DNA of 63,969 nt, the filler included, from Candidatus Rokuibacteriota bacterium (GTDB lineage Bacteria; JAUVQV01; DATDCY01), in NCBI GenBank assembly GCA_031406795.1. It is 6 parts of 6 records of this genome, joined end to end, with 100 filler letters (N's around TTAATTAATTAA, not from the genome) between each part and the next. Parts side by side here need not be neighbours in the genome. Positions count along the whole stretch, not along the records: positions 10,369 to 14,475 come from JANOHV010000017.1; positions 14,576 to 16,735 come from JANOHV010000028.1; positions 16,836 to 45,383 come from JANOHV010000071.1; positions 45,484 to 61,740 come from JANOHV010000097.1; 2 more parts are not named here. One strand, written 5' to 3'. Made by a program: the position numbers and the translations under genes. Below are positions 1 through 63,969 of the stretch, one piece after another. The notes beneath the pieces are model-generated. The model saw nothing but the letters and a program-made list of their open reading frames with translations. It was not told where the DNA came from and made no database searches. The first letter of the stretch is position 1. Every line of letters begins with the position of its first letter.

Positions 1-620
1 CCGAAGCCGCCAACGACGCCAACGACCACGTCGATCCTGATTTCGGCGATACGCGAGTCAAGCCTCGCGGTACTCGCGTAGATTTCATAGGCCCCGACAA
101 TCTCTTCCGAGTCGCTGGCGCGGAGAGGAACGTAGACTTCGAGCAGGTGGCCGAAGGCGCCGTACTCCGTGGTGTTCTCGGCCTTGCCGAGCGAGGAAAG
201 CTCGGCGTGCACCGCGCCGTGAAGTGCTGCGAGAAGCTCGCCGTTGTCTGGCTCTCTCGCGCCGAGATTCTGGCCGAGGTCGCTGTAGAGGAGGGTCATC
301 TCATTGTTCCAGATCTTGACGCGCACGATCTCCTCGGGCCGCGAGAGGCCCGTGCGCACCGTCGCATCCACCTGCCGGTAGAGCTCGGGCGGGAACGCGC
401 CCGCCATCGATTTCGCGTCGAGAAGCGGCCGGATCAGCGTGCTCACCTGGCGGCTGGCGATGCCGGCCGCTTCTTGCAGTTCCTGTGAAACCAGCCGTTG
501 CTGGAAAAAGTAGCCGATCACGACAGCCGCGGCGGTCGTGACGCCGAGCCCGATCAAAGTGAACCGCCAGATGAGGGTCGCTTCGAACGCCCTCTTCTGG
601 CGGCTCGTCCCGGCGCTCAT
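1..620 (-). CDS. Membrane-bound sensor protein (histidine kinase or HD-GYP/GGDEF type), N-terminal part; runs off window start
   Basis: Own translation from ATG 620: MSAGTSRQKRAFEATLIWRFTLIGLGVTTAAAVVIGYFF (TM1), then periplasmic ...VRVKIWNNEMTLLYSD...LLEVYVPL...IVGAYEIY..., then start of TM2; output domain lies outside the window. Confidence 0.7.
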   Translation of the reverse strand, partial: MSAGTSRQKRAFEATLIWRFTLIGLGVTTAAAVVIGYFFQQRLVSQELQEAAGIASRQVSTLIRPLLDAKSMAGAFPPELYRQVDATVRTGLSRPEEIVRVKIWNNEMTLLYSDLGQNLGAREPDNGELLAALHGAVHAELSSLGKAENTTEYGAFGHLLEVYVPLRASDSEEIVGAYEIYASTARLDSRIAEIRIDVVVGVVGGF

Positions 621-741
621 TCTCCGCAGCCAGCGGGACGGCAGCGCGACGGCCCGCACGTGCGCAACCAGAGCCGACCGTCGGAACGCATCCACCCGGG
701 TACTGTCCGAGAAGCGTCGCCGCCTGTCAAGAACGGTCAGC

Positions 742-1083
742 TCAGATCGCGGCCGCGCCGCACTCGCCGTTGCTGATCCGCAGGGCGTCGAACACCTCGG
801 TGACATAGATCTTGCCGTCGCCGGTCAGGCCGGTGTGGGCATTTGCGGCGATGCAGGAAACCACCCGGTCGAGGTGTTCGTCGCTGCAGAAAACTTCAAT
901 GCGCATGTGCGGGACATACGCCATCTCGTCCACGACGATGCGATGCGCCGCGCTTCGGGCGCGCCCGCGCCCGAAGCCCTGGCCTTTGCCGATGCTGATC
1001 CCGGTCAGCTCCGGGATGTCCCGCAATCCGATGGCGACCGGGGAGAGCTGGTGCGGCTTGATGAACGCGATCACCTGTTTCAC
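742..1083 (-). CDS. P-II family signalling protein
   Basis: KQVIAFIKP...GFGRG...AHTGLTGDGKIYVTEVFDALRISNGE are P-II motifs; GTG start overlaps the czcA stop (GTGA). Confidence 0.9.
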   Translation of the reverse strand: MKQVIAFIKPHQLSPVAIGLRDIPELTGISIGKGQGFGRGRARSAAHRIVVDEMAYVPHMRIEVFCSDEHLDRVVSCIAANAHTGLTGDGKIYVTEVFDALRISNGECGAAAI

Positions 1084-4000
1084 GATGCGGCCTCCGTCTC
1101 GGTTGACTGTTTTCTGTTTTCGAGCCACTCGTAGATCGTCGGCAGAACGATCAGCGTCAGGATGGTCGACGTGACTAGCCCGCCCATCACGACCACCGCG
1201 AGCGGCTTCTGGATATCGGCCCCCGAGCCGGTGGCGTAGAGCATTGGCACGTGCCCGATGAAGCTGCAGAGGGCCGTCATGATCAGCGGGCGGAAGCGCA
1301 GGTCGCAGCCCATGCGGACGGTTTCTTCGACCGATCGGCCCTCGGCGCGCAACTGGCGGAAGAACGCGATGAGCACGACGCCGTTCTGGACCGCGATGCC
1401 GAGCAGCACGATGAAGGCCACCGCCGCGGAAACCGAAAGCGGCATGCCGATCGCCGCGATCGCCAGCACGCCGCCGACGAGCGCGAAGGGGAGATTGAGA
1501 ACCACCAGCAGCGAGTCGCGGAAGGATCCGAGCGCCAGGTAGAGAAGGATCAGCACCAGCGCGAGGGCGATCGGCACAACCACCGAAAGCCGGCGCATCG
1601 CGCGCTGCTGGTTCTCGAACTGACCGCCGTATTCCAGGAAGTAGCCGGGGGGCAGACTCGACTCCAGCCCGGCAAGGCGTGATTGTGCCTCGGCCACGAA
1701 ACCGCCGAGGTCGCGGCCACGAATGTTGACTTCGGCCGCGACGCGGCGCATTCCTTTCTCGCGGCTGATCTGGGCCGGCCCCTCGACGGTCGCTATGGTG
1801 GCGATCCTCGCGAGCGGCACGCGCTCCCCGCCGGCGCCGGTGAAGAGGATGCGCCCGACTGCTTCCAGGTCGGCGCGCGCCTCGGCCGGGAAGCGCACCA
1901 CGACGGCCACCCGCCGCTGCCCCTCGACGACGCGCGTCGCCTCCGTGCCGGCGAGCGCCGTCTCGATCGTCGCGTTCACGTCGGCGACGCTGATCCCGTA
2001 CCGCGCCATCGCGGCGCGGTCCAGCGCGAACTCGATCTGCTCCATGCCGGAGACCTGCTCGACGCGGGCGTCGTTGGCGCCGCGCAGGGTGCCGAGCACC
2101 GCGGCCGCCTGGTCCGCGAAACCCTTGAGCAGGGCGATGTCGTCCCCGTAGATCTTCACGGCGAGGTCGCTCTTGACGCCCGAGATCAGCTCGTTGACCC
2201 GTAGCGCGATCGGCTGCGAGAATGAGAGCCGCACCCCGGGGATCTTGCCGAGTTCGCCCTGCATGGCGGCGACGAGTTCAGGCTTGGTCTTCGCGCTGGT
2301 CCAGTCCCCGCGCGGCTTGAGCATGATGAGCAGGTCGGTCTGCTCGGGTCCCATCGGGTCCTCGGAGATCTCGGCCCGTCCGGTCTTGCTGACGACCGCC
2401 GTCACCTCGGGGAAGATCTCGCGCAGGCGACGCTCCATGAAGCTGCTGACGCTGACCGATCCCTCGAGCGAGGCGTTGGGCAACCGCACCACGTTGATCG
2501 CGATCGCTCCTTCATCCAGGTTCGGGATAAACTCGGTGCCGATCTTCGTGGCGGCGAACCCGGCGCTGACGAGGAGGGCGGCCGACAGCGCGAAGGTCAC
2601 CCAGCGGGCCCTGCGGGCGCCGGCGAGCACGGCCAGGTAGCCGTGGTGAACGGCCTTGACGACGCGGAATTCCTTCTCCGGGGCCTGCCGCAGCAGCAGC
2701 GCCGCGGCCACCGGCACGATGGTCAGCGCCACGACGAGCGAGACGAGGATCGCAATGATCATCGTTGCCGCGAGCGGGGCGAACATCTTCCCCTCGATCC
2801 CCTGCAGCGAGAACAGCGGAATCATCACGATCACGATGATCAGCACCGAGAAGGCCACGGGTCGCGCCACTTCGCCGATCGCCTCGCGGGCGATGTGCCA
2901 GCGCAGGCCGGGGTCGCGCCGCTCGCCGAAGTGGCGGCGCATGTTTTCGACGATGACAATCGAGGCGTCCACGACCATGCCGACCGAAAACGCCAGCCCG
3001 CCGAGGCTCATCAGGTTCGAGGAGATCCCGGTGCGGCCCATGATCAGAAACGTCACGAGGAAGGTGATCGGCAGCGAGGCGACGACGATGAGCGCCGTGC
3101 GCAGCTCCGCGACGAAGAGAAAGAGAATCAGGATCACGAAGATGCCGCCCTCAAGCAGGGCGTCGACGACGGTCTTGATGCAGGCCTCGATCAGGGAGGT
3201 CCGGTCGTAGAAGACATTGAGGGCGACACCCGGCGGCAGACTCTTCTGGATCCGGGGCACGGTCTCCTTGACGGCGGTCACGACGTCCTTGGAGTTCGCC
3301 CCCCGCAGCATGATCACCATGCCGGCGACGGCCTCCCCCTGGCCGTCCCGGGAGACCGCGCCCTGGCGGGACTGCGGGCCGACGACGACTTCGGCGACGT
3401 CGTGCACGTGCACCGGCGTCCCCGCGGCGACCTTGAGCACGACTTCGCGGATGTCGTCGACTCCGGTGATTTGCCCGAGTCCGCGGATATAGGTCTGCTC
3501 CCAGCCGCGCACGATGAAACCCGCGGCGGCGTTGGCGTTGTTGCGCTCCAGCGCTTCCACGACGTCCCGCAGGCCGAGGCCGTACTTGAGCAGCGCGTCG
3601 GGGCGCACGAGCACGTGGTACTGTTTGACGAAGCCGCCGAAGCTGTTGACCTCGTTCACGCCGGGGATCGGGCGCAGCTGCGGCGCCACGAGGAAATCCT
3701 GGATCCCCCGCAGCTCCATCGGCGAGAGCGTTGCGCTCTCGAGCGTGTACTGGAAGATCTCTCCCAGCCCGGTGCTGGTCGGCCCCAGTTCCGGCTCGAC
3801 GCCGGCCGGGAGCTGGTCCTTTGCCCCCTGGATGCGTTCAAAGACCTGCTGGCGGGCGAAATAGATGTCGGTGTCGTCGTCGAAGACCACGATCACCTGC
3901 GAGAGGCCGGCCTTGGAGAGCGAACGCACCTGGGTCACCCGCGGCACGCCGCCCATCTGCTGCTCGATCGGGTAGGTGACCTGCTGCTCGATGTCGGCCG

Positions 4001-4169
4001 CCGAGAGCCCGGCGGCCTCGGTCAGAACCATGACCTGGACGTTCGTGACGTCGGGGAAGGCGTCGATCGGCAGGCGCGTCCAGGCCACGGCCCCGGCGAT
4101 GCAGAGCAGCAGCGTGGCGGCGATGACGAACCAGCGCTGCCGCAGCAGAATGGCGATGAAAGTCGGCAT
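1080..4169 (-). CDS. czcA: CusA/CzcA family heavy-metal efflux RND permease
   Basis: LPIDAFPDVTNVQV, LMSLGGLAFSVGMVVDASIVIVEN, GADIQKPLAVVVMGGLVTSTILTL; 1029 aa. Confidence 0.95.
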   Translation of the reverse strand: MPTFIAILLRQRWFVIAATLLLCIAGAVAWTRLPIDAFPDVTNVQVMVLTEAAGLSAADIEQQVTYPIEQQMGGVPRVTQVRSLSKAGLSQVIVVFDDDTDIYFARQQVFERIQGAKDQLPAGVEPELGPTSTGLGEIFQYTLESATLSPMELRGIQDFLVAPQLRPIPGVNEVNSFGGFVKQYHVLVRPDALLKYGLGLRDVVEALERNNANAAAGFIVRGWEQTYIRGLGQITGVDDIREVVLKVAAGTPVHVHDVAEVVVGPQSRQGAVSRDGQGEAVAGMVIMLRGANSKDVVTAVKETVPRIQKSLPPGVALNVFYDRTSLIEACIKTVVDALLEGGIFVILILFLFVAELRTALIVVASLPITFLVTFLIMGRTGISSNLMSLGGLAFSVGMVVDASIVIVENMRRHFGERRDPGLRWHIAREAIGEVARPVAFSVLIIVIVMIPLFSLQGIEGKMFAPLAATMIIAILVSLVVALTIVPVAAALLLRQAPEKEFRVVKAVHHGYLAVLAGARRARWVTFALSAALLVSAGFAATKIGTEFIPNLDEGAIAINVVRLPNASLEGSVSVSSFMERRLREIFPEVTAVVSKTGRAEISEDPMGPEQTDLLIMLKPRGDWTSAKTKPELVAAMQGELGKIPGVRLSFSQPIALRVNELISGVKSDLAVKIYGDDIALLKGFADQAAAVLGTLRGANDARVEQVSGMEQIEFALDRAAMARYGISVADVNATIETALAGTEATRVVEGQRRVAVVVRFPAEARADLEAVGRILFTGAGGERVPLARIATIATVEGPAQISREKGMRRVAAEVNIRGRDLGGFVAEAQSRLAGLESSLPPGYFLEYGGQFENQQRAMRRLSVVVPIALALVLILLYLALGSFRDSLLVVLNLPFALVGGVLAIAAIGMPLSVSAAVAFIVLLGIAVQNGVVLIAFFRQLRAEGRSVEETVRMGCDLRFRPLIMTALCSFIGHVPMLYATGSGADIQKPLAVVVMGGLVTSTILTLIVLPTIYEWLENRKQSTETEAAS

Positions 4170-4181
4170 CGGCTCTCTCCC

Positions 4182-5600
4182 TTAGTCGGCGCAGCCGGCG
4201 CCCATTTTCGAGCGCAGGACATCCGACTTGAGCAGGAAAGAGCCGTCGGCGATAATCCGCTGACCCGGAGCAAGGCCTGCGACGATTTCGACCTTGTCGT
4301 CGAGGCGCCGGCCGAGCGTCACCGGGCGGCGCACCCAGTAGTCCCCCTCGCGGTGGACGAAGACGAAGGTGCGCCCCTCGTCGGCGAGGACCGCGACTTT
4401 CGGGACCGCGACCGCGGCGGCGCCCCCCGGTCCGGCGATGCGGACCGTGACGAACATGCCGGGCCGCAGGGCGCCATTGGGGTTGGGGACGACGATCCGC
4501 GCCCGCGCGGTGCGGGTTTCCTCGCTCACGGTGCCCGAGACAATGTCGACGCTGCCGCGGGCGATTCCCGCGGGGCTCTCGACCAGGGCGACGGCCGCCT
4601 TCCCGGCGGCAATCACCGCCGCAAGGTCGACGTCCTTGAGGTCGGCCCAGACCCAGACCTCGGAGAGGTCGCTGACGACGAAGAGTTCCTTGCCGGCTTC
4701 GACATACTCCCCGGGGTTGGCGTGGCCTTCGAGCACCGTCCCGGCACGCGGGGCGCGCACGGCGACTCTGCCGCTGAGCGCGTCGCCGGCTCCTGATACC
4801 GGGTGCTCCTGCGGCGCGACGCCCAGCCGCGTCAGACGTGATTTCGCGCCTTCGAGCTCGATCCTGGCTTCGTCCTGGCGGGAGCGGGCCTGCTGGACCT
4901 CCATCTCGGCGGAGATCTGCTTGTCGAACAGCAGCGCTTCGCGTTCGGCCGTCTTGGTGGCCAGCTCCAGCGCGGCGGCCTTTTTCAGCAGGTCGGTTTT
5001 CGCTTCGGCGACGTCGTGGCTGTCGATCTCGAAAAGGACAGCGCCGGCGGCAACCCGCTGGCCGGCCTGGGCCGGGGAGCTGAGCACCACGCCCGACAAC
5101 GGGCTCGAGACGTGCACCGTGCGGGCGTCGCTGACGTGCACCTCGCCGGTCAGGCGCACCGAGTCTTCGAACGACGCAGTGCCGGCGGCGATCGCGGCAA
5201 CCAGCCCCGGCCGGCCCTCCTTCGAAACCACGTCCGGGTCGAGTTTCACGACGCCGAGCTCGTAGCGGCACGCGTCGCAGCTGTAATGCGGCACGTCGTG
5301 CTCGCACTTTCCCGTGAAGAGCTCGTCGACGGGGCGGTCGAGATCTGAGGTTTCGGCTGCGTCATGCTCGTGGGCATCCTGCTCGCCGTGGCCGGCCTCC
5401 GCTTCGTCGCGGTGGACATCGCCTTCGTGCGCAGGCTTGCGGTCGTCGTGGTCATCGTGGCCGGCCTGGACGATGATCGCCGGAGCGGCGTGCGGTGGCA
5501 AGGCGGTGCTCCTGCCGTAATAGAGCCCTGCCGTCCCCGCGGCGGCAACGGCGAGGACAAACCCGGAAAGCAACAGAATGCGCGGACTTTTCACGATCAT
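4182..5600 (-). CDS. czcB: RND periplasmic adaptor (CzcB-like) with His-rich and Cys/His N-terminal segment
   Basis: N-terminal TM, His-rich linker, CEHDVPHYSCDAC, membrane-fusion motifs LRPGMFV and GSFLLKS. Confidence 0.9.
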   Translation of the reverse strand: MIVKSPRILLLSGFVLAVAAAGTAGLYYGRSTALPPHAAPAIIVQAGHDDHDDRKPAHEGDVHRDEAEAGHGEQDAHEHDAAETSDLDRPVDELFTGKCEHDVPHYSCDACRYELGVVKLDPDVVSKEGRPGLVAAIAAGTASFEDSVRLTGEVHVSDARTVHVSSPLSGVVLSSPAQAGQRVAAGAVLFEIDSHDVAEAKTDLLKKAAALELATKTAEREALLFDKQISAEMEVQQARSRQDEARIELEGAKSRLTRLGVAPQEHPVSGAGDALSGRVAVRAPRAGTVLEGHANPGEYVEAGKELFVVSDLSEVWVWADLKDVDLAAVIAAGKAAVALVESPAGIARGSVDIVSGTVSEETRTARARIVVPNPNGALRPGMFVTVRIAGPGGAAAVAVPKVAVLADEGRTFVFVHREGDYWVRRPVTLGRRLDDKVEIVAGLAPGQRIIADGSFLLKSDVLRSKMGAGCAD

Positions 5601-5603
5601 CTC

Positions 5604-6833
5604 CTAGCGGACGCTGGTTGTAGAGGGCATGCCGGTCTTGCCGAGCAGCCGGTCGACGTCGATCCGCGCCTGTGCGAGGGAGGCAAGGGCGCCGGTATAC
5701 TGAAGACGCGCAGCGAGCAGGACCTCCGAGGCGTCGAGGACGTCGAGGTAGGGAAACTTCCCGAGACGATAGCCCTCCTGCACGGTGGCGAAGGCTTGCC
5801 CGGCTCCGGTGAGCACGTTGCTCCTGAGGATTGCGGCCTCACGCGCGGAGGTCTGCAACCCGACGGCGGCTCGTTCCAGTTCGGCGGTGAGTCGCCGCCC
5901 GGCCGCCGCATGTTCCCGTTCCGCCCGTTGCACATCGGCGGCTGCGGCGGCGAGGGCCCCGCGGTTTCTCCGGGATGCGAACAGGGGGAACGATGCGCCG
6001 ACGGTGATCCAGGCCTCACGATCGAGGCGGCTGTAGTTCGTGGCGGCGCGCCAGGTGATGTCCGGCGTCGATTGGGCCTGCTCCTCCGCGAGCGCGCCGC
6101 GGCGCACGAGCACCTCTCGCTCCAGGAGCCTCAGGTCAGACGAACCGGCGATCTGCGCGGTCAGCGCAGCGAAATCCGGGACGGTTGTATCCTCGGGGAG
6201 GCGTCCCTCCAGCGGCTCCGAGCGCACGCCGGGGTCGCCCACGGCGAGCGCCAGTTCGGCGCGGGCGAGCGCAACTTCGCGTCGCGCCCGTTCGATTTCG
6301 GCCGCCGCGCTGTGGAGCCGGACGGCGGCCCGTGTTTCTTCGATCGGAGAAGCGGCGCCGGCGCGAACTTTCTCCGTGACGGTTTCGGCGAAGGATCGCG
6401 TCAGCGCCAGGGACTCCTCCGTCAACACGAAGGACTGCTCGGCGGCGAGAACCGCGGCGTACGCCTTGCGGACCTGGTGGCCGATCTCGAGGCGTCGGAG
6501 GTCCGCCTGCGCGTCCAGCAGATCGAGCTCCGCGCGGGCGCTGGCGACCCTCGCCTCGCGTTTGCCGCCGCGTTCGTGCGTGCGGCTAATCCCGAGCGAA
6601 GTCTCCTCGAGCACGTTTCGGGTCTCGAGGTCCAACTCCGCCCCGGGCTTTACCGCCGCCTGGAGGATTCTCCCTTCGCCGGCTTGGATCTCGTGGGGGA
6701 CGACGGTGATCTCGAACCGGCTCTGCGTGGCCCGGGCCAGGGCCTCATCCAGACTGAGCCCCTGGGTGGAAGCTGCCGGCAGGAGCATCAGCGCGCAGAT
6801 TCCTCCGGCGATCGAGAAAGTCGACAATCGCAT
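5604..6833 (-). CDS. czcC: TolC family outer-membrane efflux protein (CzcC-like)
   Basis: Signal peptide, ERGGKREARV, YRLGKFPYLDVLDA; first structural gene of the RND operon. Confidence 0.9.
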   Translation of the reverse strand: MRLSTFSIAGGICALMLLPAASTQGLSLDEALARATQSRFEITVVPHEIQAGEGRILQAAVKPGAELDLETRNVLEETSLGISRTHERGGKREARVASARAELDLLDAQADLRRLEIGHQVRKAYAAVLAAEQSFVLTEESLALTRSFAETVTEKVRAGAASPIEETRAAVRLHSAAAEIERARREVALARAELALAVGDPGVRSEPLEGRLPEDTTVPDFAALTAQIAGSSDLRLLEREVLVRRGALAEEQAQSTPDITWRAATNYSRLDREAWITVGASFPLFASRRNRGALAAAAADVQRAEREHAAAGRRLTAELERAAVGLQTSAREAAILRSNVLTGAGQAFATVQEGYRLGKFPYLDVLDASEVLLAARLQYTGALASLAQARIDVDRLLGKTGMPSTTSVR

Positions 6834-6917
6834 ACCACTCTCCTTGCAACTGGTCTTCATGTCGTGGACGAAGAAGCTTCGCCCGGTGGGGGAATTTCGA
6901 GGTGGGGTACTACAGGA

Positions 6918-7346
6918 TCAGATTCGGAGGACTGCGATACGCAGGAAAGGCTGTCGCGGCGAACTTTGGATCGGGGGCGTGGGGCTTGCGGCGACTGCGT
7001 CCCCCGGGATGCCGAAGGCTTCGCTCGCGTAGCCGAGCGACTGTGCCACCATGGGAGCTCGGAGATCGTGATCGGGCCGGCTGCTGCTCACTGAAGTGGC
7101 TTCCGGGACGAGGATATCGACGCACGCGCTGCAGCCCTGATTCGTTCCGCTCACCGGCGTCTGATCGTGGCACGGCCCCATCGGAATCGCGGTTGAAGGC
7201 GAACAACCATTGCCAAGATCGAGGCAGAGCGCAGGGGCATCCCCACGGGCGAGCGCAAACACAAAGCAGAGCGCGAGTACCGCACTCACACCCGCACGGG
7301 AGACGCCGCTCCACGAAAGAAACCGCACACTACTCATATCGTACAC
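6918..7346 (-). CDS. Hypothetical Cys-containing exported protein upstream of czcC
   Basis: Signal-like N-terminus, ALCLD..C, PCHD, CSACVD, C-terminus LRIAVLRI; sits where czcI-like small genes usually sit; start uncertain. Confidence 0.55.
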   Translation of the reverse strand: MYDMSSVRFLSWSGVSRAGVSAVLALCFVFALARGDAPALCLDLGNGCSPSTAIPMGPCHDQTPVSGTNQGCSACVDILVPEATSVSSSRPDHDLRAPMVAQSLGYASEAFGIPGDAVAASPTPPIQSSPRQPFLRIAVLRI

Positions 7347-7401
7347 AGAGAGTAAGATAGCGACATCGCCGCCGTTGTCAATACAGGAGGGGGCCTGCTC
7401 C

Positions 7402-9831
7402 CTAGAACGGCCAGCGCCACCCCGTTATCTTCTCCTCGTCCACGCCGTGCTCGTGGGCGAAGCGGCGGCAGGCGATCTGCGCGTTGAGAAAATGCTCCTT
7501 GGCGTGGGCGCCGGCGACGTGCAGCCGCGGCACGCGGTCGATGACGTCGATCGCCAGGCTGAAGCGGTCGATCTGGTTGTTGATCGCCAGCTCCATCGGG
7601 GTGTTGATGCTCCCCTTTTCCTTGTAACCGCGTACGTGCAGCTGCCGGTTGGCGCGCTTGTAGGCCATCCGGTGAATCAGCCACGGGTAGCCGTGGAAGT
7701 TGAAGATCACCGGCTTGTCCGTCGTGAACAGGCCGTCGAAGTCGCGGTCGGAGAGCCCGTGCGGGTGCTCGTGGGCCGGCTGGAGGCGGAAGAGGTCGAC
7801 CACGTTGATGAAACGGATCTTCAGGTCCGGGAATTCCGATCTCAACAGCGCGGTGGCCGCCAGCGCCTCGTGGGTCGTGATGTCCCCGGCCGCGGCCATC
7901 ACGACGTCCGGCTCGACGCCCTGGTCGGTGCTCGCCCAGTCCCAGATGCCGATGCCCTTGTCGCAGTGCGTGATCGCTGCTTCGCGGTCCAGGTACTGCA
8001 GGTGCCGCTGCTTGTCGGCGACGATCACGTTGACGTAGTTCTCGCTTCTCAGGCAGTGATCGGCCACCGAGAGCAGGCAGTTGGCATCGGGCGGCAGATA
8101 AATGCGGGTCACCGAGGCGCTCTTGTTCACGACCACGTCGAGGAAGCCCGGGTCCTGGTGCGTAAACCCGTTGTGGTCCTGGCGCCAGACCGTGGAGGTG
8201 ATCAGCAGATTGAGCGAGGCGATCTCCTCGCGCCAGGAGAGGCGGTTGCAGCTGTCGAGCCACTTGGCGTGTTGATTGAACATCGAGTCGATGATGTGGA
8301 CGAAGGCTTCGTACGTGGAGAAGAACCCGTGGCGGCCGCTCAGCAGGTACCCCTCGAGCATCCCCTCCATGGTGTGCTCGCTGAGCATCTCGATCACACG
8401 GCCGTCGGGGGCGAGCTGCGTGCCGTCGGCGTCCTCGGGAAAGTACTCGGCCAGCCAGAGCTTGCGCGTCACTTCGTAGACGGCGTCGAGCTTGTTCGAG
8501 GTCGTCTCGTCGGGGCCGAAGACCCGGAAGTTGCGCATGTTCTGGCGCATGGTGTCCCGCAGGAAGGCGCCGAGCGGGCGGGTGTTTTCGGCGGCGACGG
8601 TTGCCGGCTTTTCGACGGCAACCGCGTAGTCGCGAAAGTCGGGGAGGTGCAGCTCCTTCTTCAGGATGCCGCCGTTGGCGTGCGGGTTCGCGCCCATGCG
8701 GCGCGTGCCGGCAGGGGCCGCCGCCCGCACCCCGGGAACGGGCCGGCCTTCGGCGTCGAACAACTCTTCGGGCCGGTAGCTGCGCAACCAGCGCTCGAGC
8801 AGCGCCAGGTGCTCCGCGTTCTTCGCTACGCCCGTAATCGGGACCTGGTGCGCCCGCCAGGAGCCCTCCAGTTGATGGCCGTTGAACTCTGCCGGCGCCG
8901 TCCACCCCTTCGGGCTGCGCAGCACGATCATCGGCCAGCGCGGGCGCAGCCCCTCGCCGGTGGCGCGGGCCTGCGCCTGCAGCGCCCGGATCTCGGCCAC
9001 GCAGTGGTCCAGCGTCGCCGCCATCGCCTGGTGCATGCTCTCGGGGTCGGAGCCCTCGACGAAATAGGGCGTCCAGCCGTACCCGTAGAAGAGCCAGGCC
9101 AGCTCTTCGTGACTGATGCGGGCGAGCAGCGTCGGGTTGTTGATCTTGTAGCCGTTGAGGTTGAGCACGGGGAGCACCGCGCCGTCGCGCACCGGGTTGA
9201 GGAATTTGTTGATGTGCCAGGAGGTCGCGAGCGGGCCGGTCTCGGCCTCGCCGTCGCCGACGACCGCGGCGACGATCAGGTCGGGGTTGTCGAAGGCCGC
9301 GCCGCAGGCGTGCGAGAGCACGTAGCCGAGTTCGCCGCCCTCGTGGATCGAGCCGGGGGTCTCGGGCGTGCAGTGGCTGCCGATCCCGCCGGGGAAGGAG
9401 AACTGTTTGAAGAAGCGCCGCAGCCCCTCCTCGTCGAGACTCTTGTCCGTGTAGACTTCGGAGTAGGTCCCCTCGAGGTAGACGGGCGCGAGCACCCCGG
9501 GGGCGCCGTGCCCGGGCCCGGCCATGAAGATCATGTCCAGATCGTTGGCCGCGATGACGCGGTTCAGGTGCGTGTAGACGAACGAGAGCGCCGGACTCGC
9601 GCCCCAGTGCCCGAGCAGCCGGCTCTTCAGGTGCTCGGGCGCCAGCGGTTCGCGCAGCAGCGGGTTGTCGCGCAGGTAGATCATCCCCAGGGCGAGGTAA
9701 TTGCAGGCCCGCCAGAAGGCGTCGACCCTGGCCAGTTGCCCGGCGTCGAGGGGCGTCCCCCCGACACTGGACCGCGCCGGGCCGAAGGCGCTCAACTCAT
9801 CGATGGCCGCGTCCTGCAGGGTCTCGTCCAT
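7402..9831 (-). CDS. xfp: Phosphoketolase (XFP family)
   Basis: [54 protein letters not shown]. Confidence 0.97.
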
Positions 9832-9915
9832 TGCGAACTCCTTTCGCTGCTCTCCGGTAGAAGGGCGATCTGATCACCGGCGCGATCGGGTGACCGCCTG
9901 CCGGTCCGCGAACGC

Positions 9916-10268
9916 TCAACCCGAGGTGCGGGCCTGCACCTGCCGCCGGAACTCCATCGGGTCGGCGATCGAGGTGAACGGCTCGTTGGTGCCGCCGGTC
10001 CCGGTGACCAGGATCGTGCCGTAGTTGAGCACCCGGCCGAGGATACTCTGATTGACGCGGATGGTCTCGACTTTCGTCAGCACCATCTCGAGGGTCTTGC
10101 GATGGATGAATCCGGTTTTGATCACCACCCGCTTGTTGGTGACGGCGAACTCCGAGGAGGCGTAGTGGATGGCGCGGTCGCCGCCGACCAGGGCGGCGTA
10201 GAGCAGGAAGATCGCGCCGAGCATCCAGAAGTACGACAGCCCGGAGTTGAGCAGGCCGAACACGACGA
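9916..10268 (-). CDS. Bacterial PH (bPH_2) domain membrane protein, 5' truncated by gap
   Basis: EFAVTNKRVVIKTGFI...KVETIRVNQSILGRVLNYGTILVTGTGG. Confidence 0.85.
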
Positions 10269-10368
10269 NNNNNNNNNNNNNNNNNNNNNNNNNNNNNNNN
10301 NNNNNNNNNNNNTTAATTAATTAANNNNNNNNNNNNNNNNNNNNNNNNNNNNNNNNNNNNNNNNNNNN
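10269..10368. other. Artificial contig linker
   Basis: N run containing TTAATTAATTAA (stops in all frames). Confidence 0.99.
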
Positions 10369-12257
10369 CCGCATTCGCCGCAGAGCCCGCCCGGCTGGCA
10401 GCGCGTGGCTTGGGCGCCGGCGTCCTTCGCCCGTAAACGCGCCTCGACCTGGGTGACGCGGGCGCGCGGGCGCGCCGGCGCGATGTGCGGCGACGTGCGG
10501 CGCGCGGCCTTGACGACCCCCGGGCGCAGCGCCGTCGCCCGGTCGTAGTCGGTGCGCGTCCAGTCGGGCAGTGCGACGTTCTCGCCGCTGACGGCTGCGT
10601 GCACGGAGAGCGCCGCGCGCTGTCCCTCGGCCATCGCCCAGATCACGCTGTCGGGCCCGCGGACCGCGTCCCCGGCCGCGAAGACCCGCGCCCGCCCGGT
10701 CGCCTGCCGATCGTCGACGGCGATGCGGCCGCCGGCGTGGACGACTCCCGCGACCCCGGCGACCAGATCCGCATCACCCTGCTGGCCGATCGCAAAGACG
10801 ATCGTGTCGGCCTCCAGGTCGTGCTCCGATCCCGGCAGCGGCTCCGGGCGGCGCCGCCCCGAGGCGTCCGGCTCGCCGAGCGCCATCGTCACGCAGCGCA
10901 ACCCGATCGCCCGGGCTCCGGCTTCAAGCACCGCGACGGGGTTGGTCAGCAGCCGCAGCGCGATGCCCTCGGCGCGCGCGGCCTCGATCTCCTCTTTCTG
11001 CGCCGGCATCTGTTCCTCGCCGCGCCGGTAGACGATCGTCACCTCTTCCGCGCCGAGGCGCACCGCGACGCGCGCCGCGTCGATTGCCGAGTTGCCGCCG
11101 CCGACCACCGCGACGCGCCGGCCCACGGTGGTGCGCGCGCCGGCATTGACCTCGGCGAGAAACGCCAGGGCGCCCTGCGCGCCGGGCAGGTCCTGGCCGG
11201 GGATGTCGGGCGGGCGGTCCTTCGGCGCTCCCGTTGCCAGGAGCACCGCCGCATGGCCATCATCCAGGAGTTGTTCGAGGCTGAGGTCCTTCCCGACACG
11301 CACCCCGGTGCGGATCTCCACGCCCATCGCGGCGAAGAGCCCGATCTCGTAGTCGATCACTGCGCGCGGCAGCCGGTACTCCGGGATGCCGCTGCGCAGC
11401 AGCCCGCCCGCGAGCTGCTGCGCCTCATAGACGGTCACCCGATAGCCGAGGCGACGCAGTTCGTACGCGGCCGTGAGGCCGGCGGGCCCGGAGCCGACGA
11501 CGGCGATCCGCTCGGAACGTTCGACGATCGGCAGCGGCCAGCCGAACGGAGTCTTTTCCGAAAGCTCGAGGTCGGCGGCGTAGCGTTTGAGCCGGCAGAT
11601 CGCGACCGGCTCGTCGACTTCGCCGCGGCGGCACGCCGCCTCGCACGGGTGCGTGCAGACCCGGCCGCAGATGCCCGGCAGCGGGTTGCGCTCGCGCACG
11701 ACGGCGAGCGCCTCGCGGTGGCGTCCCCGCGCGATCAGCGCGACATACGCTTGTGCATTCACGCCGATCGGGCAGGCCGTGCGGCAGGGCGCCCGCCCCG
11801 CTTTCGCGATCCGCGCGACTTGCGGGCCGATGTCTGCGGGCGGCATCGTCACTGCGCGGTGGCTCGGAAGTCCGGCGGCGGCCGGCAGATCGACGGGGCA
11901 GACCGGCACGCACTTGCCGCAGGCGGTGCAGCGCGCCGGGTCGACCGGCTGCGGCTTCACCCGCACCTTCGCCGCCAGGCCGGCGCCCTGCGGCTCGAGC
12001 GATTCGATCAGGGCGCCCTCGATCACTTCGACGCCCGGGTGGTTGCGCAGCGCGATCAGCAGCGGGACTTCGTCATAGAGCGTCGAGCCGAGCGCGCCGC
12101 CCGCCTCCGGGCTCAGCGTCCCCTGCGTGCAGAGCGTGACCGGCAGCCCGGCGTTGGCCAACTCCAGCGCGAGGCGCACGCCGTCGGCGTCGGCGCCCGC
12201 GATCAGCACGCGGTGACCCTGTGGACCTCCGCCCGAGGTGTGCTTGTCAGTGCTCAT
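10369..12257 (-). CDS. FAD/Fe-S oxidoreductase, HdrA-like N-terminus fused to GltD-like domain (HdrL-like); 3' truncated
   Basis: CTACGKCVPVCP ferredoxin, APCRTACP..GICGRVCTHPCEAACRR, GSGPAG, GGGNSAIDAAR. Confidence 0.85.
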
Positions 12258-12267
12258 GACTCAACAG

Positions 12268-12391
12268 GCAGACTGCTCAAAAGGGTCCAGGTGCAAGGCG
12301 CCCGACGGCCGGCGAATGAGGCGGCCTGGTGGCCGCCGCAGTGAGTCGAATGGAGGGCAACGCCGCAGATGGGCCGTTTTCAGCAGCATGC
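12268..12391 (+). repeat. Dispersed ~125-nt long-hairpin element, copy 1
   Basis: GCAGACTGCTCAAAAGGGTCCAGGTGCAAGGCG...CAACGCCGCAGATGGGCCGTTTTCAGCAGCATGC; imperfect terminal inverted repeats. Confidence 0.92.
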
Positions 12392-12979
12392 TTAATCGGG
12401 GTCGGTGCCGCGTTCGCTCAGCAGCAGTTCGCCGTGGACGAAACCGCGCGCGAACGCGCCGAGGTTCAACTCGTCCGTGCCCTTGGGGACCGTGGAGCGG
12501 ATCGCCGACTCCATCGCCGCGCGCCCGACCACGCCGGTGACGGCGACGAGCAGCCCGAGCATCACGATGTTCGCGACCATCTTGCGGCCGGCTTCGACGG
12601 CCAGTTCGGTCGCGGGGATGCCAAAGACCCGCAGCGACGGGTAGTTCCCCGGCAGCCGGACGAGATCCTCCTCGATCAGCAGGGTGCCTCCCGCGCGCAG
12701 CGAGGGGCCGTACTTCGTGAATCCCTCCTGGCTCATGCAGAGGATCGCGTCGGCGGCGTCGATATACGGGTACAGAATCGGCGCATCGGAGATCACGACC
12801 TGGACCAGCGTGGCGCCGCCGCGGGCCTCCGGGCCGTAGGCCTGGATCAGTGTCGCCTCGCGGCCGCCGTAGATCGACGCGGCCTTGCCGAGGATGTGTC
12901 CGGCGAGCACGACGCCCTGGCCGCCGAACCCGGTCAGAATGACGCGGGATGTTTCGCGCACCCCGCCTTGCCCGCTCAC
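12392..12979 (-). CDS. korC: 2-oxoacid:ferredoxin oxidoreductase gamma subunit
   Basis: GFGGQGVVLAG, YGPEARGG, ANIVMLG. Confidence 0.9.
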   Translation of the reverse strand: MSGQGGVRETSRVILTGFGGQGVVLAGHILGKAASIYGGREATLIQAYGPEARGGATLVQVVISDAPILYPYIDAADAILCMSQEGFTKYGPSLRAGGTLLIEEDLVRLPGNYPSLRVFGIPATELAVEAGRKMVANIVMLGLLVAVTGVVGRAAMESAIRSTVPKGTDELNLGAFARGFVHGELLLSERGTDPD

Positions 12980-13818
12980 GCCCGCTCCCCCTGCGGCGCG
13001 ATGCCGAGCCGAGCGGCGAGCGTCGGGCGCGGGCGGTCGATGAAGCGGCCGACGATCAGCTGGTTGTCGAGATCGATGTCGACATCCTGCGTGTTCGCGC
13101 CGTGGCGGATCACGCTCTTCTCGTAAAAAAGCTTCATCATGTCGAGCCCCTCGCCCATCTTGTTGCGCCGGCCGTAGGCGGTGGGGCAGGGGGCGATGAC
13201 TTCGATGAACCGGAAGCCGGGCTTGCCGAGCGCCTCGAGGATCGTCGCCTGCAGCGGTCGCGCGTGCAGCGTCGTCCAGCGCGCGACGAAGACCGCACCG
13301 GCGGCGGCCGCGAGGTTCGGCAGATTGAACGGCGTCTCCAGGTTCCCCGCGGGCGTCGTCGTGCTCTTGTGGCCGGTGGGCGTCGTCGGCCCGGCCTGCC
13401 CGCCGGTCATGCCGTAGGTGAAATTGTTGACGCAGACGACGAGCAGATCGACGTTGCGGCGCGCGGCGTGGATGAAGTGATTGCCGCCGATCGCGAAGAG
13501 GTCACCGTCGCCGGAGACGACCACGACCTTCAGCCGCGGGTTGGCCAGGTGCAGCCCGGTCGCGTAGGGCAGCGAGCGGCCGTGCGTCGTGTGGAACGAG
13601 TCGAGCCGGACGTACCCCGGCACGCGCGCGGTGCAGCCGATGCCGGAGACGAACGCCAGGTCGTTTTCGGGGAGCGCCGACTCGACGATGGCGTCGAGCA
13701 TCGCCTTGAGCACGGTGCCGATCCCGCAGCCCGGGCACCAGATGTGCGGCATGCGGTCGGCCCGCAGCAGATGGTCGACCGGATTGGGGGGCGCGGCCGC
13801 TTTGCCGGGCGTCGTCAC
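12976..13818 (-). CDS. korB: 2-oxoacid:ferredoxin oxidoreductase beta subunit
   Basis: WCPGCGIG, SGIGC, GDGD TPP-binding motif, YGMTGGQ. Confidence 0.93.
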   Translation of the reverse strand: MTTPGKAAAPPNPVDHLLRADRMPHIWCPGCGIGTVLKAMLDAIVESALPENDLAFVSGIGCTARVPGYVRLDSFHTTHGRSLPYATGLHLANPRLKVVVVSGDGDLFAIGGNHFIHAARRNVDLLVVCVNNFTYGMTGGQAGPTTPTGHKSTTTPAGNLETPFNLPNLAAAAGAVFVARWTTLHARPLQATILEALGKPGFRFIEVIAPCPTAYGRRNKMGEGLDMMKLFYEKSVIRHGANTQDVDIDLDNQLIVGRFIDRPRPTLAARLGIAPQGERA

Positions 13819-14475
13819 GGCTTGCTCCTGCCGGAGGGGTCGCGAACGGCGGCCAGTTCGCTCTTGACGACGTCCAGGATCATCGCCGGCGTGTGGATTC
13901 TGCCGCCGGCGTATGGAATGAGGACGGTTTTCGCCCGCCCGGCCGCGCAGCGCTCGACCTCGAGGGACATCTGGCCGTAGTTGATCTCGGGGACGACCAG
14001 CAGCGGGACGCGTGCGGCCAGCTCGCGCACCACCTTCTCCGGGAAGGGCCAGGCGGTGATCAGCTTGAGCAGGCCGACGCGGATCCCCTCGCGGCGCGCC
14101 AGCGCCATCGCCTCGAGCGCGGGCCGCACGGTGATGCCGTACGTGACGATCACCGCCTCGGCATCCTGCGTGTCGCGCTCCTCGACCATGACGATCTCGT
14201 CGACGTTGTGCCGGATCTTGTTGACGAGACGCTCGACCATCTCGCGCTGGATCTCCGGCGTGAGCACCGGGTAGCCGCGCCGGTCGTGCGTGAGTCCGGT
14301 GACGTGCACGCGATAGCCGGTGCCGGCCGTCGGCATCTCCGGGATTCCGTCGGCGCCGGGCTGATAGAGCAGGAACTCCCCCGGCGGCTTCGTCGGCGCG
14401 CGCCGCGGCGTGACGGCGATCTGCTCGACGGCCGGGATGACGACCTTCTCGGACATGTGGCCGATCACCTCGTCG
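13815..14475 (-). CDS. korA: 2-oxoacid:ferredoxin oxidoreductase alpha subunit, 5' truncated
   Basis: HVTGLTHDRRGYP, WPFP, VPEINYGQ. Confidence 0.9.
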
Positions 14476-14575
14476 NNNNNNNNNNNNNNNNNNNNNNNNN
14501 NNNNNNNNNNNNNNNNNNNTTAATTAATTAANNNNNNNNNNNNNNNNNNNNNNNNNNNNNNNNNNNNNNNNNNNN
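14476..14575. other. Artificial contig linker
   Basis: N run containing TTAATTAATTAA. Confidence 0.99.
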
Positions 14576-15181
14576 AGTCACCGCGCCGGCGACCTGCCAG
14601 AAAATGTTCTTGGCCAGCGCGCCGCCGGCCAGCGTCACCCGCGTAGCGTTGGCCTGGTTCAGCGTTCCCGCCACCTGGAAGATCCAGACATCATCCGGGC
14701 CGCCCGAAAGCGTGACATCCGTGGAAATCAACAGAGCCGTAGTCCATTTGTACAGGCCGGGGGCGAGAGTCAGCCCGCCAATCTCACCGGCGCCCAGTTC
14801 CGTGAAATCGGGTGATACCCGTCCCGCGGCGTCGTCGTACGCGAATCCCATGTCACCCACAGCCGAGGTCAGGAAGGAGGCGGCAGTCACCGCGCAGGGG
14901 AGAGGCCCAGCCGCATCGACGGTGTAGATATTCCCCGACACTTCCCCGCACGTCAGAAGGAGAGCCGCACCGGTGATGGGGCTCGTTCCAACATCCCCGA
15001 CAATGGCGGATCGATACACGTCGGTGATTCCGCTACTGCTCAGAATCGCGAAAGTGTCGGCCGTGCCAAGGCTGACCGGCATCGGACCGATCCCGGCCTG
15101 AGCGCTTGCGCCCCCGGTCATGACAACGCCGAGCAGTGCTGCCAGAAACAACTTTTTTGAACTTCCTTTGCATGTGTTCAT
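14576..15181 (-). CDS. Secreted DUF3494 ice-binding-like protein, 3' truncated
   Basis: Signal peptide; LGTADTFAILSSSGIT, AYDDAAGR, GEIGGLTLAPGLYKW, DVWIFQVAG, GGALAKNIFWQV. Confidence 0.92.
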
Positions 15182-15265
15182 TCCGTGCCCCCTCCCTGAG
15201 GACTGTCAAATCTGAAGAGCAATTAGTGGCAAACCCGATTGCCTGCCACTGTCGGGGAAGGTATT

Positions 15266-15281
15266 AGCAACTACCGTGCCA
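15266..15281 (-). promoter_or_regulatory. Sigma54 -24/-12 promoter for the DUF3494 gene
   Basis: Minus strand reads TGGCACGGTAGTTGCT, matching TGGCAC-N5-TTGC, about 85 nt upstream of the ATG. Confidence 0.85.
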
Positions 15282-15362
15282 CAGAAGATCTTCGGTGGCT
15301 ACGATAGTATGTCTATGATTATGCAGGATAAAATGGCGATCGTGAAAATCGGGCGGAGAGTA

Positions 15363-15402
15363 AACCGTCAATAACAGGCGTCGTATTTAACAGAACCGTC
15401 AA
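15363..15402. promoter_or_regulatory. Candidate upstream activator sites
   Basis: AACCGTCAA occurs twice, 31 bp apart, 80-120 bp upstream of the sigma54 promoter. Confidence 0.4.
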
Positions 15403-15436
15403 ATATGAAGACCCCGCAGTGAGAACTCGTGAACAG

Positions 15437-15560
15437 GCAGGCTGATCAAAAAGGTCCAGGTGCAAGGCGCGCGAAAACCCGGCGAATGAGGCGTACTGGT
15501 GTACGCCGCAGTGAGTCGGGGTGAGCGCAACGCCGCAGATGGGCCTTTTTCAGCGGCCTG
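15437..15560 (+). repeat. Long-hairpin element, copy 2
   Basis: GCAGGCTGATCAAAAAGGTCCAGGTGCAAGGCG...GAGGCGTACTGGTGTACGCCGCA...CAACGCCGCAGATGGGCCTTTTTCAGCGGCCTG. Confidence 0.92.
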
Positions 15561-16735
15561 TTAGCGGCGGATGCCGTATTTCCGCATTCGTCCGCGAAGA
15601 GTGCTGGGATTGAGACCAAGGATCATCGCTGCTCCAGTTTCCCCCTCGATTCGCCAGCCGGTCTTCCGGAGCACCTGGAGGATGTAGTCGTGTTCCCGCT
15701 CGCCAAGGGCCTTGCCGTCTTCCTGCGTTTCCTGTTCCCCTGCCTTTCGGGGATTCTCGAACCGGTCCAAGACCTCCAGCGCCGTCCCCTGGCTCGTGAT
15801 CACCGCGCGCTCGATGATACTCTCCAGCTCGCGCACGTTGCCGGGCCAATGGTAGTGCTGGAGAATGTTCAGCGTCTCTTTCGACACGGTCTCGATCTTC
15901 TTCCCGGTTTTCTTGTTGAATTTGGCCACAAAGTAATCGACAAGAAGCGGGATGTCCTCCTTGCGCTGCCGGAGCGGCGGGATCGTAATGGGGAAAACAT
16001 TCAGCCGGTAAAAAAGGTCTTCCCGGAACCTGCCCCTCCGGATCTCTTCCTCCAGATTCCGGTTGGTGGCTGCGATGATCCGCACATCGACCTTGATGGT
16101 TTTGGGGCCGCCCAGCCGCTCGAACTCGCCGTCCTGGATGACCCTGAGCAGCTTGGACTGAAGGTCCAGCGGCAGATCGCCGATTTCGTCGAGAAACAGG
16201 GTGCTGCTGTCGGCAAGTTCGAAGCGCCCCAGCTGCCGTTCATGAGAGCCGGTGAACGCGCCCTTTTCCCGCCCGAAGAGCTCGCTTTCGATGAGATTCG
16301 CCGGGAGTGCCGAGCAGTTGACGGTGATCAGTGGCCGGTCCTTGCGGCTGCTCCTGCTGTGAATGGAGCGCGCCACTACCCCCTTCCCCGTGCCGGTCTC
16401 GCCATGGAGCAGAACGGTCGCGTCCTGGGGCGCCACCTGTTCGACCTTGAAGAACACCGACTCGAGTGCCTTGCTTCGCCCGATGATCTCGCCGAAGTTG
16501 AACTCCCGGTCGATATCTTCGTGCAGGTAGATGTTCTCAGCCTGGAACCGGTCCTTCAACTCCTTGTTTTCCGCATACGCGATCCGGAGTGATTCTTCGG
16601 CCTCTTTGCGATCCTCTATTTCCTGCAAGAGCTGCTCGTTCGCCCTGAGGAGTTCGCCCGTCCGTTCCTGCACCGTCTGTTCCAGCACCTTGTTGTAGTT
16701 CGCGATTTTCTTGTACAACAGCCGCACTTCCAGCA
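15561..16735 (-). CDS. Sigma54-dependent Fis-family activator (bEBP), 5' truncated
   Basis: GETGTGK, ESELFG, GAFTGS, LFLDEIG, FREDLFYRLNVFPI, WPGNVRELE, C-terminal HTH. Confidence 0.95.
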
Positions 16736-16835
16736 NNNNNNNNNNNNNNNNNNNNNNNNNNNNNNNNNNNNNNNNNNNNTTAATTAATTAANNNNNNNNN
16801 NNNNNNNNNNNNNNNNNNNNNNNNNNNNNNNNNNN
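16736..16835. other. Artificial contig linker
   Basis: N run containing TTAATTAATTAA. Confidence 0.99.
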
Positions 16836-17089
16836 AGCGCGACCAGGGTGGCGCCGGCGAAGAAGGTGCGACGCAGGAGCGAGGGCGCCCCGGCGAGCAA
16901 ACCGAAAACGCCGCCGGTATTGCGGCTGAAGGTCAGGTCGAAGAAGCCCGGGATGATGGTCAGCGGCGGCCTCCCCGGCAGGTTCTGGAGCACCCAGGCT
17001 TTCGTCGCCTGATCCAGGGCGAGCACCACGACGCAGATGGCCAGGGCCATCCCCCAGGCCACCCCCTGACGACGTTCCGTCTGTTCCAT
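16836..17089 (-). CDS. lspA: Lipoprotein signal peptidase II, 3' truncated
   Basis: LDQATK, IIPGFFDLTFSRNTGGVFG. Confidence 0.92.
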
Positions 17090-17107
17090 AGCGCAGTTTC
17101 GCCCGGC

Positions 17108-17968
17108 TCAGTCGAGGTGGCGGCCGAGCAGCAGGCCAAGGCGCCGGCGCGCCTCGAAGGGGATCAGCGACTTGTCGGTGATGATCGCGTGCGCGATGGC
17201 GCTGCCGCAGCCGCAGTCGCCCCCGTCGGGAATCATCGCCACCGCGCGGCGGATGATCTCCTGGGCCAGGCCGACATTCTGGTCGATGATCCTGAGGATC
17301 TGCTCGATCGAAACCTCCGCGGTCTCATGCCAGCAGTCGTAGTCGGTTGCCAGGGCGACGGTCGCGTAGCACATCTGGGCCTCGCGCGCGAGGCGGGCCT
17401 CGGGGAGGTTGGTCATGCCGATGACGTCGACGCCCCAGGAGCGGTAGAGGTTGGACTCGGCCAGCGTCGAGAACTGCGGCCCCTCGATGCAGAGGTAGGT
17501 GCCGCCGACGTGCAGCACGGCGCCGGCTTTCTTTCCGGCGCGGTGCAGCACCTCGGCGAGGTCGGCGCAGACCGGCTTGTTGAAGGGCAGGTGGCCGGCG
17601 ACGCCGCCGCCGAAGAAGGTGCGCGGGCGCCCCTGGGTCAGGTCGATGAACTGGTCGGGCAGGCAGATGTGGCCCGGGGCGATCGCCTCGCGCATGCTCC
17701 CCACCGCGGAGACCGAGATCAGGTGACGGACCCCGAGTTGGCGCAGCGCGTGGATGTTGGCGCGATAGGGGATCTCCGAGGGCAGCAGCCGGTGGCCGCG
17801 GCCGTGACGCGGCAGGAACGCGACCCGCCTGCCCGCGAGAGTGCCCACGACGATTTCATCGGAGGGCAGGCCGAACGGGGTGCTGACCTGGACGCTCGTC
17901 TGGTCGGTGAAAGCCTTCATCTGGTACAGGCCGCTGCCGCCGACGACGCCGATGCTCGCGGTCTCCAT
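17108..17968 (-). CDS. mtnP: S-methyl-5'-thioadenosine phosphorylase
   Basis: GVVGGSGLY, FLPRHGRGH, EGPQFST, GMTNLPEA, TDYDCW. Confidence 0.95.
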   Translation of the reverse strand: METASIGVVGGSGLYQMKAFTDQTSVQVSTPFGLPSDEIVVGTLAGRRVAFLPRHGRGHRLLPSEIPYRANIHALRQLGVRHLISVSAVGSMREAIAPGHICLPDQFIDLTQGRPRTFFGGGVAGHLPFNKPVCADLAEVLHRAGKKAGAVLHVGGTYLCIEGPQFSTLAESNLYRSWGVDVIGMTNLPEARLAREAQMCYATVALATDYDCWHETAEVSIEQILRIIDQNVGLAQEIIRRAVAMIPDGGDCGCGSAIAHAIITDKSLIPFEARRRLGLLLGRHLD

Positions 17969-18131
17969 CAATCGCACGCTCCCCGGTTAAGTCCCAAAAC
18001 CAGTCCATTCTACCACCCGCGAGGGCCGTTGGAAATGGGACATCCGCGCCTGCCGGCCGCCGCCGTTTTGTGGAGGCCTCGAATGTGGTACCGTATCGAA
18101 CAGAGTCAACCATTCACCAAAGGAGCGGCCC

Positions 18132-18293
18132 ATGAAGAGGTTCGGAACGAGTCTGGTTGCTGCGGCAGCGATCTGCGTGATGGTCGTCGGGTTGTCCGGC
18201 TGCAAGAAGGAAGGTCCCGTCGAGCGAGCCGGCAAGACAGTCGACAAGGCCGGTGAGAACATCAAGGACGCGGTGCAGGACCTCAAGAAGTAG
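18132..18293 (+). CDS. Small lipoprotein (53 aa), absent from the ORF track
   Basis: RBS AAAGGAG; MKRFGTSLVAAAAICVMVVGLSG-CKKEGPVERAGKTVDKAGENIKDAVQDLKK with lipobox LSGC. Confidence 0.85.
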   Translation: MKRFGTSLVAAAAICVMVVGLSGCKKEGPVERAGKTVDKAGENIKDAVQDLKK

Positions 18294-18344
18294 GGCGACG
18301 CCGTCCTTGACCGCGTGCCGCGGGACGCCGTATCATTCCACCCC

Positions 18345-20291
18345 GTGAATGCGCAGGCGGGACAGACCCGGCCGGCGGGCGCCGGGCCCGCCGTGGCCGG
18401 GGGTACGGCCGGGGTCGTGGTCCCGCCGGGATTCGCGGAGTGCCACTACTGCACGGTCGTCAACAAGCGGCGATCCTTTCGTTGCCGCCGCTGCGTCGGG
18501 CAGCTCGATCTGCGCGAGCGATTCATTCGCGCAGCGGAGGATCGACCCCGCCGCCGTTTCGGCTCGCTGCTTTCCCTGCTGCTCCCGGGTTTCGGACACG
18601 CCTGGTCCGCGCATCCCGCAGGCGGGCTGTTCTTCCTCGTGATCCTCGCGGTCGGCAGCGCCTATTACACGCTGCTCCAAGTCGAGCCCAACCTCGGACG
18701 CTGGATGACCCTGGGCGCGCTGGCGATCATCTGGGTCATCGCCGCGCTCGATGCCGCCCGCGGGCAGGCCGAGGTGCAGCCGCCCTGTCAGGAGGCGTGT
18801 CCGGCCCACCTGGCCTGCATGCATTACGTGACCCACATCCGCGAAAGCCGTTTTCTCGCCTCGCTCGAGCAGATCATGCACCTGTGCCCGCTGCCGGCGA
18901 GCATCGGGCGCGTCTGCCACCACCCCTGCGAGAAGGACTGCCGGCGCGGGCGCGAGGGCGATGCGATCGGGATCTGCGCCCTCAAGCGCTTCGTCGCCGA
19001 CGGCCACTACGGCGAGGTCCGGGACTTTTATCGCGCGGCGGCGCCAGTGCAGCCGGTGTTTCCCGAGAAGATCGCCGTCGTCGGCGGCGGCCCCTCGGGG
19101 CTGTCGGCGGCGCTGGTGCTGCGGATCATGGGCTTTCCGGTGACGCTGTTCGAGGCCGAGGCCGAGGCGGGAGGGATGCCCGGTGCCGCGATCCCGGACT
19201 ATCGACTGCCGCGGGAGATCTACCGGCGGGAGGTCGCGGCGATGCTCGATGCGGGAATCGAGACGCGCTTCGGCAAGCGACTCGGCCGGGATTTTCAGCT
19301 GGCGGATCTCGCCGTCGAGGGCTTTGCCGGCGCCTACCTCGCCCTCGGCTGCCAGCGCACCGTGCGGCTGCCGCACTGCGGACCGCCCGAGCAGGGATTT
19401 CTCGACGGACTGGAACTGCTCAAGCAGGCCAAGCAGGACGCCGCGCAGCCGCTCACCGGCCCGGCCCTGGTCATCGGCGGGGGCAACGTCGCGATGGACG
19501 TCGCGAAGACGGCGCTGCGCCTGGGCGCCTCCGAAGTGCGCGTGATCTTCCTCGAGTCGCGCGAGACCATGCCCGCCCACACCTGGGAGTGCGACGAGGC
19601 GCTCGCCGAAGGGGTGATGCTCGTGCCGGCGAGCGCCACCATCTCCTTCGAGGTCGATAACGGGCGCGTGGTGTCCGCGCTGTGCAAGCGCGTGCAACGC
19701 ATCGAATTGGACGAGAAGAAGCGCATCCGTCCCGTCCTCTGGGAGGGGACGGAATTCACGCTCCCGGCGGCAACGGTCTTCACAGCGGTCGGTTCCTCTC
19801 CGGACTACGGCGTCTTTCCCGTCCCGCCGTCGCGCACCCCGCTGCGGAAGGGGGCCTTCGTGGGGCGCCTCCCGCCGGCCGCGGGGCTCGCCATCCCGGT
19901 GCTCTACGGCGGGGACTACCTGTCGGGTCCGGCCTCGGTGATCCAGGCGATTGCCGCCGGCTACCAGGCGGCCGAGGAGCTCTACCGCGCGCTGGGCAAA
20001 GTGCGCTACACGCGCCTGCCGCACTGGAACCGGATGCGTCGCGTCCGGTTCACCAATTACGCCGACACGCCCGAGCTGCGGCGACGCAACCAGATGGCGA
20101 TGGAGGAGCCGGCGGAGCGCTGCACCAGCTTCTGCGAGATCTGCCACGTCTACCCGGAGCGCGACGCGGTTGCCGAGGCCGCGCGCTGCATGCGGTGCCG
20201 CTGGACGATCGCCAAGGCGCCGCCGCCGCCGCGCACGCCGCAGATACGCGCGCCGCGCGGACCCGCCGCATCCCCGCCTCGCGGTGCGTGA
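18345..20291 (+). CDS. GltD-like FAD/NAD(P)/Fe-S oxidoreductase with N-terminal Zn ribbon and membrane domain
   Basis: CHYC..N..CRRC; SLLLPGFGHAW plus hydrophobic helices; PCQEACP, GRVCHHPCEKDCRR, GGGPSG, GGGNVAMD, RCMRC. Start GTG 18345 chosen because of TTGACC-N18-TATCAT just upstream (ORF track start 18315). Confidence 0.85.
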   Translation: MNAQAGQTRPAGAGPAVAGGTAGVVVPPGFAECHYCTVVNKRRSFRCRRCVGQLDLRERFIRAAEDRPRRRFGSLLSLLLPGFGHAWSAHPAGGLFFLVILAVGSAYYTLLQVEPNLGRWMTLGALAIIWVIAALDAARGQAEVQPPCQEACPAHLACMHYVTHIRESRFLASLEQIMHLCPLPASIGRVCHHPCEKDCRRGREGDAIGICALKRFVADGHYGEVRDFYRAAAPVQPVFPEKIAVVGGGPSGLSAALVLRIMGFPVTLFEAEAEAGGMPGAAIPDYRLPREIYRREVAAMLDAGIETRFGKRLGRDFQLADLAVEGFAGAYLALGCQRTVRLPHCGPPEQGFLDGLELLKQAKQDAAQPLTGPALVIGGGNVAMDVAKTALRLGASEVRVIFLESRETMPAHTWECDEALAEGVMLVPASATISFEVDNGRVVSALCKRVQRIELDEKKRIRPVLWEGTEFTLPAATVFTAVGSSPDYGVFPVPPSRTPLRKGAFVGRLPPAAGLAIPVLYGGDYLSGPASVIQAIAAGYQAAEELYRALGKVRYTRLPHWNRMRRVRFTNYADTPELRRRNQMAMEEPAERCTSFCEICHVYPERDAVAEAARCMRCRWTIAKAPPPPRTPQIRAPRGPAASPPRGA

Positions 20292-20340
20292 GCACGGCCG
20301 CGGATTGCGGCGGAAGTTTGAAATCTGGTAGCATCAAGCC

Positions 20341-20691
20341 ATGTCCACGGGTCAAAGACAACCGCGCGCGTCGCTTCGCGCCCCGCGTTGGCGCCAGCAC
20401 CATGGTCTGCTGGTGCTCTGTGTGATGGGCGGCTGCGCTTTCGTGCTGCTGCTGCTGTCGGTGTTCGGTGACCAGGGAGTCTTCAAGATCCGCGCGCTCG
20501 ATCGCGATCACGTCGTCCTGGAGCAGAAGGTCCGCGAGATCGAAAGCGATAATGCGACGCTGCGCCGGCAACTGCGCGACATGAAGGAGGGGCGCGCCTC
20601 GTACGAACTCGCCGCGCGCGAGAAGCTCGGGCTCGTGAAGCCCGGCGAAATCGTCTACGACTTCAGGACGGACCCCCTCAAGTCCCGTTAG
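20341..20691 (+). CDS. ftsB: Septum formation initiator FtsB/DivIC
   Basis: TM, FGDQG, coiled coil, AREKLGLVKPGEIVY. Confidence 0.88.
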   Translation: MSTGQRQPRASLRAPRWRQHHGLLVLCVMGGCAFVLLLLSVFGDQGVFKIRALDRDHVVLEQKVREIESDNATLRRQLRDMKEGRASYELAAREKLGLVKPGEIVYDFRTDPLKSR

Positions 20692-20832
20692 CCCGACCCG
20701 CTGGGGAGGGCTTTTTTCGCCCCTGCGGCGTTGGTGCTCGCGTTGCTTGTGCGGCGCACACGAGTGCGCCTCCGCGCACGCTTCGCACCTGCCTTGCAGG
20801 AGCGAAAAAATCCGCTCCCGATCGGGCCGGGC
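20691..20832 (-). repeat. Long-hairpin element, divergent variant with different outer arms
   Basis: Minus strand keeps the core TGCAAGGC...GAGGCGCACTCGTGTGCGCCGCA...CAACGCCGCAG inside a different outer inverted repeat (GCCCG.CCCG...TTTTTTCGC). Confidence 0.8.
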
Positions 20833-20834
20833 AG

Positions 20835-22214
20835 CTAATACTTAGGAAATTTCCTGGATGCGGGTGACCGTGCGGGGGGGGCCTTGGACTTCGTTCCCGT
20901 TGCGGGATTCATTCCCAGGACCTCGCGCATCCCCTTGATCGAACAGTACGGCCCGCACATCGTGCAGACGTCCCCGCTCGGCAATTCGCCGCCGGCCCGG
21001 CGCGCGGCGATGGTCGAGGGGTCGAGGGCGAGCCGCTCCTGCCCGGCCCAATCCAGGGCCTGCCGGCAGCGGGAGAACTCACGATCGCGCTCACGGGCGG
21101 CGGCGTTGCCGCGGGCCAGGTCGGCGGCGTGGCCGGCGATCTTCGAGGCGATGACCCCCTGGCGCACGTCTTCGATCCCCGGCAGGCCGAGGTGCTCGGC
21201 CGGCGTCACGTAGCACAGGAAGTCCGCGCCGGCCCAGGCGGCGAGCGCGCCGCCGATCGCCGCGGTGATGTGGTCGTAGCCGGGCGCGATGTCGGTGACC
21301 AGAGGCCCGAGCACGTAGAACGGCGCGTCTTCGCAGACCCGCTTCTGGATCAGCACGTTCGCCTGGATCTGCTCCATCGACATGTGCCCGGGGCCCTCGA
21401 CCATCGCCTGGACGCCGGCCGCCTTGGCACGCCGCACCAGTTCGCCGAGGATCACCAGTTCCTGCACCTGCGCGCGGTCGGTGGCGTCGGCGCCGCAGCC
21501 GGGCCGCAGCGCGTCGCCGAGACTCAGAACCAGATCGTGCCGGCGGGCGATCTCCAGCAGGCGGTCGTAGTCGGCGTACAGCGGGTTTTCGGCGCCCCGG
21601 CGGTGCATCCATTCGGCTATGAACGCCCCGCCGCGGCTGACGATGCCGAGGATGCGCCCCTGGGTGCGCACGTGGCCGAGGCTCTGGAGGGTCAGTCCGC
21701 AGTGCACCGTGACGAAGCCGACGCCGTCGCGCCCGTGCCGGTCGATCGCGTCGAAGAGGGCGTCGGGCGTCATCCGGTCCAGACGCCCGGGGTGGCGCGC
21801 GAGCGTGTCGACGGCGGCCTGGTATACCGGCACCGTGCCGACCGAGACCGGGCTGGCCTTGATGATCGCGGCGCGGATCAGGTCGAGATCGCCGCCGGTC
21901 GAGAGGTCCATGACCGCATCGGCGCCCGCGGCGACGGCGACCTTGAGCTTGGCCAGTTCGGCCTCGAGCCCCGAGCGCGCCTGGGAAGTCCCGAGGTTGG
22001 CGTTGACCTTGATCGAGAGACCGGCGCCCACGCCGAGGGGACGGGCGCCGCGTGCCTTGCCCGAACGGCAGATCACGATCGTCCCGGCGGCAACGCCGGC
22101 GCGGACGACATCGGGGTCGACGCCTTCGTGGCGGGCCACGGCCAGCACGGCCGCGGGGGTCTCTCCCCGGCGGGTCTGCTCGAGGATGGTGCCGGTTTTC
22201 TTTCGTGAGCTCAT
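20835..22214 (-). CDS. thiC: Phosphomethylpyrimidine synthase (short ThiC type)
   Basis: KVNANLGTS, MDLSTGG, SRGG, EGPGH, YVTPAEHL, CTMCGPYC. Confidence 0.9.
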   Translation of the reverse strand: MSSRKKTGTILEQTRRGETPAAVLAVARHEGVDPDVVRAGVAAGTIVICRSGKARGARPLGVGAGLSIKVNANLGTSQARSGLEAELAKLKVAVAAGADAVMDLSTGGDLDLIRAAIIKASPVSVGTVPVYQAAVDTLARHPGRLDRMTPDALFDAIDRHGRDGVGFVTVHCGLTLQSLGHVRTQGRILGIVSRGGAFIAEWMHRRGAENPLYADYDRLLEIARRHDLVLSLGDALRPGCGADATDRAQVQELVILGELVRRAKAAGVQAMVEGPGHMSMEQIQANVLIQKRVCEDAPFYVLGPLVTDIAPGYDHITAAIGGALAAWAGADFLCYVTPAEHLGLPGIEDVRQGVIASKIAGHAADLARGNAAARERDREFSRCRQALDWAGQERLALDPSTIAARRAGGELPSGDVCTMCGPYCSIKGMREVLGMNPATGTKSKAPPARSPASRKFPKY

Positions 22215-22282
22215 TATCTCTCCCTAGTCTGTTCAGTGCCTCAGCTGGAATTCTAACAGTTTACCGGAAAACCCGTTGCGGG

Positions 22283-22408
22283 GCAGGCCGCTCAAAAGGG
22301 TCCAGGTGCAAGGCGGGCGAGCCCTGAGGAATGAGGCGTACAAGTCGTACGCCGCAGTGACGAAGGGCGAAGCCCAACGCCGCAGATGGGCCGTTTTCAG
22401 CGGCCTGC
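22283..22408 (+). repeat. Long-hairpin element, copy 3
   Basis: Ends GCAGGCCGCTCAAAA and TTTTCAGCGGCCTGC (14/15 inverted match); shared core. Confidence 0.93.
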
Positions 22409-23544
22409 TACCAGTCGGCATAGCGGGCGATGGAGGCGGCGGCACGCGCGGCCGCGCCCCCCGGTCCGAGAAGGGCGCTGACCTTGCCGCATTTTTCCCG
22501 GAGCCGCGCCGCGGCCGCGGGGTCGTCGAGGAGACGTTCGATCTCCGCCGCGATGGTTTCGGGGCGGCACTCGTACTGGAGCAATTCGAGCACCGCCGGC
22601 TCGCCGAGAAGCAGGTTCGGCAGGCTCGCCCAGCGGGCGCGGATCAGACGCTTCGCGATCGCGTGCGAGAGCGGGGAGACCCGGTAGACAACGACGAAAG
22701 GCGTGCCGATGAGCGCGGTCTCCAGCGTCGCCGTCCCCGACGCGACGACGGCGGCGTCGGCCGCGGCGAGGCAATCCCAGGCGCGCCCCTCGACGATGCG
22801 GGCGGCGATCGGTTCGGCGCTCAGCGGCGAGAGCAGCGGCCGCACCGCGGGGGAGGCCGCGGGCACGACGAACTGCGGGCGCGGCCTGCGGCGGGAGAGC
22901 AGCGCGCCGGCCCCCAGCAGCGAGGGCAGCAGTGCGCGGACCTCGCCGCGGCGGCTGCCGGGGAGCAGCGCGACTACCGGACGCGCAGCGTCGAGCTGCA
23001 GATCGGCGCGCAGCGCCTGCTGCGGCGCCGAAGGGCGGACGAGGTCGACGAGCGGGTGTCCGACGTATTCGGTGCGAATACCGGCCTCTTTGAAGAACGC
23101 CTCCTCGAAGGGCAGGATGCACAGCGCGAGGTCGACCGTCCGACGGATGTCCCGCAGCCGGCCGCGGCGCCAGGCCCAGACTTGCGGCGTGATGAAGTAG
23201 ACGACGCGCAAGCCGAGTTCGTGCGCCGCCCGGGCCAGACGCAGGTTGAAATCCGGCGCGTCGACGAGCACCACGACGGCGGGCCGACGCCGCGCCAGTT
23301 CGCCGCGGAGCCGGCGCAACAGGGCCAGGATCGAACCGAGCTTCGGGAGGACCTCCGTGATGCCCACGAGCGAGAGCTGTTCGATTCCGGCGACCTGCTG
23401 CTGGCCGGCGGCCGCGAGGCACGGTCCGCCGACTCCCCACGCCGCGAGATCGGGTCGCATTCGCCTCAGTTCCATCAGCAGCGCCGCGGCGTGCTGGTCA
23501 CCCGAAACCTCGCCGGCCGAGATGAAGATCTCAGGCCCGGGCAT
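22408..23544 (-). CDS. lpxB: Lipid-A-disaccharide synthase
   Basis: SAGEVSGD, VDAPDFN, PQVWAWR, LLPGSRRGE, SGTATLE. Confidence 0.95.
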   Translation of the reverse strand: MPGPEIFISAGEVSGDQHAAALLMELRRMRPDLAAWGVGGPCLAAAGQQQVAGIEQLSLVGITEVLPKLGSILALLRRLRGELARRRPAVVVLVDAPDFNLRLARAAHELGLRVVYFITPQVWAWRRGRLRDIRRTVDLALCILPFEEAFFKEAGIRTEYVGHPLVDLVRPSAPQQALRADLQLDAARPVVALLPGSRRGEVRALLPSLLGAGALLSRRRPRPQFVVPAASPAVRPLLSPLSAEPIAARIVEGRAWDCLAAADAAVVASGTATLETALIGTPFVVVYRVSPLSHAIAKRLIRARWASLPNLLLGEPAVLELLQYECRPETIAAEIERLLDDPAAAARLREKCGKVSALLGPGGAAARAAASIARYADW

Positions 23545-24376
23545 CGGCCTCGGTGCAGCCCCACAGCGCCACGCGGTTGGCGTCCAGCAGCGCCAGGGTC
23601 TCCTCGCGCTGCACGAACAGCGTGCGCCCGGCTTCGATCGCGAGCACGGCAGCCTGTGCGGCGACCACGGAGCGCGCAGTCTCGAGTCCGACGACCGGCA
23701 CGTCGAAGCGGAAATCCTGGTCGGGCTTGGCGGTCTTGACGACGACGACACCCGGGCCGGCGACCTCGCCGCCGCGTCGAATCGTCAGGTCCGTCCCTTC
23801 GAGCGCCTCGACCGCGACCGGCGCCAGGTGCCTGACGACTACGGTCTGGCCGATGTCGAGGCGGCCGATCTCGCGCGCCAGGCGGAAACCGAAGGCGATG
23901 TCGGCGCGCTCGTCCCGGTCCGGCTCGCGATGCGAGAGTCTTCCCGGTCTTGCGAAGAGCGCGCCGAGCCAGCGGCCGGCCTCCTCGACGACGATACCTT
24001 CGCGGGCCAGTTCGTCGACCACGGCGCGCAGGATGGTGTCGTCGCGGCGGTCCGACAGGCTCATCCAGATTCTCGCGGCGCGCAGGTCCGGGCGGAAGTC
24101 GCTGAACGTCCGCGCCTTGTGGACCTTGCCGAGCAGCAGCGCCGAGGCGACACCGGCGTCTCTGAAAGCGCGGATGAGCTTATCGACCTGGCCGAGGCGC
24201 AGGTCGTGGTAGACGTCCACCGCGTCGGCGAGGGCGAGGCGGGTCGGTTCGTCGAAACCGACGGCCACCACTCGGTGGCCGTCCGCGCGCAGCGTGCGCG
24301 CGGCGATCACGGGCAGTTCGCCGCGGCCGGCGATCAGGCCGACGGCGCGCCCGCTCGCGGGCTCAGGGCTGCTCAC
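23531..24376 (-). CDS. lpxI: UDP-2,3-diacylglucosamine diphosphatase LpxI
   Basis: GLIAGRGELP, DIGQTVVV, AVEALEGTD, QDFRFDVPVVG. Confidence 0.93.
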   Translation of the reverse strand: MSSPEPASGRAVGLIAGRGELPVIAARTLRADGHRVVAVGFDEPTRLALADAVDVYHDLRLGQVDKLIRAFRDAGVASALLLGKVHKARTFSDFRPDLRAARIWMSLSDRRDDTILRAVVDELAREGIVVEEAGRWLGALFARPGRLSHREPDRDERADIAFGFRLAREIGRLDIGQTVVVRHLAPVAVEALEGTDLTIRRGGEVAGPGVVVVKTAKPDQDFRFDVPVVGLETARSVVAAQAAVLAIEAGRTLFVQREETLALLDANRVALWGCTEADARA

Positions 24377-24395
24377 GAGACCGGCCGCCGGCTGC

Positions 24396-25175
24396 TCAAC
24401 GGGTGACGCCGCGCTTGGTGGTGCGGATGAACTCGAGCATCTCCGCGGCTTCGGGCGAGGCGGGGAGCTGGCTCTCGACGGCGTCCATGGCGTTCTTCAG
24501 CGTGCGCCCGTCGCGGAAGAGGAGTTTGTAGGCCTTCTTGATGGCGGCGATGCGTTCCTCCGAAAAGCCGTGGCGCTTGAGGCCGACGAGGTTCAGCCCG
24601 TAGAGTTTCGCGCGCTCGCCCGAGGCGATGCAGAAGGGGGGGACATCGAGCGCCACGCCGCTGACACCGCCGATCATCGCCATGCGCCCGATCCGCGCCC
24701 ACTGGTGCACGGCGACCAGGCCGCCGAGGATGGCGTGGTCGTCGATGCGGATGTGGCCGGCCAGCGCGGCGCAGTTCGCCATGATCACGTGGTTGCCGAT
24801 CGTGCTGTCGTGCGCCACGTGGGCGTACGCCATGAAGAAGCAGTCGCTGCCGATGCGCGTGAGGCCGCCGCCCTTGACCGTGCCGCGGTTGACCGTGACG
24901 AACTCGCGAAAGACGTTGCGCTCGCCGATCTCCAGGCGCGTCGGCTCGCCCCGGTACCCCAGGTCCTGCGGCGGCGATCCGATCGAGGCGAACGGGAAGA
25001 CGTGCGTGTCGGCGCCGATGGTGCACGGGCCGAGCACGGAGGCGTGGTGCTCGACGCGCACGCGCTCCCCGAGGACGACGCCGGGGCCGATCACGACGAA
25101 GGGGCCGACCTCGACCCCGGCGCCGAGCCGGGCCCCGGGGTCGACGAGCGCCGAGGGGTGGACCCCCGCCATCAC
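24396..25175 (-). CDS. lpxA: UDP-N-acetylglucosamine O-acyltransferase
   Basis: Hexapeptide repeats, PQDL, REFVTVNRGT, MAYAHVAHD. Confidence 0.96.
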   Translation of the reverse strand: MMAGVHPSALVDPGARLGAGVEVGPFVVIGPGVVLGERVRVEHHASVLGPCTIGADTHVFPFASIGSPPQDLGYRGEPTRLEIGERNVFREFVTVNRGTVKGGGLTRIGSDCFFMAYAHVAHDSTIGNHVIMANCAALAGHIRIDDHAILGGLVAVHQWARIGRMAMIGGVSGVALDVPPFCIASGERAKLYGLNLVGLKRHGFSEERIAAIKKAYKLLFRDGRTLKNAMDAVESQLPASPEAAEMLEFIRTTKRGVTR

Positions 25176-25618
25176 GCGTCCCCCTTGTCCTTGGCGATCA
25201 TCGCCTGGAGCACTGCGTCGCAGACGAGGGTGTCCCCGACGAAGGCTTTGCCGTCGACGCGCCAGATCGTGCCCCGGCGCTGTTCGATGGCGATCTCGAA
25301 GCGCAGCTGGTCGCCGGGGACCACGGGCTTGCGAAAACGCGCGCGATCGATCGTCAGGAAGAAGACCTTGCGCTCGCCCACGTCCTCGCCGAGCAGGTGC
25401 ATTGCGAGAAAGCCGCCGGCCTGCGCCATCGCCTCGACGATCAGCACGCCCGGCATGATCGGGAACCCGGGGAAGTGACCGGCGAAGAAGGGCTCGTTGA
25501 TGGTGACGTTCTTGATGGCCACCAGTTTCCTGCCTTCGATGGAGATCACGCGGTCGAAGAGCAGGAACGGATAGCGGTGGGGGATCTTGTCCATGATTTT
25601 GCGCACGTCGTAGAGCAT
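25172..25618 (-). CDS. fabZ: 3-hydroxyacyl-ACP dehydratase
   Basis: IPHRYPFLL, KNVTINEPFFAGHFP, MPGVLIVEAMAQ. Confidence 0.97.
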   Translation of the reverse strand: MLYDVRKIMDKIPHRYPFLLFDRVISIEGRKLVAIKNVTINEPFFAGHFPGFPIMPGVLIVEAMAQAGGFLAMHLLGEDVGERKVFFLTIDRARFRKPVVPGDQLRFEIAIEQRRGTIWRVDGKAFVGDTLVCDAVLQAMIAKDKGDA

Positions 25619-25625
25619 GACTCGG

Positions 25626-26708
25626 CTACCTCCCCTGTTCGTTCGGGATGCCCGCGGCGGCTTCGGCCGCCGCGAGGCGTTTTTCGATTTCTGCCAGCCG
25701 CCGGCGCAGGTGCGGCAGTTGCTCGAAGATCGCCTGGCACTTCAGGAAATCGCGGAGCGGCTGCGGGCCGTAGCCCGCGACGGTGGCGCCGGGGTCGACG
25801 TGCCGGAGCACCGAGGTCCGTGCGGCGACGCGGGCGCCGGAACCGACGACTGCGTGGTCGGCGAGCGCGACCCGGCCGGCGAGCACCGCCCCGTCGCCGA
25901 TCTTCGCGCTGCCGGCAATCCCGCACTGGGAGACGATGATTGCATGCTCGCCGATCGTCACGTTGTGGGCGATCTGCACGAGGTTGTCGATCTTGGTCCC
26001 GCGGCCGATCCGCGTCGCGCCGGTGGTGGCGCGGTCGACGGTCGTGCCGGCGCCGATCTCGACGTCGTCGCCGATCTCAACCGTGCCGACCTGCGGGATC
26101 TTGCGGTGCGCGCGCCCGTCGAAGACAAAGCCGAAGCCTTCGCTGCCGACGACCGCCCCCGGATGCACGATGACTCGCGCCCCCAGGGTGACGCGCTCGA
26201 GCACGATCGCCCCGGGATGCAGCAGCGTCTCGGGGCCGATCGCGGCTTCGGAACCGACGTGGGCGTGCGGGTGCAGCACGGCGCGGGCGCCGATGCGGGC
26301 CCGCGCGCCGATGTAGCAGAAGGCGCCTACCGAGGCGGTCGGGTCCACCACGGCCCCCGGCTCGATCACCGCCGAGGGGTGGATCCCGGCCGGCGGGTGT
26401 GCCGCCGGGTGAAAGAGCGCGAGCGCCCCCGCGAATGCGAGCCGCGGGTTGTCGACGCGGATCAAGTTGCGGCCGGGGAGTTCGAGCCCCGCGGGCAGGA
26501 AGAACGCCCCGGCCTTTCCGGCGGCCGCGGCGGGCAGCTGCCGCACGCCCTCGGCAAAGCTCACGTCCTGCGGTCCGGCCTCCGCGAGCCCGGCCGCGCC
26601 GCTGAGTTCGAACCCCTGATCCCCCTCGGCGTGTCCCCCCGAACGCTCGGCGAGTTGCGCGAGGGTGACGCGCGGCCCCGCTGCGCTACTTGGCGCCTTC
26701 GGCGTCAT
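25626..26708 (-). CDS. lpxD: UDP-3-O-(3-hydroxyacyl)glucosamine N-acyltransferase
   Basis: [25 protein letters not shown]. Confidence 0.96.
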
Positions 26709-27216
26709 AGCGCTTGATGAGCGTCTCCGTCAGATCGATGGTGGTCGGTGCGTACAGAATCGCGCTGTACTGCTTCTCGAGCACGAGGGTGTAGCTCCCC
26801 TCCTTGCCGATCTTCTCGATCACCTTGAGCAGATCCTTGCGGATGCCGTCGGTGAACTCGGACTCGCGGCGCCCGAACTCCTCCTTGAGGTCGCTCAAGG
26901 TGCGGCTGTAATCGCGCTCCAGGGTCCGGACCTCGCTCTCCCGCGTCTTGCGCGTGTCCTCGTTGAGCAGCAGGCCCTGCTTGTCGAGTTCGTCCTTTTT
27001 CTTTTCGAGCGCTTCCTTCTGCTTCTGCAAACCGCCCTTGCGCTCCTCCATCAGCTTCTGCAGCTCGCCGAGGGCTTTCTTGCCGGACTTGGACTCGTTG
27101 AGGGCCTTCTGCATGTCGATGAAGGCGAGTTTCACCGTTTCCTGGGCCGCGGCGGTCCCGGCGGCGAGCAGAATGCAGAGGGCGGCCGCTGCGGCGATTC
27201 TGGCGGGCACGTGCAT
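26686..27216 (-). CDS. skp: OmpH/Skp periplasmic chaperone
   Basis: Signal peptide, [11 protein letters not shown], long coiled coil, [12 protein letters not shown]. Confidence 0.92.
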
Positions 27217-27362
27217 GGAGGCTCCTTTCGTGTTCGCACCACGGGGCGACCGTCAGCCCCAATCCATAACCGATACAAAATCGCATTATAACCCGCCATG
27301 TTCGTTTGCGAAAGGAGTACCCGCGTACACGGCAGGCCTTCAGTGAAGTGCGCTAGCTTTTC

Positions 27363-27454
27363 CCGTTCGTGGTGAGCCTGTCGAACCACGAACGGAAAGT
27401 CTTCAGACAAGCGCCCTTCGACCGTTCGACAAGCTCACGGCTCAGGGCAAACGG
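27363..27454. repeat. REP-like palindromic element (second family)
   Basis: CCGTTCGTGGTGAGCCTGTCGAACCACGAACGG followed by CCCTTCGAC..TTCGACAAGCTCAC..GGCTCAGGGCAAACGG. Confidence 0.75.
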
Positions 27455-27534
27455 CACGGATCGGGCCACCGTTCAATGAAGGGTTACCGCACCCGCACCG
27501 CCAGGGCGCAGAACGACTTCGAGCCGCGCCCGGG

Positions 27535-28332
27535 TCAACGATGCAGCAGTTCGCCGACAGTGATCATGATCTCGATCACGATCAACGCGACGATGTACCA
27601 CTCGACCCGGAGGCTGCGCCGGTTGTACTGCAGCGTGAGCAGCGTGTTTGCGGTGCGCGCGATCAGATCGAGCTTGCGCTCGAGCGCGTGGTGGCGCTCC
27701 GTCAGTTCGTATTCCTCGACCAGGCGCTGGTGAAGCCGCTCCAGGTCGGCGCGTTCCCAGAGGGCTTCCGGCTTCTCCTCGACCTCGACCCGCCCGACCA
27801 TCCGCTGCTGGATGTCGAGCGTCCGGCCGATGTGACGCAGCAGTTGCCGCCCGTGGAAGCGCGAGCGGCCCCGCTCGCGCAGGTCCTCGGCCAGGGGCTC
27901 GATCTCGTCGAAGACCGCGGCGACCGTCGTCTCGTAGTGGGCGAGCACGGTGCTCTTGGCCAGCGCGTCGGCGACCACCTGCAGTCGCTCGGCGTCGAAG
28001 GCCTGCAGCGCGAGCCGGCCGTCGACGATCCGCTCCTCGGCGCCGGGGGCGAGGGCGACCTCGATCTCCTCGCTCTCAACGGCGGGATACGCCTCGCTCA
28101 CCAGGGGCAGCAGGGACTCGAGAAAGGCCCCGGACTCGGCCGCGTCGAGGCCGAAGAGCACGACGACGCCGTAACGGAAGAGAATCGCGCAGCCGCCGGC
28201 GCCGGCCTCGACGACGAGCGGCGCGGAAGCGAGCCGGGTGAACGACTCGAGCGCGCGCACGTTGATGTGGTGCCCGGCGAGCAGCGCCCGCGCGGTGATG
28301 GTCTGCCGGCCCGCCAGACGTTCGAGCGTCAC
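27535..28332 (-). CDS. RMD1/DUF155 family protein
   Basis: LFRYGVVVLFG, ALAKSTVL, KPEALWE, EYELTER..ALERKL, RSLRVEWYIVALIVIEI. Confidence 0.9.
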   Translation of the reverse strand: MTLERLAGRQTITARALLAGHHINVRALESFTRLASAPLVVEAGAGGCAILFRYGVVVLFGLDAAESGAFLESLLPLVSEAYPAVESEEIEVALAPGAEERIVDGRLALQAFDAERLQVVADALAKSTVLAHYETTVAAVFDEIEPLAEDLRERGRSRFHGRQLLRHIGRTLDIQQRMVGRVEVEEKPEALWERADLERLHQRLVEEYELTERHHALERKLDLIARTANTLLTLQYNRRSLRVEWYIVALIVIEIMITVGELLHR

Positions 28333-28397
28333 GAAGTCACCTCCCGAAAATCGCCAATGTTGCTACGATACACCCGCAGCGGGGAGGATGACCAGCC

Positions 28398-28482
28398 GCA
28401 GCAGATGGGCCTGAAAGGAACGGAGAGGCAGCTCGGAATGGTCCAGGCGCCTGACGCCGCAGATGGGCCCTTTTCAGCGGCC
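28398..28482 (+). repeat. Long-hairpin element, internally deleted copy
   Basis: GGCAGCTC...GGTCCAGGCGC joined to ACGCCGCAGATGGGCCCTTTTCAGCGGCC; extra GCAGATGGGCC fragment upstream. Confidence 0.75.
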
Positions 28483-28490
28483 GTAACGAT

Positions 28491-30773
28491 CTAGAAGAAG
28501 TTGCCGATCATGAAGGCCCAGTCCGACTTCGGCTCCCCCTCCTTGCGGTCCAGGATATAGCCCCACTCGAGGCGGAAGGGACCGATCGGGGACATCCAGC
28601 GGATGCCGAAGCCGGCGCTTTCGCGGAAATCGCGGATCGAGATCGCATCGCCCTGGTCCCAGGCGTTGCCCGCGTCCACGAACAGCACGAGATTGAACCC
28701 CTGGGCCGGGGCGATCGGCAGGATGATCTCGGTGTTGAAGTACAGTTGCTGGAAACCGCCCTTCGGGTCGCCGTTCTCATCCTTCGGGCCGACCGAACGC
28801 GAAGGGAAGCCGCGCATCGACAGGATGCCGCCGAGAAAAAACTTCTCGTAGATCGGTGGCGTGCGCCCGTCGAAGCCCTGGATATTGCCGTACTCGCCGT
28901 GGACCATGCCCACAAGTTTCGCGGGCAGCGGCACGTAGGAACTCTGCTCCAGCTCGTACTTCGTGAAATAGTTGTCCCCCCCGAGCAGCCCGCCGGCGTA
29001 CTCGCCGGAGACCGAGGTGCGGTTGCCGCGCGTCGGATTCATGAAGTTGTCGCGCGTGTCGCGCACCAGCGAGAGCCGCAGGCTGTTGGTCGACCGCTGG
29101 CCGGACTGTTCCTTGATGTAGTTCGACGCGGTCTCCTCGTTGATGTCGCTCACGGTCACCGTCTCGTGCTTGACGCTGACGAACGAGCGGATGTACTCGC
29201 CGAGGCTGCGCCCGAAGGTCAGGCGACCGCCGATCGACTTGCGGTCGTACTCGTCGTACTCGCGCATCGTGTCGTAGATCGAGAACCCGGCGGACCAGGC
29301 GCTGTCGAAGAGCGACGGCTCGGTGAAACTGAGCGAGTAATTCGTCCGCACCGGCGATTTCTCGAAGGTCAGCGCCAGGGAATGCCCGCGCCCGAACAGG
29401 TTGCTCTCCGAGACGCGCAGTTGGCCGGTGAGCTTGTCCTCCGAGCTGTAGCCGATGCCGAACGTGATGGCGCCCGTGAGCCGCTCCTTGACCTCGATGT
29501 CGATGTCGATCACGTCGTCGCCCCGCGGTCGGGGCACGATTTCGACGGCGTCGAAGAACCCGAGGTTCGTCACCCGCTGACGGCTGCGGCGCAGGGCTTC
29601 GCTGTTGAAGATCTCCCCTTCGCTGAAGGTCAGCTCCCGGCGCACGATCTTGTCGCGGGTCGAGACGTTGCCGCTGACCGAGATCCTGCCGAAGCGGGCC
29701 TCCGGACCGCGCTCGACGAGAAAAGTCACGTCGATGGTCCGTTTCTCCGGGTCGAGTTTCGTGGCGTAATCCAGCTTCACGAAGGCGAAGCCGCGGCTGG
29801 CGTAGCGCTGATTCATGGCGTACAGGCCCTGGGCGAACGCGGAGCGGCGGAAGATCTCGCCCTCCTGGAGGCCGACGAAACGCCTGATCTCCTCGAGCGA
29901 CAGGAAATCGTCGCCCTCCTGCGTCATGACGCCGAGGCGATACTGCAGGCCCTCGGTCACCGGGATCGCGACCCGCACGACCCTGCCGGTGTCGTCGACG
30001 GCGACCTCCGGCTCGCCGACGCGCACCTCGAGATAGCCGCGGTCCTGATAGTAGCTGACGATCCGTTGGCGGTCCTCCTGGAGCACATCCTGCTGGAGCT
30101 TGCCGGATCCCGAAATCCAGGAAAAGATCGTCCAGGGCTCGGTCTTCATTTCGCCGAGCAGCTTGCTCACGGGGATGGACTTGACGCCGCTCAGCGAAAT
30201 CTCGACGAGGCGATATTTCCGGCCCTCCTCGACGACCGCCTTGATCCGCACCCGGCCTTCGCCGGCCGGCTCGACCGCCGTGCGCACCAGGGCCTGGTAG
30301 TACCCTTTTTCGCGGTAGAGCGCCCGCATCCGCTCAACCGCCGCGGCGACCGCGATCGGGCTGTACGGCACCGTGAGCGGCAGCGCGGCCTTCTCGCGCA
30401 GGTCTTCGGTCTTGATTTCCTTGTTGCCCTCGATCGCAAGAACGCTCACCAGCGGGCGCTCGACGACCCGGAACGTCACGCGCATCCCGCCTTCGAAGGC
30501 TTCGGCGTCGACCTTGATGTCCTCGAACGACCCGAGCTCGAACAGCGAGCGCACGTCCCGGGAGACCTGTTCGGCGTCGTAAGGCGCTCCCTCGCGGCTG
30601 CCGATGCGCGCGCGCACCGTCGCCTGCTCGACCATCCGGGTGCCGGCGATGACGATCTCGCGAATCTCGGGCGCCGGCGCCGACGCATCCTCGGCGCCCG
30701 CCGGCGCGGCCGCCAGCAGCGCGAGGATCGAAGCGGCGAGCAGCGACCGGATGCTGCGGCTACGCAGCCGCAT
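28491..30773 (-). CDS. bamA: Outer membrane protein assembly factor BamA
   Basis: POTRA repeats, NLFGRG, MRGF, GIRWMSPIGPFRLEWG, terminal F; ATG overlaps the clpC stop. Confidence 0.96.
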   Translation of the reverse strand: MRLRSRSIRSLLAASILALLAAAPAGAEDASAPAPEIREIVIAGTRMVEQATVRARIGSREGAPYDAEQVSRDVRSLFELGSFEDIKVDAEAFEGGMRVTFRVVERPLVSVLAIEGNKEIKTEDLREKAALPLTVPYSPIAVAAAVERMRALYREKGYYQALVRTAVEPAGEGRVRIKAVVEEGRKYRLVEISLSGVKSIPVSKLLGEMKTEPWTIFSWISGSGKLQQDVLQEDRQRIVSYYQDRGYLEVRVGEPEVAVDDTGRVVRVAIPVTEGLQYRLGVMTQEGDDFLSLEEIRRFVGLQEGEIFRRSAFAQGLYAMNQRYASRGFAFVKLDYATKLDPEKRTIDVTFLVERGPEARFGRISVSGNVSTRDKIVRRELTFSEGEIFNSEALRRSRQRVTNLGFFDAVEIVPRPRGDDVIDIDIEVKERLTGAITFGIGYSSEDKLTGQLRVSESNLFGRGHSLALTFEKSPVRTNYSLSFTEPSLFDSAWSAGFSIYDTMREYDEYDRKSIGGRLTFGRSLGEYIRSFVSVKHETVTVSDINEETASNYIKEQSGQRSTNSLRLSLVRDTRDNFMNPTRGNRTSVSGEYAGGLLGGDNYFTKYELEQSSYVPLPAKLVGMVHGEYGNIQGFDGRTPPIYEKFFLGGILSMRGFPSRSVGPKDENGDPKGGFQQLYFNTEIILPIAPAQGFNLVLFVDAGNAWDQGDAISIRDFRESAGFGIRWMSPIGPFRLEWGYILDRKEGEPKSDWAFMIGNFF

Positions 30774-33196
30774 CAGACCCCCGCCTTCACATGGAAGACG
30801 ATGCGGCCGTCTTCCAGCGCGGCGAGGAGCTCTTCGGTTCCCCGGAAGTCGTGGCGCAAAAGTTCCATGGCCAGCGGGTCCTCGATGTGCGTCTGGATGG
30901 CGCGACGCAGGTGCCGGGCCCCGTAGGCGGGGTCGAACCCCTTCTCGATGAGCCACTCGGTCGCCGCGGGCTCCAGGCGCAGCGCGAAGCCCTTCTCGGC
31001 CAGCTGGACGTTGAGCTGGCCGATCTGCAATTCGACGATCTGGCGGATGTGCTCCCGCGTGAGCGTGTGGAAGATCACGATGTCGTCGATCCGGTTGATG
31101 AACTCGGGGTTGAAGGTCTTCTTGACCTCGTCCATGACCTGGGAGCGCGCCTTGACGTTCTCGCAGCCCTCCGGTCCGCAGGCGAAGCCGAGACCGGCGC
31201 CGCCCCGGTGCAGGTCGCGGGTGCCGAGGTTCGAGGTGATGATCAGCACCACGTTGCGGAACGAAACGGTGCGACCGTAGCTGTCGGTGAGCTGCCCGCC
31301 GTCGAGCACCTGTAGCAAAATATTAAAAACGTCCGGGTGCGCCTTCTCGATCTCGTCGAAGAGCACGATGCTGTAGGGGCGCCGGCGCACCTGTTCGGTG
31401 AGCTGCCCGCCCTCCTCGAAACCGACGTACCCCGGCGGGGCCCCGGTCAGCCGCGAGACGTTGAACTTCTCCATGTACTCCGACATGTCGAGGCGGATCA
31501 GTGCGCGCTCGTCGTTGAAGAGCACCCCGGCGAGCGCCCGCGCCAGCTCGGTCTTGCCGACGCCGGTGGGGCCGAGGAAGATGAACGAGCCGATCGGTTT
31601 GTTCTGCGGTTTGAGGCCGACGCGCGAGCGGCGGATCGCCCGCACGACCGCGGTCACCGCCTCGTCCTGGCCGACGATCCGTTTGTGCAGCTCCTCCTCC
31701 ATGCGCAGCAGCCGCTCGGTCTCGCGCTCCTCGATGCGGACCGTCGGGATGCCGGTCATCTTGGAGACGATGTAGGCGATGTCGTCCTCGCCGAGGCGCG
31801 GCACGATCTCGTCCTGCTTCTTCTCCCAGGCGGCGCGGGCGGTTTCCAGCTCGATCTTGAGACGGCCCTCGGTGTCGCGCAGGCGCGCCGCCTTCTCGTA
31901 GTCCTGCAGCCGGATCGCGGTGACCTTGTCGGCGGTGACCCCCTCGATTTCCAGCTCGCGGCGGCGCAGCTCGGGCGGCAGGGTGATCTCCTTGAGCCGC
32001 GCGCGCGAGCCGGCCTCGTCGATGACGTCGATGGCCTTGTCGGGCAGGTGGCGGTCCGTGATGTAGCGGTCCGCGAGGCGCGCCGCGGCGAGGATGGCCT
32101 CGTCCGAGATGCTGATGTGGTGGTGCGCCTCGTAGCGCGATTTGAGCCCCTGGATGATCTGCACCGTCTGGTCGACCGTCGGCGGCTGCACCAGAACCGT
32201 CTGGAAGCGTCGCTCGAGGGCGCCGTCCTTCTCGATGTGCTTGCGGTACTCGTTGAGGGTCGTCGCGCCGATGCACTGCAGCTCGCCGCGCGAGAGCGCC
32301 GGCTTGAGCATCGAGGAGGCGTCGATCGAGCCCTCGGCCGCGCCGGCGCCGACCAGCGTGTGGATCTCGTCGATGAAGATCACGACGTTCGGGGTCTCGG
32401 TGATCTCCTTCATGATCGTCTTGAGCCGCTCCTCGAACTGGCCGCGGTACTTGGTGCCGGCGACCAGGGACCCGAGGTCGAGCTGCACGATGCGCTTGCC
32501 GAGCAGCGTCTTGGGCACCTGCCCGGAGACGATGCGCTGGGCGAGGCCTTCGGCGATCGCGGTCTTGCCGACCCCCGGCTCGCCGATGAGCACCGGGTTG
32601 TTCTTCGTGCGGCGCGAGAGGATCTGGATGACGCGCTCGATCTCGTCGGCCCGGCCGATCACCGGGTCGAGCTTGGACTCCCTCGCGAGCTTGGTCAGAT
32701 CGCGGGAGAACTCGTTGAGCAGCGGCGTCTCCTTCTTCTCCTCCTTCGCCTTGGGGGAGGAGATCTTGAGCAGCGAGATCGTCTCCTTGCGCAGCATCGT
32801 CAGCGAGAGGCCGAAACTCTTGAGCACCTGGGCGGCGATGCCCGAGTCCTCCTTGACCAGGCCGAGCAGCAGGTGCTCGGTGCCGATGTAGTTCTGGCCG
32901 AGCAGACGCGCCTCCTCGACGGAGAGTTCGAGCACCTTCTTCGCCTGGGGCGAAAAGGGGATTTCGCCGAGCGTCAGCACATTCTCCGTGGGCGGCATCC
33001 GCGCCACGAGTTCGGCCTCGAGCTGCTTTTGCGAGAACTCCAGCGTCTTGAGCACCGCGATGGCGGTCCCGGTCCCCTCCCGGACGATGCCGAGCAGCAG
33101 ATGCTCGGTGCCGAGGTATTCGTGCTGATATTTTTCGGCCTCGCCCCGCGCGAGGATGATCACCCGTCGGGCGCGTTCGGTGAAACGCTCAAACAT
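30773..33196 (-). CDS. clpC: ATP-dependent Clp protease ATPase ClpC
   Basis: [13 protein letters not shown], two AAA modules ([16 protein letters not shown]), UVR-like linker. Confidence 0.95.
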
Positions 33197-33393
33197 GGTT
33201 GCCCCTTCTCCTTGTAAATGCAGAGGATTATCCGCTAGATAGCCTCGTTTTGTCAATAAACACTTTCATCCCCCCTCTCGATTTGAGTCTGCAGGACCGG
33301 AAAAGTTCCGGGAATCTTGACGGCGCGGGGAGTTCCCTGCTACAAACCGTCATCTCAGCGCGATCCGAACGGGAGAAAGGAGTCCACGCCGTG

Positions 33394-34335
33394 ATGTTTC
33401 AGGACGTCATTCTCACCCTCGAGGCCTACTGGGCCAGCCGGGGGTGCGTCATCCACCAGCCCTTCGACAGCGAAGTCGGCGCGGGTACCTTTCACCCGGC
33501 GACGTTCCTGCGCGCGCTCGGCCCCGAGCCCTGGCGGACCGCCTACGTGCAGCCCTCGCGGCGACCGACCGACGGGCGCTACGGCGAGAACCCGAACCGG
33601 CTGCAGCATTACTACCAGTACCAGGTGCTCATCAAACCCTCGCCCGCGGACATCCAGGAGCAGTACCTCGGCAGCCTCTACGCGCTGGGAATCGACCCGA
33701 AGGTGCACGACATCCGTTTTGTCGAGGACGACTGGGAGTCCCCGACGCTCGGCGCCTGGGGGCTCGGCTGGGAGGTCTGGCTCGACGGGATGGAGGTGAC
33801 GCAGTTCACCTACTTCCAGCAGGCCGGGGGAATCGACTGCAAACCCGTGAGCGTCGAGCTGACCTACGGCCTGGAGCGCCTCACGATGTACCTGCAGGGC
33901 GTGGACAACGTCTATGACTTGGTCTGGGCGCCCGGCGTTCGCTACGGCGACGTCCACCACCGCCAGGAGGTCGAGGGTTCGACCTACAACTTCAAGCAGA
34001 GCGACCCCGAGATGCTCTTCGCGCTCTTCGCCGCCTACGAGAAGGAGTGTCTGAGGCTCGTCGGCCAGGGGCTCGTCCAGCCGGGATACGAGTACTGCCT
34101 GAAGTGCTCGCACGCCTTCAACCTGCTCGACGCGCGCGGGGCAATCAGCGTCACCGAGCGCACCGGGTACATCAAACGGGTGCGCCGGCTGGCGCGCGCC
34201 TCGGCCGAGGCCCACTTGAGCCTGCGCGAGTCCCTGGGCTTCCCGCTGCTCACGGACATCGCGGCGCGGCCGTCCTTCGGCTCCTCTCCCGGGCAATCGA
34301 CCGTCGTCCCGCCGGGCGACAAGAGCGCCGGGTGA
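33394..34335 (+). CDS. glyQ: Glycine-tRNA ligase alpha subunit
   Basis: [39 protein letters not shown]. Confidence 0.97.
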
Positions 34336-34348
34336 GGGGGGGGCGAAG

Positions 34349-36424
34349 ATGAGCGCGGTCATGGACCTGCTGATCGAGATCGGCACCGAAGAGATTCCCG
34401 CCCGGTTCATACCCCGGGCGCTGGACGAACTGGCCGCCGCGGCGCGCGCCTCCCTGGAAAGCCGGCGGCTCGCTCACGGCCCGGTGAGCACCTTCGGGAC
34501 CCCGCGTCGCCTCGTCCTGGCGGTGACGGGCATCGTCGCGCTGCAGCCAGATCTGGTGAGCGAAGTCACCGGCCCGCCCAGGAAGGCGGCCTACGGTCCG
34601 GATGGCGCCCTGACGAAGGCCGGCGCGGGCTTCGCGAAGGGCCAGGGGGTCGACCCGACGGACCTGTTCGTCAAGGAGACGCCGAAGGGGGAGTACCTCG
34701 CCGCGATCAGGCGCGAAGCGGGGCGCCCGTCCGCCGAGATCCTTCGGGAGGAGATTCCCGGCTGGATCCTCGGCCTGCGTTTCCAGAAGTCGATGCGGTG
34801 GGGAGAAGGCGAGCTGCGGTTCGTGCGCCCGCTGCACTGGGTGCTGGCGCTGTTCGGGGGCGAGGTCCTCGAGTTCGACCTCGAGGGGCTCAAGAGCGGC
34901 AATCGCACGCGCGGCCACCGCTTTCTCGCTCCCGCGGAGTTCGAGGTCCGCGACCTGGCCGACTACCTCGCGAAGATCCGTGAGGCCCGGGTCATTGTGG
35001 ATCCTGCCGAGCGGCGCGAGTCGATCCGCCGGCAGGTCGAGGAGGCCGGGCGGACCCGGGGCGGCGCGGCCGTCGTCGACGAGGAGCTGCTCGAGCACGT
35101 GACGAACCTCGTCGAGTGGCCGGTGGCGGTCTGCGGGGGCTTCGAACCGGCGTTCCTCGCCGTGCCGCCCGAGGTCCTGGTCACGGCGATGAAGTCGCAC
35201 CAGAAGTACTTCACCATCGTGGACGCGCACGGCGCGCTGCTGCCCTGGTTCATCACGATTTCGAACATGCAGGCCGCCGACATGGGGCAGATCCGCGCCG
35301 GCAACGAGCGGGTGCTGCGCGCCCGGCTCGCCGATGCGCGCTTCTTCTGGGAGCAGGATTTGAAGATCCCGCTGCGCGGCCGCGTCGCGGGTCTGGGCAG
35401 CGTCGTCTACCAGGAGCGGCTCGGCACCTACCTCGAGAAGGTCGAACGGATCAAGGAGCTGGCGCGCTGGCTGGCGCGCGAGGCCGACGGCGTTTCGGAA
35501 GCCGACGCCGAGCGGGCGGCCTTCCTCTGCAAGGCCGATCTGGCGACCGGCATGGTCGGCGAGTTCCCCGAGTTGCAGGGGGTCATGGGGCGGCACTACG
35601 CGCTGCACGCCGGCGAGAAGCCCGCGGTGGCCGAGGCGCTGCTCGAGGCCTACCTGCCGCGCTTCGCCGGGGACGCGCTGCCGCAAAGCGCGCTCGGGGC
35701 GGTTCTCTCCGTCGCCGACCGGATGGACACCATCTGCGGGATCTTCGGCATTGGCATGGCGCCGACCGGTTCGGAGGATCCCTATGCGCTGCGCCGCCAC
35801 ACGCTGGCGGTGATCAACATCCTCGGCGAGCGCGCCTGGCCGATCCACCTGCGGAGCCTGGTCGACTTCGCGATACTCGCGCTCTCCGGCAAACACACGC
35901 GCCCGCCCGAGCAGCTGCGCCTCGAAGTCCTGGAGTTCTTCCGCGGCCGCATCGAAAATCTGCACACGGCCGGGGGCTCGCCGGTGGACGTGGTCCGCGC
36001 CGTCCTGTCCGCCGGCTTCGACCGGCTCCCCGAGGTCAGGCGGCGCATCGAGGCGCTCGAGGAGATCCGACGGCGCGAGGACTTCGCGCCGCTCGCGGTG
36101 ACGTTCAAGCGCGTGGCGAACATCGTCCCGCCCGGGTTCGCCGGCGAAGTCGATCCCGCCCGGTGCGTCGAGGCGGTGGAGCGTGAGCTGGCGGAGGCGG
36201 TGGGCGCAGCCCGTGCCGACGTCGACGCCCTGGTGGCCCGGCACGACTACCGCGGCGCGCTGGGGAAGATCGCCGAGTTGCGCCCGGTGGTCGATCGCTT
36301 CTTCGACGGCGTCATGGTGCTGGCCGACGACCCGGACGTGCGCGCCAATCGCCTGTCGCTGCTGGCGGGGGTGGCGTCGTTGTTCGCGGATCTGGCGGAC
36401 TTCAGACTGCTCGGGTCCGGATAA
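34349..36424 (+). CDS. glyS: Glycine-tRNA ligase beta subunit
   Basis: LLIEIGTEEIPA, KSMRWG, EFPELQGVMG, GSEDPYALRR. Confidence 0.97.
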   Translation: MSAVMDLLIEIGTEEIPARFIPRALDELAAAARASLESRRLAHGPVSTFGTPRRLVLAVTGIVALQPDLVSEVTGPPRKAAYGPDGALTKAGAGFAKGQGVDPTDLFVKETPKGEYLAAIRREAGRPSAEILREEIPGWILGLRFQKSMRWGEGELRFVRPLHWVLALFGGEVLEFDLEGLKSGNRTRGHRFLAPAEFEVRDLADYLAKIREARVIVDPAERRESIRRQVEEAGRTRGGAAVVDEELLEHVTNLVEWPVAVCGGFEPAFLAVPPEVLVTAMKSHQKYFTIVDAHGALLPWFITISNMQAADMGQIRAGNERVLRARLADARFFWEQDLKIPLRGRVAGLGSVVYQERLGTYLEKVERIKELARWLAREADGVSEADAERAAFLCKADLATGMVGEFPELQGVMGRHYALHAGEKPAVAEALLEAYLPRFAGDALPQSALGAVLSVADRMDTICGIFGIGMAPTGSEDPYALRRHTLAVINILGERAWPIHLRSLVDFAILALSGKHTRPPEQLRLEVLEFFRGRIENLHTAGGSPVDVVRAVLSAGFDRLPEVRRRIEALEEIRRREDFAPLAVTFKRVANIVPPGFAGEVDPARCVEAVERELAEAVGAARADVDALVARHDYRGALGKIAELRPVVDRFFDGVMVLADDPDVRANRLSLLAGVASLFADLADFRLLGSG

Positions 36425-36469
36425 GGGCCGGCGACCGCCCGCCCGGGTTGCAGTCGCGACCTGACCTGT

Positions 36470-36951
36470 CTTGAGCGGCCTCGACCCGCCGGTTCACTTG
36501 GTACTTCGCGCACAAGCGCCGCGGCCGTGAGGCCATGAACGCCGCCGCCGTCCTCCCCGAGTTCCACGGCCGCGCCGGCCACAACTTCTGGGACCCTACG
36601 TTAAGTATGACTGCGACCACGCCTTCTGCAACGCGCACCTTTTGCGTGAACTGACCTTTCTGTGGGAGGAGCAGGAGCAGCGGTGGGCCAAGAGCATGAT
36701 CGAGCGCCTGCGGGACATCAAGGACGCGGTCGATGCCGCCCGAGACGCCGGTCTGCCGCATCTGCGGTTTCGTCTCCACAGCCAGGAAGAACGGCATCAA
36801 CGCCCTCGACGCATTACGCCGCGTCTTCCTCGCCGATCCCCTCATCCCGATGCACAACACCACGTAGTCCTCAGCCAACCGCCGGTGTTGGCAACTCCGT
36901 CCCAGTTATCTCGGGACGCTTCCCGGGGCGGGATACCTCCTGAATAGTTAC
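36470..36951 (+). mobile_element. IS66-family transposase remnant with right terminal repeat
   Basis: Frameshifted and deleted fragments: HKRRGREAM..VLPEF.GRA.H.FW.P / Y.CDHAFCNAHLLREL / STARKNGINALDAL; ends CCTGAATAGTTAC (GTAAC-type terminus). Confidence 0.85.
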
Positions 36952-36993
36952 GATCGGCGATCCTCGTTAGCCCGGGTAGGGCGCACCGCGTTC

Positions 36994-39900
36994 CTACTTG
37001 TAGACCTCCAGCTCCGACACGCTGTAGTAGGGGGAGCCGTTGGGAGCGGTGCAGTAGACCCGCACGAAGCGGGCGCTCACCGTTGCAAAGTTGGCATTGG
37101 TCACGCTCCCGTTGCTGGAGCTGGTCGAGTACCGCGTCGTCCAGAACGTGCCGCTGGTCGAGGTTTCAATCCGGAAGGCCCGGGCAAAGTAGGTCGCCGG
37201 CCAGAAGACCTTGACCTTCGAGATGCTGGTGCTCGATCCCAGGTCGACTTGCACCCATTGGGCTTTGGATGACTTGTCGCTCATCCAGGAGGTGGCGGTG
37301 CTGCCGTCGACCGCCTTGGCTGCGGTGTGGGAGGAGCCGCTTTGCGTCGAGGAGGCGCGGGCGGGCTGATTCAAGGCGAGGTTCACCGGCGCGGCGCTGA
37401 TCGCGACGGCGGCGGTGTCGGTGCTGGCGGCCCCGAGATTGTCGGTCACCGTCAGGGTCACGGTGTACGCGCCGGCGACAGCGTAGGTGTGCGTCGCGGA
37501 GACTCCGGCCCCGTCGATTGTGCCGTCGCCCCAGTTCCAGGAATAACTGACGATCATGCCGTCGGGGTCCGTGGAGGCCCCCGCCGAGAAGCTCAGCACC
37601 TGCCCGACCGTTCCCATGCGGTCGGGGCCCGCACTGGCCACCGGCGGGCTGTCGATCGTCACGCTGCCGAGGCTGTAGCTCGTGCGGGTGGTCGGCCCAT
37701 CCGTGATCGCGGCGTAGACCCAGTACCTGCCGGGCGGGAGCGCGGAGACGTCCCAGGCGTAGGCGTCATTGTCTCCGCTGTCGGGGTCTTCCGCCAGAGC
37801 GTTGGCGATCGGCGTCCCATCCTCCCCCGCGCTGTCGGAGTCGTAGTAGAGCGAGACAGCGGCGTTCGAGTCGGGGTCGGCATCCACCCACCGGATTTCG
37901 AAGCTGCCTCCGGCCAGCGCGTAGTCGGCCGCCGGCTCGGTGACCGTGATCGACGGCGGGTCGTCGATTCCGTTGTTGTTCACGAAGAAGCGACTGGGCG
38001 CGCTCCACGGCCCGGCAAGCCCGTGCTCATCGATCGCCGCGGCGCGCCAGGTGTACCAGACGTTGTCCGGAAGGCTCTCGCTGCAAACCCAGAAGGCCTC
38101 CGGAGTCTGTGCTTGCGCCAGCGGCATCAGGGGCGGATCACCGTAGATCTCGTAGACGTACGCGATCGCGTCCCGGTCCGCATCGGTTGCCGAAGACACG
38201 TCCAAGCGCGGCGTGACCGAGTCCGCCCAGGATTCCGCCCCGGGGTTGAGCGGCGTCACGGCCGAGGGGGCATCGTTGGCCGTGTTCGTGAAGAAGGCGC
38301 GCTTGGCCCAGTCGCTGTCGACGAGCCCGTCGCTTGCTTTGACCCGCCAGTGATACAGCGTGTTGTCGGCCAGGTCCGCGAGGGCCCACGCGGTGGTCCC
38401 GATTCCCGCGCCGAGCCAGCCGGAGCTCCTCCACGCGGGGCCGTCGAACGTCTCGACGGCATCCAGCTCGAAGAGGTAGCTGATCGGGTCGGCCTCCGGA
38501 TCAGCGGCGTTGAGCACCGTCAGATCGGCGGCCAGGGCCGCCAGCTCTTCGCCCTCCGCCGGCGAGCTCGGCTGCGGGGTGCCGGGCGGCTCGTTGGCCA
38601 GGTTGACGAAGAAGGCGGCCGCACCCGTTTCCGTGGCGGCGCCGTGCGCGTCCGAGACCACGGCCTTCCAGAAATACCAGGTGTTGTCGGACAGCGGCGG
38701 GTCCGCGATCCAGGTGGTCGTGCCTCCCGCGCCCGCCGACAGGCCGGTGACCGAGGCGGCGTGCTGCGTGAGACCTTCATCGGAGTACACGAGGAAGGAG
38801 TAGCTGAGCGCATCCCCGTCCAGGTCGCTGCTGTTGGTCACCGCCAGCTCGGGGGCCAGGGCGGCCACGTCGGCGCCGTGCTGCGGGGCGCTGACGAGGA
38901 AGGGCGCGGGCGGGTCGTTGGCGGTGTTGACGAAGAAGGAGGCCGCCTCGGCCCAATCGGAGCAGCCGCCGCGGCCGTCGCAGGCGCGCGCGCGCCACCA
39001 GTGCCACGCGTTGTCGGGCAGGTCGGCGCCCACCGTCCAGGAGGTGATGGCTTCGCCCGCGGGAACGGAGGGCGAACTGAGCAGAAGCTGCTGCATCCCG
39101 GCGTCGGCGTAGACCTCGTACTCGCACACGAGCGCGTCCCCGTCGGGATCGACGCTGTTCTCCACCGCGAGCTCCGGCTGCAGTGTCTGCACTTGTGTCT
39201 GTGTCCTTGGGGCGAGGAGCACCGGCACCGTGGGCGCGCGGTTGACCCCAACGACGACCGTTGTCCCGATTGACGCCGAGGCCGTGTGGCCGGCGCCATC
39301 CATGGCGGTGGCGGTGAAGCTCACCGGTCCGTCCGTGAGGCCTGAGACCGCGCATGCCCACGTGCCGGAAGATGGGTAGCTCACTTGTCCGAAACTCGCC
39401 GGCTGGTCCGTCGCCAGGGTCACGGTGGCGCCGGCTTCCATGCTCCCCATCAAGGTCGCGGCAGCCTGCCGCCAGGGATCCGACAATGGATCGATGCTCA
39501 CTGCAGGGGGCACCGTGTCGATGACATAGGCGGCGCTGTCCTCGGCGCTCTGGTTGCCGGCGGCGTCGACCGCGATCCAGCGCAGGGTGAGCGATTCGCT
39601 CACTACGATCGGTCCCCCGTAGCTCGGCGAGGACGGAATGGGCGCCGAGCCATCCACTGTCGCATAGATTGTCGCGGGCTCGTCTGCCGAGAGCGTCACC
39701 GATTGCGCCGCTCCGTACGTCCCGCCGCGCGGCGCGGCCGACACGCTTGGCGCCGTTCGATCGATGATCAATGGTCCAGCGGCGTAGGCAAGCGCGGTGC
39801 CCCCGGCGTCCTGGATGGTAGCGTAAACATAAAACGTTCCATCACTCAGGGCTGACGTGTCCCACGTGTAGGCATTGGTCGGATCAGCCGCCGGCATGTC

Positions 39901-42900
39901 GGAGACGATCAGCTCCCCATCGAAACCCTGGGCGTCCCAATCCCGATAGAGCGAAATCATGCCGCTAGCTTCCGGAGTGGTTTCTGCCCAGGTGATCGTG
40001 AACGACGTGGCGTTGGTCGGCGGCGACATGCCCGCAGGTGAGGTAACTTCTATGCCGGGTTCGTCGGCGACGATCAGATGCACGATCGCGGGAGGGCTGT
40101 CTGCCAAACCGTCGTTCACGTGGTAGGTGAAGCTCACCGCTCCGTCGAGATTCGGGTCCGGCCGGAAGGCGCAGTCAGGAGGCATGAGACACTGAAGCGT
40201 TCCCCAGGAAGGTTCGGAGTCGACGGAGTACGTAAGCTCGTCGTTGTCGGCGTCAGTCCCCTGGAGTAGCACGGCAACCGAGTAATTCGGCCTCAGCCGG
40301 ATGGTGCGATCCGTCGCCACCGGCAGGGCGTTCGATGCCTTGACGGCGATGCTCACGAGCGCCGGTTCACTGACGCCAATCTCACCCGAGACCGTGAATG
40401 AGAAGGCGTCTTCGCCGGAATAGCCCGGCGCAGGTGAATAGGCCAAGGCCGGAGCTATTCCGGAGAGGGTGCCGTGATCCGGACCAGAAACGATGTTGAA
40501 TGCCAGATCGGGAGGAGTGCCGGCCTCCAGGAGGGCGGCCATGCTGCTTGCTGCTGGTGCCGAATGCGGGCTGAGAGCCGTCAGCAAGATTGGGTAATCC
40601 ACGGTGTTCTGCAGCATGGTTACGGCCACCGGCATACCGCGTAACTCATCGCAATCGGGAATCTGGTTGCCGTTATTGTCAACGTATGCGAACGGTCCAC
40701 CGAACGCCCCGAGATCCACCCTGCTCTTCGTCAGGTCGCACTCCTGCCATCGGTCGTCAGCCTTGGTCACAGGATCTGTGAAGGCAAAGCTTGCTCCCGC
40801 GTTTCGGGCGCAGGAACCCTGCCCGAGATGATAGTCAGGAGGACTGGAAGAGGTGTCCTTGAAATTCGGGGAGCAATCGAAATTATGAGAGACGTCGTTC
40901 TCGCCGTCACTGGTGCCTTCTTCCAAAACTCCGTTTCCATGGAGGTTTCGAAAGAAGTCGTTGTATTGGACGTTGAAGACGTGCACGTTGAAGAGGTCGA
41001 TCGCGTAGTCGTTGTCTTGAAAGATGTTGTTGAACACGCGAGTCTGTGCTGTATAGGAATTGCTGCCGTCAATTCCTTTCACGTTGCCTTTGAAGACGTT
41101 GTTGTAGATGCCGATGTAGGTTTCAGGAGCCCCTTGCTGTCCCATCGCCCCACCGACGTACACGCCGATGTTGTTCGCGATGAGGATGTTGTTCGAGATG
41201 AGGACGCCCTGATCGAAGAAGCATTCGATGCCGGTTCCTTGGCGGGAAGCGTCGCGTATCGTGAACCCGATGATGCGGCTGTCGTCCGCAGCATCGATCT
41301 GGATGCCGGCCTGCCCATCTATCGTCGTCTCCGCCGGCCCGCGTTCGCTCATGAGCGTGATCGCGGCGGGAGCATACGGTATGGTGTGTCTTCCGATGGT
41401 CAGCTGAGGCTCCGAGTAGTTGCCGGGTCCGACCATGACCGTCTTGATCAAACCGGAATTGGCCGCGGCCAAGGCGTCCCTGATGCTCGTGCCCGACCCC
41501 GACGGCCCGCCCGACTCGTGGACCCAGAGAGCGTTGAGGGGTTTCACGGTGACGGTGGCCGACGGTTCGCTCTCGTTGCCAATTTCGTCTTGCGCGGTCA
41601 GCCAAACGAAATAGATCTTGTCGTTCGTCAAAGGTGTCAACTCGTAGGAGGTCGCCGGTGCCGCTACCCAAACTCGGCTCGGGTTGTTCGAACCGATCGC
41701 GTAGTAGATCCAGTATCCGGCAAGATCGGCAATGGCAGTCCCGTTGGGGTTCGTGGGCGCCGTCCAGGCGATTTGCGCCTTGCCGTTGCCGCCCAACACC
41801 TTGGGATTGGTCGGCTTGGCCGGAGGCGTGGAATCAATCACGAATCCGCGCCACGTATCGTTCTCCGTGTTTGGGACACCGGTTGATATTTCGTCCTCAT
41901 TGATGTCCCAGACTCCGTTGTGATTGAGATCACCGAACGTGAGGTTCACCTCATTTCCATCCAGATCCGTCACTTCAAGCGCCAGCCAATACGGCCCATC
42001 AGGGAGCCTCCCACCCCCGCTGATTTCGCCCTTCCAGTTGTTTAGAGTGATTGTAGCCTCATACGGCAGATCCGTGCTGTTGGATGGTCCGGAGAGTGGG
42101 TAAAGCACATTGTTCCAGGCTTGACCATTGGCGATAATGACAGTCTCATCGCATTGCTGACCCGCTTCAACAGCTTTTATAGTGATCCGCACGGCACTGG
42201 TACGATTCTCAAGAATCTTAAAGGTGATGTTCGACCCATGAATCGGATCGATGATTAATGACAATCCGCTAATAGTAGGTATCGTGAGATTGCGAACCAA
42301 CGGCGGCAAGGACCGGGATATAGCCAATAGCGCTCCCGCACCGTACCCCTCCGAGGCCCCAAGAAGCAGCCGTATTGTTTCCTTCTGTTCGTTAGTTGTC
42401 ATGGGCCATGTGGAATGAAATCGATCCGAACTGCCACAGGTCTCTGCGTAGTAGCCCTTCAACAACCGCTTATCAGGTTCGCCATACCAATAGCCACAAT
42501 TGCCCTTGTTATTGTAGTACCCGCGCCACGATGAGTAGTCTCCGGCAGTATTGTCCAATGTGAACTGGTTCAGCTTGTCGTAATTCTCACCCACCTCCTT
42601 GATTGGATCTCTAAACAAAATCTGTGGGTTAATATTGGGATAGAACAGATGAGCAATCTGCTCCATATTGTCCCTCGCCCCCGTCCATCCGTGCGGAATA
42701 TTGTATGCATGAGCTGGAACTCCCATATCCTCCGTGAGATGCGCCATGAGAGCGACATAGTAGTAGGCGCCGGGCTTCTCAGTCGATAATGGATCGCCGG
42801 GTCCAGAAAACTTGAAATAACGATATTGCTCCAACGCATAGCGCCACCATTGCATGATCGGCCCATCGTTTCGTTTCCCATCATTCGCATGCGCTCTTTC

Positions 42901-43137
42901 GTCGTCTTCCGAGCCTGAAGTCCAGCTGCTGATGGCTGTGCCATATCTTACGGCTACGTCGGCGTTCCCTCCCATGCCCGCAATATAATTTTCACCGGCA
43001 ACCGTCAGCCGATGATGGGTACTTTCCTCACCGGTGGGGACACTCCACCAAGCATTGCTAATCTGTGGATCCAGCAACATGCTGAATGCTGCAGCTAACG
43101 CGAACCGTATGCCCTTGTTGAATATCATGTCGCGCAT
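36994..43137 (-). CDS. Giant secreted protein (2047 aa): Zn-dependent phospholipase C/S1-P1-like head + Fn3 + beta-helix + Ig-like repeats + PKD + F5/8C
   Basis: Signal peptide ending SNA-WW; STHH; AHLTEDMGVPAH; four ~105-aa NxxP...DxDGD...WxWR repeats; SYSWNWGDG (PKD); NLALNQPA..AVDG..W.S..WVQVDLG (discoidin). Alternative start 43128. Confidence 0.88.
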   Translation of the reverse strand: MRDMIFNKGIRFALAAAFSMLLDPQISNAWWSVPTGEESTHHRLTVAGENYIAGMGGNADVAVRYGTAISSWTSGSEDDERAHANDGKRNDGPIMQWWRYALEQYRYFKFSGPGDPLSTEKPGAYYYVALMAHLTEDMGVPAHAYNIPHGWTGARDNMEQIAHLFYPNINPQILFRDPIKEVGENYDKLNQFTLDNTAGDYSSWRGYYNNKGNCGYWYGEPDKRLLKGYYAETCGSSDRFHSTWPMTTNEQKETIRLLLGASEGYGAGALLAISRSLPPLVRNLTIPTISGLSLIIDPIHGSNITFKILENRTSAVRITIKAVEAGQQCDETVIIANGQAWNNVLYPLSGPSNSTDLPYEATITLNNWKGEISGGGRLPDGPYWLALEVTDLDGNEVNLTFGDLNHNGVWDINEDEISTGVPNTENDTWRGFVIDSTPPAKPTNPKVLGGNGKAQIAWTAPTNPNGTAIADLAGYWIYYAIGSNNPSRVWVAAPATSYELTPLTNDKIYFVWLTAQDEIGNESEPSATVTVKPLNALWVHESGGPSGSGTSIRDALAAANSGLIKTVMVGPGNYSEPQLTIGRHTIPYAPAAITLMSERGPAETTIDGQAGIQIDAADDSRIIGFTIRDASRQGTGIECFFDQGVLISNNILIANNIGVYVGGAMGQQGAPETYIGIYNNVFKGNVKGIDGSNSYTAQTRVFNNIFQDNDYAIDLFNVHVFNVQYNDFFRNLHGNGVLEEGTSDGENDVSHNFDCSPNFKDTSSSPPDYHLGQGSCARNAGASFAFTDPVTKADDRWQECDLTKSRVDLGAFGGPFAYVDNNGNQIPDCDELRGMPVAVTMLQNTVDYPILLTALSPHSAPAASSMAALLEAGTPPDLAFNIVSGPDHGTLSGIAPALAYSPAPGYSGEDAFSFTVSGEIGVSEPALVSIAVKASNALPVATDRTIRLRPNYSVAVLLQGTDADNDELTYSVDSEPSWGTLQCLMPPDCAFRPDPNLDGAVSFTYHVNDGLADSPPAIVHLIVADEPGIEVTSPAGMSPPTNATSFTITWAETTPEASGMISLYRDWDAQGFDGELIVSDMPAADPTNAYTWDTSALSDGTFYVYATIQDAGGTALAYAAGPLIIDRTAPSVSAAPRGGTYGAAQSVTLSADEPATIYATVDGSAPIPSSPSYGGPIVVSESLTLRWIAVDAAGNQSAEDSAAYVIDTVPPAVSIDPLSDPWRQAAATLMGSMEAGATVTLATDQPASFGQVSYPSSGTWACAVSGLTDGPVSFTATAMDGAGHTASASIGTTVVVGVNRAPTVPVLLAPRTQTQVQTLQPELAVENSVDPDGDALVCEYEVYADAGMQQLLLSSPSVPAGEAITSWTVGADLPDNAWHWWRARACDGRGGCSDWAEAASFFVNTANDPPAPFLVSAPQHGADVAALAPELAVTNSSDLDGDALSYSFLVYSDEGLTQHAASVTGLSAGAGGTTTWIADPPLSDNTWYFWKAVVSDAHGAATETGAAAFFVNLANEPPGTPQPSSPAEGEELAALAADLTVLNAADPEADPISYLFELDAVETFDGPAWRSSGWLGAGIGTTAWALADLADNTLYHWRVKASDGLVDSDWAKRAFFTNTANDAPSAVTPLNPGAESWADSVTPRLDVSSATDADRDAIAYVYEIYGDPPLMPLAQAQTPEAFWVCSESLPDNVWYTWRAAAIDEHGLAGPWSAPSRFFVNNNGIDDPPSITVTEPAADYALAGGSFEIRWVDADPDSNAAVSLYYDSDSAGEDGTPIANALAEDPDSGDNDAYAWDVSALPPGRYWVYAAITDGPTTRTSYSLGSVTIDSPPVASAGPDRMGTVGQVLSFSAGASTDPDGMIVSYSWNWGDGTIDGAGVSATHTYAVAGAYTVTLTVTDNLGAASTDTAAVAISAAPVNLALNQPARASSTQSGSSHTAAKAVDGSTATSWMSDKSSKAQWVQVDLGSSTSISKVKVFWPATYFARAFRIETSTSGTFWTTRYSTSSSNGSVTNANFATVSARFVRVYCTAPNGSPYYSVSELEVYK

Positions 43138-44525
43138 CGCCCCCCCCCCCCCACGCCTATCGCCGTTCGCCGCATCCCGGTCATTTCAAACACATATTTC
43201 TCGCGCTGCTCTAGCTGAATTTCGAACTCGCGGGTTTCCTCCGGCGTCAGATGGAGACGCTCAATAAATTCTCTCTTTTTCTGTTGCAGACGTATTTCCG
43301 CCTCACGTCTCTCCCCCGGAGTATATTTACCAGTTTCGATCACGATCTTTCCTCCCGCCAGCGAGTCCAGCGCCAAATCGCGTCTCTCTGCGGGCGTCAT
43401 CCAGTCGTATTTGGTCCCGGTAATGAGGTATAGGGCATCTGCTGCACCGGCCCTGGTATGTGCGTCCCCAACTTTCAGCAAATTATTGAGAGCCGGCACG
43501 GCTTCCTGGCAGCGCTTGACGCCAAGGGTGCCGATTGCCGCCTCGCGCAGCGCATCAAACTCATCCAACATTTTCAACAATATCGGGATCTGTCTCGGAT
43601 CATCCACCAACGGCATGGCACTAGAGGCGGCAGCCACTCTCCTTTGCCATTTGTTATCTTCCGCCAAGTCAAGAATGAAATCAGCATCTTCCGCATCAAC
43701 CAGTCTCACATATTCTCGGACGGCCTCATCTCGCACGAAATCGTCTTCGTGGTCGATCAATTCTTTGAGGTAGGGCTTGGCTTCCGGTATCCGGATATAC
43801 ATGATTTGTTTTGCCGCAAGCACCCATTGATCCTGCTTCCCGCGATCGCGAAAAATACTCATCATTTCCTTGACTTTGTCCAAACTCAAGGACTTTTCTA
43901 GATCTCGCTGCGAGAAGCCAGCCCTAACCTTCTTGACGGCCACGACCTTCGCGCCTTGTCCTCCGGCTTTCCTGGACAATTTGATGAACGTTACGGTTCC
44001 CTTCTGATCATAACCGACGATTATCCCCGCCCCCTCGCCACTGATTAGCTTCGCCAGGCCGTCTTGAAGGCTGAAGCTTTGAAACGATGTCGTGACTTTC
44101 CCCGTCAAGCCCTCTCCGATCTCGACCCGCGCATTGACCACCTGCCCGATCTTCGTCAGTACATCGGCAATGTCCGCGCCCTGCAGATCCGCCGAGAGCT
44201 TCCCGTCAGCGTAAGTTATCTTCGTCCTCGCCTCGAACCTGCTCCGGGAAGCTGCAGCCACAGGAGCCTTCTCTGCATAAAGTTTTCCTTTGGTACGATT
44301 TATTTTGTCTCTACTCACGGCGGGCACTATCCAGGATATTTCATGTTCGTTGAAAGCAGATCCCCGTGGCACGTTTTCAGTCGATGCAAGAGCCGAGGCG
44401 CTCCATTCAGGCATAAATAAACAGACAGATACTATTAGAATAATCGTGAAGAAATAATTGATCAATCCAAGAATTGAATTCTCTGTAAAACTATCCGCGA
44501 GCTTCATCTTCAGTGCACTATTCAC
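43125..44525 (-). CDS. Exported protein with STN/secretin-N-like domain and HEAT repeats (cassette partner B)
   Basis: RBS AGGAGG before GTG 44525; hydrophobic signal ending ASALA; GKLSADLQGADIADVL..IG...GKVTTSF..SLQDGL; HEAT repeats VRDEAV, LREAAIGTLG, TRAGAADAL. Confidence 0.85.
   Translation of the reverse strand: MNSALKMKLADSFTENSILGLINYFFTIILIVSVCLFMPEWSASALASTENVPRGSAFNEHEISWIVPAVSRDKINRTKGKLYAEKAPVAAASRSRFEARTKITYADGKLSADLQGADIADVLTKIGQVVNARVEIGEGLTGKVTTSFQSFSLQDGLAKLISGEGAGIIVGYDQKGTVTFIKLSRKAGGQGAKVVAVKKVRAGFSQRDLEKSLSLDKVKEMMSIFRDRGKQDQWVLAAKQIMYIRIPEAKPYLKELIDHEDDFVRDEAVREYVRLVDAEDADFILDLAEDNKWQRRVAAASSAMPLVDDPRQIPILLKMLDEFDALREAAIGTLGVKRCQEAVPALNNLLKVGDAHTRAGAADALYLITGTKYDWMTPAERRDLALDSLAGGKIVIETGKYTPGERREAEIRLQQKKREFIERLHLTPEETREFEIQLEQREKYVFEMTGMRRTAIGVGGGGRCAT
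43140..43152 (-). repeat. G13 homopolymer at the junction of the HEAT gene and the giant gene
   Basis: 13 consecutive C on the + strand, 2 nt from ATG 43137. Confidence 0.85.
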
Positions 44526-44572
44526 TGATCCTCCTATTTCAGCCCTCATCAGGCGACACGATAAATCCTGCG

Positions 44573-44869
44573 TCAACAGTTCGCTTCACCACAGCTGAGT
44601 TGTGTTTCGAAGTTGGCATGTGCTCTTGAATCATCAGTTGCACCGGAGGTCCAATCGCTGATATCGCCGCCAATCTTTCCTGCAAGATCAGGGTAGTTTT
44701 CTGCCAAGTTCGATATTTGTACTTCAGCGCCATCGGTCAATAAATGATGCGTGCTGCTCCCCAATACCCGGGCGCTCCACCAGGCGTGACTGCAATTTGC
44801 AGTCAACAACACGCCAACTGTTATAGCGACAGGAATTCCGCTCGCAATGCGCCATCTGTTTTTGGCCAT
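44573..44869 (-). pseudogene. Truncated paralog of the giant-protein N-terminus (signal peptide + first ~60 aa of the PLC-like head)
   Basis: SHA-WWSARVLGSSTHHLLT...ISDWTSGATDDSRAHAN aligns with SNA-WWSVPTGEESTHHRLT...ISSWTSGSEDDERAHAN, then a stop. Confidence 0.88.
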
Positions 44870-44888
44870 ATCTATTTCTCCCACATCG

Positions 44889-45383
44889 CTACTTCTTGTC
44901 TTGCTCGCTAGCCTTACGGATCCTTTCTAAGGACTCGTTCACCCTTTCATCAAAACTCTTCTTCTCCTCTGGGGTCATCCACTCGTATTTATTCCCCGTT
45001 ATGGAATACAATGTTTCCGCAGCCGTAGCCCTTGTATGGCCGTCTTGAACCTTCGGAATACGTTCCGTCAGCAGCTGTTCCAGATAGGGCACGGCTTCCC
45101 GGGATCGCTTGAAGCCAAGCGCACGAATTGCCGCATCACGGACCGAGACCTTTTCGTCCTTGAACATATCGATCAAGACTGGTATTTGTCTTGGGTCATC
45201 CACGAGTGTCATCGAAATGTACGCAGCAGCGCCTCTTGTTTCCCAACTCTTGTCGCGGGCCATTTCAGGGATGAAATCGGCATCTTCGACGTCGACCAAC
45301 ATTGCATATTCGTTCATCGCCTGATCCCGGACAAAATCATCTTCGTGCTGCATCAATTCCTTGAGATACGGCTTGGCCTCTGG
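44889..45383 (-). CDS. HEAT-repeat protein, paralog of 43125-44525 (cassette partner A), 5' truncated
   Basis: Shared blocks PEAKPYLKEL..HEDDFVRD, LVDDPRQIP, HTRA.AA..LY.ITG.KY.WMTP. Confidence 0.9.
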   Translation of the reverse strand, partial: PEAKPYLKELMQHEDDFVRDQAMNEYAMLVDVEDADFIPEMARDKSWETRGAAAYISMTLVDDPRQIPVLIDMFKDEKVSVRDAAIRALGFKRSREAVPYLEQLLTERIPKVQDGHTRATAAETLYSITGNKYEWMTPEEKKSFDERVNESLERIRKASEQDKK

Positions 45384-45483
45384 NNNNNNNNNNNNNNNNN
45401 NNNNNNNNNNNNNNNNNNNNNNNNNNNTTAATTAATTAANNNNNNNNNNNNNNNNNNNNNNNNNNNNNNNNNNNNNNNNNNNN
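45384..45483. other. Artificial contig linker
   Basis: N run containing TTAATTAATTAA. Confidence 0.99.
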
Positions 45484-45490
45484 CGGCCTA

Positions 45491-45589
45491 CCCGGGAGCG
45501 CGACCGTGGCTCGCGGTCTCGTAACTCGCCCTTCGGGCTCAAACAACGAGCCCGCGTCCCTTCGGGACCGCCCCGGTCACGCTCCCGGG
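45491..45589 (+). repeat. Branched palindromic element with two cUUCGg-capped hairpins
   Basis: Outer CCCGGGAGCGCGACCG / CGGTCACGCTCCCGGG; inner GCCCTTCGGGC and GTCCCTTCGGGAC. Confidence 0.65.
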
Positions 45590-45690
45590 CTTCACGGCGG
45601 CTCCGCGCATCTTCCCTGCGGGCGAACCCCAGCCCGCCTCGCAGTGACAGGTCACCGGCACCCCCACCGTTTGAGCAAAGGTGGAAGGCA

Positions 45691-45747
45691 ATGAACATCA
45701 ATCCGGTCAGCTGGTTCGAAATCTACGTTCAGGACATCGCACGGTGA
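45691..45747 (+). pseudogene. VOC/glyoxalase family N-terminal fragment
   Basis: MNINPVSWFEIYVQDIAR-stop, preceded by an RBS-like sequence. Confidence 0.7.
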
Positions 45748-45807
45748 TGTTTGGGGTTCCGGTTGACACAAAACTTGAATTTTACTTGACACACGATTAC
45801 ATACCCC

Positions 45808-45872
45808 ATGGCCTATATCCCACAATTCACTATCACCGCTCACCTGCGGATTCAAACCTTGCGAGGCTCCTG
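45808..45872 (+). pseudogene. Fic family N-terminal fragment
   Basis: MAYIPQFTITAHL-RIQTLRGS resembles Fic N-termini with an internal deletion; TTGACA just upstream. Confidence 0.5.
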
Positions 45873-45994
45873 CCCGGATTCCAAGATTGCAGAGAAAACA
45901 AGTTTGTAGCATTGTGTTCAGCAACATCGGCAGGAGGTGGCGGGAATGATCCCCGATGAACCTGTAGTGACAACAGGACCAGACGACGAGTCCC

Positions 45995-46118
45995 CCGCGC
46001 ACACCGATCTCGACCACCTGGCAGGCATCTGGAGCACGGAGGAAGCGCAAGCTTTCGAGCATCGCACGAAGCCTTTCGGTGTGGTGGAAGAGAAACTTTG
46101 GCGGTGATGCGGATTCTT
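45995..46118 (+). pseudogene. Antitoxin C-terminus plus first codons of a PIN/VapC-like toxin
   Basis: HTDLDHLAGIWSTEEAQAFE..F..VEEKLWR-stop overlapping ATG CGG ATT CTT (MRIL). Confidence 0.65.
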
Positions 46119-46209
46119 TCAGGCACCGCGTATATTCTGTGTCCTTTCGTCCGCACCGGTCGTTGCAGATAAGATTACAAGACAACATCGCAAGGGCTGT
46201 GGGGTAAAG

Positions 46210-46363
46210 ATGACATCGGCAACTATTAAACTCTTCCTTCCACGTGGCGATGCAAAAAGTCTCCAAACTGCCGAGATTTCTGATTGGACCGGAAAGGCCG
46301 TCGCTGCACCCCCGCACCGAAATTGACAAACTTCTTGCTCTCGAAGAACTCGACAAGGCCGGG
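46210..46363 (+). pseudogene. GIY-YIG/DUF4357-type nuclease N-terminal fragment, frameshifted
   Basis: MTSATIKLFLPRGDAKSLQTAEISDWTGKAVAAP / RTEIDKLLALEELDKAG, with the shift at a C5 run. Confidence 0.7.
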
Positions 46364-46537
46364 GCCGGCGACCTGCTGCTCTCGGCGCGGGCCGGGCAGC
46401 GCGGGTACTTCCGCCGGGAGGCGGTCGATCGACTCCTGACCGAACACCGCCGGTGCTCCGCCGACCACGGCTTGCGCCTCTGGGTGCTGCTCTTTCTCGA
46501 ACTCTGGTTCCGGGAGTTCGTCGATTCACCCAGTTAG
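46364..46537 (+). pseudogene. Asparagine synthase (glutamine-hydrolysing) C-terminal fragment
   Basis: DLLLSARA.QRGYFRREAVDRLLTEH....DHGLRLWVLLFLELWFREFVD. Confidence 0.75.
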
Positions 46538-46787
46538 CACGAACGAACCCAAACGCACCTTCCTGAATCTGAAGAGGAGCAAGCCAGCCGGAGGGGTGGC
46601 GCGGAGGGGAGGTCTCCATCGGCGGAGCGAAGTGAGCACGATGGAGGTCCGCAGCGACAGGACCCCGCAGGCGAGCAATTGTCTGGAGCTGTTCCCAGGG
46701 GAGTTCCTCCCAATTGACTTATTTCACAAAACCCTTTTTAATGTGAAGACTTGAACATGAAACTGCACGTGGAGGGTGACGGTCACC

Positions 46788-48644
<1,857 letters not shown>

Positions 48645-48705
48645 TGGGTTCCACCCCTGCCCGCGCGCCGGCGGAGGCGCGGGCTGTCCTGCGCGACCGG
48701 GAGCC

Positions 48706-48733
48706 GGCGATGACGAGGCGGCGATGACGAGGC
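48706..48733 (+). repeat. Perfect 14-bp tandem duplication spanning the folP start
   Basis: GGCGATGACGAGGC x2. Confidence 0.9.
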
Positions 48734-49584
48734 GACGGCAGAGTTTTTCACTGCGGCTCGGCGCGCGCGTCCTCGAACTCGGGGGGCGCACCGCGATCAT
48801 GGGCATCGTCAACGTCACACCGGATTCCTTCTCGGACGGCGGGACGTTCTTCGACCCGGCAGCCGCCGTCGAGCACGGCTTGCGGCTCGCCGGGGAGGGG
48901 GCGGACATCCTCGACGTCGGCGGAGAGTCGACGCGCCCCGGTTCGGCGCCGGTTTCCGAGCAGGAGGAGCTGCGCCGCGTGCTGCCGGTCGTGCAGCAAC
49001 TGTCCGCGCGCTCCGGCGTGCCGGTGAGCATCGACACGACCAAGGCCGCCGTCGCGGAGGCGGCGCTCGCCGCCGGGGCGACACTCGTCAACGATGTCTC
49101 GGGCCTGCGCCACGACCCGCGTCTCGGCGGCGTGGTCGCCCGCGCCGGCGCGGCGCTCGTCGTCATGCACATGCAGGGAACACCGGGCACGATGCAGCAG
49201 GCGCCGCATTACGACGATCTGCTCGGCGAGGTGATCGCCGAACTGGCCGCGGGGATCGGCCGGGCCGCGGCCGCCGGGGTCGCGCCCGAGAGAATCCTCG
49301 TGGACCCGGGGATCGGCTTCGGCAAGAGCTTCGAGCACAACCTGGAGCTGCTTGATCGCCTCGGCGAGCTCGGGGTGCTCGGTCGGGCGGTGCTCGTCGG
49401 GCCATCGCGCAAGGCCTTCATCGGTCGCCTGCTCGATCTGCCGGCCGCCGAGCGGGTCGAAGGCACCATCGCCGCCTGCTGTTGCGCCGCGGACCGCGGC
49501 GCTCACCTGGTGCGGGTCCACGATGTCGGCCCGGTGCGCCGGGCGCTGCTGGTGGCGGACGCGATCCGCGGGGGAGCGGCGTGA
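48724..49584 (+). CDS. folP: Dihydropteroate synthase
   Basis: [45 protein letters not shown]. Confidence 0.97.
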
Positions 49585-50360
49585 AACTGTTCGCCGAGCC
49601 GTTCCCCGAGCTGCGCTGGCAGGACGGTCTGGATATCCTGATCATGGCGGTCGTCTTCTACAACCTGATCCTGCTGCTGCGCGGGACGCGCGCCATCCAG
49701 ATGCTGATCGGGCTCGGTGTGTTGCTGGGCGTCTCCTTCGCGGCGGGACGCATCGGGTTGCACGCGGTGAACTGGGTGCTGCAGAACTTTCTCGGCGCCG
49801 TGGTGCTCGTCATCATCATCCTGTTCCAGCCCGAATTGCGCCGGGCCCTGGCGAACATGGGCCAGGCGCCGCTGCTGCGCTTCTTCGACCCGATCAAGGA
49901 GGAGCGGTTGCTGCAGGAGTGCGTCCGCGGCACGCAGGCGCTCGCGGCCAAGAGGATCGGCGCGCTCATCGCCCTGGAGCGCGAGACCGATCTGAAGTCC
50001 TACGTCGACGGCGGGGTCGGCTTCGACGCGCGCGTCTCGCGCGAGCTGATCTTCTCGATCTTCCTGCCGGCATCCCCGGTGCACGACGGCGCGGTGCTGA
50101 TCCAGGGCAACCGGCTCTCCCAGGCCGGGTGCTTCCTGCCGCTGTCGCAGAATCCGAACCTGGCCAAGGGTCTGGGCACGCGCCACCGGGCGGGGCTGGG
50201 GCTCTCCGAGGAGACCGATGCGGCCGTGATCATCGTCTCGGAGGAGACCGGCGCGGTCTCGCTGGCCGTCGGCGGCGAGCTGCGGTTCGACATCGACGCG
50301 GTGCAACTGCAGCGCGAACTCGAGGGCATCTTCCATGTGCGCCCCAAGGTGGCGGCGTGA
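49581..50360 (+). CDS. cdaA: Diadenylate cyclase CdaA
   Basis: Three TM helices, FQPELRRAL, HDGA, GTRHRA, VSEETG. Confidence 0.95.
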   Translation: MKLFAEPFPELRWQDGLDILIMAVVFYNLILLLRGTRAIQMLIGLGVLLGVSFAAGRIGLHAVNWVLQNFLGAVVLVIIILFQPELRRALANMGQAPLLRFFDPIKEERLLQECVRGTQALAAKRIGALIALERETDLKSYVDGGVGFDARVSRELIFSIFLPASPVHDGAVLIQGNRLSQAGCFLPLSQNPNLAKGLGTRHRAGLGLSEETDAAVIIVSEETGAVSLAVGGELRFDIDAVQLQRELEGIFHVRPKVAA

Positions 50361-50397
50361 GCCCGTCGGTGGCGGCGGTGAGCCCGTCGGTGGCGGC
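50357..50397 (+). repeat. 20-bp tandem duplication at the cdaA/cdaR junction
   Basis: GTGAGCCCGTCGGTGGCGGC x2, separated by one G. Confidence 0.9.
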
Positions 50398-50808
50398 ATG
50401 AGCCAGTCGCTGCGGCGGCTGGCGCGGCGCCTGCCGCTGATGGCGGGCTCCCTTCTCCTCGCCATCGGCTTCTGGTTCTTCGCGGTGGAGCGCGAGGAGG
50501 GGGAAGTCGGCTTGCTCGTGCCGCTGGTCTACGAGGGCTTTCCGACGCGGCTGGTGATCGACGGGGCGCCTCTCGAGTCGGTTTACATCCGGCTGCGCGG
50601 CCCGCGCCAGGCGGTCGAAAACATTGATCCGCAGCAGGTGCGGGTGCGCGTCGACCTCGCGGCGGCGCGGGCCGGCAACAACGTTCTGCCGCTGGCGGCG
50701 CCGATGGTCGTCGTGCCGCGCGGCGTCCAGGTGGTCGGCATCTCGCCGCCGGCCGTCAATCTCAGGTTCATCGCCCGCACGCGGGTCGAGGAGGGAGTCA
50801 GTCGATGA
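50398..50808 (+). CDS. cdaR: Short YbbR/CdaR-like protein (single domain)
   Basis: SLLLAIGFWFFA TM, VYIRLRGP, VRVDL, ISPPAV; follows cdaA. Confidence 0.8.
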   Translation: MSQSLRRLARRLPLMAGSLLLAIGFWFFAVEREEGEVGLLVPLVYEGFPTRLVIDGAPLESVYIRLRGPRQAVENIDPQQVRVRVDLAAARAGNNVLPLAAPMVVVPRGVQVVGISPPAVNLRFIARTRVEEGVSR

Positions 50809-52289
50809 AAAGAGCGACAACAGTGCATATGAGTGCTCCCGGCGTGCTGAGGCAGAAGCCTCCGCTGCTTGCGGGCAGAGCCCGCTGCATGTTCGGCACG
50901 GACGGGGTCCGCGGACGGGCCAACGTCGAACCGATGACTTCGGAGACGGCGCTGCGGCTCGGCCGCGCCTGCGCCCACGTCTTTCGCGACGGCGAGCGGC
51001 GCCACCGGGTGCTCATCGGCAAGGACACCCGCCTGTCCGGCTACATGCTCGAGAGCGCGCTGACCTCGGGGATCTGCTCGATGGGCGTCGACGTCGTCCT
51101 GGTCGGGCCGCTGCCGTCGCCGGGGATCGCCTTCATGACGCGCAGCCTGCGCGCCGACGCCGGAGTCGTGATCTCGGCCTCGCACAACCCCTATGAGGAC
51201 AACGGCATCAAGTTCTTCTCGCGCGAGGGCTTCAAGCTGCCGGACGCGCTCGAGGCCGAGATCGAGGATCTCGTGCTCTCCGGGCGCATCGACCACGTGC
51301 GCCCGACGGCGGACGACATCGGCAAGGCCTTTCGCGTCGACGACGCGGTCGGCCGCTACGTCGAGTTCGCGAAGAGCTCCTTCCCGCGGGAGCTGACGCT
51401 CAAGGGGCTCAAGGTGGTCGTCGACTGCGCCCACGGCGCAGCCTACAAGGTCACGCCGGAGGTCCTGCGCGAGCTCGGCGCCGAAGTCACGGTTCTCAAC
51501 GCCCAGCCGGACGGGCGCAACATCAACCTCGGGTGCGGCTCGGTGCACCCGGAGGTCGTTTGCGCCGCCGTGCGCCGCGCCAAGGCGCACGTTGGGCTGA
51601 CGCACGACGGGGACGCCGACCGGGTGCTGCTCTGCGACGAGCGCGGCCGCCTCGTCGACGGCGACCAGATGCTCGCGATCTGCGCGCTCGATCTGCAGGC
51701 GCGCGGGCTGCTCGCCGGGGGCGGGGTCGTGGGCACCGTGATGAGCAACTACGGGCTGGAGCTGGCGCTGAAGAAGGCCGGCATCGCGCTTGAGCGGGCG
51801 CCGGTCGGCGACCGCTATGTCGTCGAGACGATGCAGCGCGGCGGCTACGTTCTCGGCGGCGAGCAGTCGGGCCACATCGTCTTTTTCGGGCACCAGACCA
51901 CCGGGGACGGCATCGTCACCGCGCTGCAGGTGCTCGCGGTGATGCAGCGTTCGGGGCGGACGCTCGCGAAGCTCGCCGGGGCGATGACGCGTTTTCCGCA
52001 GATTCTGATCAACGTGCCGACCGCGCGGCGCGTCACCGTGGCGGCCGTGCCCGAAATCGGGCGGGCGGTCGAGCAGGCGGAGGCGAAGCTCCGGGGTCGC
52101 GGACGCGTGCTGGTTCGTCCTTCGGGCACGGAGTCGAAGGTGCGGGTCATGGTCGAAGGCAAGGACCGGCGTGAGACCGAGGCGCTGGCGCGGGACATCG
52201 CGCAGGTCGTCACGCGGACGGTCGGGGAGCAGGCGCCCCCGCACCGGGAAGCGGCGGATCGAAAGCGCGGATCAAGGAGGGGCGCGTGA
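50805..52289 (+). CDS. glmM: Phosphoglucosamine mutase
   Basis: [34 protein letters not shown]; real start may be ATG 50889. Confidence 0.96.
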
Positions 52290-53017
52290 TGCGACGCATT
52301 CTGCTGGGCGTGAACATCGACCACGTCGCGACGCTGCGTCAGGCGCGGCGCGGTCGCGAGCCCGAGCCGCTCACCGCGGCGGCGCTCGCCGAAATCGGCG
52401 GCGCGGACCAGATCACCGTGCACCTGCGCGAGGACCGCCGGCATATCCAGGACCGGGATCTGGAACTGCTGCGGCGCACGGTGGCGACCTGGATCAACCT
52501 GGAGATGGCCGCGGTCCCGGAGATGGTGCGCGTCGCCCAGCGGCTGCGGCCGGAGGTGGCGACGCTGGTTCCGGAGAAGCGCCAGGAGATCACGACGGAG
52601 GGCGGGCTGGATGCCGCCGGCCAGGTGCGTTCGCTTGCGAAAGTCACGACGACGTTGAAGCGCGCCGGGATCCGGGTCAGTCTCTTCATCGACCCGGCGG
52701 CCTCGCAGATTCTCGCCAGCCGCGCGATCGGCGCGGACGCGGTTGAATTCAACACGGGGCAGTATGCCGAGGCGCGCACGCGGGCCGCGGCGCGGTCTGA
52801 ACTCGAGAAGCTGCGGGTGGCGTCCAGCCTGGCCGCCGAGCAGGGCCTGGCGGTCTTTGCCGGCCACGGCTTGAATTACCACAACATCCTCCCGGTCCGG
52901 GCGATCCCGGAACTCGAGGAGGTCAACATCGGCCACAGTATCGTTTCCCGCGCCCTGTTCGTCGGGCTGGAGCGCGCGGTGCGGGACATGGTGGAATTGC
53001 TGAACCGCCCGCAGTAA
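52286..53017 (+). CDS. pdxJ: Pyridoxine 5'-phosphate synthase
   Basis: [42 protein letters not shown]. Confidence 0.97.
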
Positions 53018-53091
53018 CGGGACCACGAAGCCCGCACGAGAACAGAAGTTTATCTTGGATTTTACCGGCAGCAACGAGGGAGGGCACGACG

Positions 53092-53757
53092 ATGCGTGAC
53101 GCGAACGGCAGTGAAACGGTCGGCTACCGCGAGGGCAAGATACCCGAGGCGACGGTCCAGCGACTCTCGATCTACCTGCGCTACGTGACGCAGCTGCACC
53201 GCGACGAGGTCAAGGTGGTCTCCTCCTACGCGCTCTCCAAGGGCTGCGGGGTCAAGGCCGCGCAGGTGCGCAAGGATTTCGCCTACTTTGGCGAACTCGG
53301 CGTGCGCGGCGTCGGCTACTATGTGAACGATCTCTACGCGGACCTGAAGAAGATCCTCGGACTCGAGCAGGTTTGGGAGGTCGCCCTGGTCGGCGCGGGA
53401 CACCTCGGGTCGGCGCTCACCGCGTATCGCGGCTTCGAGGAATACGGCTTCACGATTTCGGCGATCTTCGACCTGCATCCCGAGGCGCTTCCCGCGGCGC
53501 TGCGCGAACGCCACGAGGTCCACCCGATCGAGCAGCTGCGCGAGATCGTCACCCGGCAGAAGATCCGCATTGCGATCCTCGCCGTTCCGGCGGCCGCGGC
53601 ACAGGAGGCGGTCGACGCGCTGGTCGAGGCCGGGGTGAAGGCCATTTTGAACTTCGCACCGGCTCGGCTGGAGGGACCTCCCGGGGTCAAAATCCGCAAT
53701 GTCGACCTCGCCGTTGACCTCGGGGTGCTCTCCTTCTTCGTGACCGGGAAAAAATAA
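53092..53757 (+). CDS. rex: Redox-sensing transcriptional repressor Rex
   Basis: IPEATVQRLSIY, QVRKDFAYFGELG.RGVGY, VGAGHLG.AL, ILNFAP. Confidence 0.95.
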   Translation: MRDANGSETVGYREGKIPEATVQRLSIYLRYVTQLHRDEVKVVSSYALSKGCGVKAAQVRKDFAYFGELGVRGVGYYVNDLYADLKKILGLEQVWEVALVGAGHLGSALTAYRGFEEYGFTISAIFDLHPEALPAALRERHEVHPIEQLREIVTRQKIRIAILAVPAAAAQEAVDALVEAGVKAILNFAPARLEGPPGVKIRNVDLAVDLGVLSFFVTGKK

Positions 53758-53785
53758 TTCAAGTGCGGATGAAGAATGATATGCG

Positions 53786-53798
53786 TAAGATATTGATA
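53786..53798 (-). promoter_or_regulatory. IHF-consensus site in AT-rich region upstream of nrdD
   Basis: Minus strand TATCAATATCTTA fits WATCAANNNNTTR. Confidence 0.35.
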
Positions 53799-53929
53799 AC
53801 ATGAGAAAATATTATTATCACAAATAGGATTTCTGCGATTGGTGGAGCATTCTTGAGATTCTTGAAGCATTAGAGGCGAAACGGCGCTATTTCTGCGGGT
53901 GAGTTTTCTTCCGCCGTTTGGCGTTGTCC

Positions 53930-53976
53930 ACACAAGATATTGTGCCCTGTTCCTGATCTGCCCCAAGATGTGACCA
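53930..53976 (+). promoter_or_regulatory. NrdR box, with a weaker second box 31 bp downstream
   Basis: ACACAAGATATTGTG fits acaCwAtATaTwGtg; degenerate CCCCAAGATGTG at 53961; directly upstream of nrdD. Confidence 0.75.
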
Positions 53977-54031
53977 TTTCCTGCCTATCTCTGGGGAAGG
54001 GTTGCAGCTCGCAACGGGGGGGCCTGATCGC

Positions 54032-56146
54032 ATGGTACAGGGAAATCAGCCGGGCGTACTGGATGTGCCGAAGCCTGTCTCCGAGGAGACCACCGACAGC
54101 GCGCTGTTCGTGCGCACCTCCACGGAGGGGATGGTGGACTTCTCCCGCGAGCGCATCGTCGAGGCGCTGGTGCGCGAGACGCTTCTCGATCAGGAGACGG
54201 CCGGGCTGATCGGCCGCGAGGTCGAGGAGCAGATTCGCGCGTTTCACACCCGCACGCTGACGGCGCCGCTGATCCGCGAACTCGTCGACGCAAAACTGCT
54301 CGAACACGGGCTCGAAGGCGCGCGCCGGCTGCACACCCGGCTCGGCATGCCCCTCTATGACGTGGAGCAGTTGCTGCTCTCGCCGAACAAGGAGAACGCG
54401 AACATCCCCCATGGGCCCGAGGCGACGAACCTCACGCTCGCCGAGAACATCAAGAAGGAGTACGCGCTGCTGCGGGTCTTCTCGCCGGAGGTGGCCGACG
54501 CGCACACGCGCGGGGACCTGCACCTGCACGATCTGGGCTTCATCGATCGGCCCTACTGCTCGGGTCAGTCGCTGGAATACGTCAAGAAGTTCGGCCTGAA
54601 CTTCCCGCACGCGCTCTCGATCGCCAAGCCGGCGCGCCACCCCGAAGTGCTGCTCGCGCACATGGTGAAGTTCTCCGCGGCCCTGCAGAGCCACTTCGCG
54701 GGGGCCATCGGCTGGGACGCCGTGAACGTCTTCTTCGCGCCGTTTCTCGTCGGCCTCCCCGACCGCGAGGTGCGCCAGCTGGCGCAGATCCTGATCTACG
54801 AGTACTCGCAGCAGGCCGTCGCGCGCGGCGGCCAGGCGATCTTCTCGGATATCAACCTCTACTGGGAAACCCCGAAGCACTTCGAGACGGTGCCGGCCAT
54901 CGGTCCCGGCGGCGCGTACACCGGCAAGACCTACGCCGACTACCTGCCCGAGGCGCAGCGCTTCGTCAAGGCGCTCTTCGAGGTCTACCTCGGCGGTGAC
55001 GGCGCCGGGCGGCCCTTCTTCTTCCCGAAACCGCTGGTGCACATCACCGAGAAGCTCTTCCGGACCCCCGGGCACGAGGAGTTCCTCGACCTGATCTGCA
55101 CCGTAGCGGCCGAGAAGGGGAACACCTACTTCGTCTTCGACCGCGGCGAGACCGCCAAGATCTCCGAATGCTGCCGCCTCTCCTTCAAGCTCGAGAAGTC
55201 GGATCTCGAGGACGCGCGCGAGCCCTGGCGGATGCGCTACTCGGCGCTGCAGAACGTGACGCTGAACCTGCCGCGCGCGGCCTACGAGGCGTCCGGGGAT
55301 TCGACGAAGCTGTTCGCGCGCCTGATCGAGCTGATGGAGACCGCGACCCAGGCGCACGTCGAGAAACGCGCCTTTTTGACGCGGCTGCTCGAGATGGGCG
55401 AGCGCGGCCCGCTGGCGCTGCTGACGATGGCCCCCGACGGTCAGCCCTACCTGCGGATGCACCGGGCGACGCACCTGATCGGCATGGTCGGCCTCAATGA
55501 ACTGGTGCAGGCGCACACCGGCGAGGAGCTGCACGAGTCCGACGCGGCGCTGCGCTTCGGCCTGCGCGTCATCGCGCATCTGCAGCTGGTCGGCAAGAAG
55601 ATCGGCGAGCGCCGCGGGATGCGCTTCGTCCTCGAGCAGACGCCGGCGGAGTCGACCGCCTACCGCTTCGCGCGCCTCGACTTGCGCTACCACCCCGGTC
55701 CGGCCGGATACCACGTCAAGGGCGACGCGGCGCGCGGCGAGGTCTACTACACCAATTCGACGTACCTCAACGTCCAGGCGCCGATCAACCCGATCGAGCG
55801 CGTGAAACGCGAGGGGCTCTTTCACCCGCTGATCGAGGCCGGCTCGCTCTCGCACATCTGGCTCGGCGAGTCGCGTCCGTCGGCGGGGTCGCTCCGGGAC
55901 TTCGTCGTCAAGACATTCCGGCACACGCAGAACGACCAGATCGCGTTCTCGCCGGAGTTCACCAGCTGCAACGCCTGTCAGCGCACCTGCCGCGGCCTGC
56001 AGGCGCAGTGTCCCTCCTGCGGCTCGGAGGAGATCGACGGGATCACGCGGATCACGGGGTACTTCACGCGGGTCTCCTCGTGGAACAAGGGCAAGCGCGG
56101 GGAGCTGCACGATCGGTATCGCTCCTCGGGCCACTACCAGGCATAG
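54032..56146 (+). CDS. nrdD: Anaerobic (class III) ribonucleoside-triphosphate reductase
   Basis: ATP-cone-like N-terminus, GDLHLHDL, PYC, SECCRL, TPAES, CNAC..CPSC, TRITGY glycyl-radical loop. Confidence 0.95.
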   Translation: MVQGNQPGVLDVPKPVSEETTDSALFVRTSTEGMVDFSRERIVEALVRETLLDQETAGLIGREVEEQIRAFHTRTLTAPLIRELVDAKLLEHGLEGARRLHTRLGMPLYDVEQLLLSPNKENANIPHGPEATNLTLAENIKKEYALLRVFSPEVADAHTRGDLHLHDLGFIDRPYCSGQSLEYVKKFGLNFPHALSIAKPARHPEVLLAHMVKFSAALQSHFAGAIGWDAVNVFFAPFLVGLPDREVRQLAQILIYEYSQQAVARGGQAIFSDINLYWETPKHFETVPAIGPGGAYTGKTYADYLPEAQRFVKALFEVYLGGDGAGRPFFFPKPLVHITEKLFRTPGHEEFLDLICTVAAEKGNTYFVFDRGETAKISECCRLSFKLEKSDLEDAREPWRMRYSALQNVTLNLPRAAYEASGDSTKLFARLIELMETATQAHVEKRAFLTRLLEMGERGPLALLTMAPDGQPYLRMHRATHLIGMVGLNELVQAHTGEELHESDAALRFGLRVIAHLQLVGKKIGERRGMRFVLEQTPAESTAYRFARLDLRYHPGPAGYHVKGDAARGEVYYTNSTYLNVQAPINPIERVKREGLFHPLIEAGSLSHIWLGESRPSAGSLRDFVVKTFRHTQNDQIAFSPEFTSCNACQRTCRGLQAQCPSCGSEEIDGITRITGYFTRVSSWNKGKRGELHDRYRSSGHYQA

Positions 56147-56170
56147 AGAATTGTTTCAACCCACAGCAAG

Positions 56171-56295
56171 GCAGGTTGCTCAAAAGGGTCCAGGTGCAAG
56201 GCGCGCGACGATCCGGCGACTGAGGCGTACGACCGTACGCCGCAGGGAGCCGGGAGGAGCGCAACGCCGCAGATGGGCCCTTTTCAGCGGCCTGC
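56171..56295 (+). repeat. Long-hairpin element, copy 5
   Basis: GCAGGTTGCTCAAAAGGGTCCAGGTGCAAGGCG...GAGGCGTACGACCGTACGCCGCA...CAACGCCGCAGATGGGCCCTTTTCAGCGGCCTGC. Confidence 0.93.
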
Positions 56296-56308
56296 CGGGA
56301 GGACGGAC

Positions 56309-56542
56309 ATGAAGCTGTTCACGAAGCCGGGATGCGAGAAGTGCGACTGGGTCAAGGCCAACCTGCCTGAGGGCGTGACGGTCGCCATGCACGACATTCT
56401 CACCGCCGACGGGCTCGCGGAACTGGCCTTTCACGAGTTGGTCTCGATCGCCGAAAAGCAGCTGCCGATCCTGCGGCTGCGCGGCGGCGAGATCGTCACC
56501 GGGGCGATCCAGATTCGCAAGGAACTTGCGGCAACCCTCTAG
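56309..56542 (+). CDS. Small glutaredoxin/NrdH-like redoxin
   Basis: RBS GGAGG; MKLFTKPGCEKCDWVK...GLAELAF...LPIL; CxxC. Confidence 0.8.
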   Translation: MKLFTKPGCEKCDWVKANLPEGVTVAMHDILTADGLAELAFHELVSIAEKQLPILRLRGGEIVTGAIQIRKELAATL

Positions 56543-56560
56543 CAGCGGGCTGATCAGACC

Positions 56561-57244
56561 GTGCTCCGTAACACCGATTTCGGCATCAAGGGGTTCCTCG
56601 AGACTTCGTTCCTCGACTGGCCGGGGCGCCTGGCGGCCGTCGTCTTTCTCGGCGGCTGCAACTTCCGCTGTCCGTTCTGCCACAACGCCGAACTGGTGCT
56701 CGAGCCGCACCGGCTCCCCTCGATCCCGCTCGACGCCGTCCTCGGGCGCCTGCGTGCGCTGCGGGGCTGGGTGGACGGCATCGTGGTCAGCGGCGGCGAG
56801 CCGACGCTCTCGCCGCGCCTCCCCGAGTTGCTCGGGCGGATCCGCGGGCAGGGGTTCGACATCAAGCTGGACACGAACGGCAGCTGCCCGGAACTCCTGG
56901 CGAAGCTGGCGGCGCGCCGGCTGGTCCAGGCGTTCGACATGGACCTGAAGGCGCCGCTGGAGCCGGCCCGGTACGCGGCGCTCGCCGGCGTGCCGGTGCG
57001 CCTGGAACTGATCCGCGCGAGCATCGACCTGATCCGGAACTCCGGGCTGCCGCACCGCTTTCGGACGACGTACGTCCCGGGCCTGCTCGACCCCGCCGCC
57101 ATCGTTCGCCTGCGGGCGGCGGCGGCCGGGTCGCCCCACGTCCTGCAGGCCTTCAACCCGAAGCGGGTGCTCGACCCGGCGCTCCGGTCCGTGGCGGCCC
57201 CTTCTGCGGAGGAGATGCAGGTCCTCGGGGGGACGGCCGCTTGA
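56561..57244 (+). CDS. nrdG: Anaerobic RNR activating radical SAM enzyme
   Basis: SFLDWPG, GCNFRCPFCHN, SGGEPT, KLDTNGS. Confidence 0.93.
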   Translation: MLRNTDFGIKGFLETSFLDWPGRLAAVVFLGGCNFRCPFCHNAELVLEPHRLPSIPLDAVLGRLRALRGWVDGIVVSGGEPTLSPRLPELLGRIRGQGFDIKLDTNGSCPELLAKLAARRLVQAFDMDLKAPLEPARYAALAGVPVRLELIRASIDLIRNSGLPHRFRTTYVPGLLDPAAIVRLRAAAAGSPHVLQAFNPKRVLDPALRSVAAPSAEEMQVLGGTAA

Positions 57245-57293
57245 ATAGCCGTCATGCCGGCGATATCATTACAGAGAATGTTTACGGGCAGCG

Positions 57294-58529
57294 TTGCGCA
57301 CGCATAGCGCATGGGTTGTGGGCGGGGCGGGCGCGGCTCTGTTGGGCGCCCTGCTGCTGTTCCACGGGCTTGATCCCTGGCGTTATCCCAATGATGACAA
57401 CGGCGCCTGGTTCAGCGCGGTCGCGAAAAGTCATCTGACGGTCGGCCTGGGGGCCACCCGCGGGCAGGATTTCTTCACCTCACGGACGACCGGTGAACTG
57501 GTCCCGTACCTTCACCACCCTCCGCTGCCGGGGCTGATCCTCGCGGCCGCGTTCAGCATAACGGGGAGCACGTCCCCCGGCACCGCACGAATGACTTTCG
57601 CGCTCCTCCACCTCTTCATCTTCGCGCTCGTCGCGTATCTTGGCGCTCTGTTGTGGAACCCGACAAGACAGGGCTATCTCTTCACCTGGGTCGCGGCGGT
57701 CGTCGCCACGGTGCCGATGAGCGCCTACTACGGGAAAATGCCGAACCACGAGGTGCCGGGGTTGCTGTTCTGGCTGCTGGGCATCGTGGCGTGGGGGTTC
57801 CCAACGGGCCCGTCATCGCCCCGCCAAGTGATCCTGGCCTGCCTGGCCTGGTCCGTTGCCGTCTTTTCTTCCTGGCACGTGGTGTTTTGCGCTTTCGGCT
57901 GGTTGCTCATGCAGTGGGACGTCAAGCAGCGTCGCTTCGTATTGTTGGCGTCGTTGTGGGTCGCAGCGGCAACTCTGGGCGTTCTGACACACTTGGTGTG
58001 GGCTGGGGGCTGGGTCCTGCTCGATTCCCAGTCACGATCGGCAGGCTATTGGTTCGCCGGCAGCGACGGGGCCTCCCTGGCAGCCCGTCTCGGGTATCTG
58101 AACCACGCCCTGGGTATTGCCATCAACCGGTTCGCGCAGCTCCCGGCGCTGCTCAGCATCGTCTGGCTGCTGACCCTGTCCTGCGAAATCGTTCGCAACG
58201 GCCGGCGTCCCGACGCGCGGGATCGCGCTCTGCTCGGGCTGGGTCTCGGCTCGATGGTCTATTATCTGTTGTTTCCCCGTGCAGTCAGCTTTCACGCCTA
58301 CCAGGGCTTCTACATGATTCCGTTCGTCGCGCTGACTTCCTCCGTGGCGCTGCAGCGCCTGTTGCAGTCGTCGTTCCTTGCGACGCGGCCGCGTCTCGGG
58401 CAGGCGCTCCCCGCCGTCCTGCTGGGGCTGACCTGCCTCCTTGGCGTCGTCACGACCGTGCGGATGTATCGCGCGCCCTCACCGCGGGTGGTCGAGGCCA
58501 CCCGGGCGCTGGAGAGTCAATACCGATGA
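57294..58529 (+). CDS. Polytopic membrane protein, probable GT-C (ArnT/PMT-like) glycosyltransferase
   Basis: DD after TM1, PYLHHPPLPGL, YYGKMPNHE, many TM helices; start uncertain. Confidence 0.7.
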   Translation: MRTHSAWVVGGAGAALLGALLLFHGLDPWRYPNDDNGAWFSAVAKSHLTVGLGATRGQDFFTSRTTGELVPYLHHPPLPGLILAAAFSITGSTSPGTARMTFALLHLFIFALVAYLGALLWNPTRQGYLFTWVAAVVATVPMSAYYGKMPNHEVPGLLFWLLGIVAWGFPTGPSSPRQVILACLAWSVAVFSSWHVVFCAFGWLLMQWDVKQRRFVLLASLWVAAATLGVLTHLVWAGGWVLLDSQSRSAGYWFAGSDGASLAARLGYLNHALGIAINRFAQLPALLSIVWLLTLSCEIVRNGRRPDARDRALLGLGLGSMVYYLLFPRAVSFHAYQGFYMIPFVALTSSVALQRLLQSSFLATRPRLGQALPAVLLGLTCLLGVVTTVRMYRAPSPRVVEATRALESQYR

Positions 58530-59275
58530 ACACGACTCAGGGAGCCCGACTCGCGCGCGTGGCGTCGGTCGTCGCGCTCATTCCCGCCTTCAAGCCGGAT
58601 GGACTGCTGGTCGATCTCGTCCGGGAGCTGCTGGCCGGCGGGTTTGGCTCGATCGTCGTGGTGGACGACGGGAGTCCCGCCGCATCGGCTCCGGTGTTCG
58701 ATCGGATCGCGGCGATCCCCGGCTGCAGGCTGCTGCGGCACGAGGTGAACCGCGGCAAGGGCCGGGCAATCAAGACCGGATTGGCGTTCCTGCTCGAGCG
58801 GTACCCCGACGCCGCAGCGGTCCTCACCATCGACGCCGACGGCCAGCACCGGGCGAAGGATGCCGTGCTCGTGGCCGAGTCGTTTCTTGCCGCTCCGGAG
58901 GCGCTCGTGATCGGGTCCCGGAAACTCGCCAGGCATGCGCCGTGGCGCAGCCGGTTCGGCAACCGGCTCACGCGCCAGGTGTTCCGCTGGGTGGCGGGGG
59001 TGCGGCTCGGCGACACGCAATCGGGGCTGCGCTGCTTCTCGCGCACGCTCATCCCGTCCCTGCTGGCGCTCGCCGGCGAGCGCTACGAGTACGAGATGAA
59101 CGTGCTCGGCGCCTGCCCGAAGCTGGGGGTGCCGCTGCGGGAGATCGGCATCGAGACGGTCTATTTCGCCGGCAATCCCTCGTCGCACTTCAATCCGGTC
59201 GCGGACTCGGCGAAGATCTACGCCCTGCTGCTGCGTTTGTCGCTCGCGCGGCTGCTGGCGCGGATCCGTCGCTGA
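58526..59275 (+). CDS. GT2 polyprenol-phosphate glycosyltransferase (DPM1-like)
   Basis: LIPAFKP, VVDDGS, NRGKGRAIK, DADGQH, DTQSGLR. Confidence 0.9.
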   Translation: MNTTQGARLARVASVVALIPAFKPDGLLVDLVRELLAGGFGSIVVVDDGSPAASAPVFDRIAAIPGCRLLRHEVNRGKGRAIKTGLAFLLERYPDAAAVLTIDADGQHRAKDAVLVAESFLAAPEALVIGSRKLARHAPWRSRFGNRLTRQVFRWVAGVRLGDTQSGLRCFSRTLIPSLLALAGERYEYEMNVLGACPKLGVPLREIGIETVYFAGNPSSHFNPVADSAKIYALLLRLSLARLLARIRR

Positions 59276-59316
59276 GCCTCACCCGTCGCCGCCGCTGACC
59301 GCGGCCTTTTCGGGAG

Positions 59317-60219
59317 TCAGTCGTAGCCCTGCACCCACCCTTCTTCGATGCCGAGCCGGCCGAGCGCGCGCCGCGCGGCGATCGCCTCCTCGCGCCAGAG
59401 TCGGCGCCCATAGACGGCGTGGCCGACGGCGCGATGCGCCGGAAAGTACTGGTACATCAGGCTCACCGGGACTCGCGCGTCGATACTCTGGAGCGCCGCG
59501 AGCACGGCGCGGGTGTCGGTGCCGCCGCCGGGCAGGACAAGATGGCGCACGAGCACGCCGCGACGCGCCAGCCCGTCGCGCCCGAGCTGCAGCGGGCCGA
59601 GCTGGCGCACCATTTCGGCGACGGCCTGCCGGTTGGCGAGGGCGTGGCGCGGGGCGCGGCTCAGGGTCCAGGCCCGGCGGTCGTCGGCGTACTTCATGTC
59701 CGGAAGGTAGATGTCGACGATGCCCGCGAGCAGCCGCAGCACCGGCAGCGACTCGTAACCGCCGCAATTCCAGACGACCGGCACGTCGAGGCTGGATTGG
59801 CGCGCGATCAGCAGCGCCTCGAGAATCTGCGGCACCCACGGGGTCGGGGTCACGAAATTGAGGTTGTGGACACCCTGGCGCGCGAGGCCGAGTAAGCCCT
59901 CGGCGAACTCTTCCGCGCCGAGATCGCGGCCGACGCCGAGGCGGCTGATCGGGTAATTCTGGCAGAAGCGGCAGGCGAGGTTGCACCCCGAGAGAAAGAC
60001 GTTGCCCGAGCCGCGGCTGCCGGAAATCGGCGGCTCCTCGCCGCGGTGGACGGCGAACGAGGCGACCCGCGCCAGGCTGCCGGCGCCGCAGAAACCCCGT
60101 TCGCCGCGGCTGCGGTCGACGCCGCAGGCGCGCGGGCACAGGGCGCAGCGCGTCAGGTGCGGCCGCGCCGCGCGGAACGCGCGTTCGAGCGCCTCCAGCC
60201 TTCGGGAAGCTCCATTCAT
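59317..60219 (-). CDS. Radical SAM protein, PflX-like
   Basis: CALCPRACGVDR, HRGEEPPISG, GCNLACRFCQN, DIYLPDMKY, VRHLVLPG. Confidence 0.9.
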   Translation of the reverse strand: MNGASRRLEALERAFRAARPHLTRCALCPRACGVDRSRGERGFCGAGSLARVASFAVHRGEEPPISGSRGSGNVFLSGCNLACRFCQNYPISRLGVGRDLGAEEFAEGLLGLARQGVHNLNFVTPTPWVPQILEALLIARQSSLDVPVVWNCGGYESLPVLRLLAGIVDIYLPDMKYADDRRAWTLSRAPRHALANRQAVAEMVRQLGPLQLGRDGLARRGVLVRHLVLPGGGTDTRAVLAALQSIDARVPVSLMYQYFPAHRAVGHAVYGRRLWREEAIAARRALGRLGIEEGWVQGYD

Positions 60220-60278
60220 CCCGAGCCAGTCTGGCGACGCCTCTTGATAAATGCAACGGTCTGCGGCTACTCTCGCGC

Positions 60279-61664
60279 ATGGAATTCGCACTCGCGGCGG
60301 TGATCGGCGCCGTCCTCGGCGGCGGGCTCGGCTGGTTCGTTGCCTCGGGCCGGGCGCGGGCCGCGGCCGCCGCTGTCGTCGCCGTCGCGGAGCGCCGGGC
60401 GGGGGCGGCCGAGGGCGCCGTCGCGGAGCTGCGCACCCAGGGCCAGCGCGCAGCGGCCGATTTCGAAGCGCTGCGGGTCAAGCTCGACGCCGAGCAGGAG
60501 GCGCGGGTGCGGGCCGAGACGCAGATGGTCGAGACCCACCAGCGCCTCGAGGAGGAACGGTGTCTGCTCGACGATGCCCGGGCCAAGCTCACCGATACCT
60601 TCCGGTCTCTCGCCGGCGAGACGCTGGGCACGCATTCGCGGGACTTCCTGCGCCTGGCTCAGGAGAGTCTCAAAACGGTTCTGGCCGAGGCTCGCGGGGA
60701 TCTTGGCAAACGCCAGCAGGCGATCGACGGCCTGGTGCGGCCGCTCGCGGAGTCGCTCAAGCAGTTCGGCGAGCACGTCCGCGGGCTCGAGACGACCCGC
60801 GAGAAGGCCTACACGAGCCTCGAGGAACAGATCAAGGGGCTGTCGGCCGCCCAGGGACAGCTGCAGAAGGAGACGGCAAACCTGGTCACCGCGCTGCGCA
60901 AACCGCAGGTGCGCGGCCGCTGGGGCGAAATGACCCTCAAGCGGGTGGCCGAGCTGGCGGGCATGGTCGAGCACTGCGACTTCACCGAGCAGGTCTCGGT
61001 CGAGGCCGCGGGCGGACGCCTGCGCCCCGACATGGTGGTCCGCCTGCCGGGGGAGCGGGAGATCGTCGTGGACGCGAAGGTCTCCCTCGAGGCTTACCTC
61101 GACGCCGTGGCCGCCGACACCGAGGAACAGCGGACCGGGCACCTCGCCCGCCACGCGGCGCAGCTGCGCACGCATCTGAACCAGCTGGCCGCGAAGGGGT
61201 ACTGGGAGCATTTCGAGCGCGCGCCGGAGTTCGTCGTGATGTTCATCCCGGGGGAGTCCTTCTTCGCGGCGGCGATCGAGAGCGATCATGAACTCGTCGA
61301 GGACGGCATGAAGAAGAGAGTCGTCCTGGCGACGCCAACCACGCTGATGGCCCTGCTGCGCGCGGTGGCTTTCGGCTGGCGCCAGGAGCAGGTGACGCGC
61401 AACGCCCAGGAGATCTCACAGCTTGGCCGGCAGGTCTACGAGCGGATGAGCGTGCTCGCGGGGCATCTCGCGAAGATCGGCAAGGGCCTCGATGCGGCCA
61501 CTTTCGCCTACAACAGCGCCGTCGGCTCGCTGGAGTCGCGGGTGCTGCCGGCGGCGCGGCGCTTCAAGGATCTCGGCGCGGCGACCAGCGAAGAGATCCC
61601 GCAGCTCGAGTCGCTGAAGAACGAGCCGAGGAGCATCGGCATCCCGAGAGACGACGAGCCGTGA
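60279..61664 (+). CDS. rmuC: DNA recombination protein RmuC
   Basis: TM, coiled coil, RGRWGE, RPDMVVRLP, VDAKVS, FVVMFIPGE, ATPTTL. Confidence 0.95.
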   Translation: MEFALAAVIGAVLGGGLGWFVASGRARAAAAAVVAVAERRAGAAEGAVAELRTQGQRAAADFEALRVKLDAEQEARVRAETQMVETHQRLEEERCLLDDARAKLTDTFRSLAGETLGTHSRDFLRLAQESLKTVLAEARGDLGKRQQAIDGLVRPLAESLKQFGEHVRGLETTREKAYTSLEEQIKGLSAAQGQLQKETANLVTALRKPQVRGRWGEMTLKRVAELAGMVEHCDFTEQVSVEAAGGRLRPDMVVRLPGEREIVVDAKVSLEAYLDAVAADTEEQRTGHLARHAAQLRTHLNQLAAKGYWEHFERAPEFVVMFIPGESFFAAAIESDHELVEDGMKKRVVLATPTTLMALLRAVAFGWRQEQVTRNAQEISQLGRQVYERMSVLAGHLAKIGKGLDAATFAYNSAVGSLESRVLPAARRFKDLGAATSEEIPQLESLKNEPRSIGIPRDDEP

Positions 61665-61740
61665 CGACGTACGTGAAGGTGTCCATCTACGTCTGACTGC
61701 ACTGGTTCCCGTGCGCGAGGCGGCGGGGACCCTCCTTCGG

Positions 61741-61840
61741 NNNNNNNNNNNNNNNNNNNNNNNNNNNNNNNNNNNNNNNNNNNNTTAATTAATTAANNNN
61801 NNNNNNNNNNNNNNNNNNNNNNNNNNNNNNNNNNNNNNNN
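61741..61840. other. Artificial contig linker
   Basis: N run containing TTAATTAATTAA. Confidence 0.99.
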
Positions 61841-62080
61841 GAGGCGAACATCGGCAACGGCATCTCGACCGACAGCCCCGGCGCGGTCTTGCGCGGCAAT
61901 TCGATCGCCGGCAGCCTGCGTTTTGCGCTGGAGAGCAACTCCGCCGAGGCGATCGACGCCGTCGGAAACTGGTGGGGTCCGGAGGGGCCGAGCGCCGGGA
62001 GCATCTTCGACGCGGCGGACGACGCCGGTCTCGGGCCGGTGCTGACCGACCCGCCGCTCGCCGCGCCGCCTGTGCTATAG
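61841..62080 (+). CDS. C-terminus of a right-handed beta-helix-type protein
   Basis: NIGNGIS...LRGNSIAG...IDAVGNWWG...IFDAADD..LGPV...PPL. Confidence 0.6.
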   Translation, partial: EANIGNGISTDSPGAVLRGNSIAGSLRFALESNSAEAIDAVGNWWGPEGPSAGSIFDAADDAGLGPVLTDPPLAAPPVL

Positions 62081-62112
62081 TCCCCGCCGCGACAGGAAAG
62101 GCTTGCGCAACG

Positions 62113-62838
62113 GTGCGAATCGCGGTTCTTTCGGACGTTCACGGCAACCTCGAAGCGCTCGAGGCGGTGCTCGCCGACATTGAGCGCATCGGGGTCGATC
62201 TGCTCTACTCTCTGGGCGACGTCGTCGGCTACGGGCCGAGTCCGGGGGCCTGCCTCGAAGTCATGCGCCGCCACGCAGCCGTTTCCGTGGCGGGCAACCA
62301 CGACGCCGCGGTTGCCGGGTGCGCTTCGCTCGATGATTTCAACGAGTTCGCCCGTTCGGCCGTGGAGTGGACCGCCGCGCAACTCGATGCCGGTCAGCTG
62401 GAATATCTGAGATCGCTCCCGTACCTCTATCGTGCGCCGGAGCTTCTGCTCGTGCATGCTTCACCCATCGAGCCCGAGCGCTGGCACTACATCCACGGCC
62501 TGGCCGACATCGACGAGCATTTCGCCGCGTTCGCCGAGCGACTGTGCTTCGTGGGACACTCGCATCGGCCGGGTGTCTACGCCATTGGCGCAGGCGGCAG
62601 CGTCGCGCGGCGCGGGGTGCGTGAACCGCTGCGGCCGGAGTTCCGCTATCTCGTCAATGCCGGCAGCGTCGGACAGCCGCGCGACCGCGATGCCCGGGCC
62701 TCATACGTCCTGTACGACACGGCGGACACCAGCGTCGAGGTGCGGCGCGTCGCCTACCCGGTCGGGAAGACGCAGGAGCGGATGCGCGAAGCGGGCCTCC
62801 CGTCCTTTCTGATCGATCGCCTCGGCGCGGGCGTCTGA
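62113..62838 (+). CDS. Metallophosphoesterase (YfcE/MJ0912-like)
   Basis: SDVHGN, LGDVVGYG, GNHD, VHAS, GHSH, NAGSVGQPRD. Confidence 0.92.
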   Translation: MRIAVLSDVHGNLEALEAVLADIERIGVDLLYSLGDVVGYGPSPGACLEVMRRHAAVSVAGNHDAAVAGCASLDDFNEFARSAVEWTAAQLDAGQLEYLRSLPYLYRAPELLLVHASPIEPERWHYIHGLADIDEHFAAFAERLCFVGHSHRPGVYAIGAGGSVARRGVREPLRPEFRYLVNAGSVGQPRDRDARASYVLYDTADTSVEVRRVAYPVGKTQERMREAGLPSFLIDRLGAGV

Positions 62839-62851
62839 GGGGCCGCCGGAC

Positions 62852-63577
62852 GTGGCTCGTCGACAAGGCGGCACCTCGCTGATCGTCACCGCGACGCTGG
62901 CGTTCTGGGTCCTGGCTGCCTGTGCGCTCACGGCGCCGGCGGTGGCGGTGGCGGTGGCGGCGACCGCCCCGGGCCGGGCCATCGACGTGATGCGCGGGGG
63001 AGGCGAATCGCAGATCGACGAGACCGCGACGGACCAGTCCCCGCCCGCCTCGGTTCGGCCTGCCGGGCCGACGAGCTTGCAGGAGCGCCTGCGCGACTAC
63101 GTGGAGGGGAGTCTCACCCGCTACGATGCTCTGAAGAACGAGTCGGCGGGCTTCCGCCGCCAGGGGTGGTTCCCCTCGCTCTTTCTGCGCGAACCCGGGA
63201 GCGACGTGGTCATCGAGCCGGGGGCAGATGGGAAAGTGACCGTCACCGTCCACATCTCGTACGCGCGCCGGGACCTCGATCAGCGCCTAGTGATCGCGCC
63301 GGCGGGTCGCTTCGAACTGCCGGGTGCCGACCAGCGGTTCTTCGCCGAAGTGATCGCCGGGCTCGCGACGGCGGCTGCGGAGATTGACCGGGCCCGCCTG
63401 CGCTTCTGGTTTGCCACGCTGCGGGCCGACGGACAGATGAGCTGGGAGCTGCGCGGCGGCATTGCGTTGAGCGCGGCGGCGGCGAGCCGTTTCCCGGCGG
63501 GGAAGCGGACGGCGGCGGCGATCTGGCCGCTCCTCTCCGAAAACACGATCCCCCCCTCCTTGTGGGACGTCCCTTGA
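62852..63577 (+). CDS. Hypothetical exported protein
   Basis: Signal-like N-terminus; co-oriented with neighbours; no family recognised. Confidence 0.6.
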   Translation: MARRQGGTSLIVTATLAFWVLAACALTAPAVAVAVAATAPGRAIDVMRGGGESQIDETATDQSPPASVRPAGPTSLQERLRDYVEGSLTRYDALKNESAGFRRQGWFPSLFLREPGSDVVIEPGADGKVTVTVHISYARRDLDQRLVIAPAGRFELPGADQRFFAEVIAGLATAAAEIDRARLRFWFATLRADGQMSWELRGGIALSAAAASRFPAGKRTAAAIWPLLSENTIPPSLWDVP

Positions 63578-63608
63578 AAAGGGCTCATTTGCGGCGTTGG
63601 GCTTCGCG
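63575..63608 (-). repeat. Long-hairpin element, truncated right-end fragment
   Basis: TGAAAAGGGCTCATTTGCGGCGTTGGGCTTCGC is the reverse complement of the right arm of copy 3, with a few changes. Confidence 0.75.
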
Positions 63609-63641
63609 CGTCTGCCTGCGAGGTGGTACAATCGTCCGGCA

Positions 63642-63969
63642 ATGAGCATGTTGGCTGGGGGCCGAAGGCCGCGGATGTCTTTCTGCCTGGCTGCCGCCCT
63701 TCTCCTGTTTCCGCTGACCTTGCCGGCGGCCCCGACCGGGCCGGGGGTCGGTTCGTATGCGCCGCCGCTTGAACTCTCGGACCTCGGCGGGACCGCCAGG
63801 AAGGTGGTCTGGGGCGAGGGTAGCCCCGCCGCGACGATCGTCTTCTTCTTCGATCCGCAAGCTTCGGGATGCCTCCTCGAGATGAGCTTCCTCGACGCGC
63901 TTTACGGCAGCGGACACGACTTCGGCCTCGCGGTCTACGGCGTGGAGGCTCGAGGGCGTCAACCGGCCG
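63642..63969 (+). CDS. Exported thioredoxin-fold (TlpA/AhpC-like) protein, 3' truncated
   Basis: Own translation: signal peptide, VGSYAPPLELSDLGG, IVFFFDPQASGCLLEM, GLAVYGV. Confidence 0.65.
   Translation, partial: MSMLAGGRRPRMSFCLAAALLLFPLTLPAAPTGPGVGSYAPPLELSDLGGTARKVVWGEGSPAATIVFFFDPQASGCLLEMSFLDALYGSGHDFGLAVYGVEARGRQPA

Follow-up and report, generated by a model that had tools for sequence, protein, structure and literature searches.

A high-copy hairpin repeat at stop codons in the Candidatus Rokuibacteriota, a possible MITE-like family inserting at TA

Results

The conserved unit of a repeat family in an uncultured sediment bacterium of the Candidatus Rokuibacteriota is an imperfect hairpin of 127 nt, whose core is invariant and whose stems are variable and co-vary, and the 3' end of the element almost always enters a TA, usually that of the stop codon of a convergent gene. 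We give about even chances to the reading that we prefer, in which the family represents miniature non-coding foldback mobile DNA, a MITE in the sense of ERIC, Correia and RUP, that inserts at TA. A sequence-only reading of the same DNA had proposed a dispersed, structured and apparently mobile non-coding element, and our analysis supports this proposal.

Hairpin copies in the window

The window, i.e. the whole stretch of 63,969 nucleotides that was analysed, consists of several contigs joined by N spacers. The source draft genome (G000) comprises 4.1 Mb, and the other three species of the same genus are represented by G001, G002 and G003. Covariance model and word searches identified four full copies, two decayed copies and one diverged relative of the hairpin repeat in the window. 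The full copies, all at places already named in the sequence-only reading, occur on the plus strand at 12267..12392 (115.9 bits in the covariance model), 15436..15562 (126.4 bits), 22282..22409 (147.5 bits) and 56170..56296 (131.5 bits); because the window is composed of joined contigs, their common orientation carries no meaning. The 3' end of the copy at 12267..12392 enters the TTA at 12392-12394, where the minus-strand ORF 12392..12979 has its TAA stop. The copy at 15436..15562 ends in CCTGT followed by TA and overlaps the TTA at 15561-15563, with which the minus-strand ORF 15561..16727 stops, and the CTA at 22408-22410, at the 3' end of the copy at 22282..22409, is the TAG stop of the minus-strand ORF 22408..23751. 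The copy at 56170..56296 sits between the TAG stop (56144-56146) of the plus-strand ORF 54002..56146 and an ATG at 56320. A 5' module on the plus strand (22254..22281), in which TA (22254-22255) is followed by a degenerate version of the outer terminal repeat and then by a linker, precedes the copy at 22282..22409. A weak stretch resembling the outer repeat, with TA before it, lies at 15372-15391, ~60 nt upstream of the copy at 15436..15562.

Both partial copies reported previously proved to be real. The one at 28396..28490 (plus strand) is a decayed, rearranged remnant with an intact 3' arm at its end (28452-28488), and the CTA after it serves as stop for the minus-strand ORF 28491..30956; the one at 63573..63638 (minus strand) is truncated at its 5' side and spans model positions 57-119. 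The diverged relative at 20704..20819 (minus strand; 46.6 bits, E 1.5e-8) has the same inner core and different outer arms. The word GGTCCAGGTGCAAGGCG occurs exactly four times in the window, compared to 0.41 occurrences expected even when up to three mismatches are allowed, and CAACGCCGCAGATGGGCC is found four times exactly and twice with two mismatches (0.16 expected).

Structure and covariation of the hairpin

Each of the window copies folds into one long hairpin, with energies of -71 to -87 kcal/mol on the plus strand and z scores of -5 to -9. The 5' and 3' arms pair end to end and constitute terminal inverted repeats. The stems for which compensatory changes had been proposed were confirmed, with double changes at 14 of 44 pairs among 14 copies. 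In a set of 75 copies from G000, 93.4% of cells were paired and double changes occurred at 29 of the 44 pairs; slid controls were paired at 37-45% only, and none of 500 shuffles equalled the observed covariation, a comparison in which kinship of the sequences can exceed shuffles without any structure. An independent set of 29 copies from other genomes gave 94.7% paired cells, double changes at 21/44 pairs and again 0/500 shuffles. The claimed covariation is far above shuffled and slid controls. The core, which is the same across distant genomes, contains fixed purine-purine internal loops, an AA bulge and G:U pairs at set positions. Pairing is biased towards one strand, as G:U pairs outnumber A:C pairs by 275:22 in the G000 copies and by 91:10 in the copies of other genomes. 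This bias is compatible with the earlier idea that the element acts as a single strand.

Distribution and turnover

When all genomic copies were gathered, as the sequence-only reading had proposed, G000 yielded 152 non-overlapping matches on many contigs, 91 of them near-full. Model matches numbered 119 in G000, and its three congeners had 77 (G003), 43 and 40 (G001). The two other genomes of the phylum yielded five matches (sister genus) and none (G005). Five distant genomes, MAGs among them, held between 27 and at least 150 copies each. The carriers belong to uncultured sediment and soil lineages, and searches of plasmid and phage collections gave no match to the element.

The sister species G001 holds the element at 9 of 30 mapped G000 loci. 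At five of eight shared loci, the identity of the element (47-76%) was 8-39 points below the mean identity of the flanks on either side (84-92%), and some orthologous sites carry different sub-variants in the two species. Taken together, the sharing of loci and the differing sub-variants at shared sites suggest turnover, as judged from sequence comparison. Two window loci that were compared across species are filled in some and not in others. The copy at 22282..22409 has an orthologue in G001 (89% identical, 5' module and hairpin both present), and G002 contains neither module nor hairpin. The site of the copy at 56170..56296 is occupied by a full copy in G003, by a mini copy in G002 that was internally deleted in situ, by a GTAG-type REP in G001 and by nothing in G004. 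Further mini copies, head-to-tail arrays with a conserved junction and solo 3' arms are also present in the family.

Position relative to genes

Among the 87 full G000 copies, 85 are located outside called ORFs and 35 lie between convergent genes; 106 of 163 neighbouring gene ends are stops. Of the convergent neighbour ORFs, 47/58 have their end between -16 and +8 nt relative to the 3' end of the element, and half of the same-strand upstream ORFs (24/48) stop 9-75 nt short of the hairpin, in the expected place of the outer repeat. In 17/87 cases the neighbouring ORF extends 13-16 nt into the element before its stop, and in many other cases the stop is supplied by the last bases of the element. 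The modelled strand in G000 is mostly antisense to the gene that it abuts.

On the complete chromosome of G043 (origin ~1.8 Mb, terminus ~4.1 Mb, from GC skew with 20 samples), the modelled strand lies on the leading-strand template for 68 of the 100 3'-arm motifs listed. We rejected a replication-linked orientation of the element, since about two thirds of the coding DNA is on the leading strand and the modelled strand is mostly antisense to the abutted gene in G000, so that gene orientation alone can account for this bias.

Ends of the element and the outer repeat

A TA directly follows the 3' end in 34/39 copies of G041-G043 and in 38-44 of the 87 copies of G000, and is found at the 5' foot of the hairpin in 0/39 and 3/87 copies, respectively. 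In the fullest copies, which measure ~160 nt, the terminal 16-mer (GCAGGMTGCTGAAAAA) is repeated once more outside the hairpin, 10-15 nt upstream of it. Such units, edged by inverted 16-mers, represent a minority of copies, mostly outside G000, and roughly every second one is flanked by TA at both ends. Scored as present at 11 or more of 16 matches, the outer 16-mer was detected upstream of 13/39 copies in G041-G043 and 9/87 in G000 (control windows: 0/39 and 0/87) and was preceded by TA in 6/13 and 2/9 cases; the remaining 26/39 and 78/87 copies have no recognisable outer left repeat. No clean empty site was found in G001, G002 or G004, as flank identity to the relatives is only ~85% and the intergenic DNA is too diverged for a duplication to be read; the TA could, therefore, belong to the inverted repeat instead of being a target duplication.

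Search for a moving enzyme and for known families

The sequence-only reading had suggested a search for a transposase with matching ends. None of the 17 transposase loci examined (8 DDE_3, 6 DDE_Tnp_1, 3 Y1) has ends that match the element. Element-like ends were absent from the eight DDE_3 (IS630-type) loci of G000, G042 and G043, and the IS630-type elements of G000 and G043 have terminal repeats unrelated to the hairpin repeat; DDE_3 gave zero matches in G001 and G003 despite 40 and 77 copies of the repeat. The proposed resemblance of the ends to IS5/IS1182 did not hold: at the six DDE_Tnp_1 (PF01609) loci of G000-G003, no nhmmer match occurred at E<=10, and the one word found, with four mismatches, was at chance level. 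G001, with its 40 copies, has no PF01609 match. Y1_Tnp has a single match in G000 (C70:16213-16467), ~12 kb from the nearest copy on the contig, and none in G001-G003, which have 40-77 copies each. Two routes to an autonomous partner were set aside. Paired 5' and 3' cores in G000 gave one case of 967 nt, a vapBC cassette inserted in a copy, and the seven pairs of terminal-repeat-like words located 0.5-4 kb apart enclose ordinary genes.

The proposed comparison with Rfam gave no family, neither at gathering score across the whole window nor at E<=1 for five copies. The family is not described in the literature that we searched on Rokubacteria/Methylomirabil* repeats and on stop-codon MITEs. The four nucleotides before the hairpin read NNCG in about 55/87 copies (by eye; AACG, AGCG and CGCG commonest) and never GTAG; among the reverse-complemented heads at the hairpin foot, CGTT and CGCT are commonest and CGTC is rare. 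A separate GTAG-headed REP family is present in G000 and is the likelier partner of the lone Y1_Tnp gene.

Discussion

By analogy, the hairpin repeat is an undescribed family whose behaviour resembles that of ERIC, Correia, RUP and REPIN, small mobile non-coding elements of well-studied bacteria. Bacterial MITEs have been described as shorter than 200 bp, with terminal inverted repeats, TA at the termini and long stem-loop transcripts (PMC2229807). The hairpin repeat is non-coding, is 127 nt or, with the 5' module, ~160 nt long, has terminal inverted repeats and many dispersed copies, and is present in some relatives and absent from others. It had been considered unlike a MITE, a view that we abandoned, as size, foldback form, TA at the end, tandem and deleted derivatives and presence/absence are all traits of the MITEs described there (PMC2229807). 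It shares with the 127-bp ERIC/IRU elements a length of ~127 nt, the non-coding, intergenic nature, the single long imperfect hairpin, the terminal TA, many copies, size variants by insertion and deletion and the lack of a known transposase (PMC2229807). Unlike ERIC, it is G+C-rich, sits directly on stop codons and has an extra outer terminal repeat in a subset of copies; it occurs in uncultured sediment and soil lineages whereas ERIC occurs in enterobacteria, and the two seem to share no sequence likeness. RUP of Streptococcus pneumoniae and Correia/NEMIS of Neisseria are likewise small, bear terminal inverted repeats and have TA at their ends or target (PMC2229807; PMC3049150); Correia carries IHF and promoter motifs. 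RUP, moved by IS630-Spn1, best illustrates how a MITE can be linked to an IS630 transposase that targets TA (PMC2229807; PMC3049150). The terminal repeats of RUP match a resident IS, whereas none of the eight IS630-type loci examined here has ends matching the hairpin repeat. REPINs and REP-RAYT systems also form ~100-nt inverted-repeat hairpins in hundreds of extragenic copies, with clusters and tandem forms, and are thought to act as hairpins in ssDNA or mRNA (PMC3116915). The hairpin repeat differs from them in having neither a GTAG/CGTC head at its foot nor a flanking or co-occurring RAYT, and we dismissed a REPIN/RAYT link as the tests of head tetranucleotide and RAYT both failed. Identity with CGTC-tagged REPs was set aside on size, since the 8-9 bp stems published for these (PMC3733652) are far smaller than the element.

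According to the MITE reading, the ~160-nt form would be the complete transposable unit, integrating at TA and moved in trans by a TA-targeting DDE transposase, probably of the IS630/Tc1-mariner type. With termini G...C, TA+G and C+TA would read TAG from either side, so that insertion into the TA of a stop codon would leave the gene with a stop. In a genome of 67% G+C, TA is expected to be rare outside stop codons, which would explain the seat of the element on these codons. After insertion, the hairpin part would stay paired on one strand and the unpaired outer left repeat appears to decay, a distinction that is partly circular because copies were picked by their hairpin. Pairing may be kept up by selection on a transcript or on single-stranded DNA, or by palindrome-templated repair. 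The terminal stems co-vary instead of staying constant, which is odd for transposase-binding ends and counts against a DDE-mobilised MITE.

It is fairly unlikely, and compatible with the MITE reading, that the hairpin is kept mainly as a host 3' untranslated-region RNA element, for example as a two-way terminator, mRNA 3'-end protector or antisense or processing signal, with mobility explaining its origin only. The many stops among neighbouring gene ends, the copies between convergent genes, the covariation, the conserved internal loops, the G:U excess and the core shared by distant genomes would all fit such a role, as would the G+C-rich hairpin followed by 4-5 U on both strands and the orientation-dependent effect of ERIC on mRNA (PMC2229807). 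However, orientation relative to transcription is inconsistent (12 sense versus 19 antisense in co-directional gene pairs, p=0.28), compensating G:C pairs replace the U run in several copies, and a simple terminator scan flags no copies and reveals no terminator excess in 20 kb. That structure is not selected at all, and that a few master sub-families, template-switch (quasipalindrome) correction and gene conversion produced the pattern, we consider highly improbable. Discrete sub-variants, different ones at the same orthologous site in G000 and G001, many double changes common to groups of copies and the effect of kinship on shuffles speak for it. Nearly all copies nevertheless retain conserved mismatches, bulges and G:U pairs, which correction would have removed; G:U exceeds A:C at 17 positions with six opposite (p=0.03), and two tree-robust covariation measures were exceeded in 0/500 shuffles in both data sets.

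Strand-biased pairing would also be expected if the folded strand were the substrate of single-strand (HUH/Y1-type) mobilisation, as for REPIN/RAYT or IS200/IS605-derived palindromes, with oriented insertion beside TAG, TAA or TNAC (gene strand) and no duplication. We regard this as distinctly unlikely, although the asymmetric flanks (TA 3' in 34/39 copies, at the 5' foot in 0/39), the head-to-tail arrays with conserved junction, the solo 3' arms and the published REPIN model with hairpins in ssDNA or mRNA (PMC3116915) agree with it. The lone Y1_Tnp gene of G000 is distant from the nearest copy and more likely partners the GTAG-headed REP family, G001-G003 have no such gene, and the TA-flanked outer inverted 16-mers are unexpected. 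Moreover, by the rule known from IS608, activity would be expected of the strand complementary to the G:U-tolerant one, which further counts against this mode. As dozens of copies occur in three species of the genus that have no IS630, IS5 or Y1 partner, we also considered that the strand-specifically paired core is a working single-stranded RNA or DNA, bound by a putative protein and spread without a known transposase family. This is very unlikely; if true, it would represent either a novel mode of mobilisation or a 3'-end RNA module adopted by the host and shared across distant lineages.

Two features of the hairpin repeat go slightly beyond the ordinary, namely an end design (TA+G / C+TA) that would restore a TAG stop from either side, and strand-biased pairing conserved in a family without a visible transposase. 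Discovery of a partner enzyme or of an RNA role would make the repeat a means to study gene-end regulation and genome dynamics in this little-known lineage. For now, its value lies in annotation. At high copy number, it breaks assemblies of these uncultured bacteria and reshapes gene ends. The one RNA run found comprised short contigs of relatives only, over coding regions. Public DNA contigs terminate inside the repeats.

Copies and distribution of the hairpin element

A covariance model of the hairpin element, a foldback repeat of approximately 127 nt, identified four full copies in the window (12267-12392, 15436-15562, 22282-22409, and 56170-56296), where the sequence-only reading had placed them. 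The blocks described there as invariant occur in the window far more often than expected by chance, with four exact matches to the 17-mer (0.41 expected) and, for the 18-mer, four exact matches plus two with two mismatches (0.16 expected). Also present are a rearranged remnant whose 3' arm is intact (28396-28490) and, both on the minus strand, a 5'-truncated copy (63573-63638) and a diverged relative that shares the inner core (20704-20819). As the window consists of separate contigs chained by paired N runs (10269-10368, 14476-14575, 16736-16835, 45384-45483, and 61741-61840), the common plus orientation of its copies is uninformative, and neighbourhood and strand relations across the N runs are not real.

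In the source genome (G000; 4.1 Mb, 278 contigs), an iterated nhmmer profile yielded 152 non-overlapping matches, 91 of them near-full, and the covariance model yielded 119 at E<=1e-6. The spacing between the conserved 5' and 3' cores was 81-84 nt in 74 copies, 90-110 nt in 14 copies with apical inserts, and 21-25 nt in eight 'mini' copies. A mini copy occupies the site orthologous to that of window copy 56170 in the related species G002, indicating that minis form by in-place deletion. There were 140 3' cores and 118 5' cores, with about 35 solo 3' arms. Two outer end types occur, A (GGCAGGC...GCCTGCC) and B (GAGAGGC...GGCCGTMA); B-type copies have a conserved 5' linker and form head-to-tail arrays, often with a solo 3' arm ahead of the array.

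All four species of the genus carry the element (119, 77, 43, and 40 model matches), and a sister genus has few (5 matches). In G005, the one further genome examined from this phylum, the model had no match, and BLAST detected the element in none of 36 more distant sampled genomes. Five genomes located by means of a public pattern scan are nevertheless rich in it (at least 150, 142, 62-78, 63, and 27 copies); their submitters label them NC10/Methylomirabilota, Acidobacteria-like, Syntrophobacteria, and others. Among 30 distinct G000 loci with both flanks mapped in the congener G001 (1.2 Mb used), nine hold the element there and two more a solo arm or decayed trace. At five of eight shared loci, similarity between the two elements (47-76%) was 8-39 points below the average for the two flanks (84-92%), and some of these loci carry a different sub-variant or end type in the two genomes. 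These differences point to same-site re-insertion or conversion between copies.

Structural conservation

One long hairpin was predicted for each window copy, more stable on the plus than on the minus strand by 13-17 kcal/mol. The proposed covariation was borne out in a model-based alignment of 75 copies from G000: 29 of 44 pairs had changed on both sides (331 cells), and standard pairs made up 93.4% of cells, compared to 82.5% after shuffling and 37-45% with slid partners. None of 500 shuffles matched any of five covariation measures; this alignment was fitted to the model and its copies are related, and two tree-robust measures also exceeded the shuffles. In an independent set of 29 copies from at least eight other genomes, 94.7% of cells were paired and 21 of 44 pairs had changed on both sides, again unmatched in 500 shuffles. 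Pairing was strand-biased, with G:U to A:C at 275:22 in G000 (17 positions versus 6, p=0.03) and 91:10 in other genomes. Several imperfections of the core are fixed: an AA bulge, U:G pairs at particular positions, and a 2x2 purine loop, which itself covaries between GG/GA and GA/GG forms.

The element, initially regarded as a possible mobile structured RNA or ssDNA element, matched no Rfam family, whether the gathering score or E<=1 was applied, and nothing in plasmid and phage collections, and no published description of this repeat family was found in the literature. We concluded that it is a real, abundant, previously undescribed family of an ordinary kind.

Genomic position and element ends

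Gene context was determined for the 87 full G000 copies using a crude GC3-based ORF caller. Thirty-five copies lie between convergent genes, 19 between co-directional genes in antisense and 12 in sense, and 10 between divergent genes; for 11, no neighbour was called up to the contig end on one side. Two copies, also counted in these classes, are inside a called ORF. Of the 58 opposite-strand ORFs that neighbour the 3' end of the modelled strand, 47 have their stop codon at -16 to +8 nt relative to that end. This stop is either contributed by the terminal bases of the element (...CCTG-CTA, ...CCGT-CA/TA) or is a TGA lying 13 nt within it (17 cases, stop at -13 to -16 nt). The hairpin 5' foot was directly at a stop in one case only, and 24 of 48 same-strand upstream ORFs stopped 9-75 nt ahead of it.

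In 13 of the 39 copies examined in the distant genomes G041-G043 and in 9 of 87 from G000, the terminal 16-mer recurs 10-15 nt ahead of the hairpin as an exact inverse of the 3' end (control windows, 0/39 and 0/87). Thus, the hairpin is sometimes less than the whole element, which accounts for the asymmetry of its ends. TA precedes the outer 16-mer in 6 of the 13 and 2 of the 9 copies, respectively. Among the 39 copies of G041-G043, 34 have TA after the 3' end and none has it at the 5' foot of the hairpin. The clearest units have the form TA-G...C-TA, so that genes running into the element from either direction encounter a TAG stop codon. Window copy 22282 is arranged in this way (TA at 22254-22255 and 22409-22410), and its 5' module comes and goes together with the hairpin across G001 and G002.

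Candidate mechanism of mobility

Published bacterial MITEs are shorter than 200 bp, carry terminal inverted repeats with TA at their ends, and give rise to long stem-loop transcripts; ERIC (127 bp) and RUP, which is tied to IS630-Spn1, are examples (PMC2229807). The properties of the element largely agree with this picture; they do not fit REPIN/RAYT (PMC3116915) or GTAG/CGTC-tagged REPs (PMC3733652). The suggested IS5/IS1182-type ends found no counterpart, as none of six DDE_Tnp_1 (IS4/IS5) loci had matching ends, and the search for any transposase bounded by matching ends was likewise negative, with no match to the terminal 16-mer across 17 transposase loci. DDE_3 (IS630) genes of G000, G042, and G043 are associated with unrelated terminal repeats, and this domain is absent from G001 and G003. 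A single Y1_Tnp gene occurs in G000 (C70:16213-16467), away from any copy, and none in G001-G003. The search of G000 for long autonomous units yielded only stretches of ordinary genes and a copy interrupted by a vapBC cassette. On balance, we give roughly even odds to a TA-inserting MITE with a complete form of about 160 nt: the complete unit would insert at TA, and its foldback part would subsequently stay paired on one strand.

Neighbouring repeats and cassettes

IS630-family insertion sequences, which have terminal repeats of their own and bear no relation to the hairpin element, were observed in G000 (C264, the whole 1644-nt contig) and on the complete chromosome G043:C1. One type on the latter is probably active, judging by its nine identical copies (e.g. 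215944-216381).

Another repeat, about 210 nt long and unrelated to the hairpin element, is found at G000:C88:2076-2290 and at about 25 further sites; it starts with GCGAGGCGGCTGGGG and has complementary ends forming a closing stem. It had no Rfam match in the window scan. Contig C110 begins with a partial copy (window about 45509-45646), and in five cases a B-type hairpin copy is located 25-30 nt upstream of the repeat.

Classical GTAG-headed REPs, short palindromes following GTAG and often in tandem (G000:C225:29430-29555, C158:8010-8100, C224:1670-1760), are found inserted into or beside hairpin copies, and one replaces the element at the G001 orthologue (L202) of the window 56170 site. The Y1_Tnp gene of G000 (C70:16213-16467), the only one there, probably has this REP family as its partner.

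On the reverse strand of G000:C175 (~8264-9380), the 3' arm of a hairpin copy is interrupted by approximately 880 nt of inserted DNA encoding a PIN-domain toxin and an AbrB-like antitoxin. Because this insert is flanked by inverted repeats of 10 nt and by a short, directly repeated target sequence, it looks like a small mobile toxin-antitoxin cassette. In G041 (L303, L305, L307, L310, L312, and L314), a G+C-rich palindromic repeat (GCGCGCGCCAGCGCGCG...) lies directly ahead of many hairpin copies, which suggests that different repeat families have inserted into or next to one another.
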